Shown: positions 1 to 64,000, numbered from the stretch's first letter. The stretch: DNA of 64,000 nt from a virus (IMGVR_UViG_3300031841_005609:1-64000); one strand, 5' to 3'. The notes: generated from the letters alone by a model not told the origin. Numbers and translations: made by a program.

Positions 1-305
1 TTCTCCAAATAGATCTTCCGAAAGATATCAGAGAAACTTCTTGGGATCTGATTCTTGTTGACGCTCCTTTAGGCCATGGCCCACCAGCTCCTGGATCTCC
101 TTGGGAAAACACACCAGGAAGACCCTTTAAAGGACCCGGAAGAATGTCATCTATTTATGAGTCTTCTAGATTAATAAAAAAAGGTGGACATGTAATTGTC
201 GACGACATGGGAAGACATGTCGAAGCCCTTTATTCACTTAGATATCTAGGAAAAGAAAATCTCAAGATGTTGATCGAAAACAAAGTAGGAATATTTCAGG
301 TTTGA
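1..305 (+). CDS. Partial (5'-truncated) DUF579/GXM-like polysaccharide O-methyltransferase
   Basis: Not in the ORF track. Frame 3 reads LQIDLPKDIRETSWDLILVDAPLGHG...GPGRMSSIYESSRLIKKGGHVIVDDMGRHVEALYSLRYLGKENL...FQV and stops at TGA 303-305. This resembles the DUF579 motifs W-D-x-I-x-V-D-A-P-x-G, P-G-R-M-x-x-I-Y and V-x-V-H/D-D-x-x-R-x-V-E. Confidence 0.65.
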   Translation, partial: LQIDLPKDIRETSWDLILVDAPLGHGPPAPGSPWENTPGRPFKGPGRMSSIYESSRLIKKGGHVIVDDMGRHVEALYSLRYLGKENLKMLIENKVGIFQV

Positions 306-736
306 AAAAAATAATATCACATAGAGGCAATATTAATGGTCCCGTTCCAGAAAAAGAAAACTCTCCTGAATATATCTTGGATGCTTTGAAACTAGGTTTT
401 GATGTTGAGATAGATGTTTGGTATTTTTCTAACACATTTTTTCTAGGTCATGACGAACCTGATTATCAAGTAGAAGAATCTTTCTTAGAAAACGACAAGC
501 TTTGGTGCCACGCGAAAAACAAAGAAGCTCTTCAAAGAATGCTTCTTAATAAAAAGATACACTGTTTCTGGCACCAAGAAGATGATTATGCTGTAACCTC
601 CAGAGGGTTTATCTGGGCATACCCTGGAAAGACAGCTGAAGGAAAAGCTATTTGTGTAATGCCCGAAAGATCACCAGGGATAGATGTCGATACTTTCATC
701 GGTGTTTGTACTGACTTTTGCGAGAGATTTAAATGA
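302..736 (+). CDS. Glycerophosphodiester phosphodiesterase (GDPD/PLC-like) family protein, short phage form
   Basis: ISHRGN, ENSP and GFDVEIDVW motifs; TTG start overlaps the upstream stop. Confidence 0.75.
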   Translation: MKKIISHRGNINGPVPEKENSPEYILDALKLGFDVEIDVWYFSNTFFLGHDEPDYQVEESFLENDKLWCHAKNKEALQRMLLNKKIHCFWHQEDDYAVTSRGFIWAYPGKTAEGKAICVMPERSPGIDVDTFIGVCTDFCERFK

Positions 737-1413
737 AAAAAGAAAATTTAGAAAGAATAGTCAATGATTTGTCCGACTCAGATGGATGGAATCACTATTA
801 CGAGTTTCCTTACAACATAAAAACAAGATCAGTTCATATTCAATCACCTGGATATTGTATTCATAAATGGCCTAGACTTGAAGCTATTCTTTCGAAAGAA
901 TCTCTAGAAAAAAAGACTCTCGTCGATGTCGGGTGTTCCGATGGATATTTTTCAATCAATGCAGCCCGAATGGGACTAAAAGTAAAAGGTTTCGATCTAG
1001 ATCCCTTAAGAATAAAGAGAGCAGAGCTGGCAAAAGAAGTTCTCTCTCAGGAGAATGTAGATTTTGAATGCAGAGATGTTTTTAAAATAGAGGGTTTGCA
1101 AAAATTTGATTATTGCTTTGGTCTGGGTCTGTTGCACAGAGTCTCAGACATTGTAGGATGTTTGAAAAACTTATCAAAGCTTTCTGATTTCCTTATTCTA
1201 GAGTACAAGACCTACAACTCAGTGTCCGATATGTGTTTTGAGGGAAAAAAAGGAGAAGTAAAAGTTAATGCTTTCAATACTCTTCATGGAATACCTACTA
1301 ACACTTTTGTCAAAAACAGGCTTGAGGAACTTGGTTTTAATGAAATAGAATTTGATCTAGATACAAAAAGCAACTTAAACTTTAAGAGATCTATCTGTAT
1401 AGCGAAAAGATAA
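733..1413 (+). CDS. Class I SAM-dependent methyltransferase (CmoB/DUF1698-like)
   Basis: Motif I LVDVGCSDGYFS, acidic GFDLD, and KFDYCFGLGLLHRV. Confidence 0.8.
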   Translation: MKKENLERIVNDLSDSDGWNHYYEFPYNIKTRSVHIQSPGYCIHKWPRLEAILSKESLEKKTLVDVGCSDGYFSINAARMGLKVKGFDLDPLRIKRAELAKEVLSQENVDFECRDVFKIEGLQKFDYCFGLGLLHRVSDIVGCLKNLSKLSDFLILEYKTYNSVSDMCFEGKKGEVKVNAFNTLHGIPTNTFVKNRLEELGFNEIEFDLDTKSNLNFKRSICIAKR

Positions 1414-2142
1414 ATGAAAAAAGCTTTTTTTGTACACATTCCTAAGACTGCCGGAAACTCTGTCAGGAAGTCTCTTAGAGTTCATAATCTTCTTGTAAAC
1501 CCAGGTTATGAAAAAAAAGAAAGGGAGCATCATTTCGGAAGTAAAAGTTCAAAGAGAGTTAAAGGATCTCACCTTTCTTTTAAGACAGATACATGGCCGT
1601 GTTATTTTGAAGAACCTAGTTTCCATCATGCAGATCTTTCTTTTACAGCTGTTAGGAATCCTTACGATTTACTATTCAGCTATTATAGTCACTACATAGA
1701 CAATTCAAAAAAGAAAAACTGGATAGATAACGGATGGGCTAATGTCAATGGCTACCACAACATTGATAGTTTTGAAAAGTTCATAGATGTCTACACATCT
1801 ATTGATCCTGAAGATTGGCACGTGCCCGACCTATGTAGAAATCTATTCGGACAAATTTTCTCAGAAGATAGAAATCTTCTTGTTGAGAAAGCTGTTTTTG
1901 TTGAAACCCTAGGAAAGGGACTGTCGGAACTCGCCAAACTTCTGGGCTTAGATAAGAAAATAAGCCCTGTAAGAGCAAATGCTTCTCCTAAAAAAACCTT
2001 GAAACTAGAAGATGCATATAGCGAAGAAATGATAAAAAAAGTTTCTAAAAAATGTGAATGGGAGCTTGATACTTTTAGATACACATTTGGATCTAAGTCA
2101 TCTCATGAGAATTTTTTACTGGATATAAAAAAATATGTCTAA
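1414..2142 (+). CDS. Sulfotransferase family 2 (carbohydrate sulfotransferase-like)
   Basis: 5'-PSB loop FFVHIPKTAGNS, 3'-PB motif VRNPYDLLFSYY, and C-terminal ELDTFRY. Confidence 0.85.
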   Translation: MKKAFFVHIPKTAGNSVRKSLRVHNLLVNPGYEKKEREHHFGSKSSKRVKGSHLSFKTDTWPCYFEEPSFHHADLSFTAVRNPYDLLFSYYSHYIDNSKKKNWIDNGWANVNGYHNIDSFEKFIDVYTSIDPEDWHVPDLCRNLFGQIFSEDRNLLVEKAVFVETLGKGLSELAKLLGLDKKISPVRANASPKKTLKLEDAYSEEMIKKVSKKCEWELDTFRYTFGSKSSHENFLLDIKKYV

Positions 2143-2836
2143 GACACCAGAAATAATAATGATAGACCCTAGCGATGTGATAAATCTAGGTAGAGCTCCA
2201 GTTTCAGCTTCTAAGAATCCTTTGTTTGAAACATGTAGAATTATATTAGATTCGAATCCAAGTACTTCAGATGCGAAAGCTTTTTTAAAAAAATACTATT
2301 CTAGCCTAGCTTACGTCACTCTAAACGATCTTTTTAGAACATCGATAAAAAGTCTAGACGACTTAAGTTTTGACAACTATTTTCTTCCATGGATTCATAA
2401 AAAACCTACATCTCTAAAGGATCCAACTTTCACAAAAAGTATCAGTCAGTCTACTGTCGATAAAAAGGTAATAGAGCTAAAGAAGATAATGATATCAGTT
2501 CAGGACAAAGGCTACAGGCCTGGAGAGCATTCGGATAGAAGACATGGACATATCGCTGGTTATTTTTTAGAAACTGAAAAAAAGAAGTCTTTTTATGTAG
2601 TCGCCGGAAATCATAGAGTTGCAGCTCTTTCAGCCCTGGGTTTTGAAAAAATTCCTGTAATATATGATCACCCTGCTTATTTTAAGCCTAGGGACAAGAA
2701 ACTGTTTGGCTGGAAAGAGATGCCAAACGTGTTCGGTTTTGAGAATTTAAAAGAATGGCCCTCTGTAAAATCAGGTTTTCTAAAAGAAGAAGAAGCTGAA
2801 GAGATATTAATATCCTATGTTCACAACGAGAAATAA
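2135..2836 (+). CDS. ParB/sulfiredoxin-fold protein
   Basis: SVQDKGY...FYVVAGNHRVAALSALGFEKIPV contains the ParB/Srx GxHR motif. Confidence 0.65.
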   Translation: MSKTPEIIMIDPSDVINLGRAPVSASKNPLFETCRIILDSNPSTSDAKAFLKKYYSSLAYVTLNDLFRTSIKSLDDLSFDNYFLPWIHKKPTSLKDPTFTKSISQSTVDKKVIELKKIMISVQDKGYRPGEHSDRRHGHIAGYFLETEKKKSFYVVAGNHRVAALSALGFEKIPVIYDHPAYFKPRDKKLFGWKEMPNVFGFENLKEWPSVKSGFLKEEEAEEILISYVHNEK

Positions 2837-2839
2837 ACC

Positions 2840-3661
2840 ATGAATAGAGTTTTTGAAGATTACAAAGATATACACAAGGGAAAGAGAGTTTTTCTTGTAG
2901 CAAACGGGCCAAGTCTAAATGATACAAACTTAGACTTGATCAAGGACGAATATTCTTTTGCTATGAATAGAATTTCTCTAAAGTATGAAGAAACAGAGTG
3001 GAGACCTACCTACTATCTGTTTTCATCGACAAATGTTAACAGTTCTAAGCCTTGGCACCAGCAATGGAGAGATTCAGTTCGAACTGCAATAGAGTCTGAC
3101 AAAACAACTTGCTTCGTTGCTGAACAGTTTAGAAATCAAGTTGATCCTGAGAATAAATACAGTCAAGTGAAGTGGTTTTCTAGCCTCTCTGAGAACAAGC
3201 CAGACCCACAGGGCAACGTTTTGCATACGTGTTTTTCTACTAACGTAGTTGATAGAATAGACAAAACAGGAACCACAATGAACCTAGCCCTTCAATTATG
3301 TTATCACATGGGATTTTCTGAAATAATTTTCGTAGGAGCAGATCTGGGCTGGACTTTCGATACAGGGACTAAGAAAGATCCAAACCATTTTTCCAAAGAG
3401 TACACTGCTGAGATCACCAAACCTGAAAAAGCAAACTATCAAATGAGAAACATTCATTCTCTGGCATATGCTTATTTCAACAGAGACAAGCCAGATGTAA
3501 AGTTTTATAACGCAAGCAAGAAAACAGTTCTGGACGTTTACCCTATCATAGACTATGAAAAATATGTATCAGACGGAAACACTGATGTGTTGTCTAATAA
3601 ATTGCAAGATGCACGGGCATTCTGGGTAAGACCACCCCAATATGGCGGGTACTTTGAGTAG
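2840..3661 (+). CDS. DUF115/Maf/MptE-like protein, GT42 sialyltransferase-like fold (putative glycosyltransferase)
   Basis: VFLVANGPSL, FAMNRI, ALQLCYHMGFSEIIFVGADL, NHF and FYNAS motifs. Confidence 0.75.
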   Translation: MNRVFEDYKDIHKGKRVFLVANGPSLNDTNLDLIKDEYSFAMNRISLKYEETEWRPTYYLFSSTNVNSSKPWHQQWRDSVRTAIESDKTTCFVAEQFRNQVDPENKYSQVKWFSSLSENKPDPQGNVLHTCFSTNVVDRIDKTGTTMNLALQLCYHMGFSEIIFVGADLGWTFDTGTKKDPNHFSKEYTAEITKPEKANYQMRNIHSLAYAYFNRDKPDVKFYNASKKTVLDVYPIIDYEKYVSDGNTDVLSNKLQDARAFWVRPPQYGGYFE

Positions 3662-3673
3662 AAAGGAACTAGA

Positions 3674-4510
3674 ATGAAGATTGGAATTATAGGGCAGGGT
3701 TTTGTAGGTTCTGCAATAAGAGAGGGACTAGATGATTATTACGAAGTACTCACTTACGATAAAGACTCATCTAAGTCAAGAAACAGTCACGAAGAAGTAG
3801 TTAGCAACTCTTCAATTGTTTTTATATGTGTTCCTACTCCTATGAGAAAGTCAGGTGAATGTGACACCCGAATTCTAGAGTCAGTGATATCTGATGTAGA
3901 AAACGTAGATACAAAAAACGAGCCTGTTCTGGTTATAAAGTCAACCATACCTCCAGGTACAACTGATAGAGTTTCTGGTCTCACTCGATTTGATGTCTGT
4001 TTTAGTCCTGAATTTTTAACTGAAGCCAATTCTTTTCAAGATTTTAAGAACCAGACAAGAATAATAGTCGGTGGTCCTCGTCCAGCCACGGGAAAAGTAA
4101 AAGCAATGTTCAGAAAACCTTTTCCTGAGATTCCTATTATAAAGACAGGAACAAGAACAGCTGAGATGATAAAGTACTTTACTAACTGCTTCTTAGCTAC
4201 CAAGGTTACTTTTGCAAATCAAATGTACGATATCTGCAAATCTGCAGGAATAGACTACGACAAAGTTTGTGAATATGCGCTACACGATCAGCGAATAGGG
4301 AGAACTCACTTAGCGGTTCCGGGTCCAGACGGAGATAGAGGGTTCGGGGGTCACTGTTTTCCTAAAGATCTTGCTGCAATGATATACTTTTCTAATGAGA
4401 TCATGAACGAAAACTCTGATTTTCTAAAATCTGTTGAAGACTCTAACAACAGATATCGAAAAGATAGAGACTGGGAATCAATGCAAGGGAGAGCAGTTTC
4501 AGATGACTAA
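3674..4510 (+). CDS. ugd: UDP-glucose/GDP-mannose dehydrogenase family protein (lacks C-terminal domain)
   Basis: GIIGQGFVG Rossmann motif, FICVPTP, KSTIPPGT, PEFL, AEMIKY and catalytic GFGGHCFPKD. Confidence 0.9.
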   Translation: MKIGIIGQGFVGSAIREGLDDYYEVLTYDKDSSKSRNSHEEVVSNSSIVFICVPTPMRKSGECDTRILESVISDVENVDTKNEPVLVIKSTIPPGTTDRVSGLTRFDVCFSPEFLTEANSFQDFKNQTRIIVGGPRPATGKVKAMFRKPFPEIPIIKTGTRTAEMIKYFTNCFLATKVTFANQMYDICKSAGIDYDKVCEYALHDQRIGRTHLAVPGPDGDRGFGGHCFPKDLAAMIYFSNEIMNENSDFLKSVEDSNNRYRKDRDWESMQGRAVSDD

Positions 4511-5393
4511 AGCAGTTGTGACCGGCGGTTGTGGTTTTATAGGAAGTCACATCGTAGATAGGCTCATTGTCGAAGGATTTGATGTCGAAGTAATCGACGA
4601 CCTTTCAGCACCTGAAAACGAAGAGTTCTATTTTAACGACAAAGCTGCTTATCACAAGATGGATGTTTCCAGAGATGATTGCTTTAAAGTATTTGAAAAA
4701 TCTTCCTATGTTTTTCATCTTGCAGCAAGGAGTAGAATTCAACCTACAATAGATTCTCCAAACAGTTGTTTTGAAGTAAACGTCGTAGGTTCTCAGAGGG
4801 TCCTGGAGTGGTCTAGAAGGTCCGGAGTAAGCAAGTTCATATATTCAGGCACAAGTTCTCTTTACGGTCATCAGAATTCAATTCCCTTTCTTCCTAACAT
4901 GCCTACTGATTGTTTGAATCCTTATTCTATGTCTAAGTGGATGGGCGAACAGATTTGTAAATTATACAGCCAGAACTATGAATTGGACACTGATGTCCTT
5001 AGATACTTTAATGTTTACGGGCCTAGAGAACCTATCAAAGGACAATATGCTCCAGTTATCGGTCTTTTTAAAAGACAAAAATCAGAAGGTAATCCGATGA
5101 CAATCGTAGGGGATGGAGAACAGAGAAGAGACTTTACTTATATCGACGATGTTGTCGAAGCTAACATCCTTTCGGCGCTTTCTAGAAAAAGAAGTGGGTT
5201 CAATATCTATAATGTCGGATCTGGAAAAAACTATTCGATAAACCAAGTTGCTGACATGATCGGCGGAGAAAGAAAGTTTATAAAAGAGAGACCTGCTGAA
5301 GTTAGAGAAACCTTGGCAGACATTGAAGACACACAGTCTGTTTTAGCTTGGTTTCCTAAGCACTCTCTTGAAGAGAAAATTTTATCCTATTAG
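4503..5393 (+). CDS. NAD-dependent nucleotide-sugar epimerase/dehydratase (extended SDR)
   Basis: VTGGCGFIGSH, HLAA, YSMSK (YxxxK), RYFNVYGP and GDGEQRRDF. Start moved to ATG 4503 (MTKAVVTGG), downstream of GGAG. Confidence 0.92.
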   Translation: MTKAVVTGGCGFIGSHIVDRLIVEGFDVEVIDDLSAPENEEFYFNDKAAYHKMDVSRDDCFKVFEKSSYVFHLAARSRIQPTIDSPNSCFEVNVVGSQRVLEWSRRSGVSKFIYSGTSSLYGHQNSIPFLPNMPTDCLNPYSMSKWMGEQICKLYSQNYELDTDVLRYFNVYGPREPIKGQYAPVIGLFKRQKSEGNPMTIVGDGEQRRDFTYIDDVVEANILSALSRKRSGFNIYNVGSGKNYSINQVADMIGGERKFIKERPAEVRETLADIEDTQSVLAWFPKHSLEEKILSY

Positions 5394-5400
5394 GTGAGAA

Positions 5401-6339
5401 ATGAAAAATATTTTAGTAACAGGAGGCTTAGGCTTTATTGGATCTAGTCTCGTAGAAAGGCTTAGAAAAGACAACAAGGTCACAGTCGTAGATAACATCT
5501 CTTCAGCAAGAGAAGACTGGAGAGAGCTAATAGACAAAAATTCAGACGTTGAATATATTGAAGCATGTTATTCATCTCCCATGATTCTTAACTCTCTTAG
5601 AGCTGGAAAATTTGACTATGTTTTTCACGTCGCCGCAGTTCCCAGAGTCTTATATTCTGTAGAAAATCCCGTTGAAACTACTGACAACAATGTAATGAAA
5701 ACCATTTCTCTTATTGACGGTTCTATAAAAGGGGGTGTCAAGAGATTTATCTTTTCTTCTTCTTCGTCTGTTTACGGAGGAGCCGAAGTTCTTCCTACTC
5801 CTGTAGATTTTAAAAAGGATCCTAAGTCACCGTATGCTTGGCACAAGTCATCAGTAGAGGATTACATTGCCATGGCTTCTTTTCTCTACAATGTAGACAT
5901 GGTTTCTCTGAGATATTTTAACGTTTTTGGTCCTGGGCAATTTGGAGGATCTGCCTATTCAACAGCAGTTTCTGCTTGGTGTCATGCAATAAAAAACGAA
6001 AAACCCTTAAGAAAAGACGGGACTGGAGAGCAGTCTAGAGACATGTGTTATATTGACAATGTTGTTGACGCAAACATAAGAGCTATGGAAAGTAAAAACA
6101 AATTTTCAGGTGACTGTTTTAATGTTGCGTGCGGAGACAGAGTTTCTAACAATGAGATTCTAGAATTTCTGTCCAAAAGATATTCTGACATAAAAATAAA
6201 AGAAGCACCGTTCAGGATGGGTGATGTAATGCACACTCTGGCGGATATCTCTGAGTCTGAGAAAACTCTGGGATACTCTCCTAAAATTAGGTTCTGGGAA
6301 GGCCTAGAAAAAACTTTAGAATGGTGGGGTTTAGACTGA
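5401..6339 (+). CDS. NAD-dependent nucleotide-sugar epimerase/dehydratase (WbpP/GalE-like)
   Basis: VTGGLGFIGS, SSSSVYG, SPYAWHK, RYFNVFGP and GDVMHTLADIS. Confidence 0.92.
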   Translation: MKNILVTGGLGFIGSSLVERLRKDNKVTVVDNISSAREDWRELIDKNSDVEYIEACYSSPMILNSLRAGKFDYVFHVAAVPRVLYSVENPVETTDNNVMKTISLIDGSIKGGVKRFIFSSSSSVYGGAEVLPTPVDFKKDPKSPYAWHKSSVEDYIAMASFLYNVDMVSLRYFNVFGPGQFGGSAYSTAVSAWCHAIKNEKPLRKDGTGEQSRDMCYIDNVVDANIRAMESKNKFSGDCFNVACGDRVSNNEILEFLSKRYSDIKIKEAPFRMGDVMHTLADISESEKTLGYSPKIRFWEGLEKTLEWWGLD

Positions 6340-6341
6340 AC

Positions 6342-6370
6342 TTAAACTTTTGATCATTTTTTTCTAATAT
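6342..6370 (+). promoter_or_regulatory. Putative sigma70-type promoter TTAAAC-N17-TAATAT
   Basis: Lies in the intergenic gap before the nuclease gene; same spacing as the elements at 7266 and 48504. Confidence 0.45.
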
Positions 6371-6397
6371 TGATTTATAATTTATAAGAGAGAAAAC

Positions 6398-7261
6398 ATG
6401 TCAAAAGAACAATCTCTACCTCTTTTACCCACCGGTAAGCCTCACATCTCTTTTTCAGAAGCGAGAATGTGGAAAGAATGTCCTTGGCGACATAAGCTGG
6501 TTCACATAGATAAGCTTTCTATCCAGGAAGAATCACCTCACCTTCATTATGGTACTTTAGTTCACGAAGCAGTTGAAAATTTCTTGAACACTAAAGTGAT
6601 GGACATAAAGAGTTGTCAAGAAAAGATAGAGGAAGCCTGGAACGAACATGGTTTCGACACGCAGGAGTTTGTAGAAAAGCAGACAGCTTCAGCTCAAAAA
6701 CAAGGTTGGAAATATAGACACGACAATCTAGACAGCTGGAAGGAATCTGCAGAAAACTGCCTAACAAGACTTCCTGATTTTATGGATGAAAATTTCGGAG
6801 AGTGGAGGTCAATCGAGGCTGAGCATCAACTCTATGAAAACATAAAAGGTTGCCAGGGAGAAAAGTTTAAAGGTTTTATTGATGCCATCATCCTTTCAAA
6901 AATTGACGGAAAGAAAAAAGCTTGGATCATAGACTGGAAGACTTCTTCACCTCGAGGATGGTCCAAAGAAAAGAGACAAGACTTCTTAATGCAGGCTCAG
7001 CTAATGCTCTATAAGTCTTTTTGGTCTGAAAAAATGGAACTTCGTAGCAGAGATATCTCTTGTGGTTTTGTTCTATTAAAAAAGAAAACAAAGATGGAAA
7101 AATCAGTTCAGCTAATACCCGTTTCAGCAGGTCCTACCTCAATGGAAAGATCTCAAAAAATGATTCGAAGTGCAATCAAGGGTATTAAGTCTGGAATGCT
7201 TCTTAAGAACAGAGAAGCATGCAAATTTTGTGAATTTAAAGACACGCCTCATTGCACTTGA
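6398..7261 (+). CDS. PD-(D/E)XK nuclease, Cas4/AddB/RecB-like with predicted 4Fe-4S cluster
   Basis: ISFS...CPW, GTLVHEAVE, E-x-E, KGFIDAI, IIDWKT, QLMLY, and C-terminal CKFCEFKDTPHC (1+3 cysteines). Confidence 0.88.
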   Translation: MSKEQSLPLLPTGKPHISFSEARMWKECPWRHKLVHIDKLSIQEESPHLHYGTLVHEAVENFLNTKVMDIKSCQEKIEEAWNEHGFDTQEFVEKQTASAQKQGWKYRHDNLDSWKESAENCLTRLPDFMDENFGEWRSIEAEHQLYENIKGCQGEKFKGFIDAIILSKIDGKKKAWIIDWKTSSPRGWSKEKRQDFLMQAQLMLYKSFWSEKMELRSRDISCGFVLLKKKTKMEKSVQLIPVSAGPTSMERSQKMIRSAIKGIKSGMLLKNREACKFCEFKDTPHCT

Positions 7262-7265
7262 GCGC

Positions 7266-7294
7266 GTTTACTAAACAGTGCCTCTATGTAATAT
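7266..7294 (+). promoter_or_regulatory. Putative sigma70/T4-early-type promoter GTTTAC-N17-TAATAT, probably leaderless
   Basis: ATG at 7301 sits 7 nt after the -10 box, with no SD sequence. Confidence 0.55.
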
Positions 7295-7300
7295 TCGATC

Positions 7301-8557
7301 ATGAATGAAAAATATAAAGTTTTAGTCCTTTCCGACCATGCGCTAAGTACATCAGGAGTCGGCTGTCAGACAAGGTTCTTAATTGAAGGTCTTTTGAAAA
7401 AAGGTAAATGGTCCTTTAGACAGTTCGGTGCAGCGATCAAGCACACAAACTACGATGTTGTTCAAGTCAATCCTGACTTTATCATCAAGCCCATCGATGG
7501 TTTTGGTGATAGAAATATGATACTCCAGACCTTGATAGCTGAAAAGCCTGACGCAGTTTTAATATTCACAGACCCAAGATTTTTTATCTGGCTCTTCGAG
7601 ATTGAAGATGAGATAAGGCAACTTTGCCCGATAGCTTACTGGCACGTCTGGGACAACTATCCTTTTCCGGAGTATAACAGGCCTCTGTATGCCTCCACTG
7701 ACTTAATAAATTGTCACTCTCACATGACCTATGAGATGGTCAAGAAAGAGTTTCCTGATAGAACAAACTTTATTCCTCATTCTTTACCAGAAGAGATATT
7801 CTATCCCCTGCCAGCCAGCGAAGTCAGGCAGTATAAGTCTGAAGTCCTAGGAAAAGGAACTGAGGATAAGTTTGTCTTGTTTTGGGTAAACAGAAATGCT
7901 AGAAGAAAAAGACCTAATGATGTCTTGTGGGCCTGGAAGAAATTTCTAGATAAAGCAGAAGCCTCGGGAAGAAAGAACGATGCTTTGCTTTTAATGCATA
8001 CAGACCCTACTGATAATGAAGGTCCAAATTTGCTCGAAACCGCTTCTTCTTTAGGAATTCAGGACTCTATTGTCTTTTCGAACCAGAGGCTTGAATTCGA
8101 AAAAATGAATGTCTTGCACAATATGGCAGATGCTTGCATAAACATATCTTATGCAGAGGGTTTTGGGCTTGCTACTCTTGAGGCAATGAATTGCGGAAAA
8201 CCTATCATAGCAGGAAAGACTGGTGGTCTAACAAGACAAGTTGTTGATCACAGGGATGGTTCTGAAAACGGAGTAGCACTACCAATAAGATGCAAGAGCC
8301 TTGTCGGCTCTCAATCTGTCCCTTACATTTACGAAGACTACGTAGATGTCGACGAAACAGCGGACGCCATCTTTAAGTTATACAGTATGACAAAAGAAGA
8401 GAGATCTTCTCTGGGCAAAAAAGCTAGGGACTATGCACTTTCTGAGTTTTCTTATCAAAAGACCATTGACCTTTGGGATGAGACTCTAGAGAAGCTAATA
8501 CTAGAAAAAAGAGAAAACCCACCAAAACGTTGGACAATTCAGGAGGTCAAGCCTTGA
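7301..8557 (+). CDS. GT-B fold family 4 glycosyltransferase
   Basis: SDHALSTSGVG, NRNARRKR, and AEGFGLATLEAMNCGKPII (E-x7-E motif). Confidence 0.9.
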   Translation: MNEKYKVLVLSDHALSTSGVGCQTRFLIEGLLKKGKWSFRQFGAAIKHTNYDVVQVNPDFIIKPIDGFGDRNMILQTLIAEKPDAVLIFTDPRFFIWLFEIEDEIRQLCPIAYWHVWDNYPFPEYNRPLYASTDLINCHSHMTYEMVKKEFPDRTNFIPHSLPEEIFYPLPASEVRQYKSEVLGKGTEDKFVLFWVNRNARRKRPNDVLWAWKKFLDKAEASGRKNDALLLMHTDPTDNEGPNLLETASSLGIQDSIVFSNQRLEFEKMNVLHNMADACINISYAEGFGLATLEAMNCGKPIIAGKTGGLTRQVVDHRDGSENGVALPIRCKSLVGSQSVPYIYEDYVDVDETADAIFKLYSMTKEERSSLGKKARDYALSEFSYQKTIDLWDETLEKLILEKRENPPKRWTIQEVKP

Positions 8558-9720
8558 AGTCAGTTCTTTTAAGAGGTCCAGTATTTTCTAAATCGGGCTA
8601 TGGCGAACACACTCGCCAGATTTACAGATATCTTCGTGAGCAAAACGTCAAAATATCTATAGAGTCTTTAAACTGGGGTTATACACCTTGGTTTGTCAAG
8701 AGTTCTGACTACTTCGGACTTATCGGAGAGATGCAAGAAAAATGCAGCAGAGATCCTAGCGAGAAATATGATGTCACCATACAGTGTCAGCTTCCAAACG
8801 AATGGGATCCTAATCTTGGTAATTTCAACATCGGCGTAACTGCGGGTGTTGAGACAGACTTTGCAAATCCTTCATGGACAACTGTTGACGTCAACAAAAT
8901 GGACCTTGTTTTAGTTCCTTCCGAATTCACCAAGAGTTCTTTTGAAAAACTAGTAAAGCCCAGAACTGAGATAAAAGTAGTTCCTGAATCTTATTATGAT
9001 GAACTACTAACTGATTCTCAAAAGTCTGAGGCTGAAGAAGCCCTTGTTACCGACTTTAACTTCTTGACAGTCGGAGTTTTGACAGGCACTTCTCCCGAGA
9101 CAGACAGAAAGAATCTTTTCTATCTAATAAAATGGTTTGTCGAAGAGTTTAAGAATGACAAGAACGTTGGGTTGGTTATAAAGACCAACAAGGGAAGAGA
9201 CACCGAAATAGACAAAGTAGCGACAACTCGTCTTTTAGCACAAGTTCTTAGTGAGGTAGGACACACAGGTTTTCCTAGAGTCTATCTTCTTCACGGAGAG
9301 ATGTCTAGACCGGACATGAGAGATCTTTATAAGTCTGAAAAAATAAAAGCCTACGTTTCAGCAACAAGAGGTGAGGGATTTGGATTGCCTTTGCTCGAAG
9401 CGGCTGTTTCAGGATTGCCTGTAATTGCCACAAACTGGTCAGCTCACACTGAATTTTTAAACAGAGGTAAGTGGATAAGTCTAGACTTTGATCTAAAAGA
9501 AGTAGCAGATTCAAAGATAGACGATCAGATATTCATCAAGGGGTCTAAATGGGCCGAAGTCAGAGAAGACGATTTCAAGAGAAAGCTTAGAAATTTTTAT
9601 AAAAAGCCGGGTCTTCCCAAAGAGTGGGCAAAAAATCTTAGCGGAAATTTGAAAAAAGAATATTCAATAGAGTCTATTAAAAATCACTATCACGAGGCAA
9701 TAGGAGATCATCTCACTTGA
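8554..9720 (+). CDS. GT-B fold family 4 glycosyltransferase
   Basis: GPVFSKSGYGEH, DRKN, and RGEGFGLPLLEAAVSGLPVIATNWSAH. Start moved to TTG 8554, downstream of GGAGG. Confidence 0.9.
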   Translation: MKSVLLRGPVFSKSGYGEHTRQIYRYLREQNVKISIESLNWGYTPWFVKSSDYFGLIGEMQEKCSRDPSEKYDVTIQCQLPNEWDPNLGNFNIGVTAGVETDFANPSWTTVDVNKMDLVLVPSEFTKSSFEKLVKPRTEIKVVPESYYDELLTDSQKSEAEEALVTDFNFLTVGVLTGTSPETDRKNLFYLIKWFVEEFKNDKNVGLVIKTNKGRDTEIDKVATTRLLAQVLSEVGHTGFPRVYLLHGEMSRPDMRDLYKSEKIKAYVSATRGEGFGLPLLEAAVSGLPVIATNWSAHTEFLNRGKWISLDFDLKEVADSKIDDQIFIKGSKWAEVREDDFKRKLRNFYKKPGLPKEWAKNLSGNLKKEYSIESIKNHYHEAIGDHLT

Positions 9721-10010
9721 TCTATTGGTACATAGGTTCGTCTGTACTTTTAACATATGCTGTACTAGTGTCTTATTATTGTCTAAAGTTTGCTATGGTA
9801 ATCCTTAGAGTTCAAGAATCTATAGAGGAGTCAGTAGACTTAATAGAAGAGAAATATGAAAGTATGTCTGAGATTTTATCCAGACCCTTGTTTTATGACA
9901 GTCCTGAAGTTAGAAGGGTTGTTGAAGATATCTCTGAAGTAAGAGATTCTTTGAATCAGGTAGCTTTCGACTTAACAAACAAGCTAGAGAAAGACACAGA
10001 ACTAGAATGA
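9717..10010 (+). CDS. Small membrane-anchored coiled-coil protein
   Basis: Hydrophobic N-terminal segment (YIGSSVLLTYAVLVSYYCLKFAMVIL) followed by an acidic helical region; translationally coupled on both sides. Confidence 0.6.
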   Translation: MIYWYIGSSVLLTYAVLVSYYCLKFAMVILRVQESIEESVDLIEEKYESMSEILSRPLFYDSPEVRRVVEDISEVRDSLNQVAFDLTNKLEKDTELE

Positions 10011-10735
10011 AGGGTAGAAAAAAGATAAGGAGAAAACCAGGAACTCCTAGAAACATGTACTTTACGAAAGAGACTGGTGAGTCTATCGCGAAGTATTGTG
10101 AAACTGAGTGCCCTGATTCTAAAAGAAGCATCTATGAAAAAGAGATATTGCCATCTTTTGACAAGCTGGCAGAGAACTTAATTTTTGTGTACGGTTTTAA
10201 ATCTCCTTATGCTACATCTGAAGAGCTTAAGGTGGATTGCGTCTCTTTTATGTTTGAAACTTTGCATAAATGGGATCCCTCTAGAGGATCAAAAGCTTTT
10301 TCTTATTTTAACGTGGTCGCTAAGAACTGGTTTATTATCAACACCAGAAAACATTTAAAGAGAAGAAACAGACATCTCAGTATCGATGATCCTAATTCTA
10401 TGTCAGCGGCTCAAAGGGCCGTTTTCGAAGATTTCGACTATGTTCCACCAGCTGACGAAATCATGATAAAAAACCAAGCTAAGAAAGAGATCATTAATCT
10501 TTTAGAAGATATGAAAGTAAAGCTCACAAACGAAAATGAGCTAAAGTGTCTTCATGCAATCGAGACTCTTTTTGGCTCTATTGATGATCTTGAGCTTCTA
10601 AACAAAAGAGCTGTCTTGTTATACATAAGAGAGATAAGTGGTCTAGACAAGAAGCACCTTTCAAAAGCAATGTCTGTGATTAGAAGACACTATAGGGCTA
10701 TGTCAAAGCTTCCCGACAAGTACTGTATTTTTTGA
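10007..10735 (+). CDS. Phage late-transcription sigma factor (T4 gp55-like)
   Basis: MYFT, FDKLAENLI, and KWDPSRGSKAFSYFNVVAKNWFI (sigma region 2-like). Confidence 0.7.
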   Translation: MKGRKKIRRKPGTPRNMYFTKETGESIAKYCETECPDSKRSIYEKEILPSFDKLAENLIFVYGFKSPYATSEELKVDCVSFMFETLHKWDPSRGSKAFSYFNVVAKNWFIINTRKHLKRRNRHLSIDDPNSMSAAQRAVFEDFDYVPPADEIMIKNQAKKEIINLLEDMKVKLTNENELKCLHAIETLFGSIDDLELLNKRAVLLYIREISGLDKKHLSKAMSVIRRHYRAMSKLPDKYCIF

Positions 10736-10741
10736 GGAATC

Positions 10742-11119
10742 ATGAAAGATAACGAAGAAAAAATAGACAAGATGCTCAAAAAGGTGAAAAAGAAAGAAGA
10801 AAGACTAAAAAGTTTTTCTGAGCTTCTCGAAGGCCTTGCAACGACAGATGAAAAAAAGAAGTCTCTTTGGAAAGAGATTTATGAAAACGCTGTGAGTGAC
10901 AGAGAAAGAGCTTCTATTCTTTTCACTGAGGCTTATAAGACAATGGGCTCGAGTACGTCTGATCATGTTGCCATGGGCACTATAATGTCGAAATACCTTG
11001 AAAGAATGTCAAAGTCAAACGACCAGATATTAAACTTGGCTGATTTAGTAAACAAAGCTGAGCAAGATCAAGAAAAGATAGTTCCTGACGAGCTGTATAG
11101 CAAGATCTTAGGTGACTAA
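10742..11119 (+). CDS. Hypothetical helical protein
   Basis: GAGG SD; coiled-coil-like sequence; no recognisable motif. Confidence 0.55.
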   Translation: MKDNEEKIDKMLKKVKKKEERLKSFSELLEGLATTDEKKKSLWKEIYENAVSDRERASILFTEAYKTMGSSTSDHVAMGTIMSKYLERMSKSNDQILNLADLVNKAEQDQEKIVPDELYSKILGD

Positions 11120-12720
11120 TGACAAATCTTTTTAGACCTAACAAGGAGATAATAGAGGCACCTTTTTCTAGGTTTGTCGTGGTTGAAGTTCTTTCAAAGA
11201 CATATCACGAAAGAGAGAAGATAGCTGAATGGTCACAAAGTGTTAATAATGTAAAGTTCTTCATTCAAACTACTGGGGAGGACGGAGAAAATTTAGAGTC
11301 TTATTTGATAGCCCCTAGGAATTCTCTAATAGCCAAAAAGATAGATGGTGGAGAAAGTAGATCTGAGGGAAATCTAGTCGTCATGTATCCTTTTTTCTCT
11401 TCTCATTTTTCATTACCTGTCAAGCCAGGCGAACAAGTATGGGGGATGGAAGAAGTTGACGGAAAAGTCTTTTGGGTCTCAAGGATACATGAACCAGACA
11501 CTGTTGAAGATCTTAATTACACGCACGGTGACAGAAGAGATATACCCACGATTCAAGAGACCAACGAAGTCAAAGAAGAGTCTCCTGATAATCTAGTAAT
11601 TGAAAGGGCTCCTTCTTTTCCAAACGGTTTCAAGCTAACAAATAGAGCATCAGATCTTTTGGATCCTGAAGCTACTGATTTGGAAAAGCTGAATGAAGCG
11701 GGAGTAAATGAGGACTACTTTACCCTTCCTGACTTAGACGGATATGAGAAGATAGTTTCGGAAAACTCAGAGTCAGATTCTATTATCTTTGAACCTGTCC
11801 CTAGACACACTAAGAGACCAGGAGATCTAACTCTCCACGGATCGAACAATGCATCTATAACTCTAGGAACTGAAAGAGGGTTCGGAGCAAATGTACGACC
11901 TGAAGACGCTGAAGGCAGCAATTTAACTCCAGAGAATGATGATGCTTCTCTTGTAGGGCTTTCTGAGGGAATGGGAGCAATCGATATTGTTGTAGGAAGA
12001 GGTAGACTTCACGAAGGATCTGAAGCTAACTCTGATGTCGATCCGATAGGAACGAGACCCAGGGTTATAGAAAACTCTAGAGAGAATTTTGAGACCGACA
12101 AGAACGTAGGCTTAGACTCTTCTAAAGCACCCGAAGGATCAGCACTAGCTGATGTTAACGAAGGTGATCCCGACTTCATCAATGATGCGTCGAGGGTTTA
12201 TATTTCAATGTTCTCAGACCCTGACAATCTATTTGGCCTCTCATATCCTGACCAACCCACAGAAGGCACTGTCGTTGAGCCCACTCCTGGTGATTCTGCG
12301 ATCGTTTTTAAATCTGATCAAATAAGAATAGTCGCGCGTAAGGATGACGACAACGGAATCAATGGTTCAATTAGGATAATCAAGGAAGGTGAATCAGAAG
12401 CTGACAGAGCAACTATAGTGATACAGCCTGACGGATCGATTATGATCGACGGTCCCAAGATCATCATAGGGGACGGAAGAGAAGACGCTAGCGGAGAAAA
12501 CGGTGCCGGAACTCAAGTTGTTTTGGGTAGAGGAGCTAGCGAGTCTATTCTTCTGGGTGACAAGCTTATAACAATGCTGAAGTCACTAGAGGAAAAATTC
12601 AACAATCACATTCACAACACAGGTGCCGGACCGTCATCAAATCACGTTGCAGGAGGCGCCACAGAGATGTCTGCGGAGGATTGGGATACTGCAAAGAGCA
12701 AAGTTGGGAAAACCAAGTAA
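11119..12720 (+). CDS. Baseplate hub/central spike protein (gp5/gpV-like)
   Basis: OB-fold-like LPVKPGEQVW, GDLTLHGSNNASITLG, KSDQIRIVAR, and C-terminal LLGDKL...HIHNTGAGPS (HxH spike-tip motif); lies upstream of gp25/gp6. Confidence 0.7.
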   Translation: MTNLFRPNKEIIEAPFSRFVVVEVLSKTYHEREKIAEWSQSVNNVKFFIQTTGEDGENLESYLIAPRNSLIAKKIDGGESRSEGNLVVMYPFFSSHFSLPVKPGEQVWGMEEVDGKVFWVSRIHEPDTVEDLNYTHGDRRDIPTIQETNEVKEESPDNLVIERAPSFPNGFKLTNRASDLLDPEATDLEKLNEAGVNEDYFTLPDLDGYEKIVSENSESDSIIFEPVPRHTKRPGDLTLHGSNNASITLGTERGFGANVRPEDAEGSNLTPENDDASLVGLSEGMGAIDIVVGRGRLHEGSEANSDVDPIGTRPRVIENSRENFETDKNVGLDSSKAPEGSALADVNEGDPDFINDASRVYISMFSDPDNLFGLSYPDQPTEGTVVEPTPGDSAIVFKSDQIRIVARKDDDNGINGSIRIIKEGESEADRATIVIQPDGSIMIDGPKIIIGDGREDASGENGAGTQVVLGRGASESILLGDKLITMLKSLEEKFNNHIHNTGAGPSSNHVAGGATEMSAEDWDTAKSKVGKTK

Positions 12721-13292
12721 TGGCCTTAAGCAAAGAAGGACTTGAAACCGCAATCCAGTCTGTGATAGACGGACCTCCTGACTCTGTTGAAAGCTACGTC
12801 TCAGGAATATGTGATGCTATTGATAGCTATTTAAGCAACATAGAACTAGATCCTTTTCCAGCTCCGGGAGTAAATCCAGCTGGTCCGACACCCGATCCTA
12901 GTTTTGTTGAAGATCAACCGGTCGAGCCTGCTGCTCCTCTAAAAGCCATTCAGTTTAGAGCGGCTTTCTTGGCGGCTGCTAACGCAGCCGCCGGTGGAGC
13001 GGATAGAGACTACTCAGCTTGTACTGCTGGCTTTGTTACTGACATCTCTTTGTTGGCCAGTGTAAAAAATGCCGGCGGATATACATCCGCGGGTTCTACG
13101 GCTTGTCCTTCCGGGCCTGACGTAGATGCCGCAATGGATCAAGGCTTGACCGATATAGCACCGCCAGAAGGTAAGTTTGCCAAAGAGTTGTCAAAACAAA
13201 TACACGATGCAACAACATCTTCGACTTTTTCTGGCCCCTACTTGAAAGCCGCATTTGCAGGACCATCTCCTTATTCTTCTTCTCTCAGTTGA
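12720..13292 (+). CDS. Hypothetical virion protein downstream of the spike gene
   Basis: Start moved to ATG 12720 (TAATG overlap; MALSKEGLETAI); Ala/Pro/Gly-rich. Confidence 0.55.
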   Translation: MALSKEGLETAIQSVIDGPPDSVESYVSGICDAIDSYLSNIELDPFPAPGVNPAGPTPDPSFVEDQPVEPAAPLKAIQFRAAFLAAANAAAGGADRDYSACTAGFVTDISLLASVKNAGGYTSAGSTACPSGPDVDAAMDQGLTDIAPPEGKFAKELSKQIHDATTSSTFSGPYLKAAFAGPSPYSSSLS

Positions 13293-13371
13293 CATACCTA
13301 CACAATAAAGTCAACTTAAATACATTTCAGACGTATATAGTCGATCAACTCTAATAATCTTGAGGAGTGTC

Positions 13372-13378
13372 ATAATTA
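13372..13378 (+). promoter_or_regulatory. Putative late promoter motif ATAATTA
   Basis: Intergenic; precedes the GAGGTG SD and GTG start of the gp25-like gene. Confidence 0.45.
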
Positions 13379-13394
13379 TTGCAGAGGTGAAACC

Positions 13395-13883
13395 GTGTCG
13401 AATCAAGAAAGAAAAGTATATAGTTTTAAGTCGGTAGGCGAAACAAAACCTGAGAGAGACAAGAGAGCTCAGGATAGAACTCTAGACCTTCCAATAGGGA
13501 TAAAGACTCCGATGAGATTATCTGCTGGAAATTTCGCTCTCTTTGACATGCATACAGATTTGGCTGGTCAGATAAGAGATAACTTTAGAAACATGGTTGC
13601 TACTAATCACGGAGAAAGACTTTCTATTTACGACTTTGGAGGAAATCTTCTTCCTCTTGCTTTTGAGCTAGGTTCTGATGATATAGACTCTCAGGCGATA
13701 CGAAGAATTACAGCTACCACTGAAAAATATATGCCCTTCATTTCTCTAGAGACTTTCGAACCTTTCAGAGAAAATAGTGAAGATGGAAATCTTGCAAAAA
13801 TAGGTGTTAGAGTTACTTACTCAATACCAAGCATACAAGTTACAAATCAGGCTGTTGAAGCTTTAATATACGCAGTTGGGTAA
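13395..13883 (+). CDS. gp25: Baseplate wedge subunit, gp25/GpW family
   Basis: QIRDNFRNMVATNHGERLSIYDFGGNL...EKYMPFI matches the gp25 pattern T-x-x-G-E-R...F-G. Confidence 0.85.
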   Translation: MSNQERKVYSFKSVGETKPERDKRAQDRTLDLPIGIKTPMRLSAGNFALFDMHTDLAGQIRDNFRNMVATNHGERLSIYDFGGNLLPLAFELGSDDIDSQAIRRITATTEKYMPFISLETFEPFRENSEDGNLAKIGVRVTYSIPSIQVTNQAVEALIYAVG

Positions 13884-13887
13884 TTAG

Positions 13888-15780
13888 ATGACAAAGAAAA
13901 TAAAAGACAGGCTTAGAGCCGGCTCGAACAGAACTTTTCTTGCCAGGGACTTTGAAGGATTCAGGACACAGCTGATAGAAAGTGCTAGGATATTCTATCC
14001 TGACAAAATACAAGATTTTTCTGAGGCGTCTTTAGGAGGTTTGTTGGTAGATCTTGCAGCAACTGTAGGAGATACCATGTCTTTTTATTTGGATCACCAG
14101 TTTAGAGAGCTTGACCCCTCTAGGGCTGTTGAATTCGACAATATAGCTACTCATATAAGAAATGCCGGCGTCAAAGTTATGGGAGCATCTCCAGCAGCTG
14201 GAAAAGCTACATTAAGTTTCACAGTTCCTTCTGAGTCCTATGTTGATGAAAATTTTGAAACTGCATACAGACCAAAAGAATCGGCACTTCCCTATGTCTT
14301 TGAAGAAACAGCTCTGGAATCATCAAATGGGATTATTTTTAATTTAGTTGAAGATATCGACTTCGCTGAAAAAGATGTTTTAGACCAGCTAGTTGCAAAG
14401 AAATCAGTCAAAGACGTGGAGGATGGAACTCCTAGAAACTGGATAGTTTCAAGAGACGTAGATATAATATCAGGAGAAGAGATCGTAGAGACCTTCGCGA
14501 TAGAAGATGAACATGTACCCTTTAGAGAAATTGTTCTGGGGAATCAAAACGTAACACAAGTGCTAAGTGTTTTTGACTCCGATGGTAATGAATATTTTGA
14601 AGTCGACTCTCTGAGTCAAGATACTGTATTCGAGCCAGTAAAAAACACCAGAAAGGAAGATTCTGACTTGGTGCCTTATACCCTGGAGGTTAAGCATGCA
14701 CCAAGGCGTTTCGTTTCCATAACATCTCCTTCAAATTTTAGAACTACTATCAGGTTCGGCAGCGGAAACTCTCTTTCGCTTGATGACGACATAGCTCCGG
14801 ATCCAAGTGAGTTAGCCCTGAGCATGTATGGAAAAAAGACTTTTTCAAAGTTTTCAATAGATCCTAATGCCTTGATCGACACACAAACATTGGGTATATC
14901 ACCTAGAGGAACTACGATAACAGTCACATACAGACACGGAGGAGGCTTGCGACACAATGTTCCTAGCGGAAATATAAATGGGTTTAGCAATATATCTCTA
15001 GAGTTTAGAAAGAACCCCGATCCAAACGAAGCTCTGTCTGTCAGGCTTAGTGCTTCGGTTGTAAACAAAAAGTCTGCTTCTGGAGGAGCTAACGCTCCTG
15101 ACACTGATTTCTTAAGATCTTTAATAGCACCTTCCCGAAATGCTCAGTCAAGAATAGTGACAAAAGAAGATTTAATAGCCAGGATCTATACGCTTCCAAA
15201 TAGATTCGGAAGAGTTTTCAGAGTAGGACTTTCTGAAAACTCTATGACAGGTACTTCTCTCATAGTGCATGTAATAAGCCTTGACGCTGACGGGAACTTG
15301 ACTATATCTCCTGATACTCTTAAACAGAACTTAAGCACCTACTTGAACGAGTTTAGGCTTCTTTCTGACGCTATAGACGTAGTTGACGCAAAGGTTTTAA
15401 ATTATAAAGTTAGGTACGAAGTAATTCTAGATAAGAAAGTAAACAAGCAGGCCACGCTTCTCACTATAAATAGAAATCTATCAGAGGCACTTCAGAGAAG
15501 GTACTTTCAAATTGATCAACCGATTATCGTCGACGATATCGTGAATGTCATAATAAATACTCAGGGAGTTATTTCAATCAACGATATAGAGATAGTACCT
15601 GCAGTAGGAGTAGAATCTTCAGCCGGTGACAGGTTTGGAGAAGGGGATGGCGGAAGGATATATTCAGTTCATCCTTTTCAGTCCGAAGGTAGTGTTAAGA
15701 GAGGCATTTTGACGGGAGATGTAGGTTCAATCTTTGAGCTAAGATATCCTGAAAACGACATAATCGGGTACGCGGTGTAA
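13888..15780 (+). CDS. gp6: Baseplate wedge subunit, T4 gp6/baseplate J-like
   Basis: RDFEGFRTQLI, DFSEASLGGLLVDLAATVGDTMSFYLD, IRFGSG, ASGGA and AQSRIVTKED. Confidence 0.88.
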   Translation: MTKKIKDRLRAGSNRTFLARDFEGFRTQLIESARIFYPDKIQDFSEASLGGLLVDLAATVGDTMSFYLDHQFRELDPSRAVEFDNIATHIRNAGVKVMGASPAAGKATLSFTVPSESYVDENFETAYRPKESALPYVFEETALESSNGIIFNLVEDIDFAEKDVLDQLVAKKSVKDVEDGTPRNWIVSRDVDIISGEEIVETFAIEDEHVPFREIVLGNQNVTQVLSVFDSDGNEYFEVDSLSQDTVFEPVKNTRKEDSDLVPYTLEVKHAPRRFVSITSPSNFRTTIRFGSGNSLSLDDDIAPDPSELALSMYGKKTFSKFSIDPNALIDTQTLGISPRGTTITVTYRHGGGLRHNVPSGNINGFSNISLEFRKNPDPNEALSVRLSASVVNKKSASGGANAPDTDFLRSLIAPSRNAQSRIVTKEDLIARIYTLPNRFGRVFRVGLSENSMTGTSLIVHVISLDADGNLTISPDTLKQNLSTYLNEFRLLSDAIDVVDAKVLNYKVRYEVILDKKVNKQATLLTINRNLSEALQRRYFQIDQPIIVDDIVNVIINTQGVISINDIEIVPAVGVESSAGDRFGEGDGGRIYSVHPFQSEGSVKRGILTGDVGSIFELRYPENDIIGYAV

Positions 15781-15783
15781 AAA

Positions 15784-17313
15784 ATGAAAATATTCTGTAC
15801 TGCCAGTTCTGATCTTTACATAACAGATAAGATCATCAATGAAAAGATTCGGGCTACTGATGCTAACACAGGAAAAGCTGGAACTTTGGACCTTTTTAAG
15901 CTTTATGATGAGACTGAGCTAACAGGATCTGACAGCCAGAACGAGATCTCTAGATTGCTTGTTAAGTTTGACCTCACCAAACCCAGAGATCTAATAAGAA
16001 AAAATCTCGATGTAAGGCACAAGAGCTTTAGCGCAAAAATAAAGCTTTTTGACATAAGATCAGGTCATGCAACTCCTTCAAGATTTTCTGTCGTAGCTTA
16101 TCCTCTCTCTAGAAGTTTTGAAGAAGGTATCGGAAGAAATATCTCAGAATTCTCCGACCTAGGAGTTTCTAACTTTTTTACTTCATCTATTCAAAACGGA
16201 TCTCCTGTTGCTTGGGCTGTTTCCGGAGCGAACGGAAAGGGAGGGCTTAATACCGGTAACATAGACCTTATAGAATCTGGAACCATCGGTGGCGAAGTCT
16301 TTCAGTTTGGATCATCTCAGTTTTTTGAATCCGGAAACGAAGATCTCTCAATAGACGTAACTACAGCTATTTCAGGCACCTTGATGGGCCACGTTCCCGA
16401 TCTAGGGTTTAGAATATCCTTTTCAGGTTCCGACGAGTCTGATAAAAAAACTAGATTCGTTAAAAGGTTTGCTTCTAGGCACTCTTCGAACCCGTTACTT
16501 CGGCCTAGACTTGAAATATCATATGACGACTCAGTAAAAGACGATAGATCAGAGTTTTATTTTGACAACTTCGGAACTGTTTTCTTAAGAAACAGCAAGG
16601 GGTCTTCTTTTTCTAATTTAAAGGCCGGAGGTTCTCAGATCACCGGAGACGATGCCCTTAAGATAAAAATCAGAAAAGGAAAGTACAGTAAAGTTTTTAA
16701 TGCATCTCAGGTCAAAGTAGGGTCTTATGACTCTCTTGCCACCGGAATATACTCAGCTTCTTTTTCTGTTTCTTCCGAGGATTCAACAGAATATGAAAGA
16801 GGAAAGTCTCTTGCATCTCTTATTGCAAAAGAAAAAGAAGTAGTTTTTGAAGAATTTTGGTTTTCTAATGATGGTACAAAAGGATTTTATACGGGTTCTT
16901 TGACGCTAAAATCTGAGAAAGCTCAGGCTTCTGTCTTCGGAGATGACATCGAAGTTTTTTCAACAAACTGTAGATCTTCTTACTTCACCACAGACAGTGA
17001 CAAGATACGCCTCTTTGGTCTAAATAGAACAGAAGATCAAAATAAACCTAGAAAGAAGTCAATCAAGAGAAGATCAGAAGTTTTTGAAAAGGTTTATTAC
17101 AGAGTTATCGATGCAGATAGTCTAGACGTAATATTTGATTTCGGAGAATCAGATAATTCCACTAGAGTTTCAACTGACGATGAAGGAATGTATTTTAATT
17201 TTCACATGGATGTCCTTCACCCCGGAAGATCTTATGTTTTCGAATACCTGATAATACAGGGTAATCACAGAAGAATATCTAGGGATTCTAAATCTAGATT
17301 TACGGTGAGATAA
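15784..17313 (+). CDS. Baseplate-associated structural protein
   Basis: Directly follows gp6; SRLLVKFD...RPRLEISYDDS (DNRLRE-like beta domain), then an Ig-like C-terminal region. Confidence 0.55.
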   Translation: MKIFCTASSDLYITDKIINEKIRATDANTGKAGTLDLFKLYDETELTGSDSQNEISRLLVKFDLTKPRDLIRKNLDVRHKSFSAKIKLFDIRSGHATPSRFSVVAYPLSRSFEEGIGRNISEFSDLGVSNFFTSSIQNGSPVAWAVSGANGKGGLNTGNIDLIESGTIGGEVFQFGSSQFFESGNEDLSIDVTTAISGTLMGHVPDLGFRISFSGSDESDKKTRFVKRFASRHSSNPLLRPRLEISYDDSVKDDRSEFYFDNFGTVFLRNSKGSSFSNLKAGGSQITGDDALKIKIRKGKYSKVFNASQVKVGSYDSLATGIYSASFSVSSEDSTEYERGKSLASLIAKEKEVVFEEFWFSNDGTKGFYTGSLTLKSEKAQASVFGDDIEVFSTNCRSSYFTTDSDKIRLFGLNRTEDQNKPRKKSIKRRSEVFEKVYYRVIDADSLDVIFDFGESDNSTRVSTDDEGMYFNFHMDVLHPGRSYVFEYLIIQGNHRRISRDSKSRFTVR

Positions 17314-20300
17314 TGTCAAGAAAGATTAATTTTTTCAAAGACTCTTTGTTTAAACCAAGCGTCCTTAGGTCGAGCGGAGGTAGAGAAAGTCTTTCAATTT
17401 CTGACAGCGCTCAGGATTCTTATGGTGCCGTTTATTCTTCTAGCTCCTTTAGGTTCGATCCAGCCGGCGCTGCTCTAAAAAACACTCAGCAGCTAAATGT
17501 AGATTTTTCTAAGTTTGAGAATCACACTTTTTTTAATTCTGCTAAAAACAAAGTACATGTCGCTTTTGAAAAGATCATAAATCAATACCCATTCGACGGA
17601 ACTCGATCAGAATACGAATCTTTTTTTGACAAGATAACTGGTTTTGAGAAGTATGTTTTTGATAGATTTCCCAAGAACACAGGTTTTTTAATTTTTGATA
17701 GAGATGGATCTAGCCCAGGAACTTTTCTTTCCGTGGATGACTCCAGAGGTTCAGGAGATCTAGAGTCTGATAGAAAATATGACGGACAGCCTAGACTCAA
17801 GATAGGTGAAAATCCCTTTACAATTGAGCTTAACATCTTTGTACCAAGCGGATCTGTGAATCACAATGAGGTGATAGCTCAGCGTCTTTCTCAGGGCGCT
17901 GGATACACTCTCGCTCTTTCTAGCTCTTCTGAGTCAGATTCACCCGAAGGTGAGTGTCAACTAGTCTTTATACTCTCAGACGGTTCGAAGTCAGAGTCAG
18001 TCAAAAAGAAAATTACAAAAGGTAAGTTTCATCACATCGCAGCGATATACGATAGGGGAGATACAAACAGGCTCAAGATCGTAAGAAACTTTGATTCAAC
18101 AACTCAGAGTACTGGATCGATAATATTAGATACTATTGACTTTAAAACTACGAACATGCTGATAGGATCGGGATCGAAACACAGTTATGGTAATCTCTCT
18201 TTTGAGCCGAAACAGACTCTCTCGGGAGCTTTGGATGAATTTAGATTCTTTTTATCATCTAGAACACGAGATGACCTCAAGAAGTACGGAGATAGAGAGA
18301 TTTTTGCCCAAGAAGATCTTCAGCTCTATTTTAGATTTAACGAACCTAGTGGGTCTTATAATGCTGCAGGTTTAGGTACAAACAATTTATGTCTAGACCA
18401 CTCAGGGAACGGTTTTCACACTCAGATTTCTAATTTTGATATCAGCCAAAGAGACACTTCTAGGATCGGTGTCGATTCTATCGTTGCTGAAGATCCCTCT
18501 GTGTCTCCTGTTCTTTTTCCTACGTTTGAGTCTGTAAGAAGCCTTTCAAGCGAACTTTTATCTAGTGCTTCGAACTATGACCTTAACAATCCCAACCTGA
18601 TAACAAACTTAGTTCCCAGGCATTACCTTTCTGACGAACAAAATGTAAGCAGTCTCGAAGATGAAGTTGCAGGAAACCTAGAAGGCCAACCCAGAATTAT
18701 TTTTGATCAGCCTGGCGGGAATGAAATACAACAATCACATTTAATTACGTCAATTCTTTATATGTGGGCAGAAACTTTTGATGAGATAAAAATGTTCATC
18801 GACGAACTCTCTAGAATGACAAAAGTAGATTACGACTCAAAAGATACAATTTCAGACAACATGCTGAGCTTTCTTGCTGAGTATCACTCGTTTAACCTTC
18901 CAAGTCAGTTCAATCAGTCATCAATACTTCAGTTTCAAGAAGGAAGAAACGTAACCCTTGAAAAGGCTCAGAAGAACAGGTCACTCCAGGAAATACAAAA
19001 CACTATCTGGAGAAGAATACTATCAGACCTTCCGGAAATAAGAAGAACAAAAGGGACTAGATCTTCTTTAGAGGCACTTTTAAGAAATGTAGGAATCAAC
19101 CCGGGCACTACTTTTAGAATAAAAGAATATGGGGGATCACCTAGAAAAGAAATATCCAACACATACGAAAAAAGAACTCACATTGGGTCTAGGTTAAATT
19201 TTTCGAGTTCATTTAGTCCTCAAGGAACTTTGGACGCTGAGGGAAGAGACTCAAACCGACCGGTCTTAACAACTCCGTTTCTTTCGGCATCTAGAGTGGA
19301 GCCAGGTGAGCCTCTAGCTAGAGGAGTTTTTATCAACGGAGTTAGCAATCAAAAAGGTGACGGGCTTTTTACCAGTAGCTCTTGGACCTCAGAGGCTTTC
19401 TTTTCATTTAATGGATCTCTTCCACACACCTCACCCCAGAGTTTAATGAGAATTCACACAACTGGATCTTCTTCTGGTACAGGTAACAATTGGCTTACTT
19501 TTAATCTGACTGCAGTAAAACCGAATCCGAAGACAGCAAAAACAGGATCTTTAATCTTGTTCGGAAAGCCTGACGGAAACAAAGAAGGAAATCTTCGAGT
19601 TGAGATCAACAACATCGATGTTTTTAACGGAGGTAATTGGTATATATCTTTCGGAAGAGAGGCAAAAAGCTCGAAAAACAATTATGCTTCTTCTTCCTAT
19701 TTTCTCAGAGCAGGCCAGCCAAGATATCTAAAGTCTCCTCTCTTTCGATCAAGTTCTGCTTTTTTTGATGATACTGGTGACAACACAATGAATTCAGTGG
19801 ATTCTTCTTATAATGCTTCTGGGTCTTTTGTTTGCTTTGGCAGCATGAGCTTAGGTTACGATGGATCTTCTGCTCTGAGATTTTTAAATCACGATTCAAG
19901 TTCAAACAGAGTCGACTTTACAGGAAACGTTTCTAATTTTAGATTTTTTTCCAAGGCGCTTTCCAAAAAAGAGTCAATTGCTCACGCCGAGAACCCGAAG
20001 TCTTTTGGCACTATTGATCCTTCTGTTCATTTTAGCTTTAACGAACATGTGACTGGGTCTTTTCAAAGACTACGAGTTGAATATTCTATGAATCAACCGA
20101 GCACTGGATCTAGTTCTTCGGGAGAAATAAACATAACAGACTTTTCTCAAAATAACAGACATGGTAGAGGCACTGGGTTTATACCTTCTTCAAGGGTAGT
20201 TGATCCCGTCAGATATGATCACAGGACAATTTCTCCAAAGCTAGACACCCGCTCCTCAGACAACAAAGTTAGAATAAGATCTTATTTGTCTCCTGAGCTA

Positions 20301-20789
20301 GCCGAAACAGAGGGGTCACGATTAGCCCCTGTTTACGAAATACCTTTAGAGGAAAACCCTAACGACGACAGAAGAGTTGAAATAGAAGTCTCAACAGTTC
20401 AGGCACTTAACGATGATATCATACTTCTCTTTTCTACTTTAGATTATTTTGACAATGCTATCGGAGATCCAGAGCTTGTTTTTGCATCTGAGTACAAGTC
20501 TTTGAGAGATCTTCGAAGAATATACTTTAACAGGCTTACCGACAAGATGAGTCTAATGAAGTTCTTTTCTTTTTTCAAGTGGTTTGATGACACTGTGGGA
20601 GACGTTCTAGAGGATTTAGTACCCAGATCTTCGAAATATATGGGTGCTAATTTCATAATAGAGAGTCATTCTCTAGAGAGGCCCAAGTTTACTTATGCAT
20701 ATACTGATATGTATCTAGGAGAGCTTGAGAGGCCCAACCCGGGCGAAATATTCGTTCAGCAACTTATTGGTATCCTTAAGAAGAGGTAG
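17313..20789 (+). CDS. Large baseplate/tail structural protein with LamG (concanavalin-like) domains
   Basis: FTIELNI, FHHIAAIYD, LSGALDEFRFF, LYFRFNE, and a second FTGNVSNFRFF; also a gpI/gp7-like stretch IWRRILSDLPEIRRTKGTRSSLEALL. Confidence 0.7.
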   Translation: MSRKINFFKDSLFKPSVLRSSGGRESLSISDSAQDSYGAVYSSSSFRFDPAGAALKNTQQLNVDFSKFENHTFFNSAKNKVHVAFEKIINQYPFDGTRSEYESFFDKITGFEKYVFDRFPKNTGFLIFDRDGSSPGTFLSVDDSRGSGDLESDRKYDGQPRLKIGENPFTIELNIFVPSGSVNHNEVIAQRLSQGAGYTLALSSSSESDSPEGECQLVFILSDGSKSESVKKKITKGKFHHIAAIYDRGDTNRLKIVRNFDSTTQSTGSIILDTIDFKTTNMLIGSGSKHSYGNLSFEPKQTLSGALDEFRFFLSSRTRDDLKKYGDREIFAQEDLQLYFRFNEPSGSYNAAGLGTNNLCLDHSGNGFHTQISNFDISQRDTSRIGVDSIVAEDPSVSPVLFPTFESVRSLSSELLSSASNYDLNNPNLITNLVPRHYLSDEQNVSSLEDEVAGNLEGQPRIIFDQPGGNEIQQSHLITSILYMWAETFDEIKMFIDELSRMTKVDYDSKDTISDNMLSFLAEYHSFNLPSQFNQSSILQFQEGRNVTLEKAQKNRSLQEIQNTIWRRILSDLPEIRRTKGTRSSLEALLRNVGINPGTTFRIKEYGGSPRKEISNTYEKRTHIGSRLNFSSSFSPQGTLDAEGRDSNRPVLTTPFLSASRVEPGEPLARGVFINGVSNQKGDGLFTSSSWTSEAFFSFNGSLPHTSPQSLMRIHTTGSSSGTGNNWLTFNLTAVKPNPKTAKTGSLILFGKPDGNKEGNLRVEINNIDVFNGGNWYISFGREAKSSKNNYASSSYFLRAGQPRYLKSPLFRSSSAFFDDTGDNTMNSVDSSYNASGSFVCFGSMSLGYDGSSALRFLNHDSSSNRVDFTGNVSNFRFFSKALSKKESIAHAENPKSFGTIDPSVHFSFNEHVTGSFQRLRVEYSMNQPSTGSSSSGEINITDFSQNNRHGRGTGFIPSSRVVDPVRYDHRTISPKLDTRSSDNKVRIRSYLSPELAETEGSRLAPVYEIPLEENPNDDRRVEIEVSTVQALNDDIILLFSTLDYFDNAIGDPELVFASEYKSLRDLRRIYFNRLTDKMSLMKFFSFFKWFDDTVGDVLEDLVPRSSKYMGANFIIESHSLERPKFTYAYTDMYLGELERPNPGEIFVQQLIGILKKR

Positions 20790-20791
20790 AG

Positions 20792-22078
20792 ATGTCTAGC
20801 GTTAGAATACTAAGCGGATCTTTAACTAAGGGATCTATTTCTTACGATATAAATGAGGAAGGCACTCTTAGTGGATCTCATGTGTATGGAGCAGAGGCGT
20901 ACGCTGACGGAGCAAATCTGAGAAGTTACAATCAGATCTTTCGAAGAGTGATGATTTTCCCCAGACCAAACACATCAGACAAGCTTCTCGTTGGTGGAAA
21001 GCCCATAGGAATGAAGTACGACGACGGAATTACTCCAACTTCTCCTCGTCGTCAAAAGTTTTCAAAGTACTCTGTTTGGGGAAAGCTCTATGACGCGTCC
21101 CGATTTCCTGGATCCACCAGAATAGATTCTACTACTACTTTTCTCATGACTGTTCCGCCTGGTTTTCCCGGCGGCGGATTTTTTCTTACAAGAGAAGTTG
21201 TCAACACAGAGACTAAGATTTACGTAACTCCTGAAGAGGCCACTGACGATCAACCTTACGGCGACTTAGTTTTCGACGTAGTTGCTGAGCTCGAGCAAGA
21301 TCCCTATCATCGAGTTCAAGTAAGATATAATCCAATACTTTCTACAATTTCTTTTGTAGCCCATAAATTAGGAGCAAACCTCGACGTCGGAACCCTTTTT
21401 ACAGGTCAATCCATATTTCAAGCCGACACTAAGAAAAAAATAACGCAGGTCATAAATCACGAAATGGAGCAGAGAGACATAGGGTATCCCGCTCTCTATG
21501 ATGACGGTCTCCCTTTCAAGGAGGAAATCGCCCCTGAGAATCCTGTAGAGCTTGTAAAAACACATCCGCAAAATGTTTACCTACCTCTGACGCTAGTAGA
21601 TCCTGGAAATGCTCTTTCCATGAACGGAGTTTTAGAACCCCTAGGCATAAGAAGCAACATTGACATCTCTGGTCTTGAAATTCCTTTCACCACAAGAGGC
21701 TTGAGAGGAACATTGGGATCTGGTGAAGATGTTTACAGAAACAGTGTGGTGATCTCTGAAGGTTATAATGATGGTGATCCAAAGGTTGTTCCTTTCCTAG
21801 ATGCTGTTGAATACTTTGGGCCTGTTGAGCTACCGCCTGTGTTCGAGCCAGATGAAACGCAGATTAAGAAATTTTCGGACACAAGTCACATGAGAGAGAT
21901 ATATTTCGAAAAGAGAGCAAAAAAAGGCGTGAACGTCTCCCAAGATTTTAGAACTGTCTTGATAAGCGGTTCTTTCGATACTTCTGATTTTGAGTCATTC
22001 GATTACGAAGGAACCAGAGGTACTCAATATTTCGGCGGCGGAACAGATTCCATAGTTTACGGAGGCTTGAAGAAATAA
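20792..22078 (+). CDS. Hypothetical virion structural protein
   Basis: Within the baseplate operon; AGAGG SD; translationally coupled to the next gene. Confidence 0.55.
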   Translation: MSSVRILSGSLTKGSISYDINEEGTLSGSHVYGAEAYADGANLRSYNQIFRRVMIFPRPNTSDKLLVGGKPIGMKYDDGITPTSPRRQKFSKYSVWGKLYDASRFPGSTRIDSTTTFLMTVPPGFPGGGFFLTREVVNTETKIYVTPEEATDDQPYGDLVFDVVAELEQDPYHRVQVRYNPILSTISFVAHKLGANLDVGTLFTGQSIFQADTKKKITQVINHEMEQRDIGYPALYDDGLPFKEEIAPENPVELVKTHPQNVYLPLTLVDPGNALSMNGVLEPLGIRSNIDISGLEIPFTTRGLRGTLGSGEDVYRNSVVISEGYNDGDPKVVPFLDAVEYFGPVELPPVFEPDETQIKKFSDTSHMREIYFEKRAKKGVNVSQDFRTVLISGSFDTSDFESFDYEGTRGTQYFGGGTDSIVYGGLKK

Positions 22079-25000
22079 TGCCAAAAGCAGGATCCAGCTT
22101 AACGTATGACTTACTAAGACAGATGAACTCACCTTCGGGTTTTTCTTATACGGCTTACGACTCTTTGTATGCTTGGTATAAGTTTGACGAAACCCTGACA
22201 GCTTCAGGAGAACTTACTGATTATTCCAACAACTCTAGGGGCATTGGCCCGAAGAATGACTCATCTTTACTAACGCCCGGAGCTCCTACTAGCGATTCTC
22301 CTTTCTTGAAGTCTTTCGATCGGAAATCTATAAATTTTGCCAACGATCTCTTGGTGAATGACAATGACTCTGATTTCGTTCTAGACGAGGGGTTCACAGT
22401 TGCAACTTGGATAAAAGTCGACGCATTCTCCGGGACGCACGTAGCAGCTTATCAAGGAAACGCTACTGGGCAGCCTGAGACTGCCGGAGAGTTTTCTTTT
22501 GTACTAAAGGTTGGGAAAGGAATCTATTCAAACCCTTCAGTTGATCTTTTCATAGGCGATGCTTCGAACAATGGCGAAATCTACGTAAGGTCTAATTACA
22601 TAGCCTTGAACACTTTCGATTCAGATAAGTGGGTTCATGTCGCAGCTTCTTACGACGGAGGAGATAATCCCGATTCAATATCTCTCTATCTTAACGGAGA
22701 AAAACTAGGCATCAGAGACAGAGGAGAAAACAATTTCACTAGCATGACCGGACCTTCGGGCGGAAGGTTCTGTGTAGGTAATTCTTTTGGAGGCTCTACA
22801 AGCTACGATTTCGATGGATCGTACGCAGAACTAGCAGTCTGGTCAAAAGTTCTAAAAAGCTCCGAGATTTACGGAATCTACTCACTTTCTCAAGGTGCAT
22901 TCTTACCCACTTCGGGAATTTTGACAAATCCAGTTCGAACTATTATAAGAGAGAACGATTATAGAACTGGGTCTTACCCCACTAACTTGAGGACTGGTGA
23001 TCCTGATTTTGTTGGAAACAGAGTCGTAGAACCTTACAATGACAGAAACACGCTTGATTTTAAGACAGGCTTTCCCAGGGGAAAGATACAAATAAAAACA
23101 GGTATAGATTCGATGGAAGGTTACGTTTTTGGGCTTACTGGATCTAACGGAACCACCAAAGAGTTTGAGGTAATAAGAGCCTCCATTCCAAACCCAGCCG
23201 GCGGCTTTTATGGGCTTAGAAGGGTTTTAAATGCTACTCCTGTTTATGTCAATCCAAATAAAACAAAGCTTACCGATTCTCTAGGAATGACGCCAGGAGG
23301 AAATCGGCACGTCGCCTATATGCTTTCTGTCTGTATTAATAACGATCCTGACCTAGAACTGAAAGCAGAGCCAGTAAGCGGCTCTGTTTATATGCAGAGC
23401 ATCAACGGAAAGAGAAACGTAGACTCGAACGGAAGAATATCGGTTTACAATCCTTTAATGGGTTCTCCCAAAGACAGAGACTATAAAGTAACAAACTTTG
23501 TTCGGGATTTTACAACAGTTAATGCTGCTACGAAGCTCACTATAAGCAGCCCGTTTGATAGAAACAATATTAGTACCCCTAACTCTCTGCCGGATATCAT
23601 GATCGAAGGAGGCATTTTACCAGGAATATCAGATCATGGAATTCACTTCTCTCCTGGAGAAAACATTAGTCCATTTGATGACAGAAAGTACTCAATAGGA
23701 AGTACTAAGTACTACGAGGAAGGAACTCCTGTTTCTATTTTACCTGGATTTTCTTCTCCCTTGAGTTCTAAAACTCAGATAGTCATAAATCTAAGTTCTT
23801 CAAATGGTCCGAATGGAACTGGAACAGCTTTGTATTTTGCAACTGGAGTAAACGGTGACGGCGCCCCAGCCGAAGCCGGTCCCGAAGGATTGTATCATCC
23901 AGAAATAACGACATCTTCAAACGCACCCGGATTTTCTTACTGGGATGATGTTCTTAAAAAGTGGACTTTAAAAAAAGAGATAGTCGATCCCCCGGGAATA
24001 TCTTTGGCCTATACAACAGCTGGGATACCCTTGAACAGTCTTATGTCGTACACCCAGGCTAGAATTTTTGGATACAGAGGTTTCACAGCACCTGTTTACA
24101 TCGACCATCCCTTGAGTGATAGCAGCGGAATTACAAGCCAGACTCTGGATTATTACCGACTTACAGCTGGCGAGATATCAAATGAAACTATAGTTAGAAA
24201 AAAGATAGACCGATTAAAGAGTTGTGCCCAGCCCACTGTTTCTCTGCAGTTTCCACTAGGGATGCAATATCAACCCTCCGGATCTCAGTACATAGAAATG
24301 AAAAACAAGATTGGAACTCCTTTTCTTGTTGAGAAGATCAAAGTCGATATCGATGTAAATCTGGGTATTTCAAGCAATCAAGATCTTGAAACAATAGCAT
24401 TTAGAAAGTTTTTCATTCTTTGTCAAACAAACGAACCAGAAGGAAAAGTACCCGAACAGAAAAATCAAATACCAATATCTGAGACGTGGTATCAAAGAAG
24501 TAAATCTTTCTTAAGAGAAGGACTTTCTCAAGGGTACAGAGAGATAATCACTTACGGCAGAATCGGAGTTGCAAACGTAGCCAACAACTATTCTAGCTCG
24601 AGCCTATATAATGATCTTAAGAATTCTTTTGACGCTTTTGTCACTTACACAGGAGAAGATCAAGCACGACTCGGCGTCACCTCTAGCTTGAGTCTGGAAA
24701 TAGAGCCCAGAGTTGCCGAGAAACAGTCCATGGCTGGTTTTTTTACAACTTTTTCTGCTAATGACTACAGCAATGCTGGAACCAGCCCGCTATCCACTAC
24801 TGCTTGGCACTATGATAGAGACTCAAATCCAGGAGGTCCAGCTTTAAATGGAAGAGCATCGGGTAGACACTTAGGCCCTTCCCTGGAAGCTTCTGATATC
24901 GATCCCAATAACGATCCTCTCGTTGTGACTTCTTTAGACTCATCTACTGCTTCTTTTTTACCTAAGAAGGAATACTTTAAGACGTCACCCTACATGATCT

Positions 25001-26460
25001 TTCCTTCGGATAAGCTGATAATTGGCTGGGAAAACATCCCAGAGTTTTACTCTTCTCTCCAGGAAGTAAAAGACAATGCTGAAGAGATGGTCGACAGAAT
25101 CAAAAACTTAAAGATAACTCTTTTCGGTTCACAGGTTGTAGGAGGGGTTGAGCATCACGATACTTCAAACCAGCCCTTGACATCGCCTGGCATTCACGAG
25201 GCAATACTCGGTGATCCTGTCGTCGACAAGTGGGACGTTGAACCTTTGATCACCATGACTGGATCGATCTACGACGCCAATGTTTTCGGATCAATGGTGA
25301 ACAATCATGAACCCTCTGGTTCTGAAAGAGGAGTAATAAGTTCGAAAACAAAACAGTACGTCTCTCTTCGAGATCCAAGTAGTTCGAATACAACTGCTGT
25401 GAAGATAACAACCAGTTCCTTCAGCAGAACAGTTCCTTTGGTCGACAATAACGTTGTTTACTACGATTCAGCTGTTCCACCCCCTGGGGCTTTTCTCTCT
25501 GAGATCTTACCGTCAAATACTCTTGCGGAAAGAAAGACAGTAGGTTCTATTGTTAGATACGGACTACAGCTAAGTACTGCCGCCGGCGAACCTACAAGAA
25601 GAGCTGCACCTTTCTTAGGTCTCTTCAATGACCCAGAGATTAATGCCTCTAGAAACAGATTTTTACCATCAAATCCCTTTCTCTACAAGGGCAAAACAGC
25701 ATTTAGAAGAGCTTCTGACGGTTCGAACAGAAGATTCAGCAATCTTTTCTTCGAGGACAGAGTATTTTCAGGATCTTTTCAGAGAATCCACGGAGTTTCA
25801 GTAGGTTCTACAAGTCAGCGTCAAAACAGATCTTCTTATACTTCTGAGCCAAGTGGAAGTGTACCTCTAAAAGTAGTTTCATTTGCATCTCCGGTCCCTG
25901 AGGATCTTTTTCAAAATGTTTTAATCATGAGGAAGCGCCATAGAAGAGAAGTCGCAATTAGAGAAACAAGAAGTCTGTACAACACACTTTATGGAATTCC
26001 AAAATATCTAAGCGATGGTTCGATAAGATTTCCAGTTAGGCCCGCCGGAGCCTTTGGCGTGACTGATAACATCGAGGGTTTCAAGTATGGACTTATGAAC
26101 ACCACACCGGTCTCACCTGTATATCATTTTTCTAGAACTTCTCATGGCAACTTTAGAGACTTGATGTTCTCACCTCCCGAAGGAATGATGAGAGGTCTCT
26201 ACAAGGTTCTCGATCCAGAAGATATCGTTGACGGAAAGCGAAAATCCGGACTTGACGAAGAAGGAAGTCCTGTTAGAATTAGATTTGTATCAAGAGCCGG
26301 CGAACCCGACGTAGACCCTAGAACTACAAATGCTCAGAATCTTCATAAGTTTTCTTCTTCTTCTTTCCCTTATTTTGACGAGATATCAAAGGACAGGGAT
26401 GTTGTTAAGAGTCCTCCTCCTGATGGAGATCTTGAGTCTTATGAAATTGAATTTGAGTAA
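22078..26460 (+). CDS. Large virion protein with N-terminal LamG domain
   Basis: AWYKFDE, FTVATWIK, WVHVAASYDG, LYLNG and FDGSYAELAVWSKVL. Confidence 0.7.
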   Translation: MPKAGSSLTYDLLRQMNSPSGFSYTAYDSLYAWYKFDETLTASGELTDYSNNSRGIGPKNDSSLLTPGAPTSDSPFLKSFDRKSINFANDLLVNDNDSDFVLDEGFTVATWIKVDAFSGTHVAAYQGNATGQPETAGEFSFVLKVGKGIYSNPSVDLFIGDASNNGEIYVRSNYIALNTFDSDKWVHVAASYDGGDNPDSISLYLNGEKLGIRDRGENNFTSMTGPSGGRFCVGNSFGGSTSYDFDGSYAELAVWSKVLKSSEIYGIYSLSQGAFLPTSGILTNPVRTIIRENDYRTGSYPTNLRTGDPDFVGNRVVEPYNDRNTLDFKTGFPRGKIQIKTGIDSMEGYVFGLTGSNGTTKEFEVIRASIPNPAGGFYGLRRVLNATPVYVNPNKTKLTDSLGMTPGGNRHVAYMLSVCINNDPDLELKAEPVSGSVYMQSINGKRNVDSNGRISVYNPLMGSPKDRDYKVTNFVRDFTTVNAATKLTISSPFDRNNISTPNSLPDIMIEGGILPGISDHGIHFSPGENISPFDDRKYSIGSTKYYEEGTPVSILPGFSSPLSSKTQIVINLSSSNGPNGTGTALYFATGVNGDGAPAEAGPEGLYHPEITTSSNAPGFSYWDDVLKKWTLKKEIVDPPGISLAYTTAGIPLNSLMSYTQARIFGYRGFTAPVYIDHPLSDSSGITSQTLDYYRLTAGEISNETIVRKKIDRLKSCAQPTVSLQFPLGMQYQPSGSQYIEMKNKIGTPFLVEKIKVDIDVNLGISSNQDLETIAFRKFFILCQTNEPEGKVPEQKNQIPISETWYQRSKSFLREGLSQGYREIITYGRIGVANVANNYSSSSLYNDLKNSFDAFVTYTGEDQARLGVTSSLSLEIEPRVAEKQSMAGFFTTFSANDYSNAGTSPLSTTAWHYDRDSNPGGPALNGRASGRHLGPSLEASDIDPNNDPLVVTSLDSSTASFLPKKEYFKTSPYMIFPSDKLIIGWENIPEFYSSLQEVKDNAEEMVDRIKNLKITLFGSQVVGGVEHHDTSNQPLTSPGIHEAILGDPVVDKWDVEPLITMTGSIYDANVFGSMVNNHEPSGSERGVISSKTKQYVSLRDPSSSNTTAVKITTSSFSRTVPLVDNNVVYYDSAVPPPGAFLSEILPSNTLAERKTVGSIVRYGLQLSTAAGEPTRRAAPFLGLFNDPEINASRNRFLPSNPFLYKGKTAFRRASDGSNRRFSNLFFEDRVFSGSFQRIHGVSVGSTSQRQNRSSYTSEPSGSVPLKVVSFASPVPEDLFQNVLIMRKRHRREVAIRETRSLYNTLYGIPKYLSDGSIRFPVRPAGAFGVTDNIEGFKYGLMNTTPVSPVYHFSRTSHGNFRDLMFSPPEGMMRGLYKVLDPEDIVDGKRKSGLDEEGSPVRIRFVSRAGEPDVDPRTTNAQNLHKFSSSSFPYFDEISKDRDVVKSPPPDGDLESYEIEFE

Positions 26461-26486
26461 TTTTATTAGAGGTCTAGTTTAAGATT

Positions 26487-29400
26487 ATGTCAAAGCAATA
26501 TATTGATAAGAAAAAAGCAAAAAAAGCCAAAAAAATAGTCGTCCGAAACAGAAGTGGAGAGGTCACCAACACTGTAATTCCCGGAGGTCTTTCAGTTGGT
26601 GTCAAGGGAGAAAACGACGGACTCACTGTTTACGGAGAGTCAACCTTCGAAGGCACCATCAACGCTGAAAGAATCTTAATCGATGGTTTACCTGTAGAAT
26701 CCTCAGCCACCGCCGGCGCAAACTTTTTCTTTACAACAAATATTCTCACTGTTGAAGCAACACCTGACTATGCCTATCCGGCGAACGGAGCCGACTGGGC
26801 GACCGATTTTAGCGGCGCGCCCAGTGCCAAGATGGACGGATCTTTATCGTCAGGAACTAGGCTCACTACACCAGGCAACGACTATTCGAATACTTCTCTT
26901 GGTGGGGACTCTAATATCGATACTAACGAGTATCTTGTTGATGGTTCGAACGCAACTGCTGAAACTGATAAAGGGACCTCTCTCACCGTCTCTCTAGAGG
27001 GACATGACGATCTTTCTCCCAACGACTTTAGAATCAATATGAAAAGGGGTTCTAAGACAGTAGCTGCCCTTCGAATAACAAAAGACGTTGGTGGAAATCA
27101 AATTCTCACGCTTGTAGATTTGACACAGCACGAGGATGAGTCAAACTCAGATACATTTGCCAGCATATCAGTTGCCATTCCATACAAGTTGAATCTAGGT
27201 TCGGGTATAGTTGACCTTACAAGGGTTCTTGTGATTCAAAAGCTCATCGGTGGTTCTGATGGCTCTGATGGGGCTGACGGCTCGGATGGAGCCCCTGGAG
27301 CAGACGGAAGCGATGGTTCTGCAGGAACCGACGCAAGAGCAGTTCACTTAACTGTTTCTTCTGGGAAAAACGTAATAATATACGATCAAGACGGTGCTAA
27401 TCCCTCGCCTTCCTCGATCACGATTTCTGCGACTGATCAGAATGTTCCCGATGGAACAGATGCAAAATTTAGATTTCTTTTAAATGACTCGGAAGTTCAG
27501 TCTTCTTCAACGACTTCAACTTATACTTTTAGTGCTCCTTCCTCAATAGAGGACTCTTCTCTTCCTTTAAAGTTCGAAGTAGAGCTCAGGGAAGGCGATG
27601 GTTCTACAGTCAAAGCTACAGATCAAATAACAATCCCGGGCGTTAGGGATGGTTCTGATGCATATACTGTAGTTTTGGAAAACGAAGCTCACACGATACC
27701 TGCAGATTCGAGTGGAACTGTAATTGATCCGGACGGATCAGGAGATCTAACAGGATACGAAAATTCTGGCACAAAGATTGTGGTCTATAAGGGATCAACT
27801 CAATTAACAGGTCTAACTGCAGGAAGTACTCCTTCTACCGGACAATATGTTGTTGCATCATCAGTTCAGCAAGGCACCATCACGGTAGGATCGTACACAG
27901 TAAATTCAGACGGCGATGTTGTAATACCAGATCACTCTTCCTTTACATCTGAGACTGCTATCATCTCTTACACGATTAACGCCGAGGGTTCTGCAAACAT
28001 CACCAAGTTGCAGTCCTTGACAAAATCCAGAAGAGGTGTAGACGGAGTCGATGGTGCAAACGGATCAGACGGCTCGGACGGAGCAGCAGGTAGGACTGTT
28101 AAGCTCACAACCACACACCAGGCGATCGTGTACGATGCCGCAGAGGGCAATCCAGTTCCAGACGGAGAGTCCTCTGGTCAGCTAGTAACAATCACTGCTA
28201 CGGCGATCAACTCATCTGGAACACCTTATTACAGATTTTTTAAAGATGACTCCGTAGTCCAGGGAGGTTCTTATGGAGGTACTGACAACACATACTCTTA
28301 CGTCCCGGAATCTTCTTATGCTAATATGCCCGACAAGATCGAAGTAGAACTTAGAGAGGGAAACACAGCAGACGATCCGATCTTAGCCAGAGATCAGATA
28401 ACGATCTTTGGTCTTAAGCCAGGAAATGATGGCTACTCAGTACTGTTAGGAAACGAAGCCCACACTATTCCAGCCAATGCTGACGGAACGTTCGAATCGG
28501 GTGCCTTTGCTGGGTCTGGAACCACTCTAAACGTTTTCAAAGGTACAACTCAACTTAAGCACACGACAACCTCTAACGCAGGGTCTGGGTTCTACAGATA
28601 TGCTGTGAGTGCAACCAACATATCAGCTGACGGGTCTCCTGATACTTCTTCTAGCATATATGAAGTTGTCTACGGAGATGCTGCTTCCGCCGGAGATGAC
28701 TCTGTGGATAACGATACTGCCTCCATAGAATTTACAATCTACGCCGAAGAAGGTAGTGCTGATGGCGCTACGATCACAAAGACGCAGACTTTCTCTAAAT
28801 CTAAGAGAGGTAATAATGGTACGAATGGAGCAAATGGTACTGACGGTAAGACAGTAAAGCTTTCTGTCTCTTCGGGCAAGCAAGGTATTGCTTATTCTGC
28901 CGCCGGCGGCTCTCCCGACCCTAGTAGCTGCACTATTCTTGCTACTAGATTTGGCCCATCGGTCGGTGCTGGAGATTCTGTTTTTTATCGATTTAAGATT
29001 GATGGCGTTGTCCAAGGATCAGGTTTTACATCCGGAGTCGGAGCCAATGAGCTTGATTACACTCCTCCTTCAAGCTATGATGATATGCCAGATGCAATTC
29101 TTGTAGAGATGGGAGAAGGAACAAACGCATCAGACGCCGCAAGCAATGTAGTTGCTCAAGACGAGCTCACCATGTTCGGGCTGAAGCCGGGAGAGAACGG
29201 AGAAGATGCTTACACAATGATTCTGACCAACGAGTCTCATTCGTTGCCAGCAGTAAGCACCTCTCCCACAGACGCAGTCTACACAGGTTCCGGAACAACT
29301 GTTCGAGTATACAAGGGCACAACAGAACTGACAGCTGTTACGTCTTCTCCGGGCGCTACTGAATATACCGTAGTTGCAGAAGGGACAAATATTGACCCGA

Positions 29401-32400
29401 GAGGTTCAACGGATTCTTCTGTCAGTCCGACTAGTGTAAGTTCATCAGGGGCAGTCTATGCTGACCACAGCAACATGACGCAAAACAATGCTACAATCAC
29501 TTACACGGTGACTACTGGGGGAAGCGGCCCAACACTAGTAAAAATACAGACTCTTTCTAAGTCTTTGAAAGGCGATGGAGGAACAGACGGAACTTCACCA
29601 TCAGGGGTCGATCTTGAGCTCGATCCACCTGTAGTCATATATGATTCCAACGGAAATAATCCCGACGTTTCCGAAATTGACTTAATAGCATCTCCTAGAA
29701 ATTTAGGAACCTCTGTAAATGTCCTGAATTTCAACGGAACTTCCGAGTCCCGCATATATCAGCAAGGCCTCAGCTCGTCGAATTTTTCATTCTCAGATGG
29801 GTCTTCTACAGACAATCCTTTTACTGTGTCTTTCTGGTTAAACGTAAATTCTGGTGCTAATAGTAGTGACTTCCAGCGCATTTATAGAAGCTGGTTTCCT
29901 TTTGCAGTGGGTTATGAGAGCAATGATATGCAAATTTGGCTCAGGGATGAGACGAATGACGTATACAACACATTCACATCTTCTACTGTCGGAGGAAAAG
30001 ATTTCCTAGAAGACGAGGAAGGCAACTGGGTCCACGTTATTCTTGCATACACTCCTGAGACTTCAAACGGTGCAAATAACGAGAAAATTGATTTCTATAA
30101 GAACGGAAGCTTGTGGTCAACCCATGTATCGCCCAACGATTCGTACGATCACGCAGGACTGGTGGATAGCACTTCCTATGTGGGCTGGTACCAAGCACCG
30201 TACTCCCCGGATATGAAGCTATCAAGTTTATTGCACTACAATCACGATGGATCAAGTGGTAGAGGAAGTTCTGCGTTCACAGCATCAGATGCTGCTGCAA
30301 TATACAACAGCGGTTTCGTTCACACTGATTACACTTCACTTACAAAGGGTGATGACATAGTAGGGTACTGGAAACTGGATGATGATCCTACCACCGACAG
30401 GGTTGAAGACTATTCAGGAAATAACGAAGATTTTACAAATATCTATTCAGGAGTCACCAGAGATACTTCTTCTGGATTAAAGTCTAGAGGCGGACCGGTC
30501 TATTTCACCTTTAAGGTTGCAGGAACTACGATAGGATCTGCAAATCAGACTCTTCCTTATGCTACGTGGTCATCGATACCTTCTACCTTCAATTCTTTTG
30601 TGAGTTCTCCAAAGACTGCAACTGTGGAGATAAAGATAAACAATGCTTCTGATCCAGCTGATTCAACAGATCAAGCCGCTATAACAGCGATCAATCCTGG
30701 TTCAAATGCTCCAGTTGTTGTTCTAAGCAATCCCATTCATGTTTTTTCAGGAGATGCAGACGGTGCTGTTTCAAGCTACACAAACTCTGGAACTGATATT
30801 CAAGTCTATGTCAACGGAAGCCTTCTAACAGGAGTCGGTTCAAGTGGGACTAATCCCACAACAGACAGTGGGACTTTTAAGGTTATTTCTCGAACTGTTG
30901 ATCCTGCCAATAGAATAGTCTTAAGTGCGCTTGCCGACTATTCAGTACAGTCCGTCGATGGAACCAACGACGCTATTAGAGTTCCTGCTCACGCTCAAGC
31001 CACTGCTTCCGGAGACAGATTTTCAAAAACCGACGACAAACAGTCTGCAAAAGTAACTTATGAAATAAACGTTGAAGGAACGACTATCAAGGCGATTCAA
31101 AGCCTTTCTGTTAACAGTCCAGGAGACCAAGGACCACAAGGACCTACCGGCAACGACGGAGCTGACATTGGAATCACAGTTGAGATCGACACGCCCCTTG
31201 CAGTTGTTTTAACAGATTCTTTTGGGCAACCTATATCTGGAGGTTTTGCCAACACAGACGCTGTCATTTATGTGAGAAAGAATGGCACCGCAATGTTAGC
31301 AGACGAATCAGGAACTCAGTCTGACAACACTTTTCGATTTTATAACAATCCCTATGCAACGATGACATCCGGTGGGTTCACTGAGGGTACCGCTACAGAT
31401 ATTTTAGCAGCTCCTGGAAGTCCTACACCCTACCATTATATACAGGTTTACGATATCGCTGGAATGACAGAAGACGTAGCCTATCGATCTTGGAAACTTA
31501 GAGTTCGAGTCGGAGGACAGTACTACTATCCTGTAGTAACTCAGCAGATCGTGAAAGTGATAACTGAGATCAACACTTTAGATTACGGAACTCCAAGGCC
31601 ATCAACAGTGCTCAGAGATGACTGGTCGACGTACTACTGGCCGATCCCGTCCGTCACACAGCATACCCACACCATCTTGCCCTCCATGGGAACGACTAGT
31701 TATTATGGCGTGTCGTACGAACCAAACGACGGCCGTGCAAATCCAACATCAAACAGATACAGTGTTAACGTTCGGGACGATTATTATTATTGGTCTTCGT
31801 TTCAACCCGATGAGAGTGACCATGACCACGAGCGCGATCAATATGGCGGCCTTCCTCAAATCAGCCAACTTGGGCACCGCTATTATGTCAAGACAAATTT
31901 TGTTAACAGCGTCAGAATGAATACTCTGGAGCCTCTTACAGGACACTCTGATATCTGGGTTAGATACGTGGACACTGCTGGAACCGCTAGATACGGTGTT
32001 TCTAGAAAATACTATCACATGATAGTAAAGGAAAGGCCTTTAAGAACTGTAGATATTCGTGTCTATATTGACTACGATAGATCCACAAGACCTCAGACCT
32101 TGAAGAACCTGCAGACGACAGGTGGCAACATCGACGACAGGTTTGTCGCTGCTGCGCTTTCTCGATCCTCCTCCAGATACGAAGGTGGCGACGGCTATGT
32201 CGAAGACGGAACACTTTATGTTGGACACTCAGACAACGCAATAGACTCAGACCATCGAAGAGCGCAGTTTACTTCAACTACCGACTCTGACGCCATATAT
32301 CAATCTTTTATCTTCAATCCAGGCTACAATATTAGGTTTACTGGAAGAGCTTGGGGTCAGGTTTACAATCGGGATATAGGAACTTCTACCGCGTTGACGA

Positions 32401-32801
32401 TGCAGGGCTCCAATGTATCTTTTGAGTTCTTTAAGCTCACCGCATCCTCCACCAACACTGGCGCGAACCGGCCGATGGATTACATAGGGTCGCTTATTTT
32501 TGGGAATTCCGCCACAGACGGAAACGGAGCGTCTAGTGACCCGAGAACTGTAAAGGCCATCAGCGCTGACAATTTCCTTCCTATTATCGGGGTAAGAAGA
32601 CTCAACAACTCCGACGAGGTAGTCACTTCTCGGACATACCTCGATACTGATATAATGAAGGTATCCTCAAGCCAAGCTGTTGCTGCAATTTTAAACATCG
32701 GAAGAAGTGACAACACCAGAGTAGTTCCTGACCAGGGCTCAACAGTATTCGAATTTACCCTTGAGTATATGATTTTGGATGATGACCCCTATATTGCATA
32801 A
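26487..32801 (+). CDS. Modular tail fibre/adhesin (2104 aa) with collagen-like linkers, repeated beta modules and a LamG insert
   Basis: G-x-D triplet runs; repeated AYTVVLENEAHTIPA...SGT..VYKG modules; LamG motifs FTVSFWL, WVHVILAY and VGYWKLDD. Confidence 0.8.
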   Translation: MSKQYIDKKKAKKAKKIVVRNRSGEVTNTVIPGGLSVGVKGENDGLTVYGESTFEGTINAERILIDGLPVESSATAGANFFFTTNILTVEATPDYAYPANGADWATDFSGAPSAKMDGSLSSGTRLTTPGNDYSNTSLGGDSNIDTNEYLVDGSNATAETDKGTSLTVSLEGHDDLSPNDFRINMKRGSKTVAALRITKDVGGNQILTLVDLTQHEDESNSDTFASISVAIPYKLNLGSGIVDLTRVLVIQKLIGGSDGSDGADGSDGAPGADGSDGSAGTDARAVHLTVSSGKNVIIYDQDGANPSPSSITISATDQNVPDGTDAKFRFLLNDSEVQSSSTTSTYTFSAPSSIEDSSLPLKFEVELREGDGSTVKATDQITIPGVRDGSDAYTVVLENEAHTIPADSSGTVIDPDGSGDLTGYENSGTKIVVYKGSTQLTGLTAGSTPSTGQYVVASSVQQGTITVGSYTVNSDGDVVIPDHSSFTSETAIISYTINAEGSANITKLQSLTKSRRGVDGVDGANGSDGSDGAAGRTVKLTTTHQAIVYDAAEGNPVPDGESSGQLVTITATAINSSGTPYYRFFKDDSVVQGGSYGGTDNTYSYVPESSYANMPDKIEVELREGNTADDPILARDQITIFGLKPGNDGYSVLLGNEAHTIPANADGTFESGAFAGSGTTLNVFKGTTQLKHTTTSNAGSGFYRYAVSATNISADGSPDTSSSIYEVVYGDAASAGDDSVDNDTASIEFTIYAEEGSADGATITKTQTFSKSKRGNNGTNGANGTDGKTVKLSVSSGKQGIAYSAAGGSPDPSSCTILATRFGPSVGAGDSVFYRFKIDGVVQGSGFTSGVGANELDYTPPSSYDDMPDAILVEMGEGTNASDAASNVVAQDELTMFGLKPGENGEDAYTMILTNESHSLPAVSTSPTDAVYTGSGTTVRVYKGTTELTAVTSSPGATEYTVVAEGTNIDPRGSTDSSVSPTSVSSSGAVYADHSNMTQNNATITYTVTTGGSGPTLVKIQTLSKSLKGDGGTDGTSPSGVDLELDPPVVIYDSNGNNPDVSEIDLIASPRNLGTSVNVLNFNGTSESRIYQQGLSSSNFSFSDGSSTDNPFTVSFWLNVNSGANSSDFQRIYRSWFPFAVGYESNDMQIWLRDETNDVYNTFTSSTVGGKDFLEDEEGNWVHVILAYTPETSNGANNEKIDFYKNGSLWSTHVSPNDSYDHAGLVDSTSYVGWYQAPYSPDMKLSSLLHYNHDGSSGRGSSAFTASDAAAIYNSGFVHTDYTSLTKGDDIVGYWKLDDDPTTDRVEDYSGNNEDFTNIYSGVTRDTSSGLKSRGGPVYFTFKVAGTTIGSANQTLPYATWSSIPSTFNSFVSSPKTATVEIKINNASDPADSTDQAAITAINPGSNAPVVVLSNPIHVFSGDADGAVSSYTNSGTDIQVYVNGSLLTGVGSSGTNPTTDSGTFKVISRTVDPANRIVLSALADYSVQSVDGTNDAIRVPAHAQATASGDRFSKTDDKQSAKVTYEINVEGTTIKAIQSLSVNSPGDQGPQGPTGNDGADIGITVEIDTPLAVVLTDSFGQPISGGFANTDAVIYVRKNGTAMLADESGTQSDNTFRFYNNPYATMTSGGFTEGTATDILAAPGSPTPYHYIQVYDIAGMTEDVAYRSWKLRVRVGGQYYYPVVTQQIVKVITEINTLDYGTPRPSTVLRDDWSTYYWPIPSVTQHTHTILPSMGTTSYYGVSYEPNDGRANPTSNRYSVNVRDDYYYWSSFQPDESDHDHERDQYGGLPQISQLGHRYYVKTNFVNSVRMNTLEPLTGHSDIWVRYVDTAGTARYGVSRKYYHMIVKERPLRTVDIRVYIDYDRSTRPQTLKNLQTTGGNIDDRFVAAALSRSSSRYEGGDGYVEDGTLYVGHSDNAIDSDHRRAQFTSTTDSDAIYQSFIFNPGYNIRFTGRAWGQVYNRDIGTSTALTMQGSNVSFEFFKLTASSTNTGANRPMDYIGSLIFGNSATDGNGASSDPRTVKAISADNFLPIIGVRRLNNSDEVVTSRTYLDTDIMKVSSSQAVAAILNIGRSDNTRVVPDQGSTVFEFTLEYMILDDDPYIA
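27252..27332 (+). repeat. Collagen-like (Gly-X-Y)9 coding repeat
   Basis: Encodes GSD GSD GAD GSD GAP GAD GSD GSA GTD; shorter runs occur near 28036, 28808, 29572 and 31122. Confidence 0.85.
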
Positions 32802-32846
32802 AGTTACACTAATCAATATGTTATCTTATAGAAGATTGAACGAGAG

Positions 32847-32853
32847 ATAATTA
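32847..32853 (+). promoter_or_regulatory. Putative late promoter motif ATAATTA
   Basis: Intergenic; ATG 32860 follows 7 nt later with no SD in between. Confidence 0.45.
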
Positions 32854-32859
32854 AAGAAC

Positions 32860-33894
32860 ATGGCAGGAATACTAGACAGCAAAGAAAGAGTTATAGACTT
32901 CATCATCACTCCGAACGGAAGGTCTCAAATATCTTCTGGTCGGCTTAAGATCGAGTTTGCATCTCTTTCAGACACCCAAACTTTTTATAGGTCTGCGTCT
33001 CTCGATCGAGTCGCTGATGATGCTTCTGATCGAGTCTATTTTGAGACAAACTCTTCTCCTTCTGACACGATCTCACCTGAGCTCGAAGCCGGCACTTTTC
33101 TCAAAGGTTTTAGAGCAGGTGAATTTGAAGTACAGGGTCAGAAATTTGCTCTAAACTCCCTGAATGAAAACTCCGGGCAGGAGACTTCCACAATCCTGAG
33201 CGGATCTAAGATAATAGATAACTCAGTAAAACTAACTGAAAACATCATTAACAATTTCACTAGTCTAAGAATTCTAGGTACTGAAGATCTCTTTTCTGAC
33301 ACCTCTGAATTTGATATTGGATATGCTACAGGAAGTTTTGTTATCACCCAGAGAGATCTTGAGATCAATCAAGGAAAAGGCATCTATCTTAAGGACATGT
33401 CTCCTCGTGATTACAATACAGAGAGCCCAGCCAACGCTGAGCCCGACGGAGCTGTAACTCTAGAAAACTCTCCAAGTATATTCTCAGACCCTCGGTTTGA
33501 TCATCTGCCAAACTATAGATACTTACCTCCTGTAAACCTACCAGATCCAGGAAAAGACCCAGAGGTGATGGGTCTCTATCCTAGGCTTGACAACAACAAA
33601 GATCCTGGAAACTCTAATTCTATATTTCAAAACCTTGAAACAAGACAGAAAATAGAATTAGAGTTTAATGAAATATCTAGGTCTAGAAATCTAATGTGTC
33701 AAGTCTTTGAGTTCACTAAGTCTCATATGGGAGGTGTAGAAAAACTTTCTGCTGTTGACAATGGAATATACGAAGACCCCGACACCGGTGAGCTTTCTCA
33801 CATATTTTACATTGGGAAGCTCAAAAGAGATCAGAACGGTTCTGATACTTTTCTTAACATTTTTACCCTAAGGTTTTCGGGCCTTGGTGACTGA
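32860..33894 (+). CDS. Virion structural protein (N-terminus paralogous to 43436..44137)
   Basis: MAGILDSKERVIDFIITPNGRSQISSGRLKIEFASLSD aligns by eye with MGFLDHSTNNIIIDAVLTDKGRQRLAENNGQFSIQFFSLAD. Confidence 0.6.
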   Translation: MAGILDSKERVIDFIITPNGRSQISSGRLKIEFASLSDTQTFYRSASLDRVADDASDRVYFETNSSPSDTISPELEAGTFLKGFRAGEFEVQGQKFALNSLNENSGQETSTILSGSKIIDNSVKLTENIINNFTSLRILGTEDLFSDTSEFDIGYATGSFVITQRDLEINQGKGIYLKDMSPRDYNTESPANAEPDGAVTLENSPSIFSDPRFDHLPNYRYLPPVNLPDPGKDPEVMGLYPRLDNNKDPGNSNSIFQNLETRQKIELEFNEISRSRNLMCQVFEFTKSHMGGVEKLSAVDNGIYEDPDTGELSHIFYIGKLKRDQNGSDTFLNIFTLRFSGLGD

Positions 33895-33904
33895 TTTGGT
33901 CTAA

Positions 33905-36715
33905 ATGGCGCAAGCAAATTTACAATATTCAATTCAAGCAGTTTTGGCCGAAGACGAAGACGGATCATTGGTTCAGCCCGATCTTTCTTTCGAAGATATT
34001 GGAATAGATAGAAACGTCTTAGGAACTGCAGGGATGCACGAAGATGAAAACGTCTGTGTAAGGTTGCGACTCGATCTGGAGGTTGACGTTGAAAAAATCG
34101 TGAGTACTCGGACTATAGGCTACCGAGTAGACTTTATTTCAAATCTTCCTGACAAGCAGGGCTCTTCTTTTTCCAATTACTTTATTGATGACTTTCATGA
34201 AAAAGTAACCATCGGAGAGAGAGACTTTGAGGCATTTCAGGAGCTAGTTCTAGAACCTAGAATAGAGATCATAACTGCACTAGATGACATTGGAGATCCC
34301 TCAGACAGTAACAACGGAATAGTAGATGATTCTGAGCTTAACGCTTTTTATGAAAATAATATGTTGTTAAACACAAGAGATTTGATATCTTCTCAGATAC
34401 AGTCGAGCTTAAACGTAGGTGTTGCTCCTACTTCCATGGACAAAATCTTTGCAGATCTAAGGCCTACCTACAGAATTCAAAAGAACGACAAATCAGGGAC
34501 TAACAGTTCGAACAGTCCAAAAATGCATACTGACGGAGCGATCAATAATCCGATCACTTTATCTGAGATTAGAGCTACTGAACCTGTTCCTGAGAGTGTA
34601 CAGGTTTTTAATTCTCAAGCAGCAGCATCGATATACGCTGCTGAGACTCAAAAGAGAAAGCAAGTAAGCTTAGGAAGAGTTGTCAAGTATACTAGTTCCA
34701 ATTTTACTTCTTCTAGATTTTTTGATATTGGGTTAGAAAACATTTCTTTCATGTCGAACTTCACTGTCAATATATTTCCAATCATAGATATCGAAACTGA
34801 AAGCGGTTCTCCTCCCGCGGCTGCGCCCTATACAATTTCAGCTAACATATCTGATGATGCTGTCAGTGAAATATTCAATTTTGATGGAACCAAGTCTCAG
34901 ATAAAAGTGACTAGAAATACTCCCGGAAAAGTATCTGTCGAGATCACAAGGTCTGATCATTTTTCTGGTTATTTTTCTGTTTCTCTGGAATCTACAAACC
35001 CCTATACTGGCATAACGGTTGATGATGAAAAGGAGGTCGCCTTTGCCATAGGAGAGTATTCAAAGGTTGTAGATTTTGAAAATGTTTTGAATATTGATCC
35101 TTTTTTTACGACAATATCTCTCCTTCCGAAGAAAATGCCCGACGGACCTTACGTAGACGGTCCTCCTTCCGTCACTATACCAGGCCTTCCGGTAAATCGT
35201 CAACAAGGCTTTAACAAGTCCGGGATCGTTGAGAATGTCAAGATAGGAACTTCAAACACGCCGTCCGGAATCAATGTAGAGCTTTTTGACCTACCCACTA
35301 ACTGCTCCGGAGTTCGAATTTACAGATCTCTTTCTACGCTTTTAAATGAAAGAGATCTTGTCTTCGAAGGGTCTATCGATCGAGAATTTTCACTGATAGA
35401 TGAGAATGTCAGTGAAGGAAGAACTTATGTCTATCAAGCTGAATTAATTCTTAGAACTCCTACAGTTGATCTTGGTTCTTCTATTGATTACAGATGGGGC
35501 ACTCCTTCGAACGAAGTCCTCCAGGAGTCTGCTAAATCTAGAATAGTTTATTATCACAAAGCAGAAAACGAGTCGATAATAACGAGGAAGTACCCACGAA
35601 GCGCGCAGTTCTCTGTAGAAATGTCAAATCCTGACCTAAATAGTGTGTCTAACAGGGTGGAAATTTTAGTCCAAGTCAAAGAAGACGAAAGTGCTTTTAG
35701 TAACAAGGCAGTTCAGGCCTTGGCAGCAGGATATCAGAAAATAAGAGATTTGACAAACGATCCTGTTTTTAGTCAAAGCAATCTGCACAGTCAGCCTGTT
35801 CCTTTTGTTAAAGTTACACGACTCGATCTGAACAAAGGCGGAGAGCCGATAGTCATAGGCTATGGAATGTTTGCAGAGAAGTCTAGAATAATTGACAATT
35901 CTGTGTCTTCTATAAAGGAGAAAACGCGTCTAAGGTATTTTGCAGAGCTCTCCCTGGTTTCACTTGGTTCTCTTAGAGATGCTGCCCTAGAACTAAATTC
36001 TATTAACTCTCCAGGAGACAGAAAAATATCCATAAAACAAAAGAAATATGACGTATTTAGTCCTGACGGTACCATCGAGACAGTAGCATTTAACAGAACA
36101 GAAAACAATCTCATAGACCTGATCAACAGGAACATGACAGGAAATGAGACTAACACTAATTTAAATTATGCCCCGCCAGCGCCTGTAAATGCAGGCTCTG
36201 GGAATGCTTTTTTCTCCCCGCGTTTTTCTGCCAAGCTAAAATATATTTCGAAAAAATGGGGAGCAGACATTCAAGTAGACATAACAGGCCCAAAGTCAGT
36301 TTCTGAGTTCATGCTTTACAGGAAATCATCATCAGGTAGAAAAGTTCTAATAGCTGTCCAAAAGGTTTCGAAAAATTCCGGAAAATACGTAATCAAGGAT
36401 GAGTTTTTAAAGCTTTTTATAAATCAAAAACCGTCTCAATATTTCCTAGATGTTGTCTTGCTCGACGGAACGCTTCTTAAAAATGTTGCAGCTACTCCGT
36501 CAGAATACGTCAGAAAAAAAGGAAGTAAGAAGATTTCAAGGAAAAGAACAAAGATAAGAATACTATCGTCGGGTAAGAACACCACAGCCAAAATAAGAAA
36601 AATAAAAAAGAAAGTCAAGAGCGTCAAGAAGGGCGTCCCTATAGGAAAACCTAGGAAGAAAATAAGCAAGAACAAATCAAGCTTCCGTAAAATTAGAAAA
36701 GTTATATTGAGGTAA
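33905..36715 (+). CDS. Hypothetical beta-rich (Fn3/Ig-like) virion protein with a highly basic C-terminal tail
   Basis: GVRIYRS...IDENVSEGRTYVYQ is an Fn3-like pattern; the last 67 aa are K/R-rich. Confidence 0.55.
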   Translation: MAQANLQYSIQAVLAEDEDGSLVQPDLSFEDIGIDRNVLGTAGMHEDENVCVRLRLDLEVDVEKIVSTRTIGYRVDFISNLPDKQGSSFSNYFIDDFHEKVTIGERDFEAFQELVLEPRIEIITALDDIGDPSDSNNGIVDDSELNAFYENNMLLNTRDLISSQIQSSLNVGVAPTSMDKIFADLRPTYRIQKNDKSGTNSSNSPKMHTDGAINNPITLSEIRATEPVPESVQVFNSQAAASIYAAETQKRKQVSLGRVVKYTSSNFTSSRFFDIGLENISFMSNFTVNIFPIIDIETESGSPPAAAPYTISANISDDAVSEIFNFDGTKSQIKVTRNTPGKVSVEITRSDHFSGYFSVSLESTNPYTGITVDDEKEVAFAIGEYSKVVDFENVLNIDPFFTTISLLPKKMPDGPYVDGPPSVTIPGLPVNRQQGFNKSGIVENVKIGTSNTPSGINVELFDLPTNCSGVRIYRSLSTLLNERDLVFEGSIDREFSLIDENVSEGRTYVYQAELILRTPTVDLGSSIDYRWGTPSNEVLQESAKSRIVYYHKAENESIITRKYPRSAQFSVEMSNPDLNSVSNRVEILVQVKEDESAFSNKAVQALAAGYQKIRDLTNDPVFSQSNLHSQPVPFVKVTRLDLNKGGEPIVIGYGMFAEKSRIIDNSVSSIKEKTRLRYFAELSLVSLGSLRDAALELNSINSPGDRKISIKQKKYDVFSPDGTIETVAFNRTENNLIDLINRNMTGNETNTNLNYAPPAPVNAGSGNAFFSPRFSAKLKYISKKWGADIQVDITGPKSVSEFMLYRKSSSGRKVLIAVQKVSKNSGKYVIKDEFLKLFINQKPSQYFLDVVLLDGTLLKNVAATPSEYVRKKGSKKISRKRTKIRILSSGKNTTAKIRKIKKKVKSVKKGVPIGKPRKKISKNKSSFRKIRKVILR

Positions 36716-36722
36716 TCAAGAC

Positions 36723-39700
36723 ATGAGCCTAAACAACAAAGATACAAAAGACACGGGCCAAAAAATACTAAGATCTACGCTTTCTCAGGTCTATAAAGCT
36801 GCACTTGACAAAAACTTCATAGTGGAGGGAAAAGCTCTTGATGACACAGATATAGAAGAGCCAAGCATTATCATAAGAGATCTTTCAGACCAGGCTCAAA
36901 AAGGTTTTGATAATAACCATTTGCCGGGAGATATGGTCGATATCAGTTCAACTATTCTCGCAGGAGACAGAATTCTTTCTCATGTTTTTTCCCTAGACTT
37001 AGATTTAAACACTCTTTCTTTTCTGAGAGAGACAATGAAAAGCCTCCGAATTGAAAAAGAAATAGAGAATCAGCTTGGTCTCGAGATCCTTAGAAAGTTC
37101 TATCAGTCAGATCCTGCTTTTTTAACAGGGTTGATAGCACAATTTCAAAACAATTTTGAAGAAAACTTTTCTAAGGTAAAGTTTCTAGGCATCGAGACTT
37201 CTTTTTTCACTAGAATGAATTTATCGACAAACAAATCTTCCGTTTATTACGGCTCTAGAGTTCCTGGAACCGTAAGTTATGATTTCCTGGAGGCAGGAAT
37301 AGATGATATTCATAGATCTGTCTATTCTTCTAATTTTGGTCCATACACCTTGCTTTTTGCCTCGAATCTCAACAGTAAGGACAAATTTAATTTCAAAGAC
37401 CAATACAAAGAAGAATTACAGCACATTTTAAACGACATGTCTGGAAAAAGTCCTTCTCAAAGATTCTTTCCTGCCGGAGACTCTCCAGTCTCTTTTCCAC
37501 CGCCTCACTCTAAGTCTACTTTGACCTCGATCATGTATCAGCATCTCCACGATGCTTCTTTTTCCTTGAATCACGGCGTTTCTCCCTATTCGTGGAATAG
37601 TCTCGGTTATGAAATCCAGGAGATAAGCTCAGGAGACAGCCACAATAATCACGAAAACCTCGAGGGAGATCTTCCTCCCTTGCTTAGAGATTTAGGATAT
37701 AACAAAGACTTAGTTGAGATGAGAAACTCTTCCTACCCTAGCAGGGAAGAACTTCAAGTACTCTCCGTCGCAACCGCTACCAATCAAGAGCCTCCCAACT
37801 CAATAGAAAGCGTTTTTGAAAAAACAGGAATTGATGCCACCAAAGAAGACTTTGTGATCGATATCAACAACAACGTATCAGTTCCACATATAGGGTCAAA
37901 CAGCGGCCCAAGTCTAGACATATCATCACCGTCAGCTCCTGGTTCAAGGGTTATGGAATGGCTCAATGAAGGAGAACCCTTCGGGGGAGAGAATTCTATA
38001 GCTAGACTGGGAAGAATATCTTCGGTGATAGCTTCAGAAATTCAAATGTCTGCTGGGATAAGCTCTCTCCCAGAGCACATGTATGATCCAAAAGAAGGAA
38101 ACACAGAGCCGCTAGGGGACAAGATTTTTGGAGAGTTTAAAGAGAGAATGAATCTCTTGAACGAGGTCTCCACGAAAGCACCTGGGATCTTGTTTCCAAT
38201 TGTCCCTGAAAAGGGTCATGTTTACTTTTACGAAAGAGCTATAAGATTTAAAGATTTTCAAGGATCTCAAAACGGAAAAGATCTAACCACAGAATACATC
38301 ACGCCGTATGTCGCAGCAACAAGAAGATTCGATAGGAGTGATATCGTAAGCGATTTAGACGAAGTCGTCCAGAGTCAGGATGAACGAGCAAAAAGACTTT
38401 GGGACAACATCTCTGGACTCAATCAGTACAGTTCAAATGAAGATCTCCTGTCAGACGAACAGCTAGACCATGCAAGTTCTGCTTATCTTCATGTTTCTTC
38501 CCGAAACTCTTTGGTAGGGTCTCGATCTCCTGAGCATGTCAGCAGTATAGTTCTAGAGATTTTTCAGAGTCTTCATAGTTTTATTTACAATAGAAGGCAA
38601 CTATCTGTTGGAGAAAATTTTAAAAAGTCAAATCTTCCAAAAAGAATTCTTTCCCAGATGCATGGATTGATGCTCACGTCGAAAGGTTCCAATAACCAAC
38701 TTACGTTTTCTAATAAGAAAAAGCTGAGAAACTGTATAATAGCTGCCGTAGTAAATAGAGACATGGTTCGAGCTATGGACAACATTCCCGTAGGCATGGA
38801 GATCGACACCTACATGAACGAAGTTCTAGGAGAGTATTCAACGAAAAGGAGGATAGGCTACACTAAGGCGATGATTCGACGACACACAACGCAGATCAAT
38901 CTTCTCTCCTCTACGCCGGATGTTCATCTAGACGCGAAGATTGCAAGGTCTGACAACTTAAGATATAACGTAGCTCGATATGTAGCCTGGTCCCTAAATC
39001 AGGGAATACACACTTTTACTAATTTCCACAAGATAAACAAAGTCACGTTCGCTTATGGAGGCGATCCTGCTCTGCCACACTTACGCAGAAACCAGCCAGA
39101 GTCAGCTAAGACTTATAACAGAGTCGGAGACTTTGTCGCTTACATCGCCGGCGACATCTTGGATAACTCAACTACACTAAATGCCGAAGCCGACACATTC
39201 GCTCAAGTAGATCCGACCGCTATAACCACCAAGTACGATCTCTACGACATGATCATAAGAGCAGTTGACAGAATTGACGAATCTATCGGGCGGACAATTG
39301 ATTCGAGCAAGTCTCAAAACTTAGTCGACAGCGAAGTTTCCGAACAATCGGACCTTTTTGCACCCAACTATTTTCATTCAGATGCAGGAATAACAAGAGC
39401 TTCCGGTTTTGATAGAAGTTTACTCATAGCTCTGGTAGTAGATGCAGTCGCAGAATTGTTAGGAGCTTCATTTAAATCCAATCTCTTTGTTAAGTTTGAA
39501 AATTCTGCATGGCAGTTTCGAGGCTTTTACGATGAAGGAAATATAAACCCAAACAATGGAAAATATGCTTACGAAAAGCCTTGCGCGATAGAGATATTTC
39601 CTAAAGGTTTGGATCTACATCCCTTTAGGAATCGAAAGGCAAAGATCGGAGAAGTTCAAGATAAGATCAAGTGGCCGTATGACCCAGCAGTAGCTTCGGA

Positions 39701-41507
39701 CTATTCATGGAGATTCAGGGATGTAATGAACACTGAGAAAACATGTGCTTCCCTCGCCTCTCTCGGAATGATTCTATCACCCACATTCGTTCACAAATAC
39801 ATGAAAAACGGACGAATAGAAAAGCTTTCAGATGTCCATGACCTCTGGAAAGCTTGTGTTGTTGAAATGATGATAGAGGGCCCGCTAGAGTTCAGTAGAA
39901 CATCGCTTAAGAGTCCTACTGGTTCGGGATTTGGGTATAAGGTGTACACTAAATATAAAAAAATCTTCGGAGAATCAACTGTAGGTAGTTATAATCTTCT
40001 AGGTTCTCAAGACATAAATAACTTTTCAGCGAAAGTCATTGCGGAGCTAGCACCTTACATCAACAGTCATAAGGGAAGCCTTAAGTCTGTGACTGAATTT
40101 ATCAATCTCCACGCCTCTTATATGGATCCCTTGAGAAGCTTCGTAGAGGTTTTTAAGGATAGCAGCTCATTTTTATCTGAAAGCTATCCTGACCATCTAG
40201 CATGTTCTTATTCTTCTCCCGGACAGTTTCTAAAGAGCCTTATGAGGCTCGATAAGATGAGAACTGCAGTCTCTGCTGCACCCGACGAAGATGATAACTT
40301 CTTTTTTAGAGAAAGAATCGATCCTAAAATGTGGATGTTAGTTGAAAAATTTATAGACTATGCTGAGGAGAACATTCCGGAATTCGATCAGAAAAAAATA
40401 GTTTTTTACGGAACAACTCCTGGATCTTTTTACGAAGCTTTATCAAACTTTACTGACGAATCTCCGGAGTTCGGAAACTGGCCTGCTGAGTCTAATTACG
40501 TTCCAATAAAGACAATCTTTAACGTTAAGAAAACAAACCCGCTTGACGAGAACATTGATTTTTCGAACCCAGAAGAAGACATACCAGATGTTGATTTGAA
40601 TATAATACTAGATGAAACAGCTGTCTTGAGCAGCGTCAGTGCAGATTCATCCTGGGAAGAGATAGCCAATTCTGTTATATTCATATCTCCGACGCAGGCC
40701 TTGTCTTACGACAAGATACCTAGCGTGAAAAAAAATTCTCCTAGTTCCATTTTGTCTCACTTTAGAGAAACAATAGGCTTTTCAGTCAACAGTATTCTAG
40801 AAAGTCAAAACATCTCAGATGACGAAGAAGAAAAGTTGAAGCAAATGGCAAGAAGAAAACTAGGAGACTTTTGTTATAAATTTTTAATAAATTCCATTTA
40901 TTCTCTAGAGCTCAGAGACGAAAAAATAATCAGAGAAAACGTCAAGGGCTTAATAAAGAATCCCTCTGTTGGGGGTGAAGATTTTGTCGCAAAGTTTAGA
41001 AATTCTCTTAGCTCGATAGATGTCGATCTCAAAGATATTTTTGAAAAACTTACTTCTAGTAAAGCTAAACATATTACAGAGCCCAAAGGGTTTGATGGAA
41101 ACAGTATAACTCAGTCCAGCGGACTCAGAAGAGCTAGAATGCCCATGGGAACCGAACTAAAGAGAAGTCTCAAACCTTCAGCCAAGATCTCTGCTAACGG
41201 AACTCCTTATATAGCTCCCCCAGATCTCAATGATCAAGAAATCTACGTAGGAGACATTCTTTTCTCTTCTTTGTTCATGTATGATCACAGGCTTTTGTTT
41301 GGAACTCCTTTGTTTGAAGATATCGTAAGCGTTGAATTTGACAATGAGAACACAAAATGCATTCCGAGGTTCGACGGAAGATATCTAGCTAATCCTGATA
41401 ACGGAACTCCTCACCCTGGGCTTGAAGACTTGGCAAATTCTCGAACAGTTAAGGTAATACGACCCGAGGTCTTCATCTCTCTTCAATCACTCTCGTCAGT
41501 TATTTAA
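36723..41507 (+). CDS. Large hypothetical protein (1594 aa), probably virion-associated
   Basis: GAGGT SD; located within the structural block; no recognisable domain. Confidence 0.55.
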   Translation: MSLNNKDTKDTGQKILRSTLSQVYKAALDKNFIVEGKALDDTDIEEPSIIIRDLSDQAQKGFDNNHLPGDMVDISSTILAGDRILSHVFSLDLDLNTLSFLRETMKSLRIEKEIENQLGLEILRKFYQSDPAFLTGLIAQFQNNFEENFSKVKFLGIETSFFTRMNLSTNKSSVYYGSRVPGTVSYDFLEAGIDDIHRSVYSSNFGPYTLLFASNLNSKDKFNFKDQYKEELQHILNDMSGKSPSQRFFPAGDSPVSFPPPHSKSTLTSIMYQHLHDASFSLNHGVSPYSWNSLGYEIQEISSGDSHNNHENLEGDLPPLLRDLGYNKDLVEMRNSSYPSREELQVLSVATATNQEPPNSIESVFEKTGIDATKEDFVIDINNNVSVPHIGSNSGPSLDISSPSAPGSRVMEWLNEGEPFGGENSIARLGRISSVIASEIQMSAGISSLPEHMYDPKEGNTEPLGDKIFGEFKERMNLLNEVSTKAPGILFPIVPEKGHVYFYERAIRFKDFQGSQNGKDLTTEYITPYVAATRRFDRSDIVSDLDEVVQSQDERAKRLWDNISGLNQYSSNEDLLSDEQLDHASSAYLHVSSRNSLVGSRSPEHVSSIVLEIFQSLHSFIYNRRQLSVGENFKKSNLPKRILSQMHGLMLTSKGSNNQLTFSNKKKLRNCIIAAVVNRDMVRAMDNIPVGMEIDTYMNEVLGEYSTKRRIGYTKAMIRRHTTQINLLSSTPDVHLDAKIARSDNLRYNVARYVAWSLNQGIHTFTNFHKINKVTFAYGGDPALPHLRRNQPESAKTYNRVGDFVAYIAGDILDNSTTLNAEADTFAQVDPTAITTKYDLYDMIIRAVDRIDESIGRTIDSSKSQNLVDSEVSEQSDLFAPNYFHSDAGITRASGFDRSLLIALVVDAVAELLGASFKSNLFVKFENSAWQFRGFYDEGNINPNNGKYAYEKPCAIEIFPKGLDLHPFRNRKAKIGEVQDKIKWPYDPAVASDYSWRFRDVMNTEKTCASLASLGMILSPTFVHKYMKNGRIEKLSDVHDLWKACVVEMMIEGPLEFSRTSLKSPTGSGFGYKVYTKYKKIFGESTVGSYNLLGSQDINNFSAKVIAELAPYINSHKGSLKSVTEFINLHASYMDPLRSFVEVFKDSSSFLSESYPDHLACSYSSPGQFLKSLMRLDKMRTAVSAAPDEDDNFFFRERIDPKMWMLVEKFIDYAEENIPEFDQKKIVFYGTTPGSFYEALSNFTDESPEFGNWPAESNYVPIKTIFNVKKTNPLDENIDFSNPEEDIPDVDLNIILDETAVLSSVSADSSWEEIANSVIFISPTQALSYDKIPSVKKNSPSSILSHFRETIGFSVNSILESQNISDDEEEKLKQMARRKLGDFCYKFLINSIYSLELRDEKIIRENVKGLIKNPSVGGEDFVAKFRNSLSSIDVDLKDIFEKLTSSKAKHITEPKGFDGNSITQSSGLRRARMPMGTELKRSLKPSAKISANGTPYIAPPDLNDQEIYVGDILFSSLFMYDHRLLFGTPLFEDIVSVEFDNENTKCIPRFDGRYLANPDNGTPHPGLEDLANSRTVKVIRPEVFISLQSLSSVI

Positions 41508-41526
41508 TCAAACACAGGTATTTTTT

Positions 41527-43353
41527 ATGTCAGTAAAGAAAAATCCGAGGCCCTTCGTCATATATGATCTACCTAGACCTTCACCTGCAATCCTAGAACC
41601 TGTATATAGTTTTTTCACACCGGATGAAAGAGTAGAAGTAGAAGGAAATCAATTTCAAGGATTTGCTGGAGAAGCACAAGGTGAAGTTTATGTAAAGCCC
41701 AACGGCGAAATTATAAAAGAAGACAACACCAGAGATCGAACTCCTCGATTCATTAAGATACATCTCGAAGAGCCGAATTTTTCTGGAATAGGTTCTCTCT
41801 CCATTCCGGGACAGATCGCAAACTTAGAACCTTCAGACTTAAACTTTCCGGAGCTTTCAAATTCACCCTATGATATATCTCTTGTATTTAACGACTCTAC
41901 TAGTTACAAGAGAGTTAAGAATAAGCTTTCTACAGTCATGAGACTAAAAGGCTTTTCAGAGGGAGCCGAGAGCGAAGAATCTGTAGAAAGTTTCTTTAGT
42001 ACGTTTTCTGAATTGCCTTCAAATCTAAAGAGCAAGATAAAAGACAACATAGACTATGACCTAGCTGCAGGCGTATCAGTAAACTCACTGACCTATGACG
42101 ATGCCACGGAATTCTATAGAAATGTCCAGTCAGCTCTCTATAGAGGTAAAGTTGACATTAGATATATGCATCAAATGATAGGCTACGATCATCAGTCAAG
42201 CACTTTAAGGAACTCTGTTTATCAGGGGTGGATTGATGACTTTGACCCTTTTCCAGTCCCAAAGATCGATAGCCCTCTCTTAAGAGATGTCACCTTAGTA
42301 CCGGCAGGAGTTCCATCTCAAGAAGATTCAGTAAAGACAGACTATGATCTTTCTTTTGTCGGGTACATCATAGAGAGATATTCGGGATCATCAACTATTC
42401 TTGACAATGAGCCCGATGCAATTTATAAAATAGACACACCGTCTGCCGGAGTATTCATAGATACAGAAGTCTTATACGGTATACCTTACACATACACCCT
42501 AAGATACATTTTCAAGATCAGCTATGGAATACCTGACCAATTTTTGCCTGACAAGTCTACTAGGTATACTAATTTCTTAACAAGCGAATTAAGCGACCCT
42601 GCTTCGACAAGCATTATCGACAGAGAACCGCCAGATGAACCTGAAGCTGTCTTTTATAGATTTAATTTTATGAATAAAAAAGGTCTCTTCATAACCTGGC
42701 AATTGCCGACAACACCGCAAAGAGACGTTAAATATTTTCAAATCTTTCGAAGATCCAGCATGGATGAACCTTTTACATGTATCGGCGAGATAGATTTTGA
42801 TAACTCTTTCGTAAAGACTGCTCGAACAGAAAAAGTTAGAGAGGACAGAGTTATAAAGAAAAAAGGCTCGTTTTCTTTTTTTGAAGACCCGGACTTTAAG
42901 AATGACAGTTCTTTTATATACGCAGTCGCTGCAGTAGATGCTCATGGTTTTACGTCAGGTTATAGCGCACAAACTCGAGTTTCTTTTATAAAGCATTCAA
43001 ATTCTTTGTCTTTGACTCCCATTTCCATAGGCGGAGCTCCAAAGCAGTATCCTAATTTTTACATGGATCCGGATGAAGATCCGAACACTTTTGTCAACAC
43101 AATAACCCAGGATACCATAAAAACTAGCGGATTTAAAAAACTTACTATTTATTTCGATCCAGATGCACGATACATAAAGCAATCTGAGATTGAGGGAGTC
43201 AAGCACGTTTTTCCTTGTGAGAACGGAGGTTCTAACTTTTCTCCTAACTCTCCCGAAGGTGTCTTCAAAATGACTTTTCTAGATATAGATAGACAGAAGT
43301 CAAAAACTTTGGAGCTAGGAATCACAGAGGCACCAGAGGAAATCTTTAGTTAG
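41527..43353 (+). CDS. Fibronectin type III-like structural protein
   Basis: VGYIIERY...FIDTEVLYGIPYTY and PPDEP...LFITWQLP...YFQIFRR...YAVAAVDAHGFTSGYS. Confidence 0.65.
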   Translation: MSVKKNPRPFVIYDLPRPSPAILEPVYSFFTPDERVEVEGNQFQGFAGEAQGEVYVKPNGEIIKEDNTRDRTPRFIKIHLEEPNFSGIGSLSIPGQIANLEPSDLNFPELSNSPYDISLVFNDSTSYKRVKNKLSTVMRLKGFSEGAESEESVESFFSTFSELPSNLKSKIKDNIDYDLAAGVSVNSLTYDDATEFYRNVQSALYRGKVDIRYMHQMIGYDHQSSTLRNSVYQGWIDDFDPFPVPKIDSPLLRDVTLVPAGVPSQEDSVKTDYDLSFVGYIIERYSGSSTILDNEPDAIYKIDTPSAGVFIDTEVLYGIPYTYTLRYIFKISYGIPDQFLPDKSTRYTNFLTSELSDPASTSIIDREPPDEPEAVFYRFNFMNKKGLFITWQLPTTPQRDVKYFQIFRRSSMDEPFTCIGEIDFDNSFVKTARTEKVREDRVIKKKGSFSFFEDPDFKNDSSFIYAVAAVDAHGFTSGYSAQTRVSFIKHSNSLSLTPISIGGAPKQYPNFYMDPDEDPNTFVNTITQDTIKTSGFKKLTIYFDPDARYIKQSEIEGVKHVFPCENGGSNFSPNSPEGVFKMTFLDIDRQKSKTLELGITEAPEEIFS

Positions 43354-43379
43354 TAGTTTACCGATACTAGAGAAGCAAT

Positions 43380-43424
43380 ATATTTATCAGAGAGATTCGT
43401 TTTGAAAAACAGTTTTCAAAAATC
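43380..43424 (+). promoter_or_regulatory. Putative late promoter ATATTTA followed by a 5' stem-loop
   Basis: ATATTTA at 43380-43386; inverted repeat TTTTGAAAA (43400-43408)/TTTTCAAAA (43413-43421); SD AGGAG at 43425. Confidence 0.5.
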
Positions 43425-43435
43425 AGGAGACATCA

Positions 43436-44137
43436 ATGGGATTTTTAGATCATTCCACTAACAACATTATAATAGACGCAGTTTTAACAGATAAGGGCAG
43501 ACAGCGTCTTGCTGAAAATAACGGACAATTTAGCATTCAGTTCTTCTCTCTTGCCGATGATGAAGTTGACTACGGAATCATAAAGAAGTTTGGAAGAATA
43601 GTCGGCAAAGAAAAGATCGTAAAAAACACTCCGATCTTCGAAGCGCAGACAAAACAAAATTCAGCGCTTAAGTACAGGATGCTCACTCTTCCTGACCCTA
43701 CTATCTTTAAGATGCCTTCTATGTCTCTGGTTACTGTCAACACCTCAAACGTAGTTTCTTTTTCTGGGACAGTAGTAGGTGGAAATTTAGCGACTCAAAA
43801 CATTGTAATAAAACAGGCTATCGGGAACGAACAGGATCTTCCTCCGAATCTAAACGATTCTTCTTACACTGTCTATGTCAACGACAGGTTTGTGTCCGTT
43901 TCGGGTAACCCTCTAGGATCTCCGGATCCGATGACGAAAATAAGAGCTTATACAGTCTTCTCTGAAGACACAGGCACTGTAAGCTTTGATATAGAACCAG
44001 TACCAACAAATCAACTTACTTCTACTGTTTTTGCCACATATGGAGTTTCAGGAACAATAACAACACCGGTTTCTGTAGTAGGTGATCAAACAGGTCTTAG
44101 GCTTGATTTTAAAGTTGCAATAAGCCAAGGAAGCTGA
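43436..44137 (+). CDS. Virion structural protein
   Basis: Strong SD; IIIDAVLTDKGRQRLA...FFSLADDEVDY...TPIFEA resembles a family seen in large myovirus baseplate regions. Confidence 0.6.
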   Translation: MGFLDHSTNNIIIDAVLTDKGRQRLAENNGQFSIQFFSLADDEVDYGIIKKFGRIVGKEKIVKNTPIFEAQTKQNSALKYRMLTLPDPTIFKMPSMSLVTVNTSNVVSFSGTVVGGNLATQNIVIKQAIGNEQDLPPNLNDSSYTVYVNDRFVSVSGNPLGSPDPMTKIRAYTVFSEDTGTVSFDIEPVPTNQLTSTVFATYGVSGTITTPVSVVGDQTGLRLDFKVAISQGS

Positions 44138-44170
44138 TTTTTCTAAAGTCGAATTAGGAGCAAAAAAAAG

Positions 44171-45403
44171 ATGGCAATAGCAGGCGGCAGTTTTAAGAAG
44201 ATATCGCCCAACGATATTAAAACCAGACAAACAACCTTGAATCAACTGGTTGATGTAATACAAGAAGATGTCTCAGGATCCAATACTCGACGAAAATACC
44301 AAGTCTTTGTTACTGGCGGCGTCGGCCCTGGAGTGACCAGCTCTCTTTATCAGACAGTTTACGACCAGAACTTTACTCTTCAGACAGCAAACCCAATATT
44401 TGACATGACTGTGGGAATCAATGAAAACTCTTCTACAGTCACAGGAAATGCATCAGAGGATGGTTCAACGAAAAAGACTTTTCCTTCTTCTTCACTCATG
44501 ATGAGAGAAAAGATCGATATCTATCGACAGCACGCAGCATGGCTTCTTGGCAATGCAGATTCTCAGTTTAAAGCTCCGTTTGGAAATTCTGATGCTTCGA
44601 CTATAAATCACGCTCTCTTTCTCGACATAAAAAGGCTTTTCTCTAGAGATGGATTGAAGCAAAACACGTTTGCAGCAAAAATGTATAGATCTGCGTCACT
44701 GGTTCTTTCGGGAGGCATGCCTCCTAACCTATGGACCACTTCTGAGCTAGGATCTACGATCTTTACAGATAATCCTGCCGTTACAACAGACTACCAAGGT
44801 TCGAAAGTAGGAGACATCAAGAATTCAGCAAATGCTAGTGAAGAAGCAGTTGGATTGATCTTCTACGACAAGGGTGCGGTTGTCCTAGACATGGACAAGG
44901 TTTTCTCAGGATCTCAAAGAATGTCCGGCACTATGAAGGCCATGTCAAACGTATCATCTGTGAACGGAGACACAGTCTCTGCTGGATATACCATCCTAGG
45001 AGCTAAAGGCACTGCATCTCCTGCTGCGAAATTTATACCTGACTTTTTGGTTTCTGGATCCGTCGATCAGATAATTGATCACATTGCTTCTACCCGATTC
45101 TCTTCGGGAAGTTTGACTTCCATGACATTCCAAAACAAAACTAGTATTAACTCAACATTGATCTTCTGTAGAGCAACAGCCGACGAGTTTAACTACTCTT
45201 CGAACCCCACATTTACAGACGAGAACGGAAACATCGTCGTAATAGACGAGGCTCAAAATGAAATTCAGAGATCCTTTACTTTTCCAACAACTGTAGGTCT
45301 TCACGATCAGTTTGGCGACACCCTCGCAGTTGCAAAATTCTCTAGACCAATAGAGAAGAATGACGAAAAAGACATAACTTTTAGAATTAGACTTGACTTC
45401 TAG
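44171..45403 (+). CDS. Baseplate/tail-fibre attachment protein
   Basis: C-terminal EFNYSSNPT...TVGLHDQFGDTLAVAKFSRPIEK...RIRLDF (tail-collar/DUF3751-like motif). Confidence 0.6.
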   Translation: MAIAGGSFKKISPNDIKTRQTTLNQLVDVIQEDVSGSNTRRKYQVFVTGGVGPGVTSSLYQTVYDQNFTLQTANPIFDMTVGINENSSTVTGNASEDGSTKKTFPSSSLMMREKIDIYRQHAAWLLGNADSQFKAPFGNSDASTINHALFLDIKRLFSRDGLKQNTFAAKMYRSASLVLSGGMPPNLWTTSELGSTIFTDNPAVTTDYQGSKVGDIKNSANASEEAVGLIFYDKGAVVLDMDKVFSGSQRMSGTMKAMSNVSSVNGDTVSAGYTILGAKGTASPAAKFIPDFLVSGSVDQIIDHIASTRFSSGSLTSMTFQNKTSINSTLIFCRATADEFNYSSNPTFTDENGNIVVIDEAQNEIQRSFTFPTTVGLHDQFGDTLAVAKFSRPIEKNDEKDITFRIRLDF

Positions 45404-45456
45404 AAGTTTAACAAGAGACCTCTTCTCTATGCGAATCGCTTCTAGGAAAAAAGGCT

Positions 45457-47955
45457 ATGTCGATCATAAAATTTTCACGTGACAACTTCGAAAATTATGA
45501 ACTAGTCGCTCGACCTGAAAAAGTATTTAGATCATCTTCTGACGGAGGCCTAGAAGGAGATATTCTTCTCATGAAGGATGCTTCTCCGAGCCTGAAAGAT
45601 ATTTCTAGAAAAGAAGTCGTAACAAGCTCCATAAAAAAGGGGAAGACCTGGAAAGGTCTAAATCAGTATGATGATTCTGTCTCCGATAGTTTCGTAGACC
45701 TTTTTTCTGCAGGAGGTCCTGCATCAGAAGAAGCCCTTAGACTTGTAAATCAGACAAAAACAGGTCTCAGATACAGAAAGCGTCAGGAGATTTTCAGGAC
45801 TATTCCAGGGACTCAGTTTAACAAAACTTATCTTAAGAAAAGAGTTGTCAAGAATAACTTAATGCCTTACTATAGAGCGTTCTACGAATCTATGGAGTGG
45901 GCTTATACAAACTATCATTGCTTAAACTTTTTTGAAAACACTAACGTTCCTTCTGAGTCTGCTTTGATCTATCCTGCTTTGACAGAATCGTCAGGAGAAA
46001 GTTCATACGCTCCTTCCTCCAGTTTTACGATAGAGTTTTACGTAAAACCGAGAGAAAACAGTGATGCTATAAGGGCAGGCTCAGAAGTTTCTCCTGGAAC
46101 GATACTTCACATGTCATCTTGCTATGCGGTCAGTCTTGTTACAGGTTCTTCTACTGGTCCGGACGGAAAGCCTGATGGGTATAGAGTATTACTTCAACTA
46201 AGTGAAAGCGCGGACATAAACCCATCTAATTGCATAGTCTCAAGTAATCAAGTGTCTGCGGGGAACACGAGCTGTGACAAGAGCTTCATATTCGCCTCAT
46301 CAGACAACTCTCTTTCTAGAGATGTTTGGAGTCATGTTGCAATAAGGTGGCCCGGGTCGTCTAACAACATGGGATCGGGTTCTTTTGTAATTAACGGAAA
46401 GAAAGATTCTGATTTTGTAATAACATCTTCTATTGTCATGCAGACAACCACATCTATTGGCTCTAACCTAGGTAATCCTGATGCTGTTTTTATCGGAAAC
46501 TATTTTAGCGGAGAAAATTCAGGAAACTCTACAATCGCTAGGTTCTTTAACAATACTGCAGGAAGAGACGAAGGTGTTTCTCCGATCCTCAGTGGAGCAC
46601 TAGGCGATATCGCAGATCCCGTTGGTTTCAAGTTCACTTCTCCTCTAAGGGCTGAGCTTCACGAAATAAAGATATTTGATAAATTTAGAAGCTTGCCCAA
46701 TATCAACAAAGATATGAAAACCGGCGTGAGCAAGATCGGATCAAGTCTTAAGTTTTATGTACCACCTTTCTTTATAAAGGAATCTAGAAGGAGAAACATT
46801 CTTCAGACTCCGTTTTTCACAGAGGTCGGTAAGACTGATGATCCTTTTAACATTCCTCTTTCTTTTGGACTTGGGTCTTTAGACATAAACGTCGAAAATT
46901 TCGTGAGAGAGATGGTTAAAAAAGAGTACCCAAGGCTCTGGAATTTAACAGCATCTGCTGACAACTCAGTAGCTTACGAAGAGGGGAAGACTTCAAACGA
47001 TGTAATCTATGGTCGACAGGGTTCTGCTAGAAAAAGGTTGAGAACAGTAATGCCCTGTGATAACGGAATGTTCTATCCTGACTTTTCTTTTTTAAAGACT
47101 GGATCGAACAGCTCGAGCAAGTTCACAGACAGCTATGGTTCTACTAGACTTGACCTAATAAGTCTGGAATCTATGGTGACTCCTAGCACTCTGTTAAAGG
47201 ATCTTGCCATCTTGGACGACTCTATATCTAGGACTCCCGGAGGAGATGGTTCTTTAGTGGGGGGACCTGCCTGGGGACAGATATCTGACGAAGGTTCCTC
47301 TCCTTTCGGCCCGAAATACTTTTTAAATGATCTTGTCGGAGCAAACCCACAGGACCCATCACTAGCCCCGGGAGCAATTCTTTCAGTCCTGCAAAGAACT
47401 GGAGACCCAAGCTCGAGTGAAGTTGTGATGTTTGATATATCCAATATGTTTTACGGAGATTCGATCACACCAGGCTCTCTTTTGATAGAAGATTTAGCAC
47501 CAACGGGATCTGAGGGAAGCTTTACTTTAAAGGTAAGAGATAACTCATATGGTAATCTATACAGGGCTGATGTGAAGAATCCCGAGAAGGCAGCAAGGTG
47601 GGCGTCTGTCGGTAACGTTTTTTACGAAGAAGGAATCGTGCTAATCAAGTCTCCTCATCTAGCTTTTTTCGGAAAAGAAGACTTTAGAATAACTTTCAAG
47701 GGAGAGAAAACTGTTTACGTTCTCGAGATAATTGTACCAGTCGAAGCTTCAAAGCATAATTCCTCATCAAACCCCACATACAAAGATCTGTCTCCCACAG
47801 ACTATTCTAACGAGACCTCCAGAAAATTTACGTACATATCGTCTATTAACTTACATGATGACAATCTTAATGTTATAGGGAAAGCAAATTTAAGTCAGCC
47901 TTTCTTGAAAAGAAACGAAGACAAAGTCGTCATAAAGTTAAGGATGGATTTTTGA
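45457..47955 (+). CDS. Baseplate protein with LamG-like domain, C-terminus paralogous to 44171..45403
   Basis: FTIEFYVKP, WSHVAIRW, ELHEIKIF; C-terminal NSSSNPT...INLHDDNLNVIGKANLSQP...KLRMDF. Confidence 0.6.
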   Translation: MSIIKFSRDNFENYELVARPEKVFRSSSDGGLEGDILLMKDASPSLKDISRKEVVTSSIKKGKTWKGLNQYDDSVSDSFVDLFSAGGPASEEALRLVNQTKTGLRYRKRQEIFRTIPGTQFNKTYLKKRVVKNNLMPYYRAFYESMEWAYTNYHCLNFFENTNVPSESALIYPALTESSGESSYAPSSSFTIEFYVKPRENSDAIRAGSEVSPGTILHMSSCYAVSLVTGSSTGPDGKPDGYRVLLQLSESADINPSNCIVSSNQVSAGNTSCDKSFIFASSDNSLSRDVWSHVAIRWPGSSNNMGSGSFVINGKKDSDFVITSSIVMQTTTSIGSNLGNPDAVFIGNYFSGENSGNSTIARFFNNTAGRDEGVSPILSGALGDIADPVGFKFTSPLRAELHEIKIFDKFRSLPNINKDMKTGVSKIGSSLKFYVPPFFIKESRRRNILQTPFFTEVGKTDDPFNIPLSFGLGSLDINVENFVREMVKKEYPRLWNLTASADNSVAYEEGKTSNDVIYGRQGSARKRLRTVMPCDNGMFYPDFSFLKTGSNSSSKFTDSYGSTRLDLISLESMVTPSTLLKDLAILDDSISRTPGGDGSLVGGPAWGQISDEGSSPFGPKYFLNDLVGANPQDPSLAPGAILSVLQRTGDPSSSEVVMFDISNMFYGDSITPGSLLIEDLAPTGSEGSFTLKVRDNSYGNLYRADVKNPEKAARWASVGNVFYEEGIVLIKSPHLAFFGKEDFRITFKGEKTVYVLEIIVPVEASKHNSSSNPTYKDLSPTDYSNETSRKFTYISSINLHDDNLNVIGKANLSQPFLKRNEDKVVIKLRMDF

Positions 47956-48503
47956 TAATACTTGGACTAGATATATCAACATCAGTGACAGCCTACACAG
48001 TCTTAGACTCAGAAAGACCTCCAGGGCAAAGGCTTGTCCTTTCTGAAGGAATACACCTTTCTAAAATAAAAGATTCTTACGCCAAGTCCTGCAAGGTCAG
48101 GGATGAGTTTAGAAAGCTATCTGAGAAGTGGAAAGTTGACAAGATAATCGTAGAAGAGTCTTTACAGTCTTTTAGATCTGGTCTTTCTTCTGCGAAAACC
48201 CTTTCTGCCTTGACTAGATTTAATGGAATTGTAAGTTTTTTCGCTCAAGATATCTTTGAAGCCCCGTGTGAAAGAATAAACGTAAATTCAGCTCGCTCTA
48301 GACTCGGAATTAAGATAGACCGAAAGTCTTCTGTCTCTAGTAAGGAACAGGTTAGAGACTGGGTCATGAACCACGAAGACTTTAAGAACTTTCCGTGGCC
48401 TACAAAGACTTTGAAATCGGGACCAAGAAAAGGCCTTACAATATACGATGTTTCTTGTCAAGATATTGCAGATAGTGCCGTGATGGCTCTTTGTAGCACT
48501 TAA
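47952..48503 (+). CDS. ruvC: RuvC-like Holliday junction resolvase
   Basis: ILGLDISTS, IIVEE, LTRFNGIV, KEQV and DIADSAVMA supply the RNase H-fold catalytic D/E/D/D residues. Confidence 0.85.
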   Translation: MIILGLDISTSVTAYTVLDSERPPGQRLVLSEGIHLSKIKDSYAKSCKVRDEFRKLSEKWKVDKIIVEESLQSFRSGLSSAKTLSALTRFNGIVSFFAQDIFEAPCERINVNSARSRLGIKIDRKSSVSSKEQVRDWVMNHEDFKNFPWPTKTLKSGPRKGLTIYDVSCQDIADSAVMALCST

Positions 48504-48532
48504 TTGAACACTTCGCTCCTTAATCATATTAT
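48504..48532 (+). promoter_or_regulatory. Putative sigma70-type promoter TTGAAC-N17-TATTAT, probably leaderless
   Basis: Fills the intergenic gap; in-frame ATG 48539 lies 7 nt after the -10 box. Confidence 0.55.
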
Positions 48533-48538
48533 TCATTG

Positions 48539-49477
48539 ATGATTAGGGAAAAAGCAAAAAACACTTTGGTGCGAGCTTTCGGATCCGGATTCTTATCAAG
48601 AGACGGAGTCAATTTTGCTGTCTCTTGTCCCGAGTGCGATTCCACTAGATCAAAGAAAAAGTTCTCTGTAAGGCTTGATGACTACAGATATCATTGTTGG
48701 GTCTGTGGAATCAAAGGCAAGAACGTTTGGCTTTACCTAAGAAAGAAACTCGGCTTTAGAGACATTGATGAAAGTCTGCTCAAGCCAATAAAAGATACTT
48801 CTGAAGAAGAAGTTAGCGAGTCTATCTACTTGCCTAAAGACTTTGTTCCTCTGTTTAGAAAGACTCGAGACCCTGACGTAAAAGCCGTTCTAAACTATAT
48901 CAAAAAACGCGGCTACACTTCAGCTGACATATACAGGTGGAGAATAATGACCACAACCACAGGTAGGTTTAGAAGAAGGGCAATCATTCCTTCTTTCGAC
49001 GATCAAGGTGAGGTAAACTACTATGTTGGTAGATCCATCGATGACGGAAGTTTTAAGTATCTTAACGCTAAAGTACCTAAGCGGGAAATCGTATTTAATG
49101 AAATAGATATTGACTGGTCTAAGCCAGTTGTGCTAGTAGAGGGCGTTTTTGACGCAATGAAGTGTCCGGACAACACAATACCAGTCCTGGGCTCTTCGCT
49201 GTCAGTTAAGTCTAGGCTTTTTAGAAAGCTCATGAAGCATCAGTCTGATGTAATTGTTTCTTTCGATCCGGATCTGAAGGAAAAAGCCCTTGTTTTGGCA
49301 AACAACCTGTACGAAGCCGGATGCAAAGTAAGGGTTTGCTTTGCCCCTGAGGGTCACGACTTAGGATCTCAGACTAAGTCTCAAAACAAAGCGCTCTTGA
49401 GATCATCTAAGATTTACACTCCTTATTCTAAGCTCGAGCATAGAATCAACCTAATAAGAAGCGGAACTATTATATGA
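48539..49477 (+). CDS. DNA primase-like protein (Zn finger + TOPRIM; DnaG/gp61-like)
   Basis: CPEC...HCWVC zinc finger, YIKKRG, IIPSFD, YYVGRSI, KYLN, VLVEGVFDA and FDPD (DxD). ATG 48539 preferred over TTG 48536. Confidence 0.85.
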   Translation: MIREKAKNTLVRAFGSGFLSRDGVNFAVSCPECDSTRSKKKFSVRLDDYRYHCWVCGIKGKNVWLYLRKKLGFRDIDESLLKPIKDTSEEEVSESIYLPKDFVPLFRKTRDPDVKAVLNYIKKRGYTSADIYRWRIMTTTTGRFRRRAIIPSFDDQGEVNYYVGRSIDDGSFKYLNAKVPKREIVFNEIDIDWSKPVVLVEGVFDAMKCPDNTIPVLGSSLSVKSRLFRKLMKHQSDVIVSFDPDLKEKALVLANNLYEAGCKVRVCFAPEGHDLGSQTKSQNKALLRSSKIYTPYSKLEHRINLIRSGTII

Positions 49478-52400
49478 CTTATAAGTTTGCTCATTTTGCT
49501 GATGTTCACTGGCGAGGTTTAACTCGCCACAAAGAATACAGGCGATCTTTCGAAGACGCTTTTGACAAAATGAGAAGAGAAAATCTCGACGGAATATTCA
49601 TCGTAGGTGACATCGTCCATTCAAAAACCCAGGGAATCTCTCCTGAACTCATAGATAACCTTTGCTGGTGGTTTAATGAAATGGCCTCCATAGCTCCTGT
49701 CTACGTGACTCTAGGAAATCATGACGGCCTAATCATGAACAAGGATAGAGAAGACGCTATAAGCCCTATAGTGAGAGCCATAAACAATCCGAACATCTTT
49801 CTTTCTAAGCATTCCGAAGTGTTCTTTGTAGGTGATGATATTGCCGTAACGAACTTTAGCTGTTTCGACGAAGAGAACTGGGAAAAATTTAAGCCGAAGA
49901 GAGGTAAGATAAACATAGCTCTTTTTCACGGAGCTGTTACTGGAAGTGAAACTGATATCAACTGGGAGCTAGACGGAGAAGTTGATGAAGGTTTTTTCAA
50001 AGGTTTTGACTTTGCTTTTCTCGGAGACATCCACAAGCATCAGTACCTTGACAAAGAAAAAAGAATATCTTATTGCGGAAGTACAATTCAGCAGAATTTT
50101 GGAGAAGACCCTGGAAAGGGTTTCATGATATGGGAGATAGACTCTAAGAAAAAGTTCTCTTCTAGACATGTTGAAGTCTTGCATGACATGCCTTATGTCA
50201 CCATAGATTGGAAAGGTAATGTAGGAGACACTTTAGACGAGGCAGAAAAGCACCCAGATCGAGCCAGGTTTAGAATTAGAACCAGTGTTCCGATAAGCCA
50301 GGGAGAGATAAAACAAATCTATTCTGCTCTCAAAGAGTTCAAGTCAGCCTCTGAAATCGTAATGAAGCAAGATTTCGCGAGACCAGAATTAGTGCTTGAG
50401 GAAAACACTCTGAGGAAGAAGATGAATCTCAGAGATCCAAGCTCAGTCTCAATGATGGTGAAGGAATACTATACTAAAGCTGGACTAAGTGACAGAGTGA
50501 ACACGAAGCTGGAAGATCTAGTTCAGAGGTTCTGGAAGCATGTCTCTAAAGTAGAAGCGCCTCAAAGCGGACAGTGGTCGATAAGATCTCTAGAGTTTGA
50601 TAATCTTTTCGGATACGGAAAAGGAAACAAGATAAACTTTGATGAGATAGACGGCATTACCGGAATATTCGGGAAGAATAGGATAGGAAAGTCTTCTATA
50701 TGTGGTGCAATCATGTACACTCTGTTCAATACAACAGACAGAGGCTCTATTTCAAATCTTCATGTCATAAACTCTAGAAAAGGTCATTGTAAGTCTTCTG
50801 CTATCATCTCTAAAAGAGGAAAGTTTTATAAGATCGAGAGACAATCAATAAAGAAAGAGTCCAGGGCTGGAAAACTCTCTGTCTCAACACAGTTAAACTT
50901 GCTTGAAATAGATCAGGATGGAAACGTTATAAAAGATCTTTGTGGTGAACAAAGAAGAGAAACAGAAAAAACTCTTAAGAATCTTGTAGGTAACGCAGAA
51001 GATTTTCTTCTAACCAGCTTTGCATCTCAAGGTGCTATGAATTCTTTTCTAAGCCAAAAAGCTTCTTCTAGAAAGTCAGTTCTTAGTAATTTTTTAGATC
51101 TTGACGTGTTTGATCAGCTTAATGACGCCGCTAAAGCTGAGTCTTCTGGAATTAAGCAAATGATAAAGAATGCTCCCGATAGAGATTACGATTTGTCGAT
51201 TGTCGAGACTAAGAACAAGCTCAATGCTAAGATGGCTGAGAGAGATGGTCTTTATGAAAGCTTAGATCTTCTAAGGGGAAGGATAAGAGATCTAGATCTT
51301 AGTCTTGAAACAAGAGACGACAATAACCTGGTAACTCAACAAGACCTAGATGATCAAACAAAAAGAGTTCGATCCTTGCGAGACAGAAAAAAAGGTCTAG
51401 AAATCAAAGTAGAAAAGCTTGAAAAAGATCTCGTTGAGATATCTTCGAAGACCGACCGAATCCAGGAGATTAAGTCAACTTTTCCGATAGAAGACTTGAA
51501 GGTAACGCTCGCTGAAGAGAAAAGCCTAGACGAATCATCAGTTCAGATAAAACATAAGCTTGACAAGGAAAAGCAGACACTCAAAATAATAAACAATCAG
51601 GTTGATGTTTTAAATCAAGTTCCCTGTGAAGACAAGTTTCCTGATTGTAAGTTTATAGTTGAGGCTCACAAAGCAAAGAAGAAATTAAAGGGAAAAGAGA
51701 AGATAATAGAAAGTCTGTCAGAAGATCTAAAGGTCACGAAGGCTCAGTTAAGAAAACTTCAGGCAAAAGAGCTTGACAAAAAGCTTGACAAATACAATGA
51801 CCTTATTTCTTCTTTCGGAGAGCTTTCTCTAGAGAAGAATGATATAACATTAAGCCTTTCTTCTGCTAAGAACGATCTTGAAAAGACAAATGATTCTCTT
51901 GTCAGAGAAGTTAAGGTTCTCGACGAAATGAAAGTCAATCTTTCCACTGATGACAAAGCCGAACAGATAAGTGAAATGAGAAGCAAGCTAAGGGATCTTA
52001 AGTCAGCTCAGGTAGACATGGAAGAAAAATATTCTCGTCTTTCTGAGGATGTAGGTTTGCTTCAAGCCAGAGTTTCAAAGCTTTCTGAAGAAAAAGAAGA
52101 GTACGAAGCTCTCATAGAGAATTGGAGAGTTTACGAGCTTTTCCTTCAAGCCACTTCTAAAAATGGCCTGCCGCTAGAGATAATCAGATCTAGAATTCCT
52201 GAAATCAATCTTGAGATAGCCTCTATTCTGCAGGGAGTTACAGGGTTTACTGTTGAATTAGAATCTTTCGAAGGATCTAACGATATGGACATTTTTATTA
52301 ACTACGGAGACTCTAAGAGAATAATTGAATGTTGCAGCGGGATGGAAAAAATGATGTCCGCTCTTGCTATAAGAGTTGCACTAACGAACGTCTCAGAGCT

Positions 52401-52608
52401 TTCCAAGTCAAACATATTCATGATAGATGAGGGTTTTGGGGCTCTGGATTCTGGCAATGTAGAAGCATGCAGCAGATTTCTTGAGTCTCTAAAGAAGTGG
52501 TTCAGAACTATTATGATAATCTCTCACGTTGATGCCGTTAAAGACGCGGTCGACAACGTCTTGGAAATAGGTAAGGACGGAAAAGATGCGTTTATCAGAC
52601 AGGAATGA
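49474..52608 (+). CDS. sbcD-sbcC: Fused Mre11/SbcD nuclease - Rad50/SbcC ATPase (T4 gp47-gp46-like)
   Basis: Phosphoesterase motifs ADVH, GD, GNHD, FHG and GDIH; Walker A GKNRIGKSS, Q-loop SQG, coiled coil, signature CSGMEK, Walker B MIDEGFGALD and H-loop ISH, all in one ORF. Confidence 0.92.
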   Translation: MTYKFAHFADVHWRGLTRHKEYRRSFEDAFDKMRRENLDGIFIVGDIVHSKTQGISPELIDNLCWWFNEMASIAPVYVTLGNHDGLIMNKDREDAISPIVRAINNPNIFLSKHSEVFFVGDDIAVTNFSCFDEENWEKFKPKRGKINIALFHGAVTGSETDINWELDGEVDEGFFKGFDFAFLGDIHKHQYLDKEKRISYCGSTIQQNFGEDPGKGFMIWEIDSKKKFSSRHVEVLHDMPYVTIDWKGNVGDTLDEAEKHPDRARFRIRTSVPISQGEIKQIYSALKEFKSASEIVMKQDFARPELVLEENTLRKKMNLRDPSSVSMMVKEYYTKAGLSDRVNTKLEDLVQRFWKHVSKVEAPQSGQWSIRSLEFDNLFGYGKGNKINFDEIDGITGIFGKNRIGKSSICGAIMYTLFNTTDRGSISNLHVINSRKGHCKSSAIISKRGKFYKIERQSIKKESRAGKLSVSTQLNLLEIDQDGNVIKDLCGEQRRETEKTLKNLVGNAEDFLLTSFASQGAMNSFLSQKASSRKSVLSNFLDLDVFDQLNDAAKAESSGIKQMIKNAPDRDYDLSIVETKNKLNAKMAERDGLYESLDLLRGRIRDLDLSLETRDDNNLVTQQDLDDQTKRVRSLRDRKKGLEIKVEKLEKDLVEISSKTDRIQEIKSTFPIEDLKVTLAEEKSLDESSVQIKHKLDKEKQTLKIINNQVDVLNQVPCEDKFPDCKFIVEAHKAKKKLKGKEKIIESLSEDLKVTKAQLRKLQAKELDKKLDKYNDLISSFGELSLEKNDITLSLSSAKNDLEKTNDSLVREVKVLDEMKVNLSTDDKAEQISEMRSKLRDLKSAQVDMEEKYSRLSEDVGLLQARVSKLSEEKEEYEALIENWRVYELFLQATSKNGLPLEIIRSRIPEINLEIASILQGVTGFTVELESFEGSNDMDIFINYGDSKRIIECCSGMEKMMSALAIRVALTNVSELSKSNIFMIDEGFGALDSGNVEACSRFLESLKKWFRTIMIISHVDAVKDAVDNVLEIGKDGKDAFIRQE

Positions 52609-52837
52609 AGTATATTTTATCGAAGATGGAGACAGGGTGCATTCATTCTGCCCTGTTTGTGGTTTTCTGGCTAGAGATTCCGAAGACTTGGATATCATAC
52701 AAAAAGAAAAAGCCTGTAGAGAATGTACTGGTAATTTCAAATACTTAGATCTAGAGTCCTGGGAAAGAGGAGATCGACCTACAAGAGAAGAAGCTAGGTC
52801 TAAAATACATTTTCATAGTGGAGAAAGTACAAAATGA
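52586..52837 (+). CDS. Small zinc-finger protein
   Basis: CPVC...CREC; overlaps the end of the Mre11-Rad50 gene. Confidence 0.6.
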   Translation: MRLSDRNEVYFIEDGDRVHSFCPVCGFLARDSEDLDIIQKEKACRECTGNFKYLDLESWERGDRPTREEARSKIHFHSGESTK

Positions 52838-53199
52838 ATAAACTAGAATTAGTTGCAAGACTTGTTGATAACACATACAACCCAGTGTCAAAGTCGGGTA
52901 CGTATTCAATTAAGACTTCCATGCAGGGAAGCAGGCTTGTTGTAAAGTTTAGCACGATAGTTAACTTTGCTTCTGAGGCATCTTTAAGACCTCAAGTTCA
53001 ATCATCAAAAGAACACGCCGTTCAGCTTATAAAAGACTTTATTGCAAACCTTAAGAAAAACTACAAGGCAGAGACAGGAGAAGCTCTAAAGGTTGAAGAT
53101 GAAGGCGGAGATGACAACATAGAGATGATTCAAGCAACTTCAAATTCACTCAGAAAAATAGCTTATTACAGATATAATCAGACTTTAGAGATATCTTAA
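52834..53199 (+). CDS. Hypothetical protein upstream of terminase
   Basis: GGAG SD; ATGA overlap with the upstream gene. Confidence 0.55.
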   Translation: MNKLELVARLVDNTYNPVSKSGTYSIKTSMQGSRLVVKFSTIVNFASEASLRPQVQSSKEHAVQLIKDFIANLKKNYKAETGEALKVEDEGGDDNIEMIQATSNSLRKIAYYRYNQTLEIS

Positions 53200-53205
53200 C
53201 AGACT

Positions 53206-54771
53206 ATGAACAAAAATCTTCAGGTCAAAGAGATAATAAAATGCGGAAAAGATCCGTCTTACTTTCTCAAAAAGTACATAAAGATTCAGCACCCTACTAA
53301 AGGTCTGGTCAACTTTGACACTTATGACTTTCAAGACGAGTGCCTGAAAGATTTCGTAGATCATAGATTCAATATCATCTTGAAGTCCAGGCAGCTAGGT
53401 ATATCTACTTTGTCTGCTGCTTACGCCGTCTGGTTAGCTTATTTCTATAGAGACAAAAACATACTGATCATCGCAACCAAGCTTGCAGTTGCCCAGAACT
53501 TTATCAAAAAAGTAAAAACAGCCCTTAGAGGTCTTCCCGGGTGGATGAACCTCACTGAAGTAGTAGGATCCAACAAGCAGGGCGTAGAGTTTAGTAACGG
53601 TTCTCAAATCAAAGCAGTACCCACTTCAGATGATGCAGGTCGCTCTGAAGCTTTGAGCCTCTTGATAATTGACGAAGCTGCGTTCATTAGAAACTTTGAT
53701 GAACTCTGGATGGGTTTGTATTCTACTCTATCCACAGGCGGTAGATCAATAATTCTTTCCACGCCGAATGGAGTCGGAGACAAGTACCATGAACTCTGCA
53801 CAGACGCTCAGGCAGGAGAGAACGAGTTCAATCTAATCAAGCTTATGTGGGATGTCCACCCAGACAGAGACGAAGAGTGGTTCGCCACTGAGACTCGAAA
53901 CATGAGCAAGAAGCAAATAGCACAAGAGCTTATGTGTGACTTTGCAGCTTCAGGAGATACGTTTTTAAACGCTCCTGACCTTGAAACTCTGGCTCTTAGG
54001 GTAAAGACCCCTATTGAGAGATGGGGCCCTGATATGAATGTCTGGGTCTGGAAGTATTCTCTTACTGAGCACAAATATGTAGTCAGCGCCGATGTGTCAA
54101 GAGGTGACGCCGCCGACTATTCTACTTTTCACGTTTTAGATGTCAATTCAGGTGAGCAGGTAGCTGAATATAAGGGAAAGATTCCGCCTGACCAGTTTGC
54201 TGTTTTGCTAGCAGAGGCCGGAAAGAGGTATAATAATGCCTTAGTTTGTCCAGAAAACAACACGTATGGCTATGCAGTCATAATGAAGCTTGTCGAACTA
54301 GGGTACACAAACCTGTATTACAAGAACGAAAAGGACAAACTTAGTGCCCTCTACACAGGAAACAACCAGATATCTAAGATAGGCTTCTCCACAAACGCCC
54401 AATCGAGAGGACAGATACTTACTAAACTAGAAGAGGTGCTAAGAAACAACTCAGTAGCTTTTTATTCTTCTCGTCTCGTTGACGAATTGAAGACTTTTGT
54501 CTGGAAGGGACAGAAAGCGCAGGCTCAAAAAGGCAAAAATGACGATCTTGTCATGGCAGCTGCAATTGGAACGTGGCTTTTCGATTCAGATCCCAAGGTA
54601 AATTCTCAAACAACGGATCTTAACAAGGCTATGCTTGATGGCTTTGCTGTCAACAGAAGAGAGTACGGTCAAAAGAAAAGTCCGTGGAGCCGATTCGGGT
54701 GGAACAATCCGAATCGAACGTATCCTTCGAAGTCCGGACCTCACGGCGATGATTTTGACTGGATTTTATAG
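53206..54771 (+). CDS. terL: Terminase large subunit (T4 gp17-like)
   Basis: YDFQ (Q motif), KSRQLGIST, LLIIDEAAF (Walker B), STPNG, QELMCDF, SADVSRGDAADYS and KNDDLVMA. Confidence 0.95.
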   Translation: MNKNLQVKEIIKCGKDPSYFLKKYIKIQHPTKGLVNFDTYDFQDECLKDFVDHRFNIILKSRQLGISTLSAAYAVWLAYFYRDKNILIIATKLAVAQNFIKKVKTALRGLPGWMNLTEVVGSNKQGVEFSNGSQIKAVPTSDDAGRSEALSLLIIDEAAFIRNFDELWMGLYSTLSTGGRSIILSTPNGVGDKYHELCTDAQAGENEFNLIKLMWDVHPDRDEEWFATETRNMSKKQIAQELMCDFAASGDTFLNAPDLETLALRVKTPIERWGPDMNVWVWKYSLTEHKYVVSADVSRGDAADYSTFHVLDVNSGEQVAEYKGKIPPDQFAVLLAEAGKRYNNALVCPENNTYGYAVIMKLVELGYTNLYYKNEKDKLSALYTGNNQISKIGFSTNAQSRGQILTKLEEVLRNNSVAFYSSRLVDELKTFVWKGQKAQAQKGKNDDLVMAAAIGTWLFDSDPKVNSQTTDLNKAMLDGFAVNRREYGQKKSPWSRFGWNNPNRTYPSKSGPHGDDFDWIL

Positions 54772-54797
54772 TTTAGGTTTGAATCCTTCTGAATACA

Positions 54798-54829
54798 ATA
54801 ATTATGAAGTGCAATAGGAGTGTTTCATG
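54798..54829 (+). promoter_or_regulatory. Putative late promoter ATAATTA overlapping a hairpin that covers the portal RBS and start codon
   Basis: ATAATTA at 54798-54804; ATGAAGTGC (54804-54812) can pair with GTGTTTCAT (54820-54828) using 3 G-U pairs, with AATAGGA in the loop. Confidence 0.4.
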
Positions 54830-56755
54830 TCTGAGCAGGCAAGTTTATTTACTAGACTAACAAAACTTTTTAGATCAGGCCCCGTTGTAAAAAGAAGAGT
54901 TAGAAACGTTAAGACAGCTGGAGCTTCTACAGCCCTAGAGGTTTTTAAAAGAGCACACAGCGATGTATACAATAGCACGCTAAGTGCTTACGGAGCTTTC
55001 GATAGAATGGCTCGCTATAGCGACTTCAGTGAAATGGAGTCAACTCCAGAAATAGCATCTGCTCTTGACATCTACGCAGAAGAGACCGTTTCTTCCGACG
55101 AAAAAGGACAAGTCCTACACATCTATTCAGAGAACAGAAAGGTTCAAGAAATCCTGGAGAACCTTTTTCACGACGTCCTTAACGTAGAATTCAATTTAGT
55201 AATGTGGGTAAGAAATCTTTGTAAGTACGGAGACTTTTTTCTTTTTAACGACATACATCCTGATTATGGTGTGATCAATGCTTACCCAATATCGATAAGC
55301 GAAATGGAAAGAGAAGAGGGGTTCGACACGAAAGATCCCTCTGCAGTTCGATTCCGATGGGTGACTCAAGGAAATCAAGTTTTAGAAAACTGGCAAGTAT
55401 CACACTTCAGGCTCTTGGGCAACGACGCTTTTCTTCCCTATGGATCCTCCGTGTTAGAGGCCGCCAGAAGAATTTGGAGACAGTTAATCCTCATTGAAGA
55501 TGCCATGCTCGTTTACAGAGTAATTAGAGCTCCGGAAAGAAGAGTATTTTATTTAGATGTAGGTAATGTACCGCCAGAAGATGTTTCGAACTATATCGAA
55601 CAGGCTCAAACAAGCTTAAAAAGAAACCAAGTCGTAGACAAGTCTAACGGACAGGTCGACATAAGATACAACCCGCTTTCTGTAGATGAAGATTACTTCT
55701 TGCCCGTTAGAGGTGGTGAAAGCGGAACGAGAATTGATACTCTTGCTGGCGGCCAAAATACAGCTGCCATAGAAGATGTCGAATACATACAGAAGAAGCT
55801 GTTTGCAGCTCTCAAAATACCCAAAGCTTATCTGGGATATGACGAGGAAGTCGGAGCCAAGGCTACGCTTGCCCAAGAAGATATAAGGTTTAGCAGGTCA
55901 ATCCAGCGGATTCAAAAGACAATATTGTCTGAGCTTAACAAGCTCGCGATGATTCACCTCTATTGTCATGGTTACGAAGGAGAAGATCTCGTTGAGTTTG
56001 ATCTAAGGCTGTCTAATCCCTCATCGATCGCCCAACAACAAAAGCTCGAGCTTATAAGATCTAGATTTGAGATAGCAGGTTCAGCACCTGAAGGATCTGT
56101 CGACAGGTCCTGGATTCAAAAAAATGTTTTAGGTCTTACTGACGAAGAGATAGAAAAAATTCACGAAGGACGTCTCGAAGACAAGCTTAGAGATCTCGAG
56201 GTCGAAGCAGTTCAAGCACCTGAAGCTGAAGGCGCTCCCGCCGGCGAAGCTGGTGATGAAGGCGGAGAAGAACCCGCCGAAGACGAAGGAGAAGATCTCT
56301 TCGCCGGCGATAGAAAAGATGATGAACTTTTGACCGCTTTGCCCGCAAGAAAAGACAAAAAAGAAGAGTCTGAAGATGATGATCACCCTGTCCTTTCTAT
56401 ACAGGATCTAGATGCTCCTGTTAAAGCAGACAGACAGATTCGAAATGCCTTTGGCCAGAAGATAAAAAAGTCTAGAAAGGTAACAGCTGGACCTGGGTCT
56501 ACTCACATGCCGGATTTTGTTAAAATGACTTCAACTGGAAAAGCAGGCAGAAAACAAGACACGATGAACAAACCTTTTGATAACGATTTTCTAAAAGATC
56601 CATTTTCAGAATCAATGTCGAGTTTTTCTCCTCCGAGGCTTACTTATGATTTAGTAAACACTCTTAACTCGATGGGAGACAAAATACAGGTTAAGAGACA
56701 AAAGCTATTGTCAGAAATTGATGAAAAACAAGGAGACCCTAATGGCGAAGCATAA
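54827..56755 (+). CDS. gp20: Portal protein (T4 gp20-like)
   Basis: PEIASALDIYAEE, YGSSVLEAARRIWRQLILIEDAMLVYRVIRAPERRVFYLDVGN, EDYFLPVRGG, IDTLAGG and KLFAALKIPK. Confidence 0.95.
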   Translation: MSEQASLFTRLTKLFRSGPVVKRRVRNVKTAGASTALEVFKRAHSDVYNSTLSAYGAFDRMARYSDFSEMESTPEIASALDIYAEETVSSDEKGQVLHIYSENRKVQEILENLFHDVLNVEFNLVMWVRNLCKYGDFFLFNDIHPDYGVINAYPISISEMEREEGFDTKDPSAVRFRWVTQGNQVLENWQVSHFRLLGNDAFLPYGSSVLEAARRIWRQLILIEDAMLVYRVIRAPERRVFYLDVGNVPPEDVSNYIEQAQTSLKRNQVVDKSNGQVDIRYNPLSVDEDYFLPVRGGESGTRIDTLAGGQNTAAIEDVEYIQKKLFAALKIPKAYLGYDEEVGAKATLAQEDIRFSRSIQRIQKTILSELNKLAMIHLYCHGYEGEDLVEFDLRLSNPSSIAQQQKLELIRSRFEIAGSAPEGSVDRSWIQKNVLGLTDEEIEKIHEGRLEDKLRDLEVEAVQAPEAEGAPAGEAGDEGGEEPAEDEGEDLFAGDRKDDELLTALPARKDKKEESEDDDHPVLSIQDLDAPVKADRQIRNAFGQKIKKSRKVTAGPGSTHMPDFVKMTSTGKAGRKQDTMNKPFDNDFLKDPFSESMSSFSPPRLTYDLVNTLNSMGDKIQVKRQKLLSEIDEKQGDPNGEA

Positions 56756-57563
56756 CAAGAAGCGCAACGTCGGTCTACTACATGAACAGCTTATTAGGCA
56801 TGCTAGTAGAATGACAGTCGAGGGCAGTGTCGAAAAAGCTCAAGATGCAGTCGACATTGTGACTAGGCATTTTAAAAGAGGATCTGAGACCCTGAGAGAA
56901 TTCAGGCTTTTTAGCTCTCTTATCCACACTAAGGTTGATTCCAAAGACCTTGCTCAAAGAATCGTTGCTGAAAGCAGAAGAGCATGCATGGATCATGACT
57001 CCGAAAAGCTCCGAAGAGAAAAATCTTTGCTCATAAAAGATATCAATCATCTTTTGAACGAGGAGAGCTTTTACGATCAAAGGATTCCGACCTATAGAAT
57101 ATTCGCAACAGTTCAGGCTCTACTCAATGAGTGGCGAGGAGCATCAAGACTCACACCTGCCGAAATTGTAAAGTATGAATCACGGTTGGTTGATCACTTG
57201 ACTCGGCAGGAAGCTGAGAATGAACTCCAGAGATCAGAAAACGCCGATCCTTTAGTACTAAACATAATGATCGAGAAGTTCAACAAGAAGTATGGAAAGA
57301 CACTCTCAGAAGATCAAAGAAAGATTCTTGAGCTCAGGCTTATGAACAAAAACGAAGAAGCTGTTGTTTTGATGGAGTCTGTCAAGAAAAAGACGCTAGC
57401 ATCAATCGATCGATTCTATGAATCTCTTGAAAACGAATATCTTGGAAAGAAAAGAGATGTTCTCGTTGAGAGAGTTACAAATTTTCAGCCAGACGAAACA
57501 GATGAATCAGTGGCAAAAGCTCTTTCTCTGGCAAATCTTTTATCAGAACTGGAGGCGGAATAA
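56742..57563 (+). CDS. Hypothetical protein between portal and protease (head-associated)
   Basis: Start moved to ATG 56742, downstream of AAGGAG; KHNKKRNVGLLHEQL and KFNKKY segments. Confidence 0.6.
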   Translation: MAKHNKKRNVGLLHEQLIRHASRMTVEGSVEKAQDAVDIVTRHFKRGSETLREFRLFSSLIHTKVDSKDLAQRIVAESRRACMDHDSEKLRREKSLLIKDINHLLNEESFYDQRIPTYRIFATVQALLNEWRGASRLTPAEIVKYESRLVDHLTRQEAENELQRSENADPLVLNIMIEKFNKKYGKTLSEDQRKILELRLMNKNEEAVVLMESVKKKTLASIDRFYESLENEYLGKKRDVLVERVTNFQPDETDESVAKALSLANLLSELEAE

Positions 57564-58174
57564 TGGGCGACAGAAAACTACTGACAGAATGGTTGGCATT
57601 TGATTACTCTCCTGAGATGATCAAAGAGTCAAGAGAGGCCAATGGCGGGAAACTAATGATGAAAGGTATTTTGCAAAAAGCAGATACTCTTAATCAGAAC
57701 GGAAGAATCTATCCCATTGAAATACTTGACAGAGAAGTGAGAAACTACCAGAAGTTTATTAAGGAAAATCGCGCTCTTGGAGAATGTGATCATCCCGACA
57801 GCTCTGTGGTCGAACTTAAGAACGCATCACACATCGTTCGAGAAGCTTACATGAATGATGGTGTATGTTACGGAGTTGTGGAACTGCTGGATACACCAAG
57901 CGGAAAGATATTACAAAGTCTGGTAGAATCAGGCGTAACTTTGGGAATCTCATCAAGAGGCGTTGGATCAACTCGCCGTGAAGGTGATTACGATGTGGTT
58001 CAAGACGATTTTCAATTGATTTGCTGGGATTTCGTTTCAGAACCTTCTACACCAGGCGCCTTCATGATGAAAGAAGGAAAAGATTTTACGCGCGAAGATC
58101 TGAACAGACACTTTACTAAAACCGATAGAGTTGATAGGTTGGTCAACGATATCATTTCTTGGGAGAATGACTAA
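57563..58174 (+). CDS. gp21: Prohead core protease (T4 gp21-like)
   Basis: NQNGRIYP, ALGECDHP, SH, TPSGKI, GISSRGVGS and DFVSEPSTPGA. Confidence 0.95.
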   Translation: MGDRKLLTEWLAFDYSPEMIKESREANGGKLMMKGILQKADTLNQNGRIYPIEILDREVRNYQKFIKENRALGECDHPDSSVVELKNASHIVREAYMNDGVCYGVVELLDTPSGKILQSLVESGVTLGISSRGVGSTRREGDYDVVQDDFQLICWDFVSEPSTPGAFMMKEGKDFTREDLNRHFTKTDRVDRLVNDIISWEND

Positions 58175-58530
58175 TGGGACATTGGGTAGGACCAGGTATC
58201 GGAGATGTGGGATCTTATCAGGTCTCAGGAACTCCTTTTGTTTTTAATGCAACACAGAATCAGACCAAAACAGCAACTTTAGACTATGTGACGTCAGAGA
58301 TACAAGTCAATGTAGTTGGCACTGGTAACACAATATCTTTTGGAGATGCCGATACAACTACGTACACTTTACCTGCAGGTCTTTCTACCTTTCGTGTTAG
58401 GTGTAAGTCAATTCAAGTTATAGTTGCTAACACTTTGAACAACACAGTTTCTGTTTGTGCTTCTCTAACAGGCATCGAAGCAAAACACCTTGACCAGCAT
58501 GATCAGGACGATTACGGAACAGTCGCGTAA
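58174..58530 (+). CDS. Small beta-rich virion protein (possible head decoration)
   Basis: GIGDVGSYQVSGTPF; located in the head module. Confidence 0.5.
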   Translation: MGHWVGPGIGDVGSYQVSGTPFVFNATQNQTKTATLDYVTSEIQVNVVGTGNTISFGDADTTTYTLPAGLSTFRVRCKSIQVIVANTLNNTVSVCASLTGIEAKHLDQHDQDDYGTVA

Positions 58531-58539
58531 GGATAGAAA

Positions 58540-58968
58540 ATGGCTAAGTTAACCAAAACTGCACTTAAGTCTCTTGTGAAGGAATGTTTGGTCGAGATTC
58601 TCGCTGAAGGAATCGGGTCAACAGCAACTTTGCAAGAAGGTGTGAAAAAATCATCTGTAAGCGTTGAAGCAAGAAGACGAGCAGAAGAGAAAAGATTGGA
58701 ACAACATCGGAAAAAATTTGAAGTAAAAGTTGACAACACTGTCTCCGACCTAACAGATGATCCGATCATGCAGTCTATTTTTGCTGAGACAGCTAAAACC
58801 ACACTCCAAGAGCAGATGCAGCACGATTCAAGACCGGGAGCCACCACAGCTCAGCCAACCCCGGAAATGATGTCTGGCAAAGCATCAGGGATAGATCTTG
58901 GTAATATATTTGACGGAGCTTCTTCAAATTGGTCTGAGCTTGCTTTCGCAGAAAAGAAAGCTCGATAA
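58540..58968 (+). CDS. Small head/prohead protein with L-x-E sites
   Basis: MAKLTKTALKSLVKECLVEILAEG; AAGGA SD. Confidence 0.55.
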   Translation: MAKLTKTALKSLVKECLVEILAEGIGSTATLQEGVKKSSVSVEARRRAEEKRLEQHRKKFEVKVDNTVSDLTDDPIMQSIFAETAKTTLQEQMQHDSRPGATTAQPTPEMMSGKASGIDLGNIFDGASSNWSELAFAEKKAR

Positions 58969-58980
58969 CTGAGTTAACGA

Positions 58981-59010
58981 ATACCTATAGAATAGAGAGG
59001 CATCTCTCTA
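58981..59010 (+). promoter_or_regulatory. Putative late promoter variant ATACCTA plus 5' hairpin
   Basis: ATACCTA at 58981-58987; perfect 7-bp stem TAGAGAG-GCAT-CTCTCTA at 58993-59010; followed by an AGGAG SD. Confidence 0.45.
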
Positions 59011-59030
59011 AAAGTCTAGGAGAAAACAAG

Positions 59031-59318
59031 ATGGCAAAAAGAGTAAGAAAGCTCACAGCGGAATCCCTCAGAAGAATGATTCAGCAAGAAGCTCGTAAGC
59101 TTCAAAAAGAATCATCAGATCCTTTCGCTGCCGGAGTTGAGAAAATAGAAAAGGTTTCAGCAGAAGAAGTTGATGCTGATGAGATCGCTGGATCTCTTGA
59201 AAAAGATATCGATTATGTCAAGGCTCTTAAGATTCATGAGAAAAGATTGACCGATAAGCTTAAGAAGATTCAAGAAGCTAAAAACCTTCTTTCAAAAAGA
59301 ATTTCTAAAAACATATAA
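59031..59318 (+). CDS. Small head/prohead coiled-coil protein
   Basis: KLTAESLRRMIQQEARKLQKE; strong SD. Confidence 0.55.
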   Translation: MAKRVRKLTAESLRRMIQQEARKLQKESSDPFAAGVEKIEKVSAEEVDADEIAGSLEKDIDYVKALKIHEKRLTDKLKKIQEAKNLLSKRISKNI

Positions 59319-59334
59319 GTTCGAGGAGTAGAAA

Positions 59335-59808
59335 ATGCCAACACACAAGCAAGGAACAGTAAGCCCACCGATAACTGAAAGAGGTTTGGGAAAAGCCGGC
59401 TCAAACGATCACTCTGCGATGTTCGGCACTAGTCCAATTCACTCCGGTGAAATGACTCCTGAATCAATAGCTCAGCAATACCAGCAAGAGATTCTGGACG
59501 GCACAATTAATGACGGCGGTCACACTTTCGGAACCTATGATCCAAATTATCCAGATGCTCCTAACATGGATGATGTTGAGACAGGCGGAGGAGGTCTTCC
59601 GGCCAGCCCATACGTTCCAAACCCTGTGTCCCCCGGGGAGGGATCTGTCGATCCTTCTGATCAAGCTGAGGCTCCTGACGGTTTCGGTGAAACTCCAAGC
59701 GCCACACCCTTCGTAGGTGTAGGATCTCAGCTCTCACCAAAAGCATCTTCAGAGGCTATTGCAAGACAGACTCTTGGAGACTACGGCTTAGGCAAGAGCT
59801 CCAACTAA
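59335..59808 (+). CDS. Pro/Gly/Ser-rich head-module protein (paralogue A)
   Basis: GAGGAG SD; similar to the next ORF. Confidence 0.6.
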   Translation: MPTHKQGTVSPPITERGLGKAGSNDHSAMFGTSPIHSGEMTPESIAQQYQQEILDGTINDGGHTFGTYDPNYPDAPNMDDVETGGGGLPASPYVPNPVSPGEGSVDPSDQAEAPDGFGETPSATPFVGVGSQLSPKASSEAIARQTLGDYGLGKSSN

Positions 59809-59819
59809 AAGAGAGATAA

Positions 59820-60323
59820 ATGCCCACAGGAAACCAAAACGTTCTTGAGAATGAATTTCCAAACTACGGAAAGACTGGCATTCATTCGAGATCAAATCAA
59901 GAACGTTTGGCTTCTGCTTTCCCCGACAGCCCTGTACACGACCCGTCTGTTACTTCTTCAACCATAAGAGAATACTACTTTTATGAAGTTCTCTCCGGAG
60001 AATACGATCCTGACTCTGGTTTTACTCAAAGCAATTACGACTACTCAGAGGCTCCCGAAATTCCTAATACAACGGCTCCTGATGGCGAATCATCTCCCGG
60101 AAATCCAGGGTCTACAATAGTCTCCTCCGGAAAAGGTCCGAATGTAGCTACTCTCAATAGAAACAATTTACAAACCAATACCTCTCCGATGGTTGAGATA
60201 GAAAACGCTTCTGAGCCTCCCTTTTCAGGTCTTGGTTCTGGAGAAGATCCGAGCGAAACATCTTCTAGAATATCTTCACAAAATTTTGTCACGGGCTTAC
60301 CGATGGGCAAATCATCTGAGTAG
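59820..60323 (+). CDS. Pro/Gly/Ser-rich head-module protein (paralogue B)
   Basis: Shares MPT..Q, SP.H, Y..AP, PF.G.GS and GKSS termini with paralogue A. Confidence 0.6.
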   Translation: MPTGNQNVLENEFPNYGKTGIHSRSNQERLASAFPDSPVHDPSVTSSTIREYYFYEVLSGEYDPDSGFTQSNYDYSEAPEIPNTTAPDGESSPGNPGSTIVSSGKGPNVATLNRNNLQTNTSPMVEIENASEPPFSGLGSGEDPSETSSRISSQNFVTGLPMGKSSE

Positions 60324-60326
60324 CCC

Positions 60327-60914
60327 ATGCCTTCTACGAAAATACCAAAGTCAGTAGGTGAACCTTCTATATCACGGCATGATTCAAGATCAGATCTAGG
60401 GTATGGTAGAATATCAAATAAATTTCACAAGCCCAGAAAAGAGTCTGGAACATTTCCTTACCTAGTAGACCAATACTCAGAAATAGACTGGGAAGACGAA
60501 GAAACTCACGCCGCTATTGAAAAAAAGATTCAGAAGCATCAAAGGTCAGATCCTTTCATGAAGAAGTCAACAAGTCCTTTTTACTTTGCTGCTGGAAATA
60601 CTAAACTTTCTGATTGTTTCCAAAGAACAGAAGAAGTCTTGGAAGAAATTCACTCTCTTGGAGATTCAATGTCCCCGATTCCTCATTTGACAAAAAAGAG
60701 AAGAGAGATGTCAGGTGGCTCCAGTGTCCATTCAGGCGGAATTAGCAGCTCAAGCGCCAAAAGAACCGGTTCTGAAAAGGGATATGCGTCAGCTCCTCCT
60801 GATATAAAATATGACAAAAATGACAACGATCATAACGAAGTAATATTTAATCTAGAAGACCTCGTCAAAAAATTGCAATTAAAGACTGGGAATTTTAGGT
60901 ACCGAAAAACATAG
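60327..60914 (+). CDS. Hypothetical head-module protein
   Basis: Co-directional ORF packed between the paralogues and the scaffold. Confidence 0.5.
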   Translation: MPSTKIPKSVGEPSISRHDSRSDLGYGRISNKFHKPRKESGTFPYLVDQYSEIDWEDEETHAAIEKKIQKHQRSDPFMKKSTSPFYFAAGNTKLSDCFQRTEEVLEEIHSLGDSMSPIPHLTKKRREMSGGSSVHSGGISSSSAKRTGSEKGYASAPPDIKYDKNDNDHNEVIFNLEDLVKKLQLKTGNFRYRKT

Positions 60915-60917
60915 TTA
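60911..60917 (+). promoter_or_regulatory. Putative late promoter motif ATAGTTA
   Basis: Directly upstream of the AAGGTG SD and the scaffold start. Confidence 0.4.
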
Positions 60918-60939
60918 ACGACAGACAAGGTGATCATAG

Positions 60940-62544
60940 ATGAGCAAAACGTTGTTTGAAGAGGCGGTCGCAGACGCCAATAAACTTAGAGAGCTAGCTG
61001 AAGAAACCGCTAAAAATAAAGTGGTCGAAGCAGTCATGCCTCAAATTAGAGACATGATAAATAAAAAGATCTTAGGTGAAGACCTCGACGTTGAGCAAGA
61101 TATCGATGATCTAGATCTTTCTCTAGAGCCTGAGCCTGAAGCAGATGCTTCTGAGCCTGTAAAGGTAGGGTTAGACACTGGGGGCGAAGGATCTGCTGTT
61201 AGCATCAACGTAGATGGTGACGTTGAGATTGATCTCGAAGTAGATGCAGGTGAAAAAGAGGAAGAATTAGTTATGGATCAAGCCATGGCTGAAGCTTTGA
61301 CTCGTCTCATTAGAGGTGAGGCCTCTGAAAAGTCCGAACTGGAAGTTAAAATTGACAAACTTTCCGAAAACGTAAACAAACTTGCAAGCGTTTTAAAAAT
61401 AGTTAAAAGATCAGATTTAAATGAAAGTCAAGTTAGCAGACTTAAAATAAGCTATCTTTATTGTCTTAGAGAGGCGATAAAATTAAAATCAGGGATAATA
61501 CTTACAGAAGATACGACTCAAGAGAGGCTTGAGCGAAGACTGACAGAAACAATTAAGGAGATAAGGAACATGTCGAAGTCAAATCGTCGCAATATTTTCG
61601 ACTTCCTCTTCGAAGGTGAAGATGAGAAGAAGAAAATGGAGGAACTCGAAGAGGCCGAGCTTTCCCTTGAGCTTTCGGCCGATGAACAAGAAGAGCTCGC
61701 AGATGCAGAGGATGCAGATGCAGTTGGTGATGCCTTAGAAGATATCTTAGGGGATATTGAACTTTCTTTAGGTGGTGGCGAAGAAGAAGCTGCTGAAGAA
61801 GAAGAAGGCGAAGAAGAAGGTGAAGAAGAAGCTGAAGACGAGGAAGTCGAAGTAGCTGAAGACGAAGACCTTGAGGAAGCCGATCACATGGAAGGCGCTT
61901 ACATGGATGAGGGCGAAGACATGGATGAAGTTTACGAAATAGACGAGAACATGTTGAGAGCTGAGCTTTCTAAGATGCTCAACGAAGACGATGCAGTTGA
62001 TGCTGATCCTGCACTCGCTCACGGTGGCGAAGAAATAGGCGATGTTCTTCTTGATGTTTCCGAAGACGATTTGATTAACGCTCTTGCTGATGAGCTTGGG
62101 TCTGTTGCTGATAACGGAGCTGCAGCACCTGCAGTTGCAGAAGGTAGACAGATGAGAAAGCTTCGAAGAGCTCTTAAGGAATCTCAAAATCAGAACGCTC
62201 AGTACAAGAGAGCAGTAACAGAGCTTAAGGGGCAACTTGTTGAAATGAATCTTTTCAACGCAAAGCTTCTTTATGCCAACAAGCTGATGCAGAATAAGGA
62301 CCTTTCAATGAAGCAGCAAAAGGCTATCGTTGAGGCACTTGATAACGCACAGACACTTCGAGAGGCGAAGCTTCTTTTCAAGAGCTTGACTGAATCTCTC
62401 AACAGAAGATCTAAGAAGACTATGAACGAAGGTTCTTTGCGAACAAGCGGTTCATCTTCTAGAACTACTCGATCTTCTGCACCTAAGAACACTAACAATG
62501 CCGAAGCGGATCGATGGGCGATCCTCGCTGGCTTAGCTAAATAA
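60940..62544 (+). CDS. Prohead scaffold/core protein (T4 gp22-like position)
   Basis: Immediately upstream of the MCP; LFEEAVADA N-terminus, very acidic middle, EMNLFNAKLLYANKL coiled coil, and C-terminal DRWAILAGL. Confidence 0.8.
   Translation: MSKTLFEEAVADANKLRELAEETAKNKVVEAVMPQIRDMINKKILGEDLDVEQDIDDLDLSLEPEPEADASEPVKVGLDTGGEGSAVSINVDGDVEIDLEVDAGEKEEELVMDQAMAEALTRLIRGEASEKSELEVKIDKLSENVNKLASVLKIVKRSDLNESQVSRLKISYLYCLREAIKLKSGIILTEDTTQERLERRLTETIKEIRNMSKSNRRNIFDFLFEGEDEKKKMEELEEAELSLELSADEQEELADAEDADAVGDALEDILGDIELSLGGGEEEAAEEEEGEEEGEEEAEDEEVEVAEDEDLEEADHMEGAYMDEGEDMDEVYEIDENMLRAELSKMLNEDDAVDADPALAHGGEEIGDVLLDVSEDDLINALADELGSVADNGAAAPAVAEGRQMRKLRRALKESQNQNAQYKRAVTELKGQLVEMNLFNAKLLYANKLMQNKDLSMKQQKAIVEALDNAQTLREAKLLFKSLTESLNRRSKKTMNEGSLRTSGSSSRTTRSSAPKNTNNAEADRWAILAGLAK
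61498..61572 (+). promoter_or_regulatory. Internal late motif ATACTTA + SD AAGGAG + in-frame ATG inside the scaffold gene
   Basis: ATACTTA at 61498-61504, AAGGAG at 61555-61560, ATG at 61570 (codon 211, MSKSNRR). Confidence 0.5.
61780..61878 (+). repeat. GAA-rich low-complexity tract encoding poly-Glu
   Basis: Encodes EEEAAEEEEGEEEGEEEAEDEEVEVAEDEDLEE. Confidence 0.8.
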
Positions 62545-62553
62545 GGAGAAAAA

Positions 62554-64000
62554 ATGTCTACATTTTCACTCGAACAGCTGACAGAGGGGATCCGTCAGAG
62601 GCATCTAGGATCTCAGAACCGTGAGCTGACAGAAAAATGGGCGAGAACTGGTCTTCTCAAGGGTCTTGACGGTGTCAAGCGTGAGAACATGGCTCGCCTC
62701 ATGGAGAACCAGGCCGCCCAGGTTCTTAAGGAGCAGTCATCCCTTTCAAACGGCGGTGGTGGTCTTGCCAACAGCGGCGACATGCGTGGTTTCACGAACA
62801 TCGCATTCCCAATTGTTCGTCGCGTATTCGGTGGTTTGATCGCAAATGACCTAGTTTCAATCCAGCCAATGAGCCTTCCGTCCGGACTCTTGTTCTACTT
62901 GGATTACACACGTCCAGGTTTGACAAGCATCCACGAAGACGGAGTGCATGTAATAAGCTCAGGTTCTTCTGCTTACGGAGATCCAGTTGGAAGCTCAGTC
63001 CAGACAGGTGCCGATGGAAAAGGAGGTCTCTACGACCTTGCTGGAAGCGCCTATTCTAGAGTTCACAGTGCCCAAGACGGGATAACCATATCAAACTCAG
63101 GTTCATTCTCAGGCGCCGACGGCGCATGGAGAGATCACCCAGGCGATGATGCAGCCACTCACCATGAAAGAGTAGTTGCGGCCACCGGTTCTGACGGAAA
63201 GGCGATCCAGTTTGATCCCCAGCTTACTAGCTTGATTGAAGCAAGAACGCACGCTTTTGACATTAAGTTTATCTCTCTTGCGACGGGTTACACAAATGCA
63301 GACACATCTCTTGTCAAGGAGTGGGGATTGGACGGCGGTACTTGTGGAGCTATCGATAGTGCAATTCAGACAGGGAACAGCAAGAACGTTCGTAGATTAA
63401 ATCAGCTGGTTACCTGGGATGGAACGAATTATGAGCCTGCCCCTCTAGGTGTACCTGGAGAAACAGCGAACCTTCACTTGTTGACAGTATGTTCTTCATC
63501 AATTCGTACTGCTCCAGGTCTTGGAAACGCTGCAAACGACACGCCTCCTACGAAACTTACTTTCCCGATCAAAGATTCTCTCACATCAGGAAACGGAAGC
63601 TCAGTTGTTGTTCCTTCTTTCGAGTCGGACTTCGGATCAACTCCATCGCCGGCGATTCCAGAGATCGACATCAAGGTTGAGGCTCTTCCTGTTGTAGCTC
63701 AGTCCAGAAAGCTTCGAGCTCGATGGTCACCAGAGCTCGCTCAGGATCTCAATGCATACCACAGTCTTGATGCAGAAGTAGAGCTCACTCAAATTCTCTC
63801 AGAGCAGATCGCTCTTGAGATCGACAGAGAGGTTCTTAACGATCTTCTCACACAAGCTGGTGCAGCTAACTACTACTGGTCAAGAGCTCCTGGTCGATTC
63901 CTCAACAAGGAGACAGGTGCTGTTCAAGACTCTGGTTTCGCTTCTTTCACAGGAACAGTTCGCGAATGGTATGAGACACTTGTTGAAACCATCATTGATG
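62554..64000 (+). CDS. gp23: Major capsid protein (T4 gp23-like), 3'-truncated by the window end
   Basis: Not in the ORF track. AAGGAG SD and ATG 62554; reads MSTFSLEQLTEG...EKWARTGLL...MARLMENQ...FPIVRRVFGGLIANDLVSIQPMSLPSGLLFYLDY...IPEIDIKV...SRKLRARWSPELAQDLNAYHSLDAEVELTQILSEQIALEIDREVL. Confidence 0.95.
   Translation, partial: MSTFSLEQLTEGIRQRHLGSQNRELTEKWARTGLLKGLDGVKRENMARLMENQAAQVLKEQSSLSNGGGGLANSGDMRGFTNIAFPIVRRVFGGLIANDLVSIQPMSLPSGLLFYLDYTRPGLTSIHEDGVHVISSGSSAYGDPVGSSVQTGADGKGGLYDLAGSAYSRVHSAQDGITISNSGSFSGADGAWRDHPGDDAATHHERVVAATGSDGKAIQFDPQLTSLIEARTHAFDIKFISLATGYTNADTSLVKEWGLDGGTCGAIDSAIQTGNSKNVRRLNQLVTWDGTNYEPAPLGVPGETANLHLLTVCSSSIRTAPGLGNAANDTPPTKLTFPIKDSLTSGNGSSVVVPSFESDFGSTPSPAIPEIDIKVEALPVVAQSRKLRARWSPELAQDLNAYHSLDAEVELTQILSEQIALEIDREVLNDLLTQAGAANYYWSRAPGRFLNKETGAVQDSGFASFTGTVREWYETLVETIID

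Follow-up and report, generated by a model that had tools for sequence, protein, structure and literature searches.

The tripeptide [ST]-G-S ([ST]GS) is present at several-fold its expected frequency in outer virion proteins (tail, baseplate and capsid) of an uncultured, T4-like phage from water and of related phages. Because this excess accompanies a conserved pair of phage-encoded GT4-family glycosyltransferases, [ST]GS may be a sugar-attachment tag. Our best reading, to which we assign somewhat less than an even chance, is that [ST]GS would be a sequon read by a phage enzyme, most likely the GT4 pair, that places a sugar on Ser or Thr. The DNA analyzed (IMGVR_UViG_3300031841_005609:1-64000) is a stretch of 64,000 nucleotides, here called the window, and all features given below are on its + strand.

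Distribution of [ST]GS among the proteins of the window

A sequence-only reading of the window had reported hand counts of [ST]GS, every one of which was exact on recount. For each protein we compared the observed count with the mean of 2000 composition shuffles and took an upper-tail p value. Among the baseplate proteins, the 509-aa product of 15784-17313 has 3 motifs where 1.05 are expected (p 0.083), the 1158-aa product of 17313-20789 has 9 (2.08 expected, p 0.0005) and the 428-aa product of 20792-22078 has 3 (0.48, p 0.0135), while a 1460-aa baseplate or fibre-base protein at 22078-26460 has 8 (2.65, p 0.004). The motif is also carried by a 344-aa protein downstream of the fibre at 32860-33894 (2 motifs, 0.47 expected, p 0.083), an 832-aa protein at 45457-47955 (4, 1.63, p 0.072) and a 410-aa protein at 44171-45403 (4, 0.75, p 0.0045), the last of which is among the 5 ORFs that reach p < 0.01 when [ST]GS is scanned genome-wide. 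Three of these seven proteins are individually non-significant. Copy 1 of the gp23-like MCP (62554-64000, Pfam Gp23 2e-34), which continues beyond the window end, is mildly enriched, with 3 motifs against 0.86 in its in-window part (p 0.052) and 3 against 0.94 over the full 622 aa. Further carriers beyond the window are the sheath, a 1172-aa protein and MCP copy 2 (5 against 0.86, p 0.002).

The gp25-like and gp6-like inner baseplate proteins (13395-15780) served as internal negative controls and contain 0 [ST]GS each; the GPW_gp25 Pfam match of the former, at 23.6 bits, is under the curated cut-off of 27.2. The recount gave 0 in terminase and portal and 1 each in the fibre, a 1594-aa ORF and Mre11-Rad50, just as had been read by eye (none in the first two, about 1 in the others). 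We conclude that the [ST]GS carriers are outer baseplate or fibre-associated proteins, together with the capsid protein and sheath. The earlier term for them, core virion proteins, is imprecise: the outer baseplate and fibre-associated proteins and the MCP do carry the motif, and the gp25-like, gp6-like, portal and terminase proteins do not.

The 2104-aa fibre (26487-32801) is Ser/Gly/Thr-rich and motif-poor, with 1 [ST]GS against 5.6 expected by shuffling (lower-tail p 0.024), which agrees with the earlier remark that composition alone is not the explanation. Its tripeptides include 0 SGS, 1 TGS, 10 SGT and 13 DGS, and D-G-[ST] occurs 18 times (4.0 expected); Asp-Gly-Ser/Thr and Ser-Gly-Thr take the place of [ST]GS in this protein. 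The depletion of the most exposed protein here counts against a sequon, being awkward for a coat over the exposed parts.

Both the motif and the protein set were picked post hoc in the window analysis, and over all 45 window ORFs together the excess is modest: 43 motifs observed against 26.3 expected (p 0.0017). Among 76,000 degenerate patterns [ST]GS then ranks 270th, and it comes first only within the seven proteins of the sequence-only reading. This unselected rank and the three non-significant proteins are what post-hoc chance, compositional artefact or low complexity would have in its favor. Enrichment over composition-shuffled proteins, which the earlier reading had proposed as a check, was nevertheless found; the seven proteins exceed even a conservative first-order Markov expectation (33 against 17.7, p 8e-4), and the sites are scattered, outside Ser/Gly runs. 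Together with the replication described below, in family enrichment, genome-wide scans and scans of 8000 tripeptides, these results effectively refute chance or artefact, to which we attach very little probability.

Even less probable is a DNA-level signal, in which GGATC or Dam-type sites are read in frame as Gly-Ser. GGATC encodes 26/48 motifs in this genome and GATC is common, with 436 sites in 64 kb, but this is near the Markov expectation of 404, and GGATC is spread throughout the window, though its highest 4-kb bins fall in the motif-rich block. Codon usage refutes the idea, since motif codons vary in all lineages and differ between them, and GGATC is used by 0/45 motifs of Microcystis phage Mel-JY01.

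Replication and form of the motif

With the motif fixed beforehand, we analyzed homologue families from IMG/VR (17-79 sequences per family). Five baseplate families have [ST]GS at 3.4-6.2 times the composition expectation: the 15784 family has a mean of 5.7 motifs against 0.9 expected (n = 79), the 17313 family a mean of 10.6 against 1.9, and the 20792, 22078 and 32860 families are at 4.5 (n = 22), 3.4 (n = 20) and 5.5 (n = 17) times expectation. The gp6-like and gp25-like families are at 0.2 and 0.4 times (n = 79 and 72), reordered tripeptides of the same composition are at about 1-1.8 times in the IMG/VR families, and the five baseplate families show no enrichment of [DN]G[ST].

An unbiased scan of all 8000 tripeptides was performed on the positionally defined block following the gp6-like gene. 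SGS ranked first (29 against 3.7) and TGS second in Mel-JY01, TGS first and SGS seventh in Rhodothermus phage RM378, and SGS third and TGS fourth in Flavobacterium phage immuto, and p values for the pre-specified motif in independent genomes were as low as 9e-17. The baseplate proteins of these three phages have no BLAST match to those of the window. Genome-wide, [ST]GS was observed 65 times against 34.4 expected for the window phage, 108 against 42.1 for immuto, 132 against 49.1 for Mel-JY01 and 44 against 17.2 for RM378, with 4-10 ORFs at p < 0.01 in each and reordered controls at about 1. The [ST]GS excess is therefore real and confirmed, because a pre-specified motif replicates in independent data. 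As in a sequon, it is the ordered motif that stands above both composition and reordered controls, in candidate acceptor proteins only.

In its fuller form the motif reads [ST]-[G>A,S]-[S>T], and it is often flanked by hydrophobic residues (positions -1 and +1). Across 37 recurrent columns, position 1 is S/T in 93%, the middle residue is G in 85%, A in 6.5% and S in 6.3%, and position 3 is S in 73%, T in 16% and A in 6%; seven recurrent columns were found in the 15784 family and eleven in the 17313 family. Ser/Thr residues are more conserved inside the motif (0.73) than elsewhere (0.45, p 4e-4). The SAS/TSS/TAS variants, which had been noted as numerous, have only a mild excess in the window; at the conserved columns, they are what usually stands in for the motif. 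SGT and TGT show no enrichment in the Mel-JY01, RM378 and immuto blocks, and position 3 is therefore Ser-specific there.

Structural setting of the motif

The motif is found across unrelated folds, namely LamG, CBM-like and Ig-like domains, the MCP, the sheath and immuto spikes. The 15784 protein is predicted to be all-beta with CBM-like and Ig-like sandwiches (AF2 pLDDT 86), and Foldseek matches to its AF2 model are CBMs and Ig/MG-like arrays. LamG/ConA-like domains and a helical core are predicted in the 17313 protein (Pfam Laminin_G_3, AF2, Foldseek), a LamG domain in the 22078 protein (Pfam Laminin_G_3 4e-17) and a LamG-like domain in the 45457 protein, where Laminin_G_3 is slightly below cut-off. 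By the DSSP strings of the AF2 models, motif sites fall mostly at the ends of strands or within loops, with a single site inside a strand; the settings in two models include positions after and before strands, one tight hairpin, the inside of a strand, a helix-to-strand junction and long loops. The suggestion that the motifs might simply be structural turns fared poorly in the models, where no single fixed turn is apparent.

Two specific structures were considered and rejected. The two-residue Gly beta-turn of a type I'/II' hairpin was seen at only one of about 18 sites (residues 299-300 of the 15784 protein). A positive-phi Gly hairpin does not fit the replacements of the middle Gly: 86% of them are Ala or Ser and about 1% Asn/Asp, compared with 22% Asn/Asp among replacements at other semi-conserved Gly columns. 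Some motif glycines are canonical LamG glycines, and several coincide with glycines of the Laminin_G_3 / concanavalin-A-like lectin domains of 17313, 22078 and 45457. The motif is not a Laminin_G_3 hallmark, however: Ser/Thr flanks are no LamG feature, the non-LamG 15784, MCP, sheath and immuto spike proteins also carry it, the LamG F-x-G-x-I-D site is N-G-D in LR756508, and the T4 baseplate lacks it.

A broader possibility, and one that we consider a real though minority prospect, is a lineage-specific structural or folding motif, a strand cap or strand-to-loop junction in the beta-sandwiches of outer proteins that is inherited and domain-shuffled with no enzyme involved. Strand-end and loop positions with hydrophobic residues at -1 and +1 would suit it, as would the location of several sites in conserved blocks (the canonical LamG 'F.F.E.xGx' and 'F.G.ID' among them), the general enrichment of x-G-[ST], where x in the fibre is Asp/Asn/Glu, and enrichment at about 10 fixed columns per family with no turnover. 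It is harder to reconcile with the mixed settings (one site within a strand, another following a helix), with the replacement of Gly by Ala or Ser and not by Asn/Asp, with the strong bias of position 3 towards Ser and away from Thr in three outgroup lineages and with the lack of [DN]G[ST] enrichment in the same families. Non-homologous proteins of four lineages also converge on one tripeptide, T4 baseplate proteins have none of it, and most sites are gone from the LR756508 orthologues. The hydrophobic flanks and strand-edge positions count against a sequon to the extent that they equally suit a structural element.

The GT4 pair, its co-distribution with the motif and related systems

The candidate readers of the tag are GT4a (7301-8557, Pfam Glycos_transf_1 4.5e-17), a possible partner or extender, and GT4b (8530-9720, 1.4e-9). 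Their C-terminal Glycos_transf_1 (GT-B) domains score 62.6 and 38.1 bits against a Pfam gathering cut-off of 26.4, and the EX7E motif (E-G-F-G-x4-E) is at residue 286 of GT4a (kept in 19/20 homologues) and residue 282 of GT4b (kept in 32/37). Domain and EX7E together place both among the CAZy GT4-type retaining glycosyltransferases, and both are predicted to be soluble, with no TM-like segment in GT4a. Among relatives, GT4a has the same synteny and a median identity of 61%, with homologues in immuto, Mel-JY01, LR756508 and RM378; its nearest solved relatives include BshA-type GT4s and chlorovirus PBCV-1 B736L (PDB 3oy2, E 2e-8, residues 191-407). All relatives with 9.5 kb or more of upstream locus (36/36) encode the pair. 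It precedes the baseplate operon in fixed synteny in these IMG/VR loci and is distant from the baseplate genes in immuto and Mel-JY01.

A PD-(D/E)XK nuclease (6398-7261, Pfam PDDEXK_1 1.7e-23) is a syntenic neighbor, directly upstream of GT4a in the window, IMG/VR relatives and immuto; one short ORF intervenes in LR756508, and a 5'-3' exonuclease takes its place beside the GT4 genes of RM378. By Pfam matches, the region 733-6339 is a candidate sugar-nucleotide and tailoring island encoding a methyltransferase, a sulfotransferase, one further ORF, an MptE/Maf-like protein (PF01973, 2840-3661), a UDP-glucose dehydrogenase and two SDR epimerase/dehydratases. No homologues of the 1-6.3 kb enzymes were found in 80 related loci, whose flanks mostly end short of that region. 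The GT genes of immuto and LR756508 also have sugar genes next to them, of differing kinds, which points to a variable island.

In the mechanism we propose, [ST]-G-S would be a short tag on outer virion proteins, read by a phage enzyme. This reader is most likely the soluble GT4 pair (7301-9720), which would work in the cytoplasm, either ahead of assembly or in the course of it. The sugar would be put on Ser or Thr of the tag, with Ser at position 3 as the best candidate acceptor, and the adjoining genes (Ugd, two SDRs, Maf-like protein, sulfotransferase, methyltransferases) could supply and elaborate the glycan. What the data show directly is the ordered motif, its confinement to certain virion proteins, its conservation and the way it is distributed together with GT4b; glycosyltransferase action on protein, the residue modified and the identity of the sugar are points that we infer. 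The earlier proposal, a sequon for O-glycosylation or another modification by the enzymes at 1-9.7 kb, withstood the refuting checks that could be run on sequence and models and is supported in part: of these enzymes, only the GT4 pair is tied to the motif.

By profile search, the motif follows the presence of GT4b across the seven genomes examined. The GT4b profile (A3) found matches in immuto, Mel-JY01, RM378 (p014) and a complete IMG/VR genome (G002) and none in LR756508 or T4. The five lineages with GT4b are enriched, T4 is not (12 motifs genome-wide against 22.7 expected, no ORF at p < 0.01, no excess in baseplate proteins), and LR756508 is lower yet above zero, at 1.36 times against 1.23 for controls. 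LR756508 sits inside the pair-positive clade (portal tree support 97/96). Among its relatives by gp6, in which overall enrichment is 5.1 times, the sole complete genome has GT4b. With 0, 2 and 3 motifs in three baseplate proteins, where orthologue means are 4.1, 9.1 and 5.3 and minima 1, 5 and 3, it has the fewest among its orthologues. Its first 10 kb after gp6 contains 5 [ST]GS against about 1.55 expected, and the two most conserved sites of one baseplate protein are retained, so the loss of the motif is partial. The expectation that phages without the transferase should lack the enrichment fits one loss event, itself partial, and one distant outgroup, a comparison for which shared ancestry could account. 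Co-occurrence of the motif with the GT4 pair and the Maf-like gene had been proposed as a check; the pair accompanies the motif in relatives, and the Maf-like gene was not found in related loci, most of whose flanks end before that region.

The same sequence-level evidence for a tag would serve if it were read by another factor (a kinase, phosphotransferase, acyltransferase, ADP-ribosyltransferase, assembly chaperone or host enzyme) and the GT4 pair had an unrelated job, such as DNA or polysaccharide glycosylation. We consider this unlikely. LR756508 keeps GT4a near the PD-(D/E)XK nuclease, without GT4b and despite its eroded motif, and the pair adjoins a nuclease in every lineage, as this alternative would predict; against it, GT4b tracks the motif in seven genomes, and conserved synteny offers no other candidate reader, leaving out 10007, 10742 and 11119. 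That the GT4 pair might act on DNA, lipid or polysaccharide counts against the sequon.

GtfA-GtfB, the two-protein O-GlcNAc transferase of serine-rich-repeat adhesins, consists of adjacent cytoplasmic GT-B proteins, GtfB being non-catalytic, and targets Ser in short Ser-x-Ser-type repeats. As an analogy it is a plausible guide to how a GT4 pair might read [ST]-[GAS]-S, but its targets are long low-complexity repeats, whereas the tags here are single and dispersed in folded domains. A catalytic plus non-catalytic pair of this type was rejected, given that GT4a and GT4b both retain EX7E, and GtfA and GtfB were not among the matches in PDB sequence searches with the GT4 proteins. Maf proteins (motility accessory factor, PF01973 MptE-like) function in flagellin O-glycosylation in Campylobacter and Helicobacter, where they attach nonulosonic acids to Ser/Thr in a structural protein while it is in the cytoplasm. 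The MptE/Maf-like gene of the window recalls this system; unlike GT4b, it is not the motif-tracking gene, and the flanks of related loci are mostly short. We know of no defined sequon in flagellin and of no defined tripeptide tag in mycobacteriophage virion glycosylation.

Chloroviruses are eukaryotic viruses with atypical N-linked glycans on Vp54. Their capsid is glycosylated by virus-encoded cytoplasmic glycosyltransferases (PMC9614988, PMC5408694). The likeness would be that a virus with its own sugar-nucleotide enzymes and soluble glycosyltransferases decorates its capsid with host machinery unneeded; B736L itself resembles GT4a in the generic GT4 fold. The virions of mycobacteriophages Che8, Corndog and Myrna are described as glycosylated by phage-encoded glycosyltransferases (PMC12363180, citing Freeman et al. 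2023, Cell Host Microbe 31:1216). On that account the systems share phage-encoded, presumably cytoplasmic glycosyltransferases with virion proteins as proposed acceptors, and here too glycosyltransferases are conserved with virion genes, in the 36/36 loci above. They differ in that attachment is reported there from experiment and proposed here, and in that the mycobacteriophages are actinobacterial siphoviruses and myoviruses and ours are aquatic, distant-T4 myoviruses. Weak tblastn similarity (23-31% identity) links GT4b to glycosyltransferases from phages of Arthrobacter, Streptomyces and Microbacterium.

Gene content and the glycosyltransferase pair

The source of the window is a distant T4-like myovirus, and every substantial ORF in it lies on the + strand. 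These include genes for a gp25-like baseplate protein (13395, +; score under the Pfam cut-off), a T4-type large terminase (53206, +), a gp20 portal (54827, +), an S77 prohead protease (57563, +) and a gp23-type major capsid protein (MCP; from 62554, +). Among cultured phages, Flavobacterium phage immuto, Microcystis phage Mel-JY01 and Rhodothermus phage RM378 are closest, with approximately 30-43% identity in the MCP and portal, and the parent record is 106 kb with a CheckV completeness of 38%. Sugar and tailoring genes occupy the 1-9.7 kb region, encoding a methyltransferase, a sulfotransferase, a Maf/MptE-like protein, a UDP-glucose dehydrogenase (Ugd) and two SDR epimerase/dehydratases, and continuing with a PD-(D/E)XK nuclease and then two GT4 glycosyltransferases, GT4a (7301..8557) and GT4b (8530..9720). 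The end of the Ugd-like ORF (3674-4510) shares 77 bases (4434-4510) with the first SDR ORF (4434-5393, TTG start), whose true start may lie further downstream.

The outer virion proteins matched almost no Pfam family, and a PHROGs search gave no match for any of ten structural proteins. Laminin_G_3 domains were found in three of the proteins listed by the sequence-only reading. Because the listed proteins come after the gp25- and gp6-like genes, we consider them to be outer baseplate or fibre-associated.

GT4 pair genes were present in 36/36 related loci reaching at least 9.5 kb upstream, and therefore the window's own clade offers no contrast group for co-occurrence. Gene order in the related loci is fixed, running from the PD-(D/E)XK nuclease through GT4a, GT4b, three ORFs, gp25 and gp6 to the motif-bearing proteins. 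GT4a and GT4b keep the EX7E motif and lack TM-like segments, and the median identity of GT4a is 61%, compared with about 40% for baseplate proteins. Homologues of GT4a occur in immuto, Mel-JY01, RM378 and LR756508, and chlorovirus PBCV-1 B736L is among its nearest solved relatives. A GT4b profile (A3) matched immuto, Mel-JY01 and RM378, in the ORF adjoining GT4a, and neither T4 nor LR756508, an uncultured phage of 484 kb, gave a match. In LR756508, GT4a is followed by an ORF with no relation to GT4b, and then by a cytidylyltransferase and a GT29 sialyltransferase. IMG/VR contigs that are incomplete and show no GT4b were treated as uninformative for co-occurrence. The nuclease and GT4a adjoin lineage-specific sugar genes, differing in kind, in immuto (48008-59988) and LR756508 (300435-311718); those of immuto encode a GT2, WecE aminotransferases, a methyltransferase, a mannosyltransferase and an epimerase.

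The [ST]GS tripeptide in virion proteins

The sequence-only reading had proposed that the tripeptide [ST]GS recurs in core virion proteins beyond what composition obviously explains, and its hand counts were all exact. Using 2000 composition-preserving shuffles per protein, we found four proteins, named here by ORF start, to be individually enriched: 17313 (9 motifs against 2.1 expected, p = 0.0005), 22078 (8 against 2.65, p = 0.004), 44171 (4 against 0.75, p = 0.0045) and 20792 (3 against 0.48, p = 0.0135). The 2104-aa fibre (26487-32801), put forward as a motif-poor control, was in fact depleted (1 against 5.6, lower-tail p = 0.024). It holds no SGS and one TGS, together with 10 SGT and 13 DGS, and D-G-[ST] reaches 18 against 4.0 expected; these near-miss variants could reflect avoidance of the tag in a receptor-binding fibre or repeats within fibre modules. 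Motif and protein set had both been picked after inspection of the sequence, and across all 45 ORFs the count was 43 against 26.3, with [ST]GS ranking 270 of 76,000 comparable patterns and first only inside the seven proteins originally singled out. The post-hoc choice and modest overall rank make the case weak on the window alone.

Several observations extend past the window end (coordinates of the whole record). Two gp23-like capsid genes lie in tandem (62554-64422 and 64688-66637), the first with three motifs, all within residues 136-213, and the second, past the window end, with five, at 160, 292, 374, 376 and 483. A tail sheath (70922-74077; Phage_sheath_1, slightly below cut-off) has 4 against 1.0, the 1172-aa protein next after it (74119-77637) has 6 against 1.25 (p = 0.002), and ORFs of 1446, 1128 and 1000 aa further along have 0-1.

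Relatives provided replication. The 1158-aa protein (17313) has 302 IMG/VR relatives, from which 80 loci were retrieved, and a second baseplate protein has 175. When the count was restricted to homologues sharing under 70% identity with the window, the 15784 family carries 5.7 motifs against 0.9 expected (n = 79) and the 17313 family 10.6 against 1.9, and the 20792, 22078 and 32860 families reach 4.5, 3.4 and 5.5 times expectation, respectively. The gp6-like family stands at 0.2 times, the gp25-like at 0.4 times and the GT4s at about 0. Reordered tripeptides of the same composition, S[ST]G and GS[ST], reach about 1-1.8 times expectation, and [DN]G[ST] in the same families 1.1-1.3 times. The excess is concentrated at about 10 recurrent columns per family, and Ser/Thr conservation is 0.73 within the motif versus 0.45 elsewhere (p = 4e-4).

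The proteins that follow the gp6-like protein in immuto, Mel-JY01 and RM378 do not match the window's proteins by BLAST. They are nonetheless rich in the motif, as in the immuto 'tail spike' (26 against 5.9), the Mel-JY01 proteins (4-11 each against 0.4-1.4) and the RM378 block at 64.8-76 kb (21 against 3.8). In an unbiased scan, with blocks set by position alone and all 8000 tripeptides ranked, SGS and TGS placed 1 and 2 in Mel-JY01, 7 and 1 in RM378 and 3 and 4 in immuto, and SGT and TGT were not enriched in these blocks. In T4 structural proteins the count is 2, where about 9 are expected. When the 17313 family was compared site by site with Mel-JY01, immuto and LR756508, only the helical core and C-terminal third could be aligned, and the TGS-F site proved common to the family and Mel-JY01.

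We conclude that the motif excess is real and characterizes the clade as a whole; an artefact is extremely improbable. A DNA-level signal (GGATC/Dam) was rejected, with GATC near Markov expectation and GGATC in 0/45 Mel-JY01 motifs. Low complexity or composition was also rejected, given the dispersed sites, the reordered controls and an excess over first-order Markov expectation.

Motif density and GT4b across genomes

Genome-wide scans without prior selection of proteins gave 65 motifs against 34.4 for the window's genome (5 ORFs with p < 0.01), 108 against 42.1 for immuto (8 ORFs), 132 against 49.1 for Mel-JY01 (10 ORFs) and 44 against 17.2 for RM378 (4 ORFs). T4 had 12 against 22.7 and no such ORF. 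LR756508 had 90 against 66.4, which is 1.36 times expectation versus 1.23 in reordered controls, with one ORF at p < 0.01 where chance gives 2.5. Enriched ORFs also occur outside the baseplate block in immuto (135075-136196, 373 aa, 12 against 1.26; 147026-149155, 709 aa, 7 against 1.28). Mel-JY01 carries two Ser/Gly-rich ORFs at 635-5916 (805 aa with 37 motifs, 508 aa with 13), and the 1234-aa ORF after them holds a second GT4b-like domain (profile E 1e-21).

The gp6 family HMM reached neither T4 nor RM378, precluding gp6 rooting, and a portal tree used in its place put LR756508 within the clade formed by the four phages that carry the pair (97/96 support). The LR756508 portal gene is recovered in four separate tblastn pieces across 3.5 kb (145346-150061), which points to inserted elements, for example inteins, introns or homing elements. 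The gp6-like protein of LR756508 has 41 IMG/VR relatives with enough downstream sequence, each 2.6-9.3 times enriched and together holding 684 motifs against 133, and the one complete genome among them has GT4b. The three alignable baseplate proteins of LR756508 carry 0, 2 and 3 motifs, and their orthologues average 4.1, 9.1 and 5.3 (minima 1, 5 and 3). Most of the recurrent motif columns are filled in LR756508 by other residues or gaps, with N-G-D at a canonical LamG glycine, and two sites that never vary in one family are retained. Downstream of gp6, the first 10 kb contain 5 motifs against about 1.55 expected, and the signal in this phage is better described as reduced than as absent. The pattern in LR756508 thus resembles that of a lineage from which GT4b and the majority of the tags, though not every one, have been lost. 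Genomes with GT4b are enriched and T4 is not; the loss in LR756508 is partial, and GT4a persists there. The co-occurrence comprises this single, partial loss together with one distant outgroup.

Candidate readings of the motif

We initially read the motif as a LamG signature ('F.FDE.sG' or 'l.iG') or a generic Gly beta-turn. This was dropped because the motif occurs in non-LamG folds and varied secondary-structure settings, Gly is replaced by Ala or Ser, Ser is favored over Thr at position 3, [DN]G[ST] shows no excess and T4 shows nothing. AF2 models of 17313 (pLDDT 76.5; LamG-like domains by Foldseek) and 15784 (pLDDT 86; CBM-like and Ig-like sandwiches) place sites just after strands, just before strands, at a helix-to-strand junction, in long loops, in one two-residue hairpin and inside a strand. 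The middle position, over 37 recurrent columns, holds G in 85%, A in 6.5% and S in 6.3%, and Asn and Asp make up about 1% of Gly replacements versus 22% at other semi-conserved glycines, a spectrum that indicates a need for a small residue and not a positive-phi turn. Position 1 is Ser in 63% and Thr in 30%, and position 3 strongly prefers Ser. Near residues 304-306 of the 17313 family, on the canonical LamG 'F-x-G-x-I-D-E-x-R' strand, the tripeptide is S-G-S or S-G-A, the latter in the window itself.

Hydrophobic residues are enriched at -1 and +1, which fits a strand-edge setting and keeps a structural role alive; the positions of the sites suit such a role as well, and some motif glycines are fold-determined. 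A tag read by an enzyme fits better than a folding element, because the specificity is ordered with a Ser preference at position 3, small middle residues are tolerated, and the sites occur in unrelated folds and in outer virion proteins only. We regard a purely structural motif as rather unlikely, and a tag recognized by some other reader as less likely again. The association with GT4b points to glycosylation, and we give a glycosylation sequon a little under an even chance. Against it, the fibre appears to avoid the tag (SGT and DGS instead) and GT4a persists without the motif; sugar attachment is our proposal from sequence comparison.

A bolder reading, which we hold to be somewhat less likely than not, is clade-wide sequon-directed O-glycosylation of virions in aquatic distant-T4 phages, whose cultured hosts are Bacteroidota, Cyanobacteria and Rhodothermus. 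The soluble, conserved GT4 pair would act as the priming enzymes for Ser in [ST]-G-S, with outer baseplate, fibre, sheath and capsid-surface proteins as acceptors, and adjoining interchangeable sugar islands would build lineage-specific glycans, a phage counterpart of O-antigen diversity. Single proteins, such as this phage's 2104-aa fibre, would escape modification by avoiding the tag.

To our knowledge, a sugar site at this tag would be the first defined sequon for phage virion glycosylation. Full-text literature searches returned nothing relevant on the motif, or on 'Far-T4' with glycosyltransferase. Virion glycosylation encoded by the phage is established in mycobacteriophages Che8, Corndog and Myrna (Freeman et al. 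2023, cited through PMC12363180), and virus-encoded glycosylation in chloroviruses (PMC9614988, PMC5408694). What would be new is the defined tripeptide tag, the conserved GT4 pair and the phage group, and the range of virion glycosylation would widen beyond actinobacteriophages to include uncultured aquatic myoviruses, a large group. Baseplates and capsids coated with glycan would matter for how marine and freshwater phages adsorb, aggregate, are grazed and decay. If the motif is structural, it would be a striking lineage-specific sequence habit and a marker for outer virion proteins. Pair and motif occur together in three cultured phages, immuto, Mel-JY01 and RM378, which opens the prediction to a direct test by mass spectrometry.
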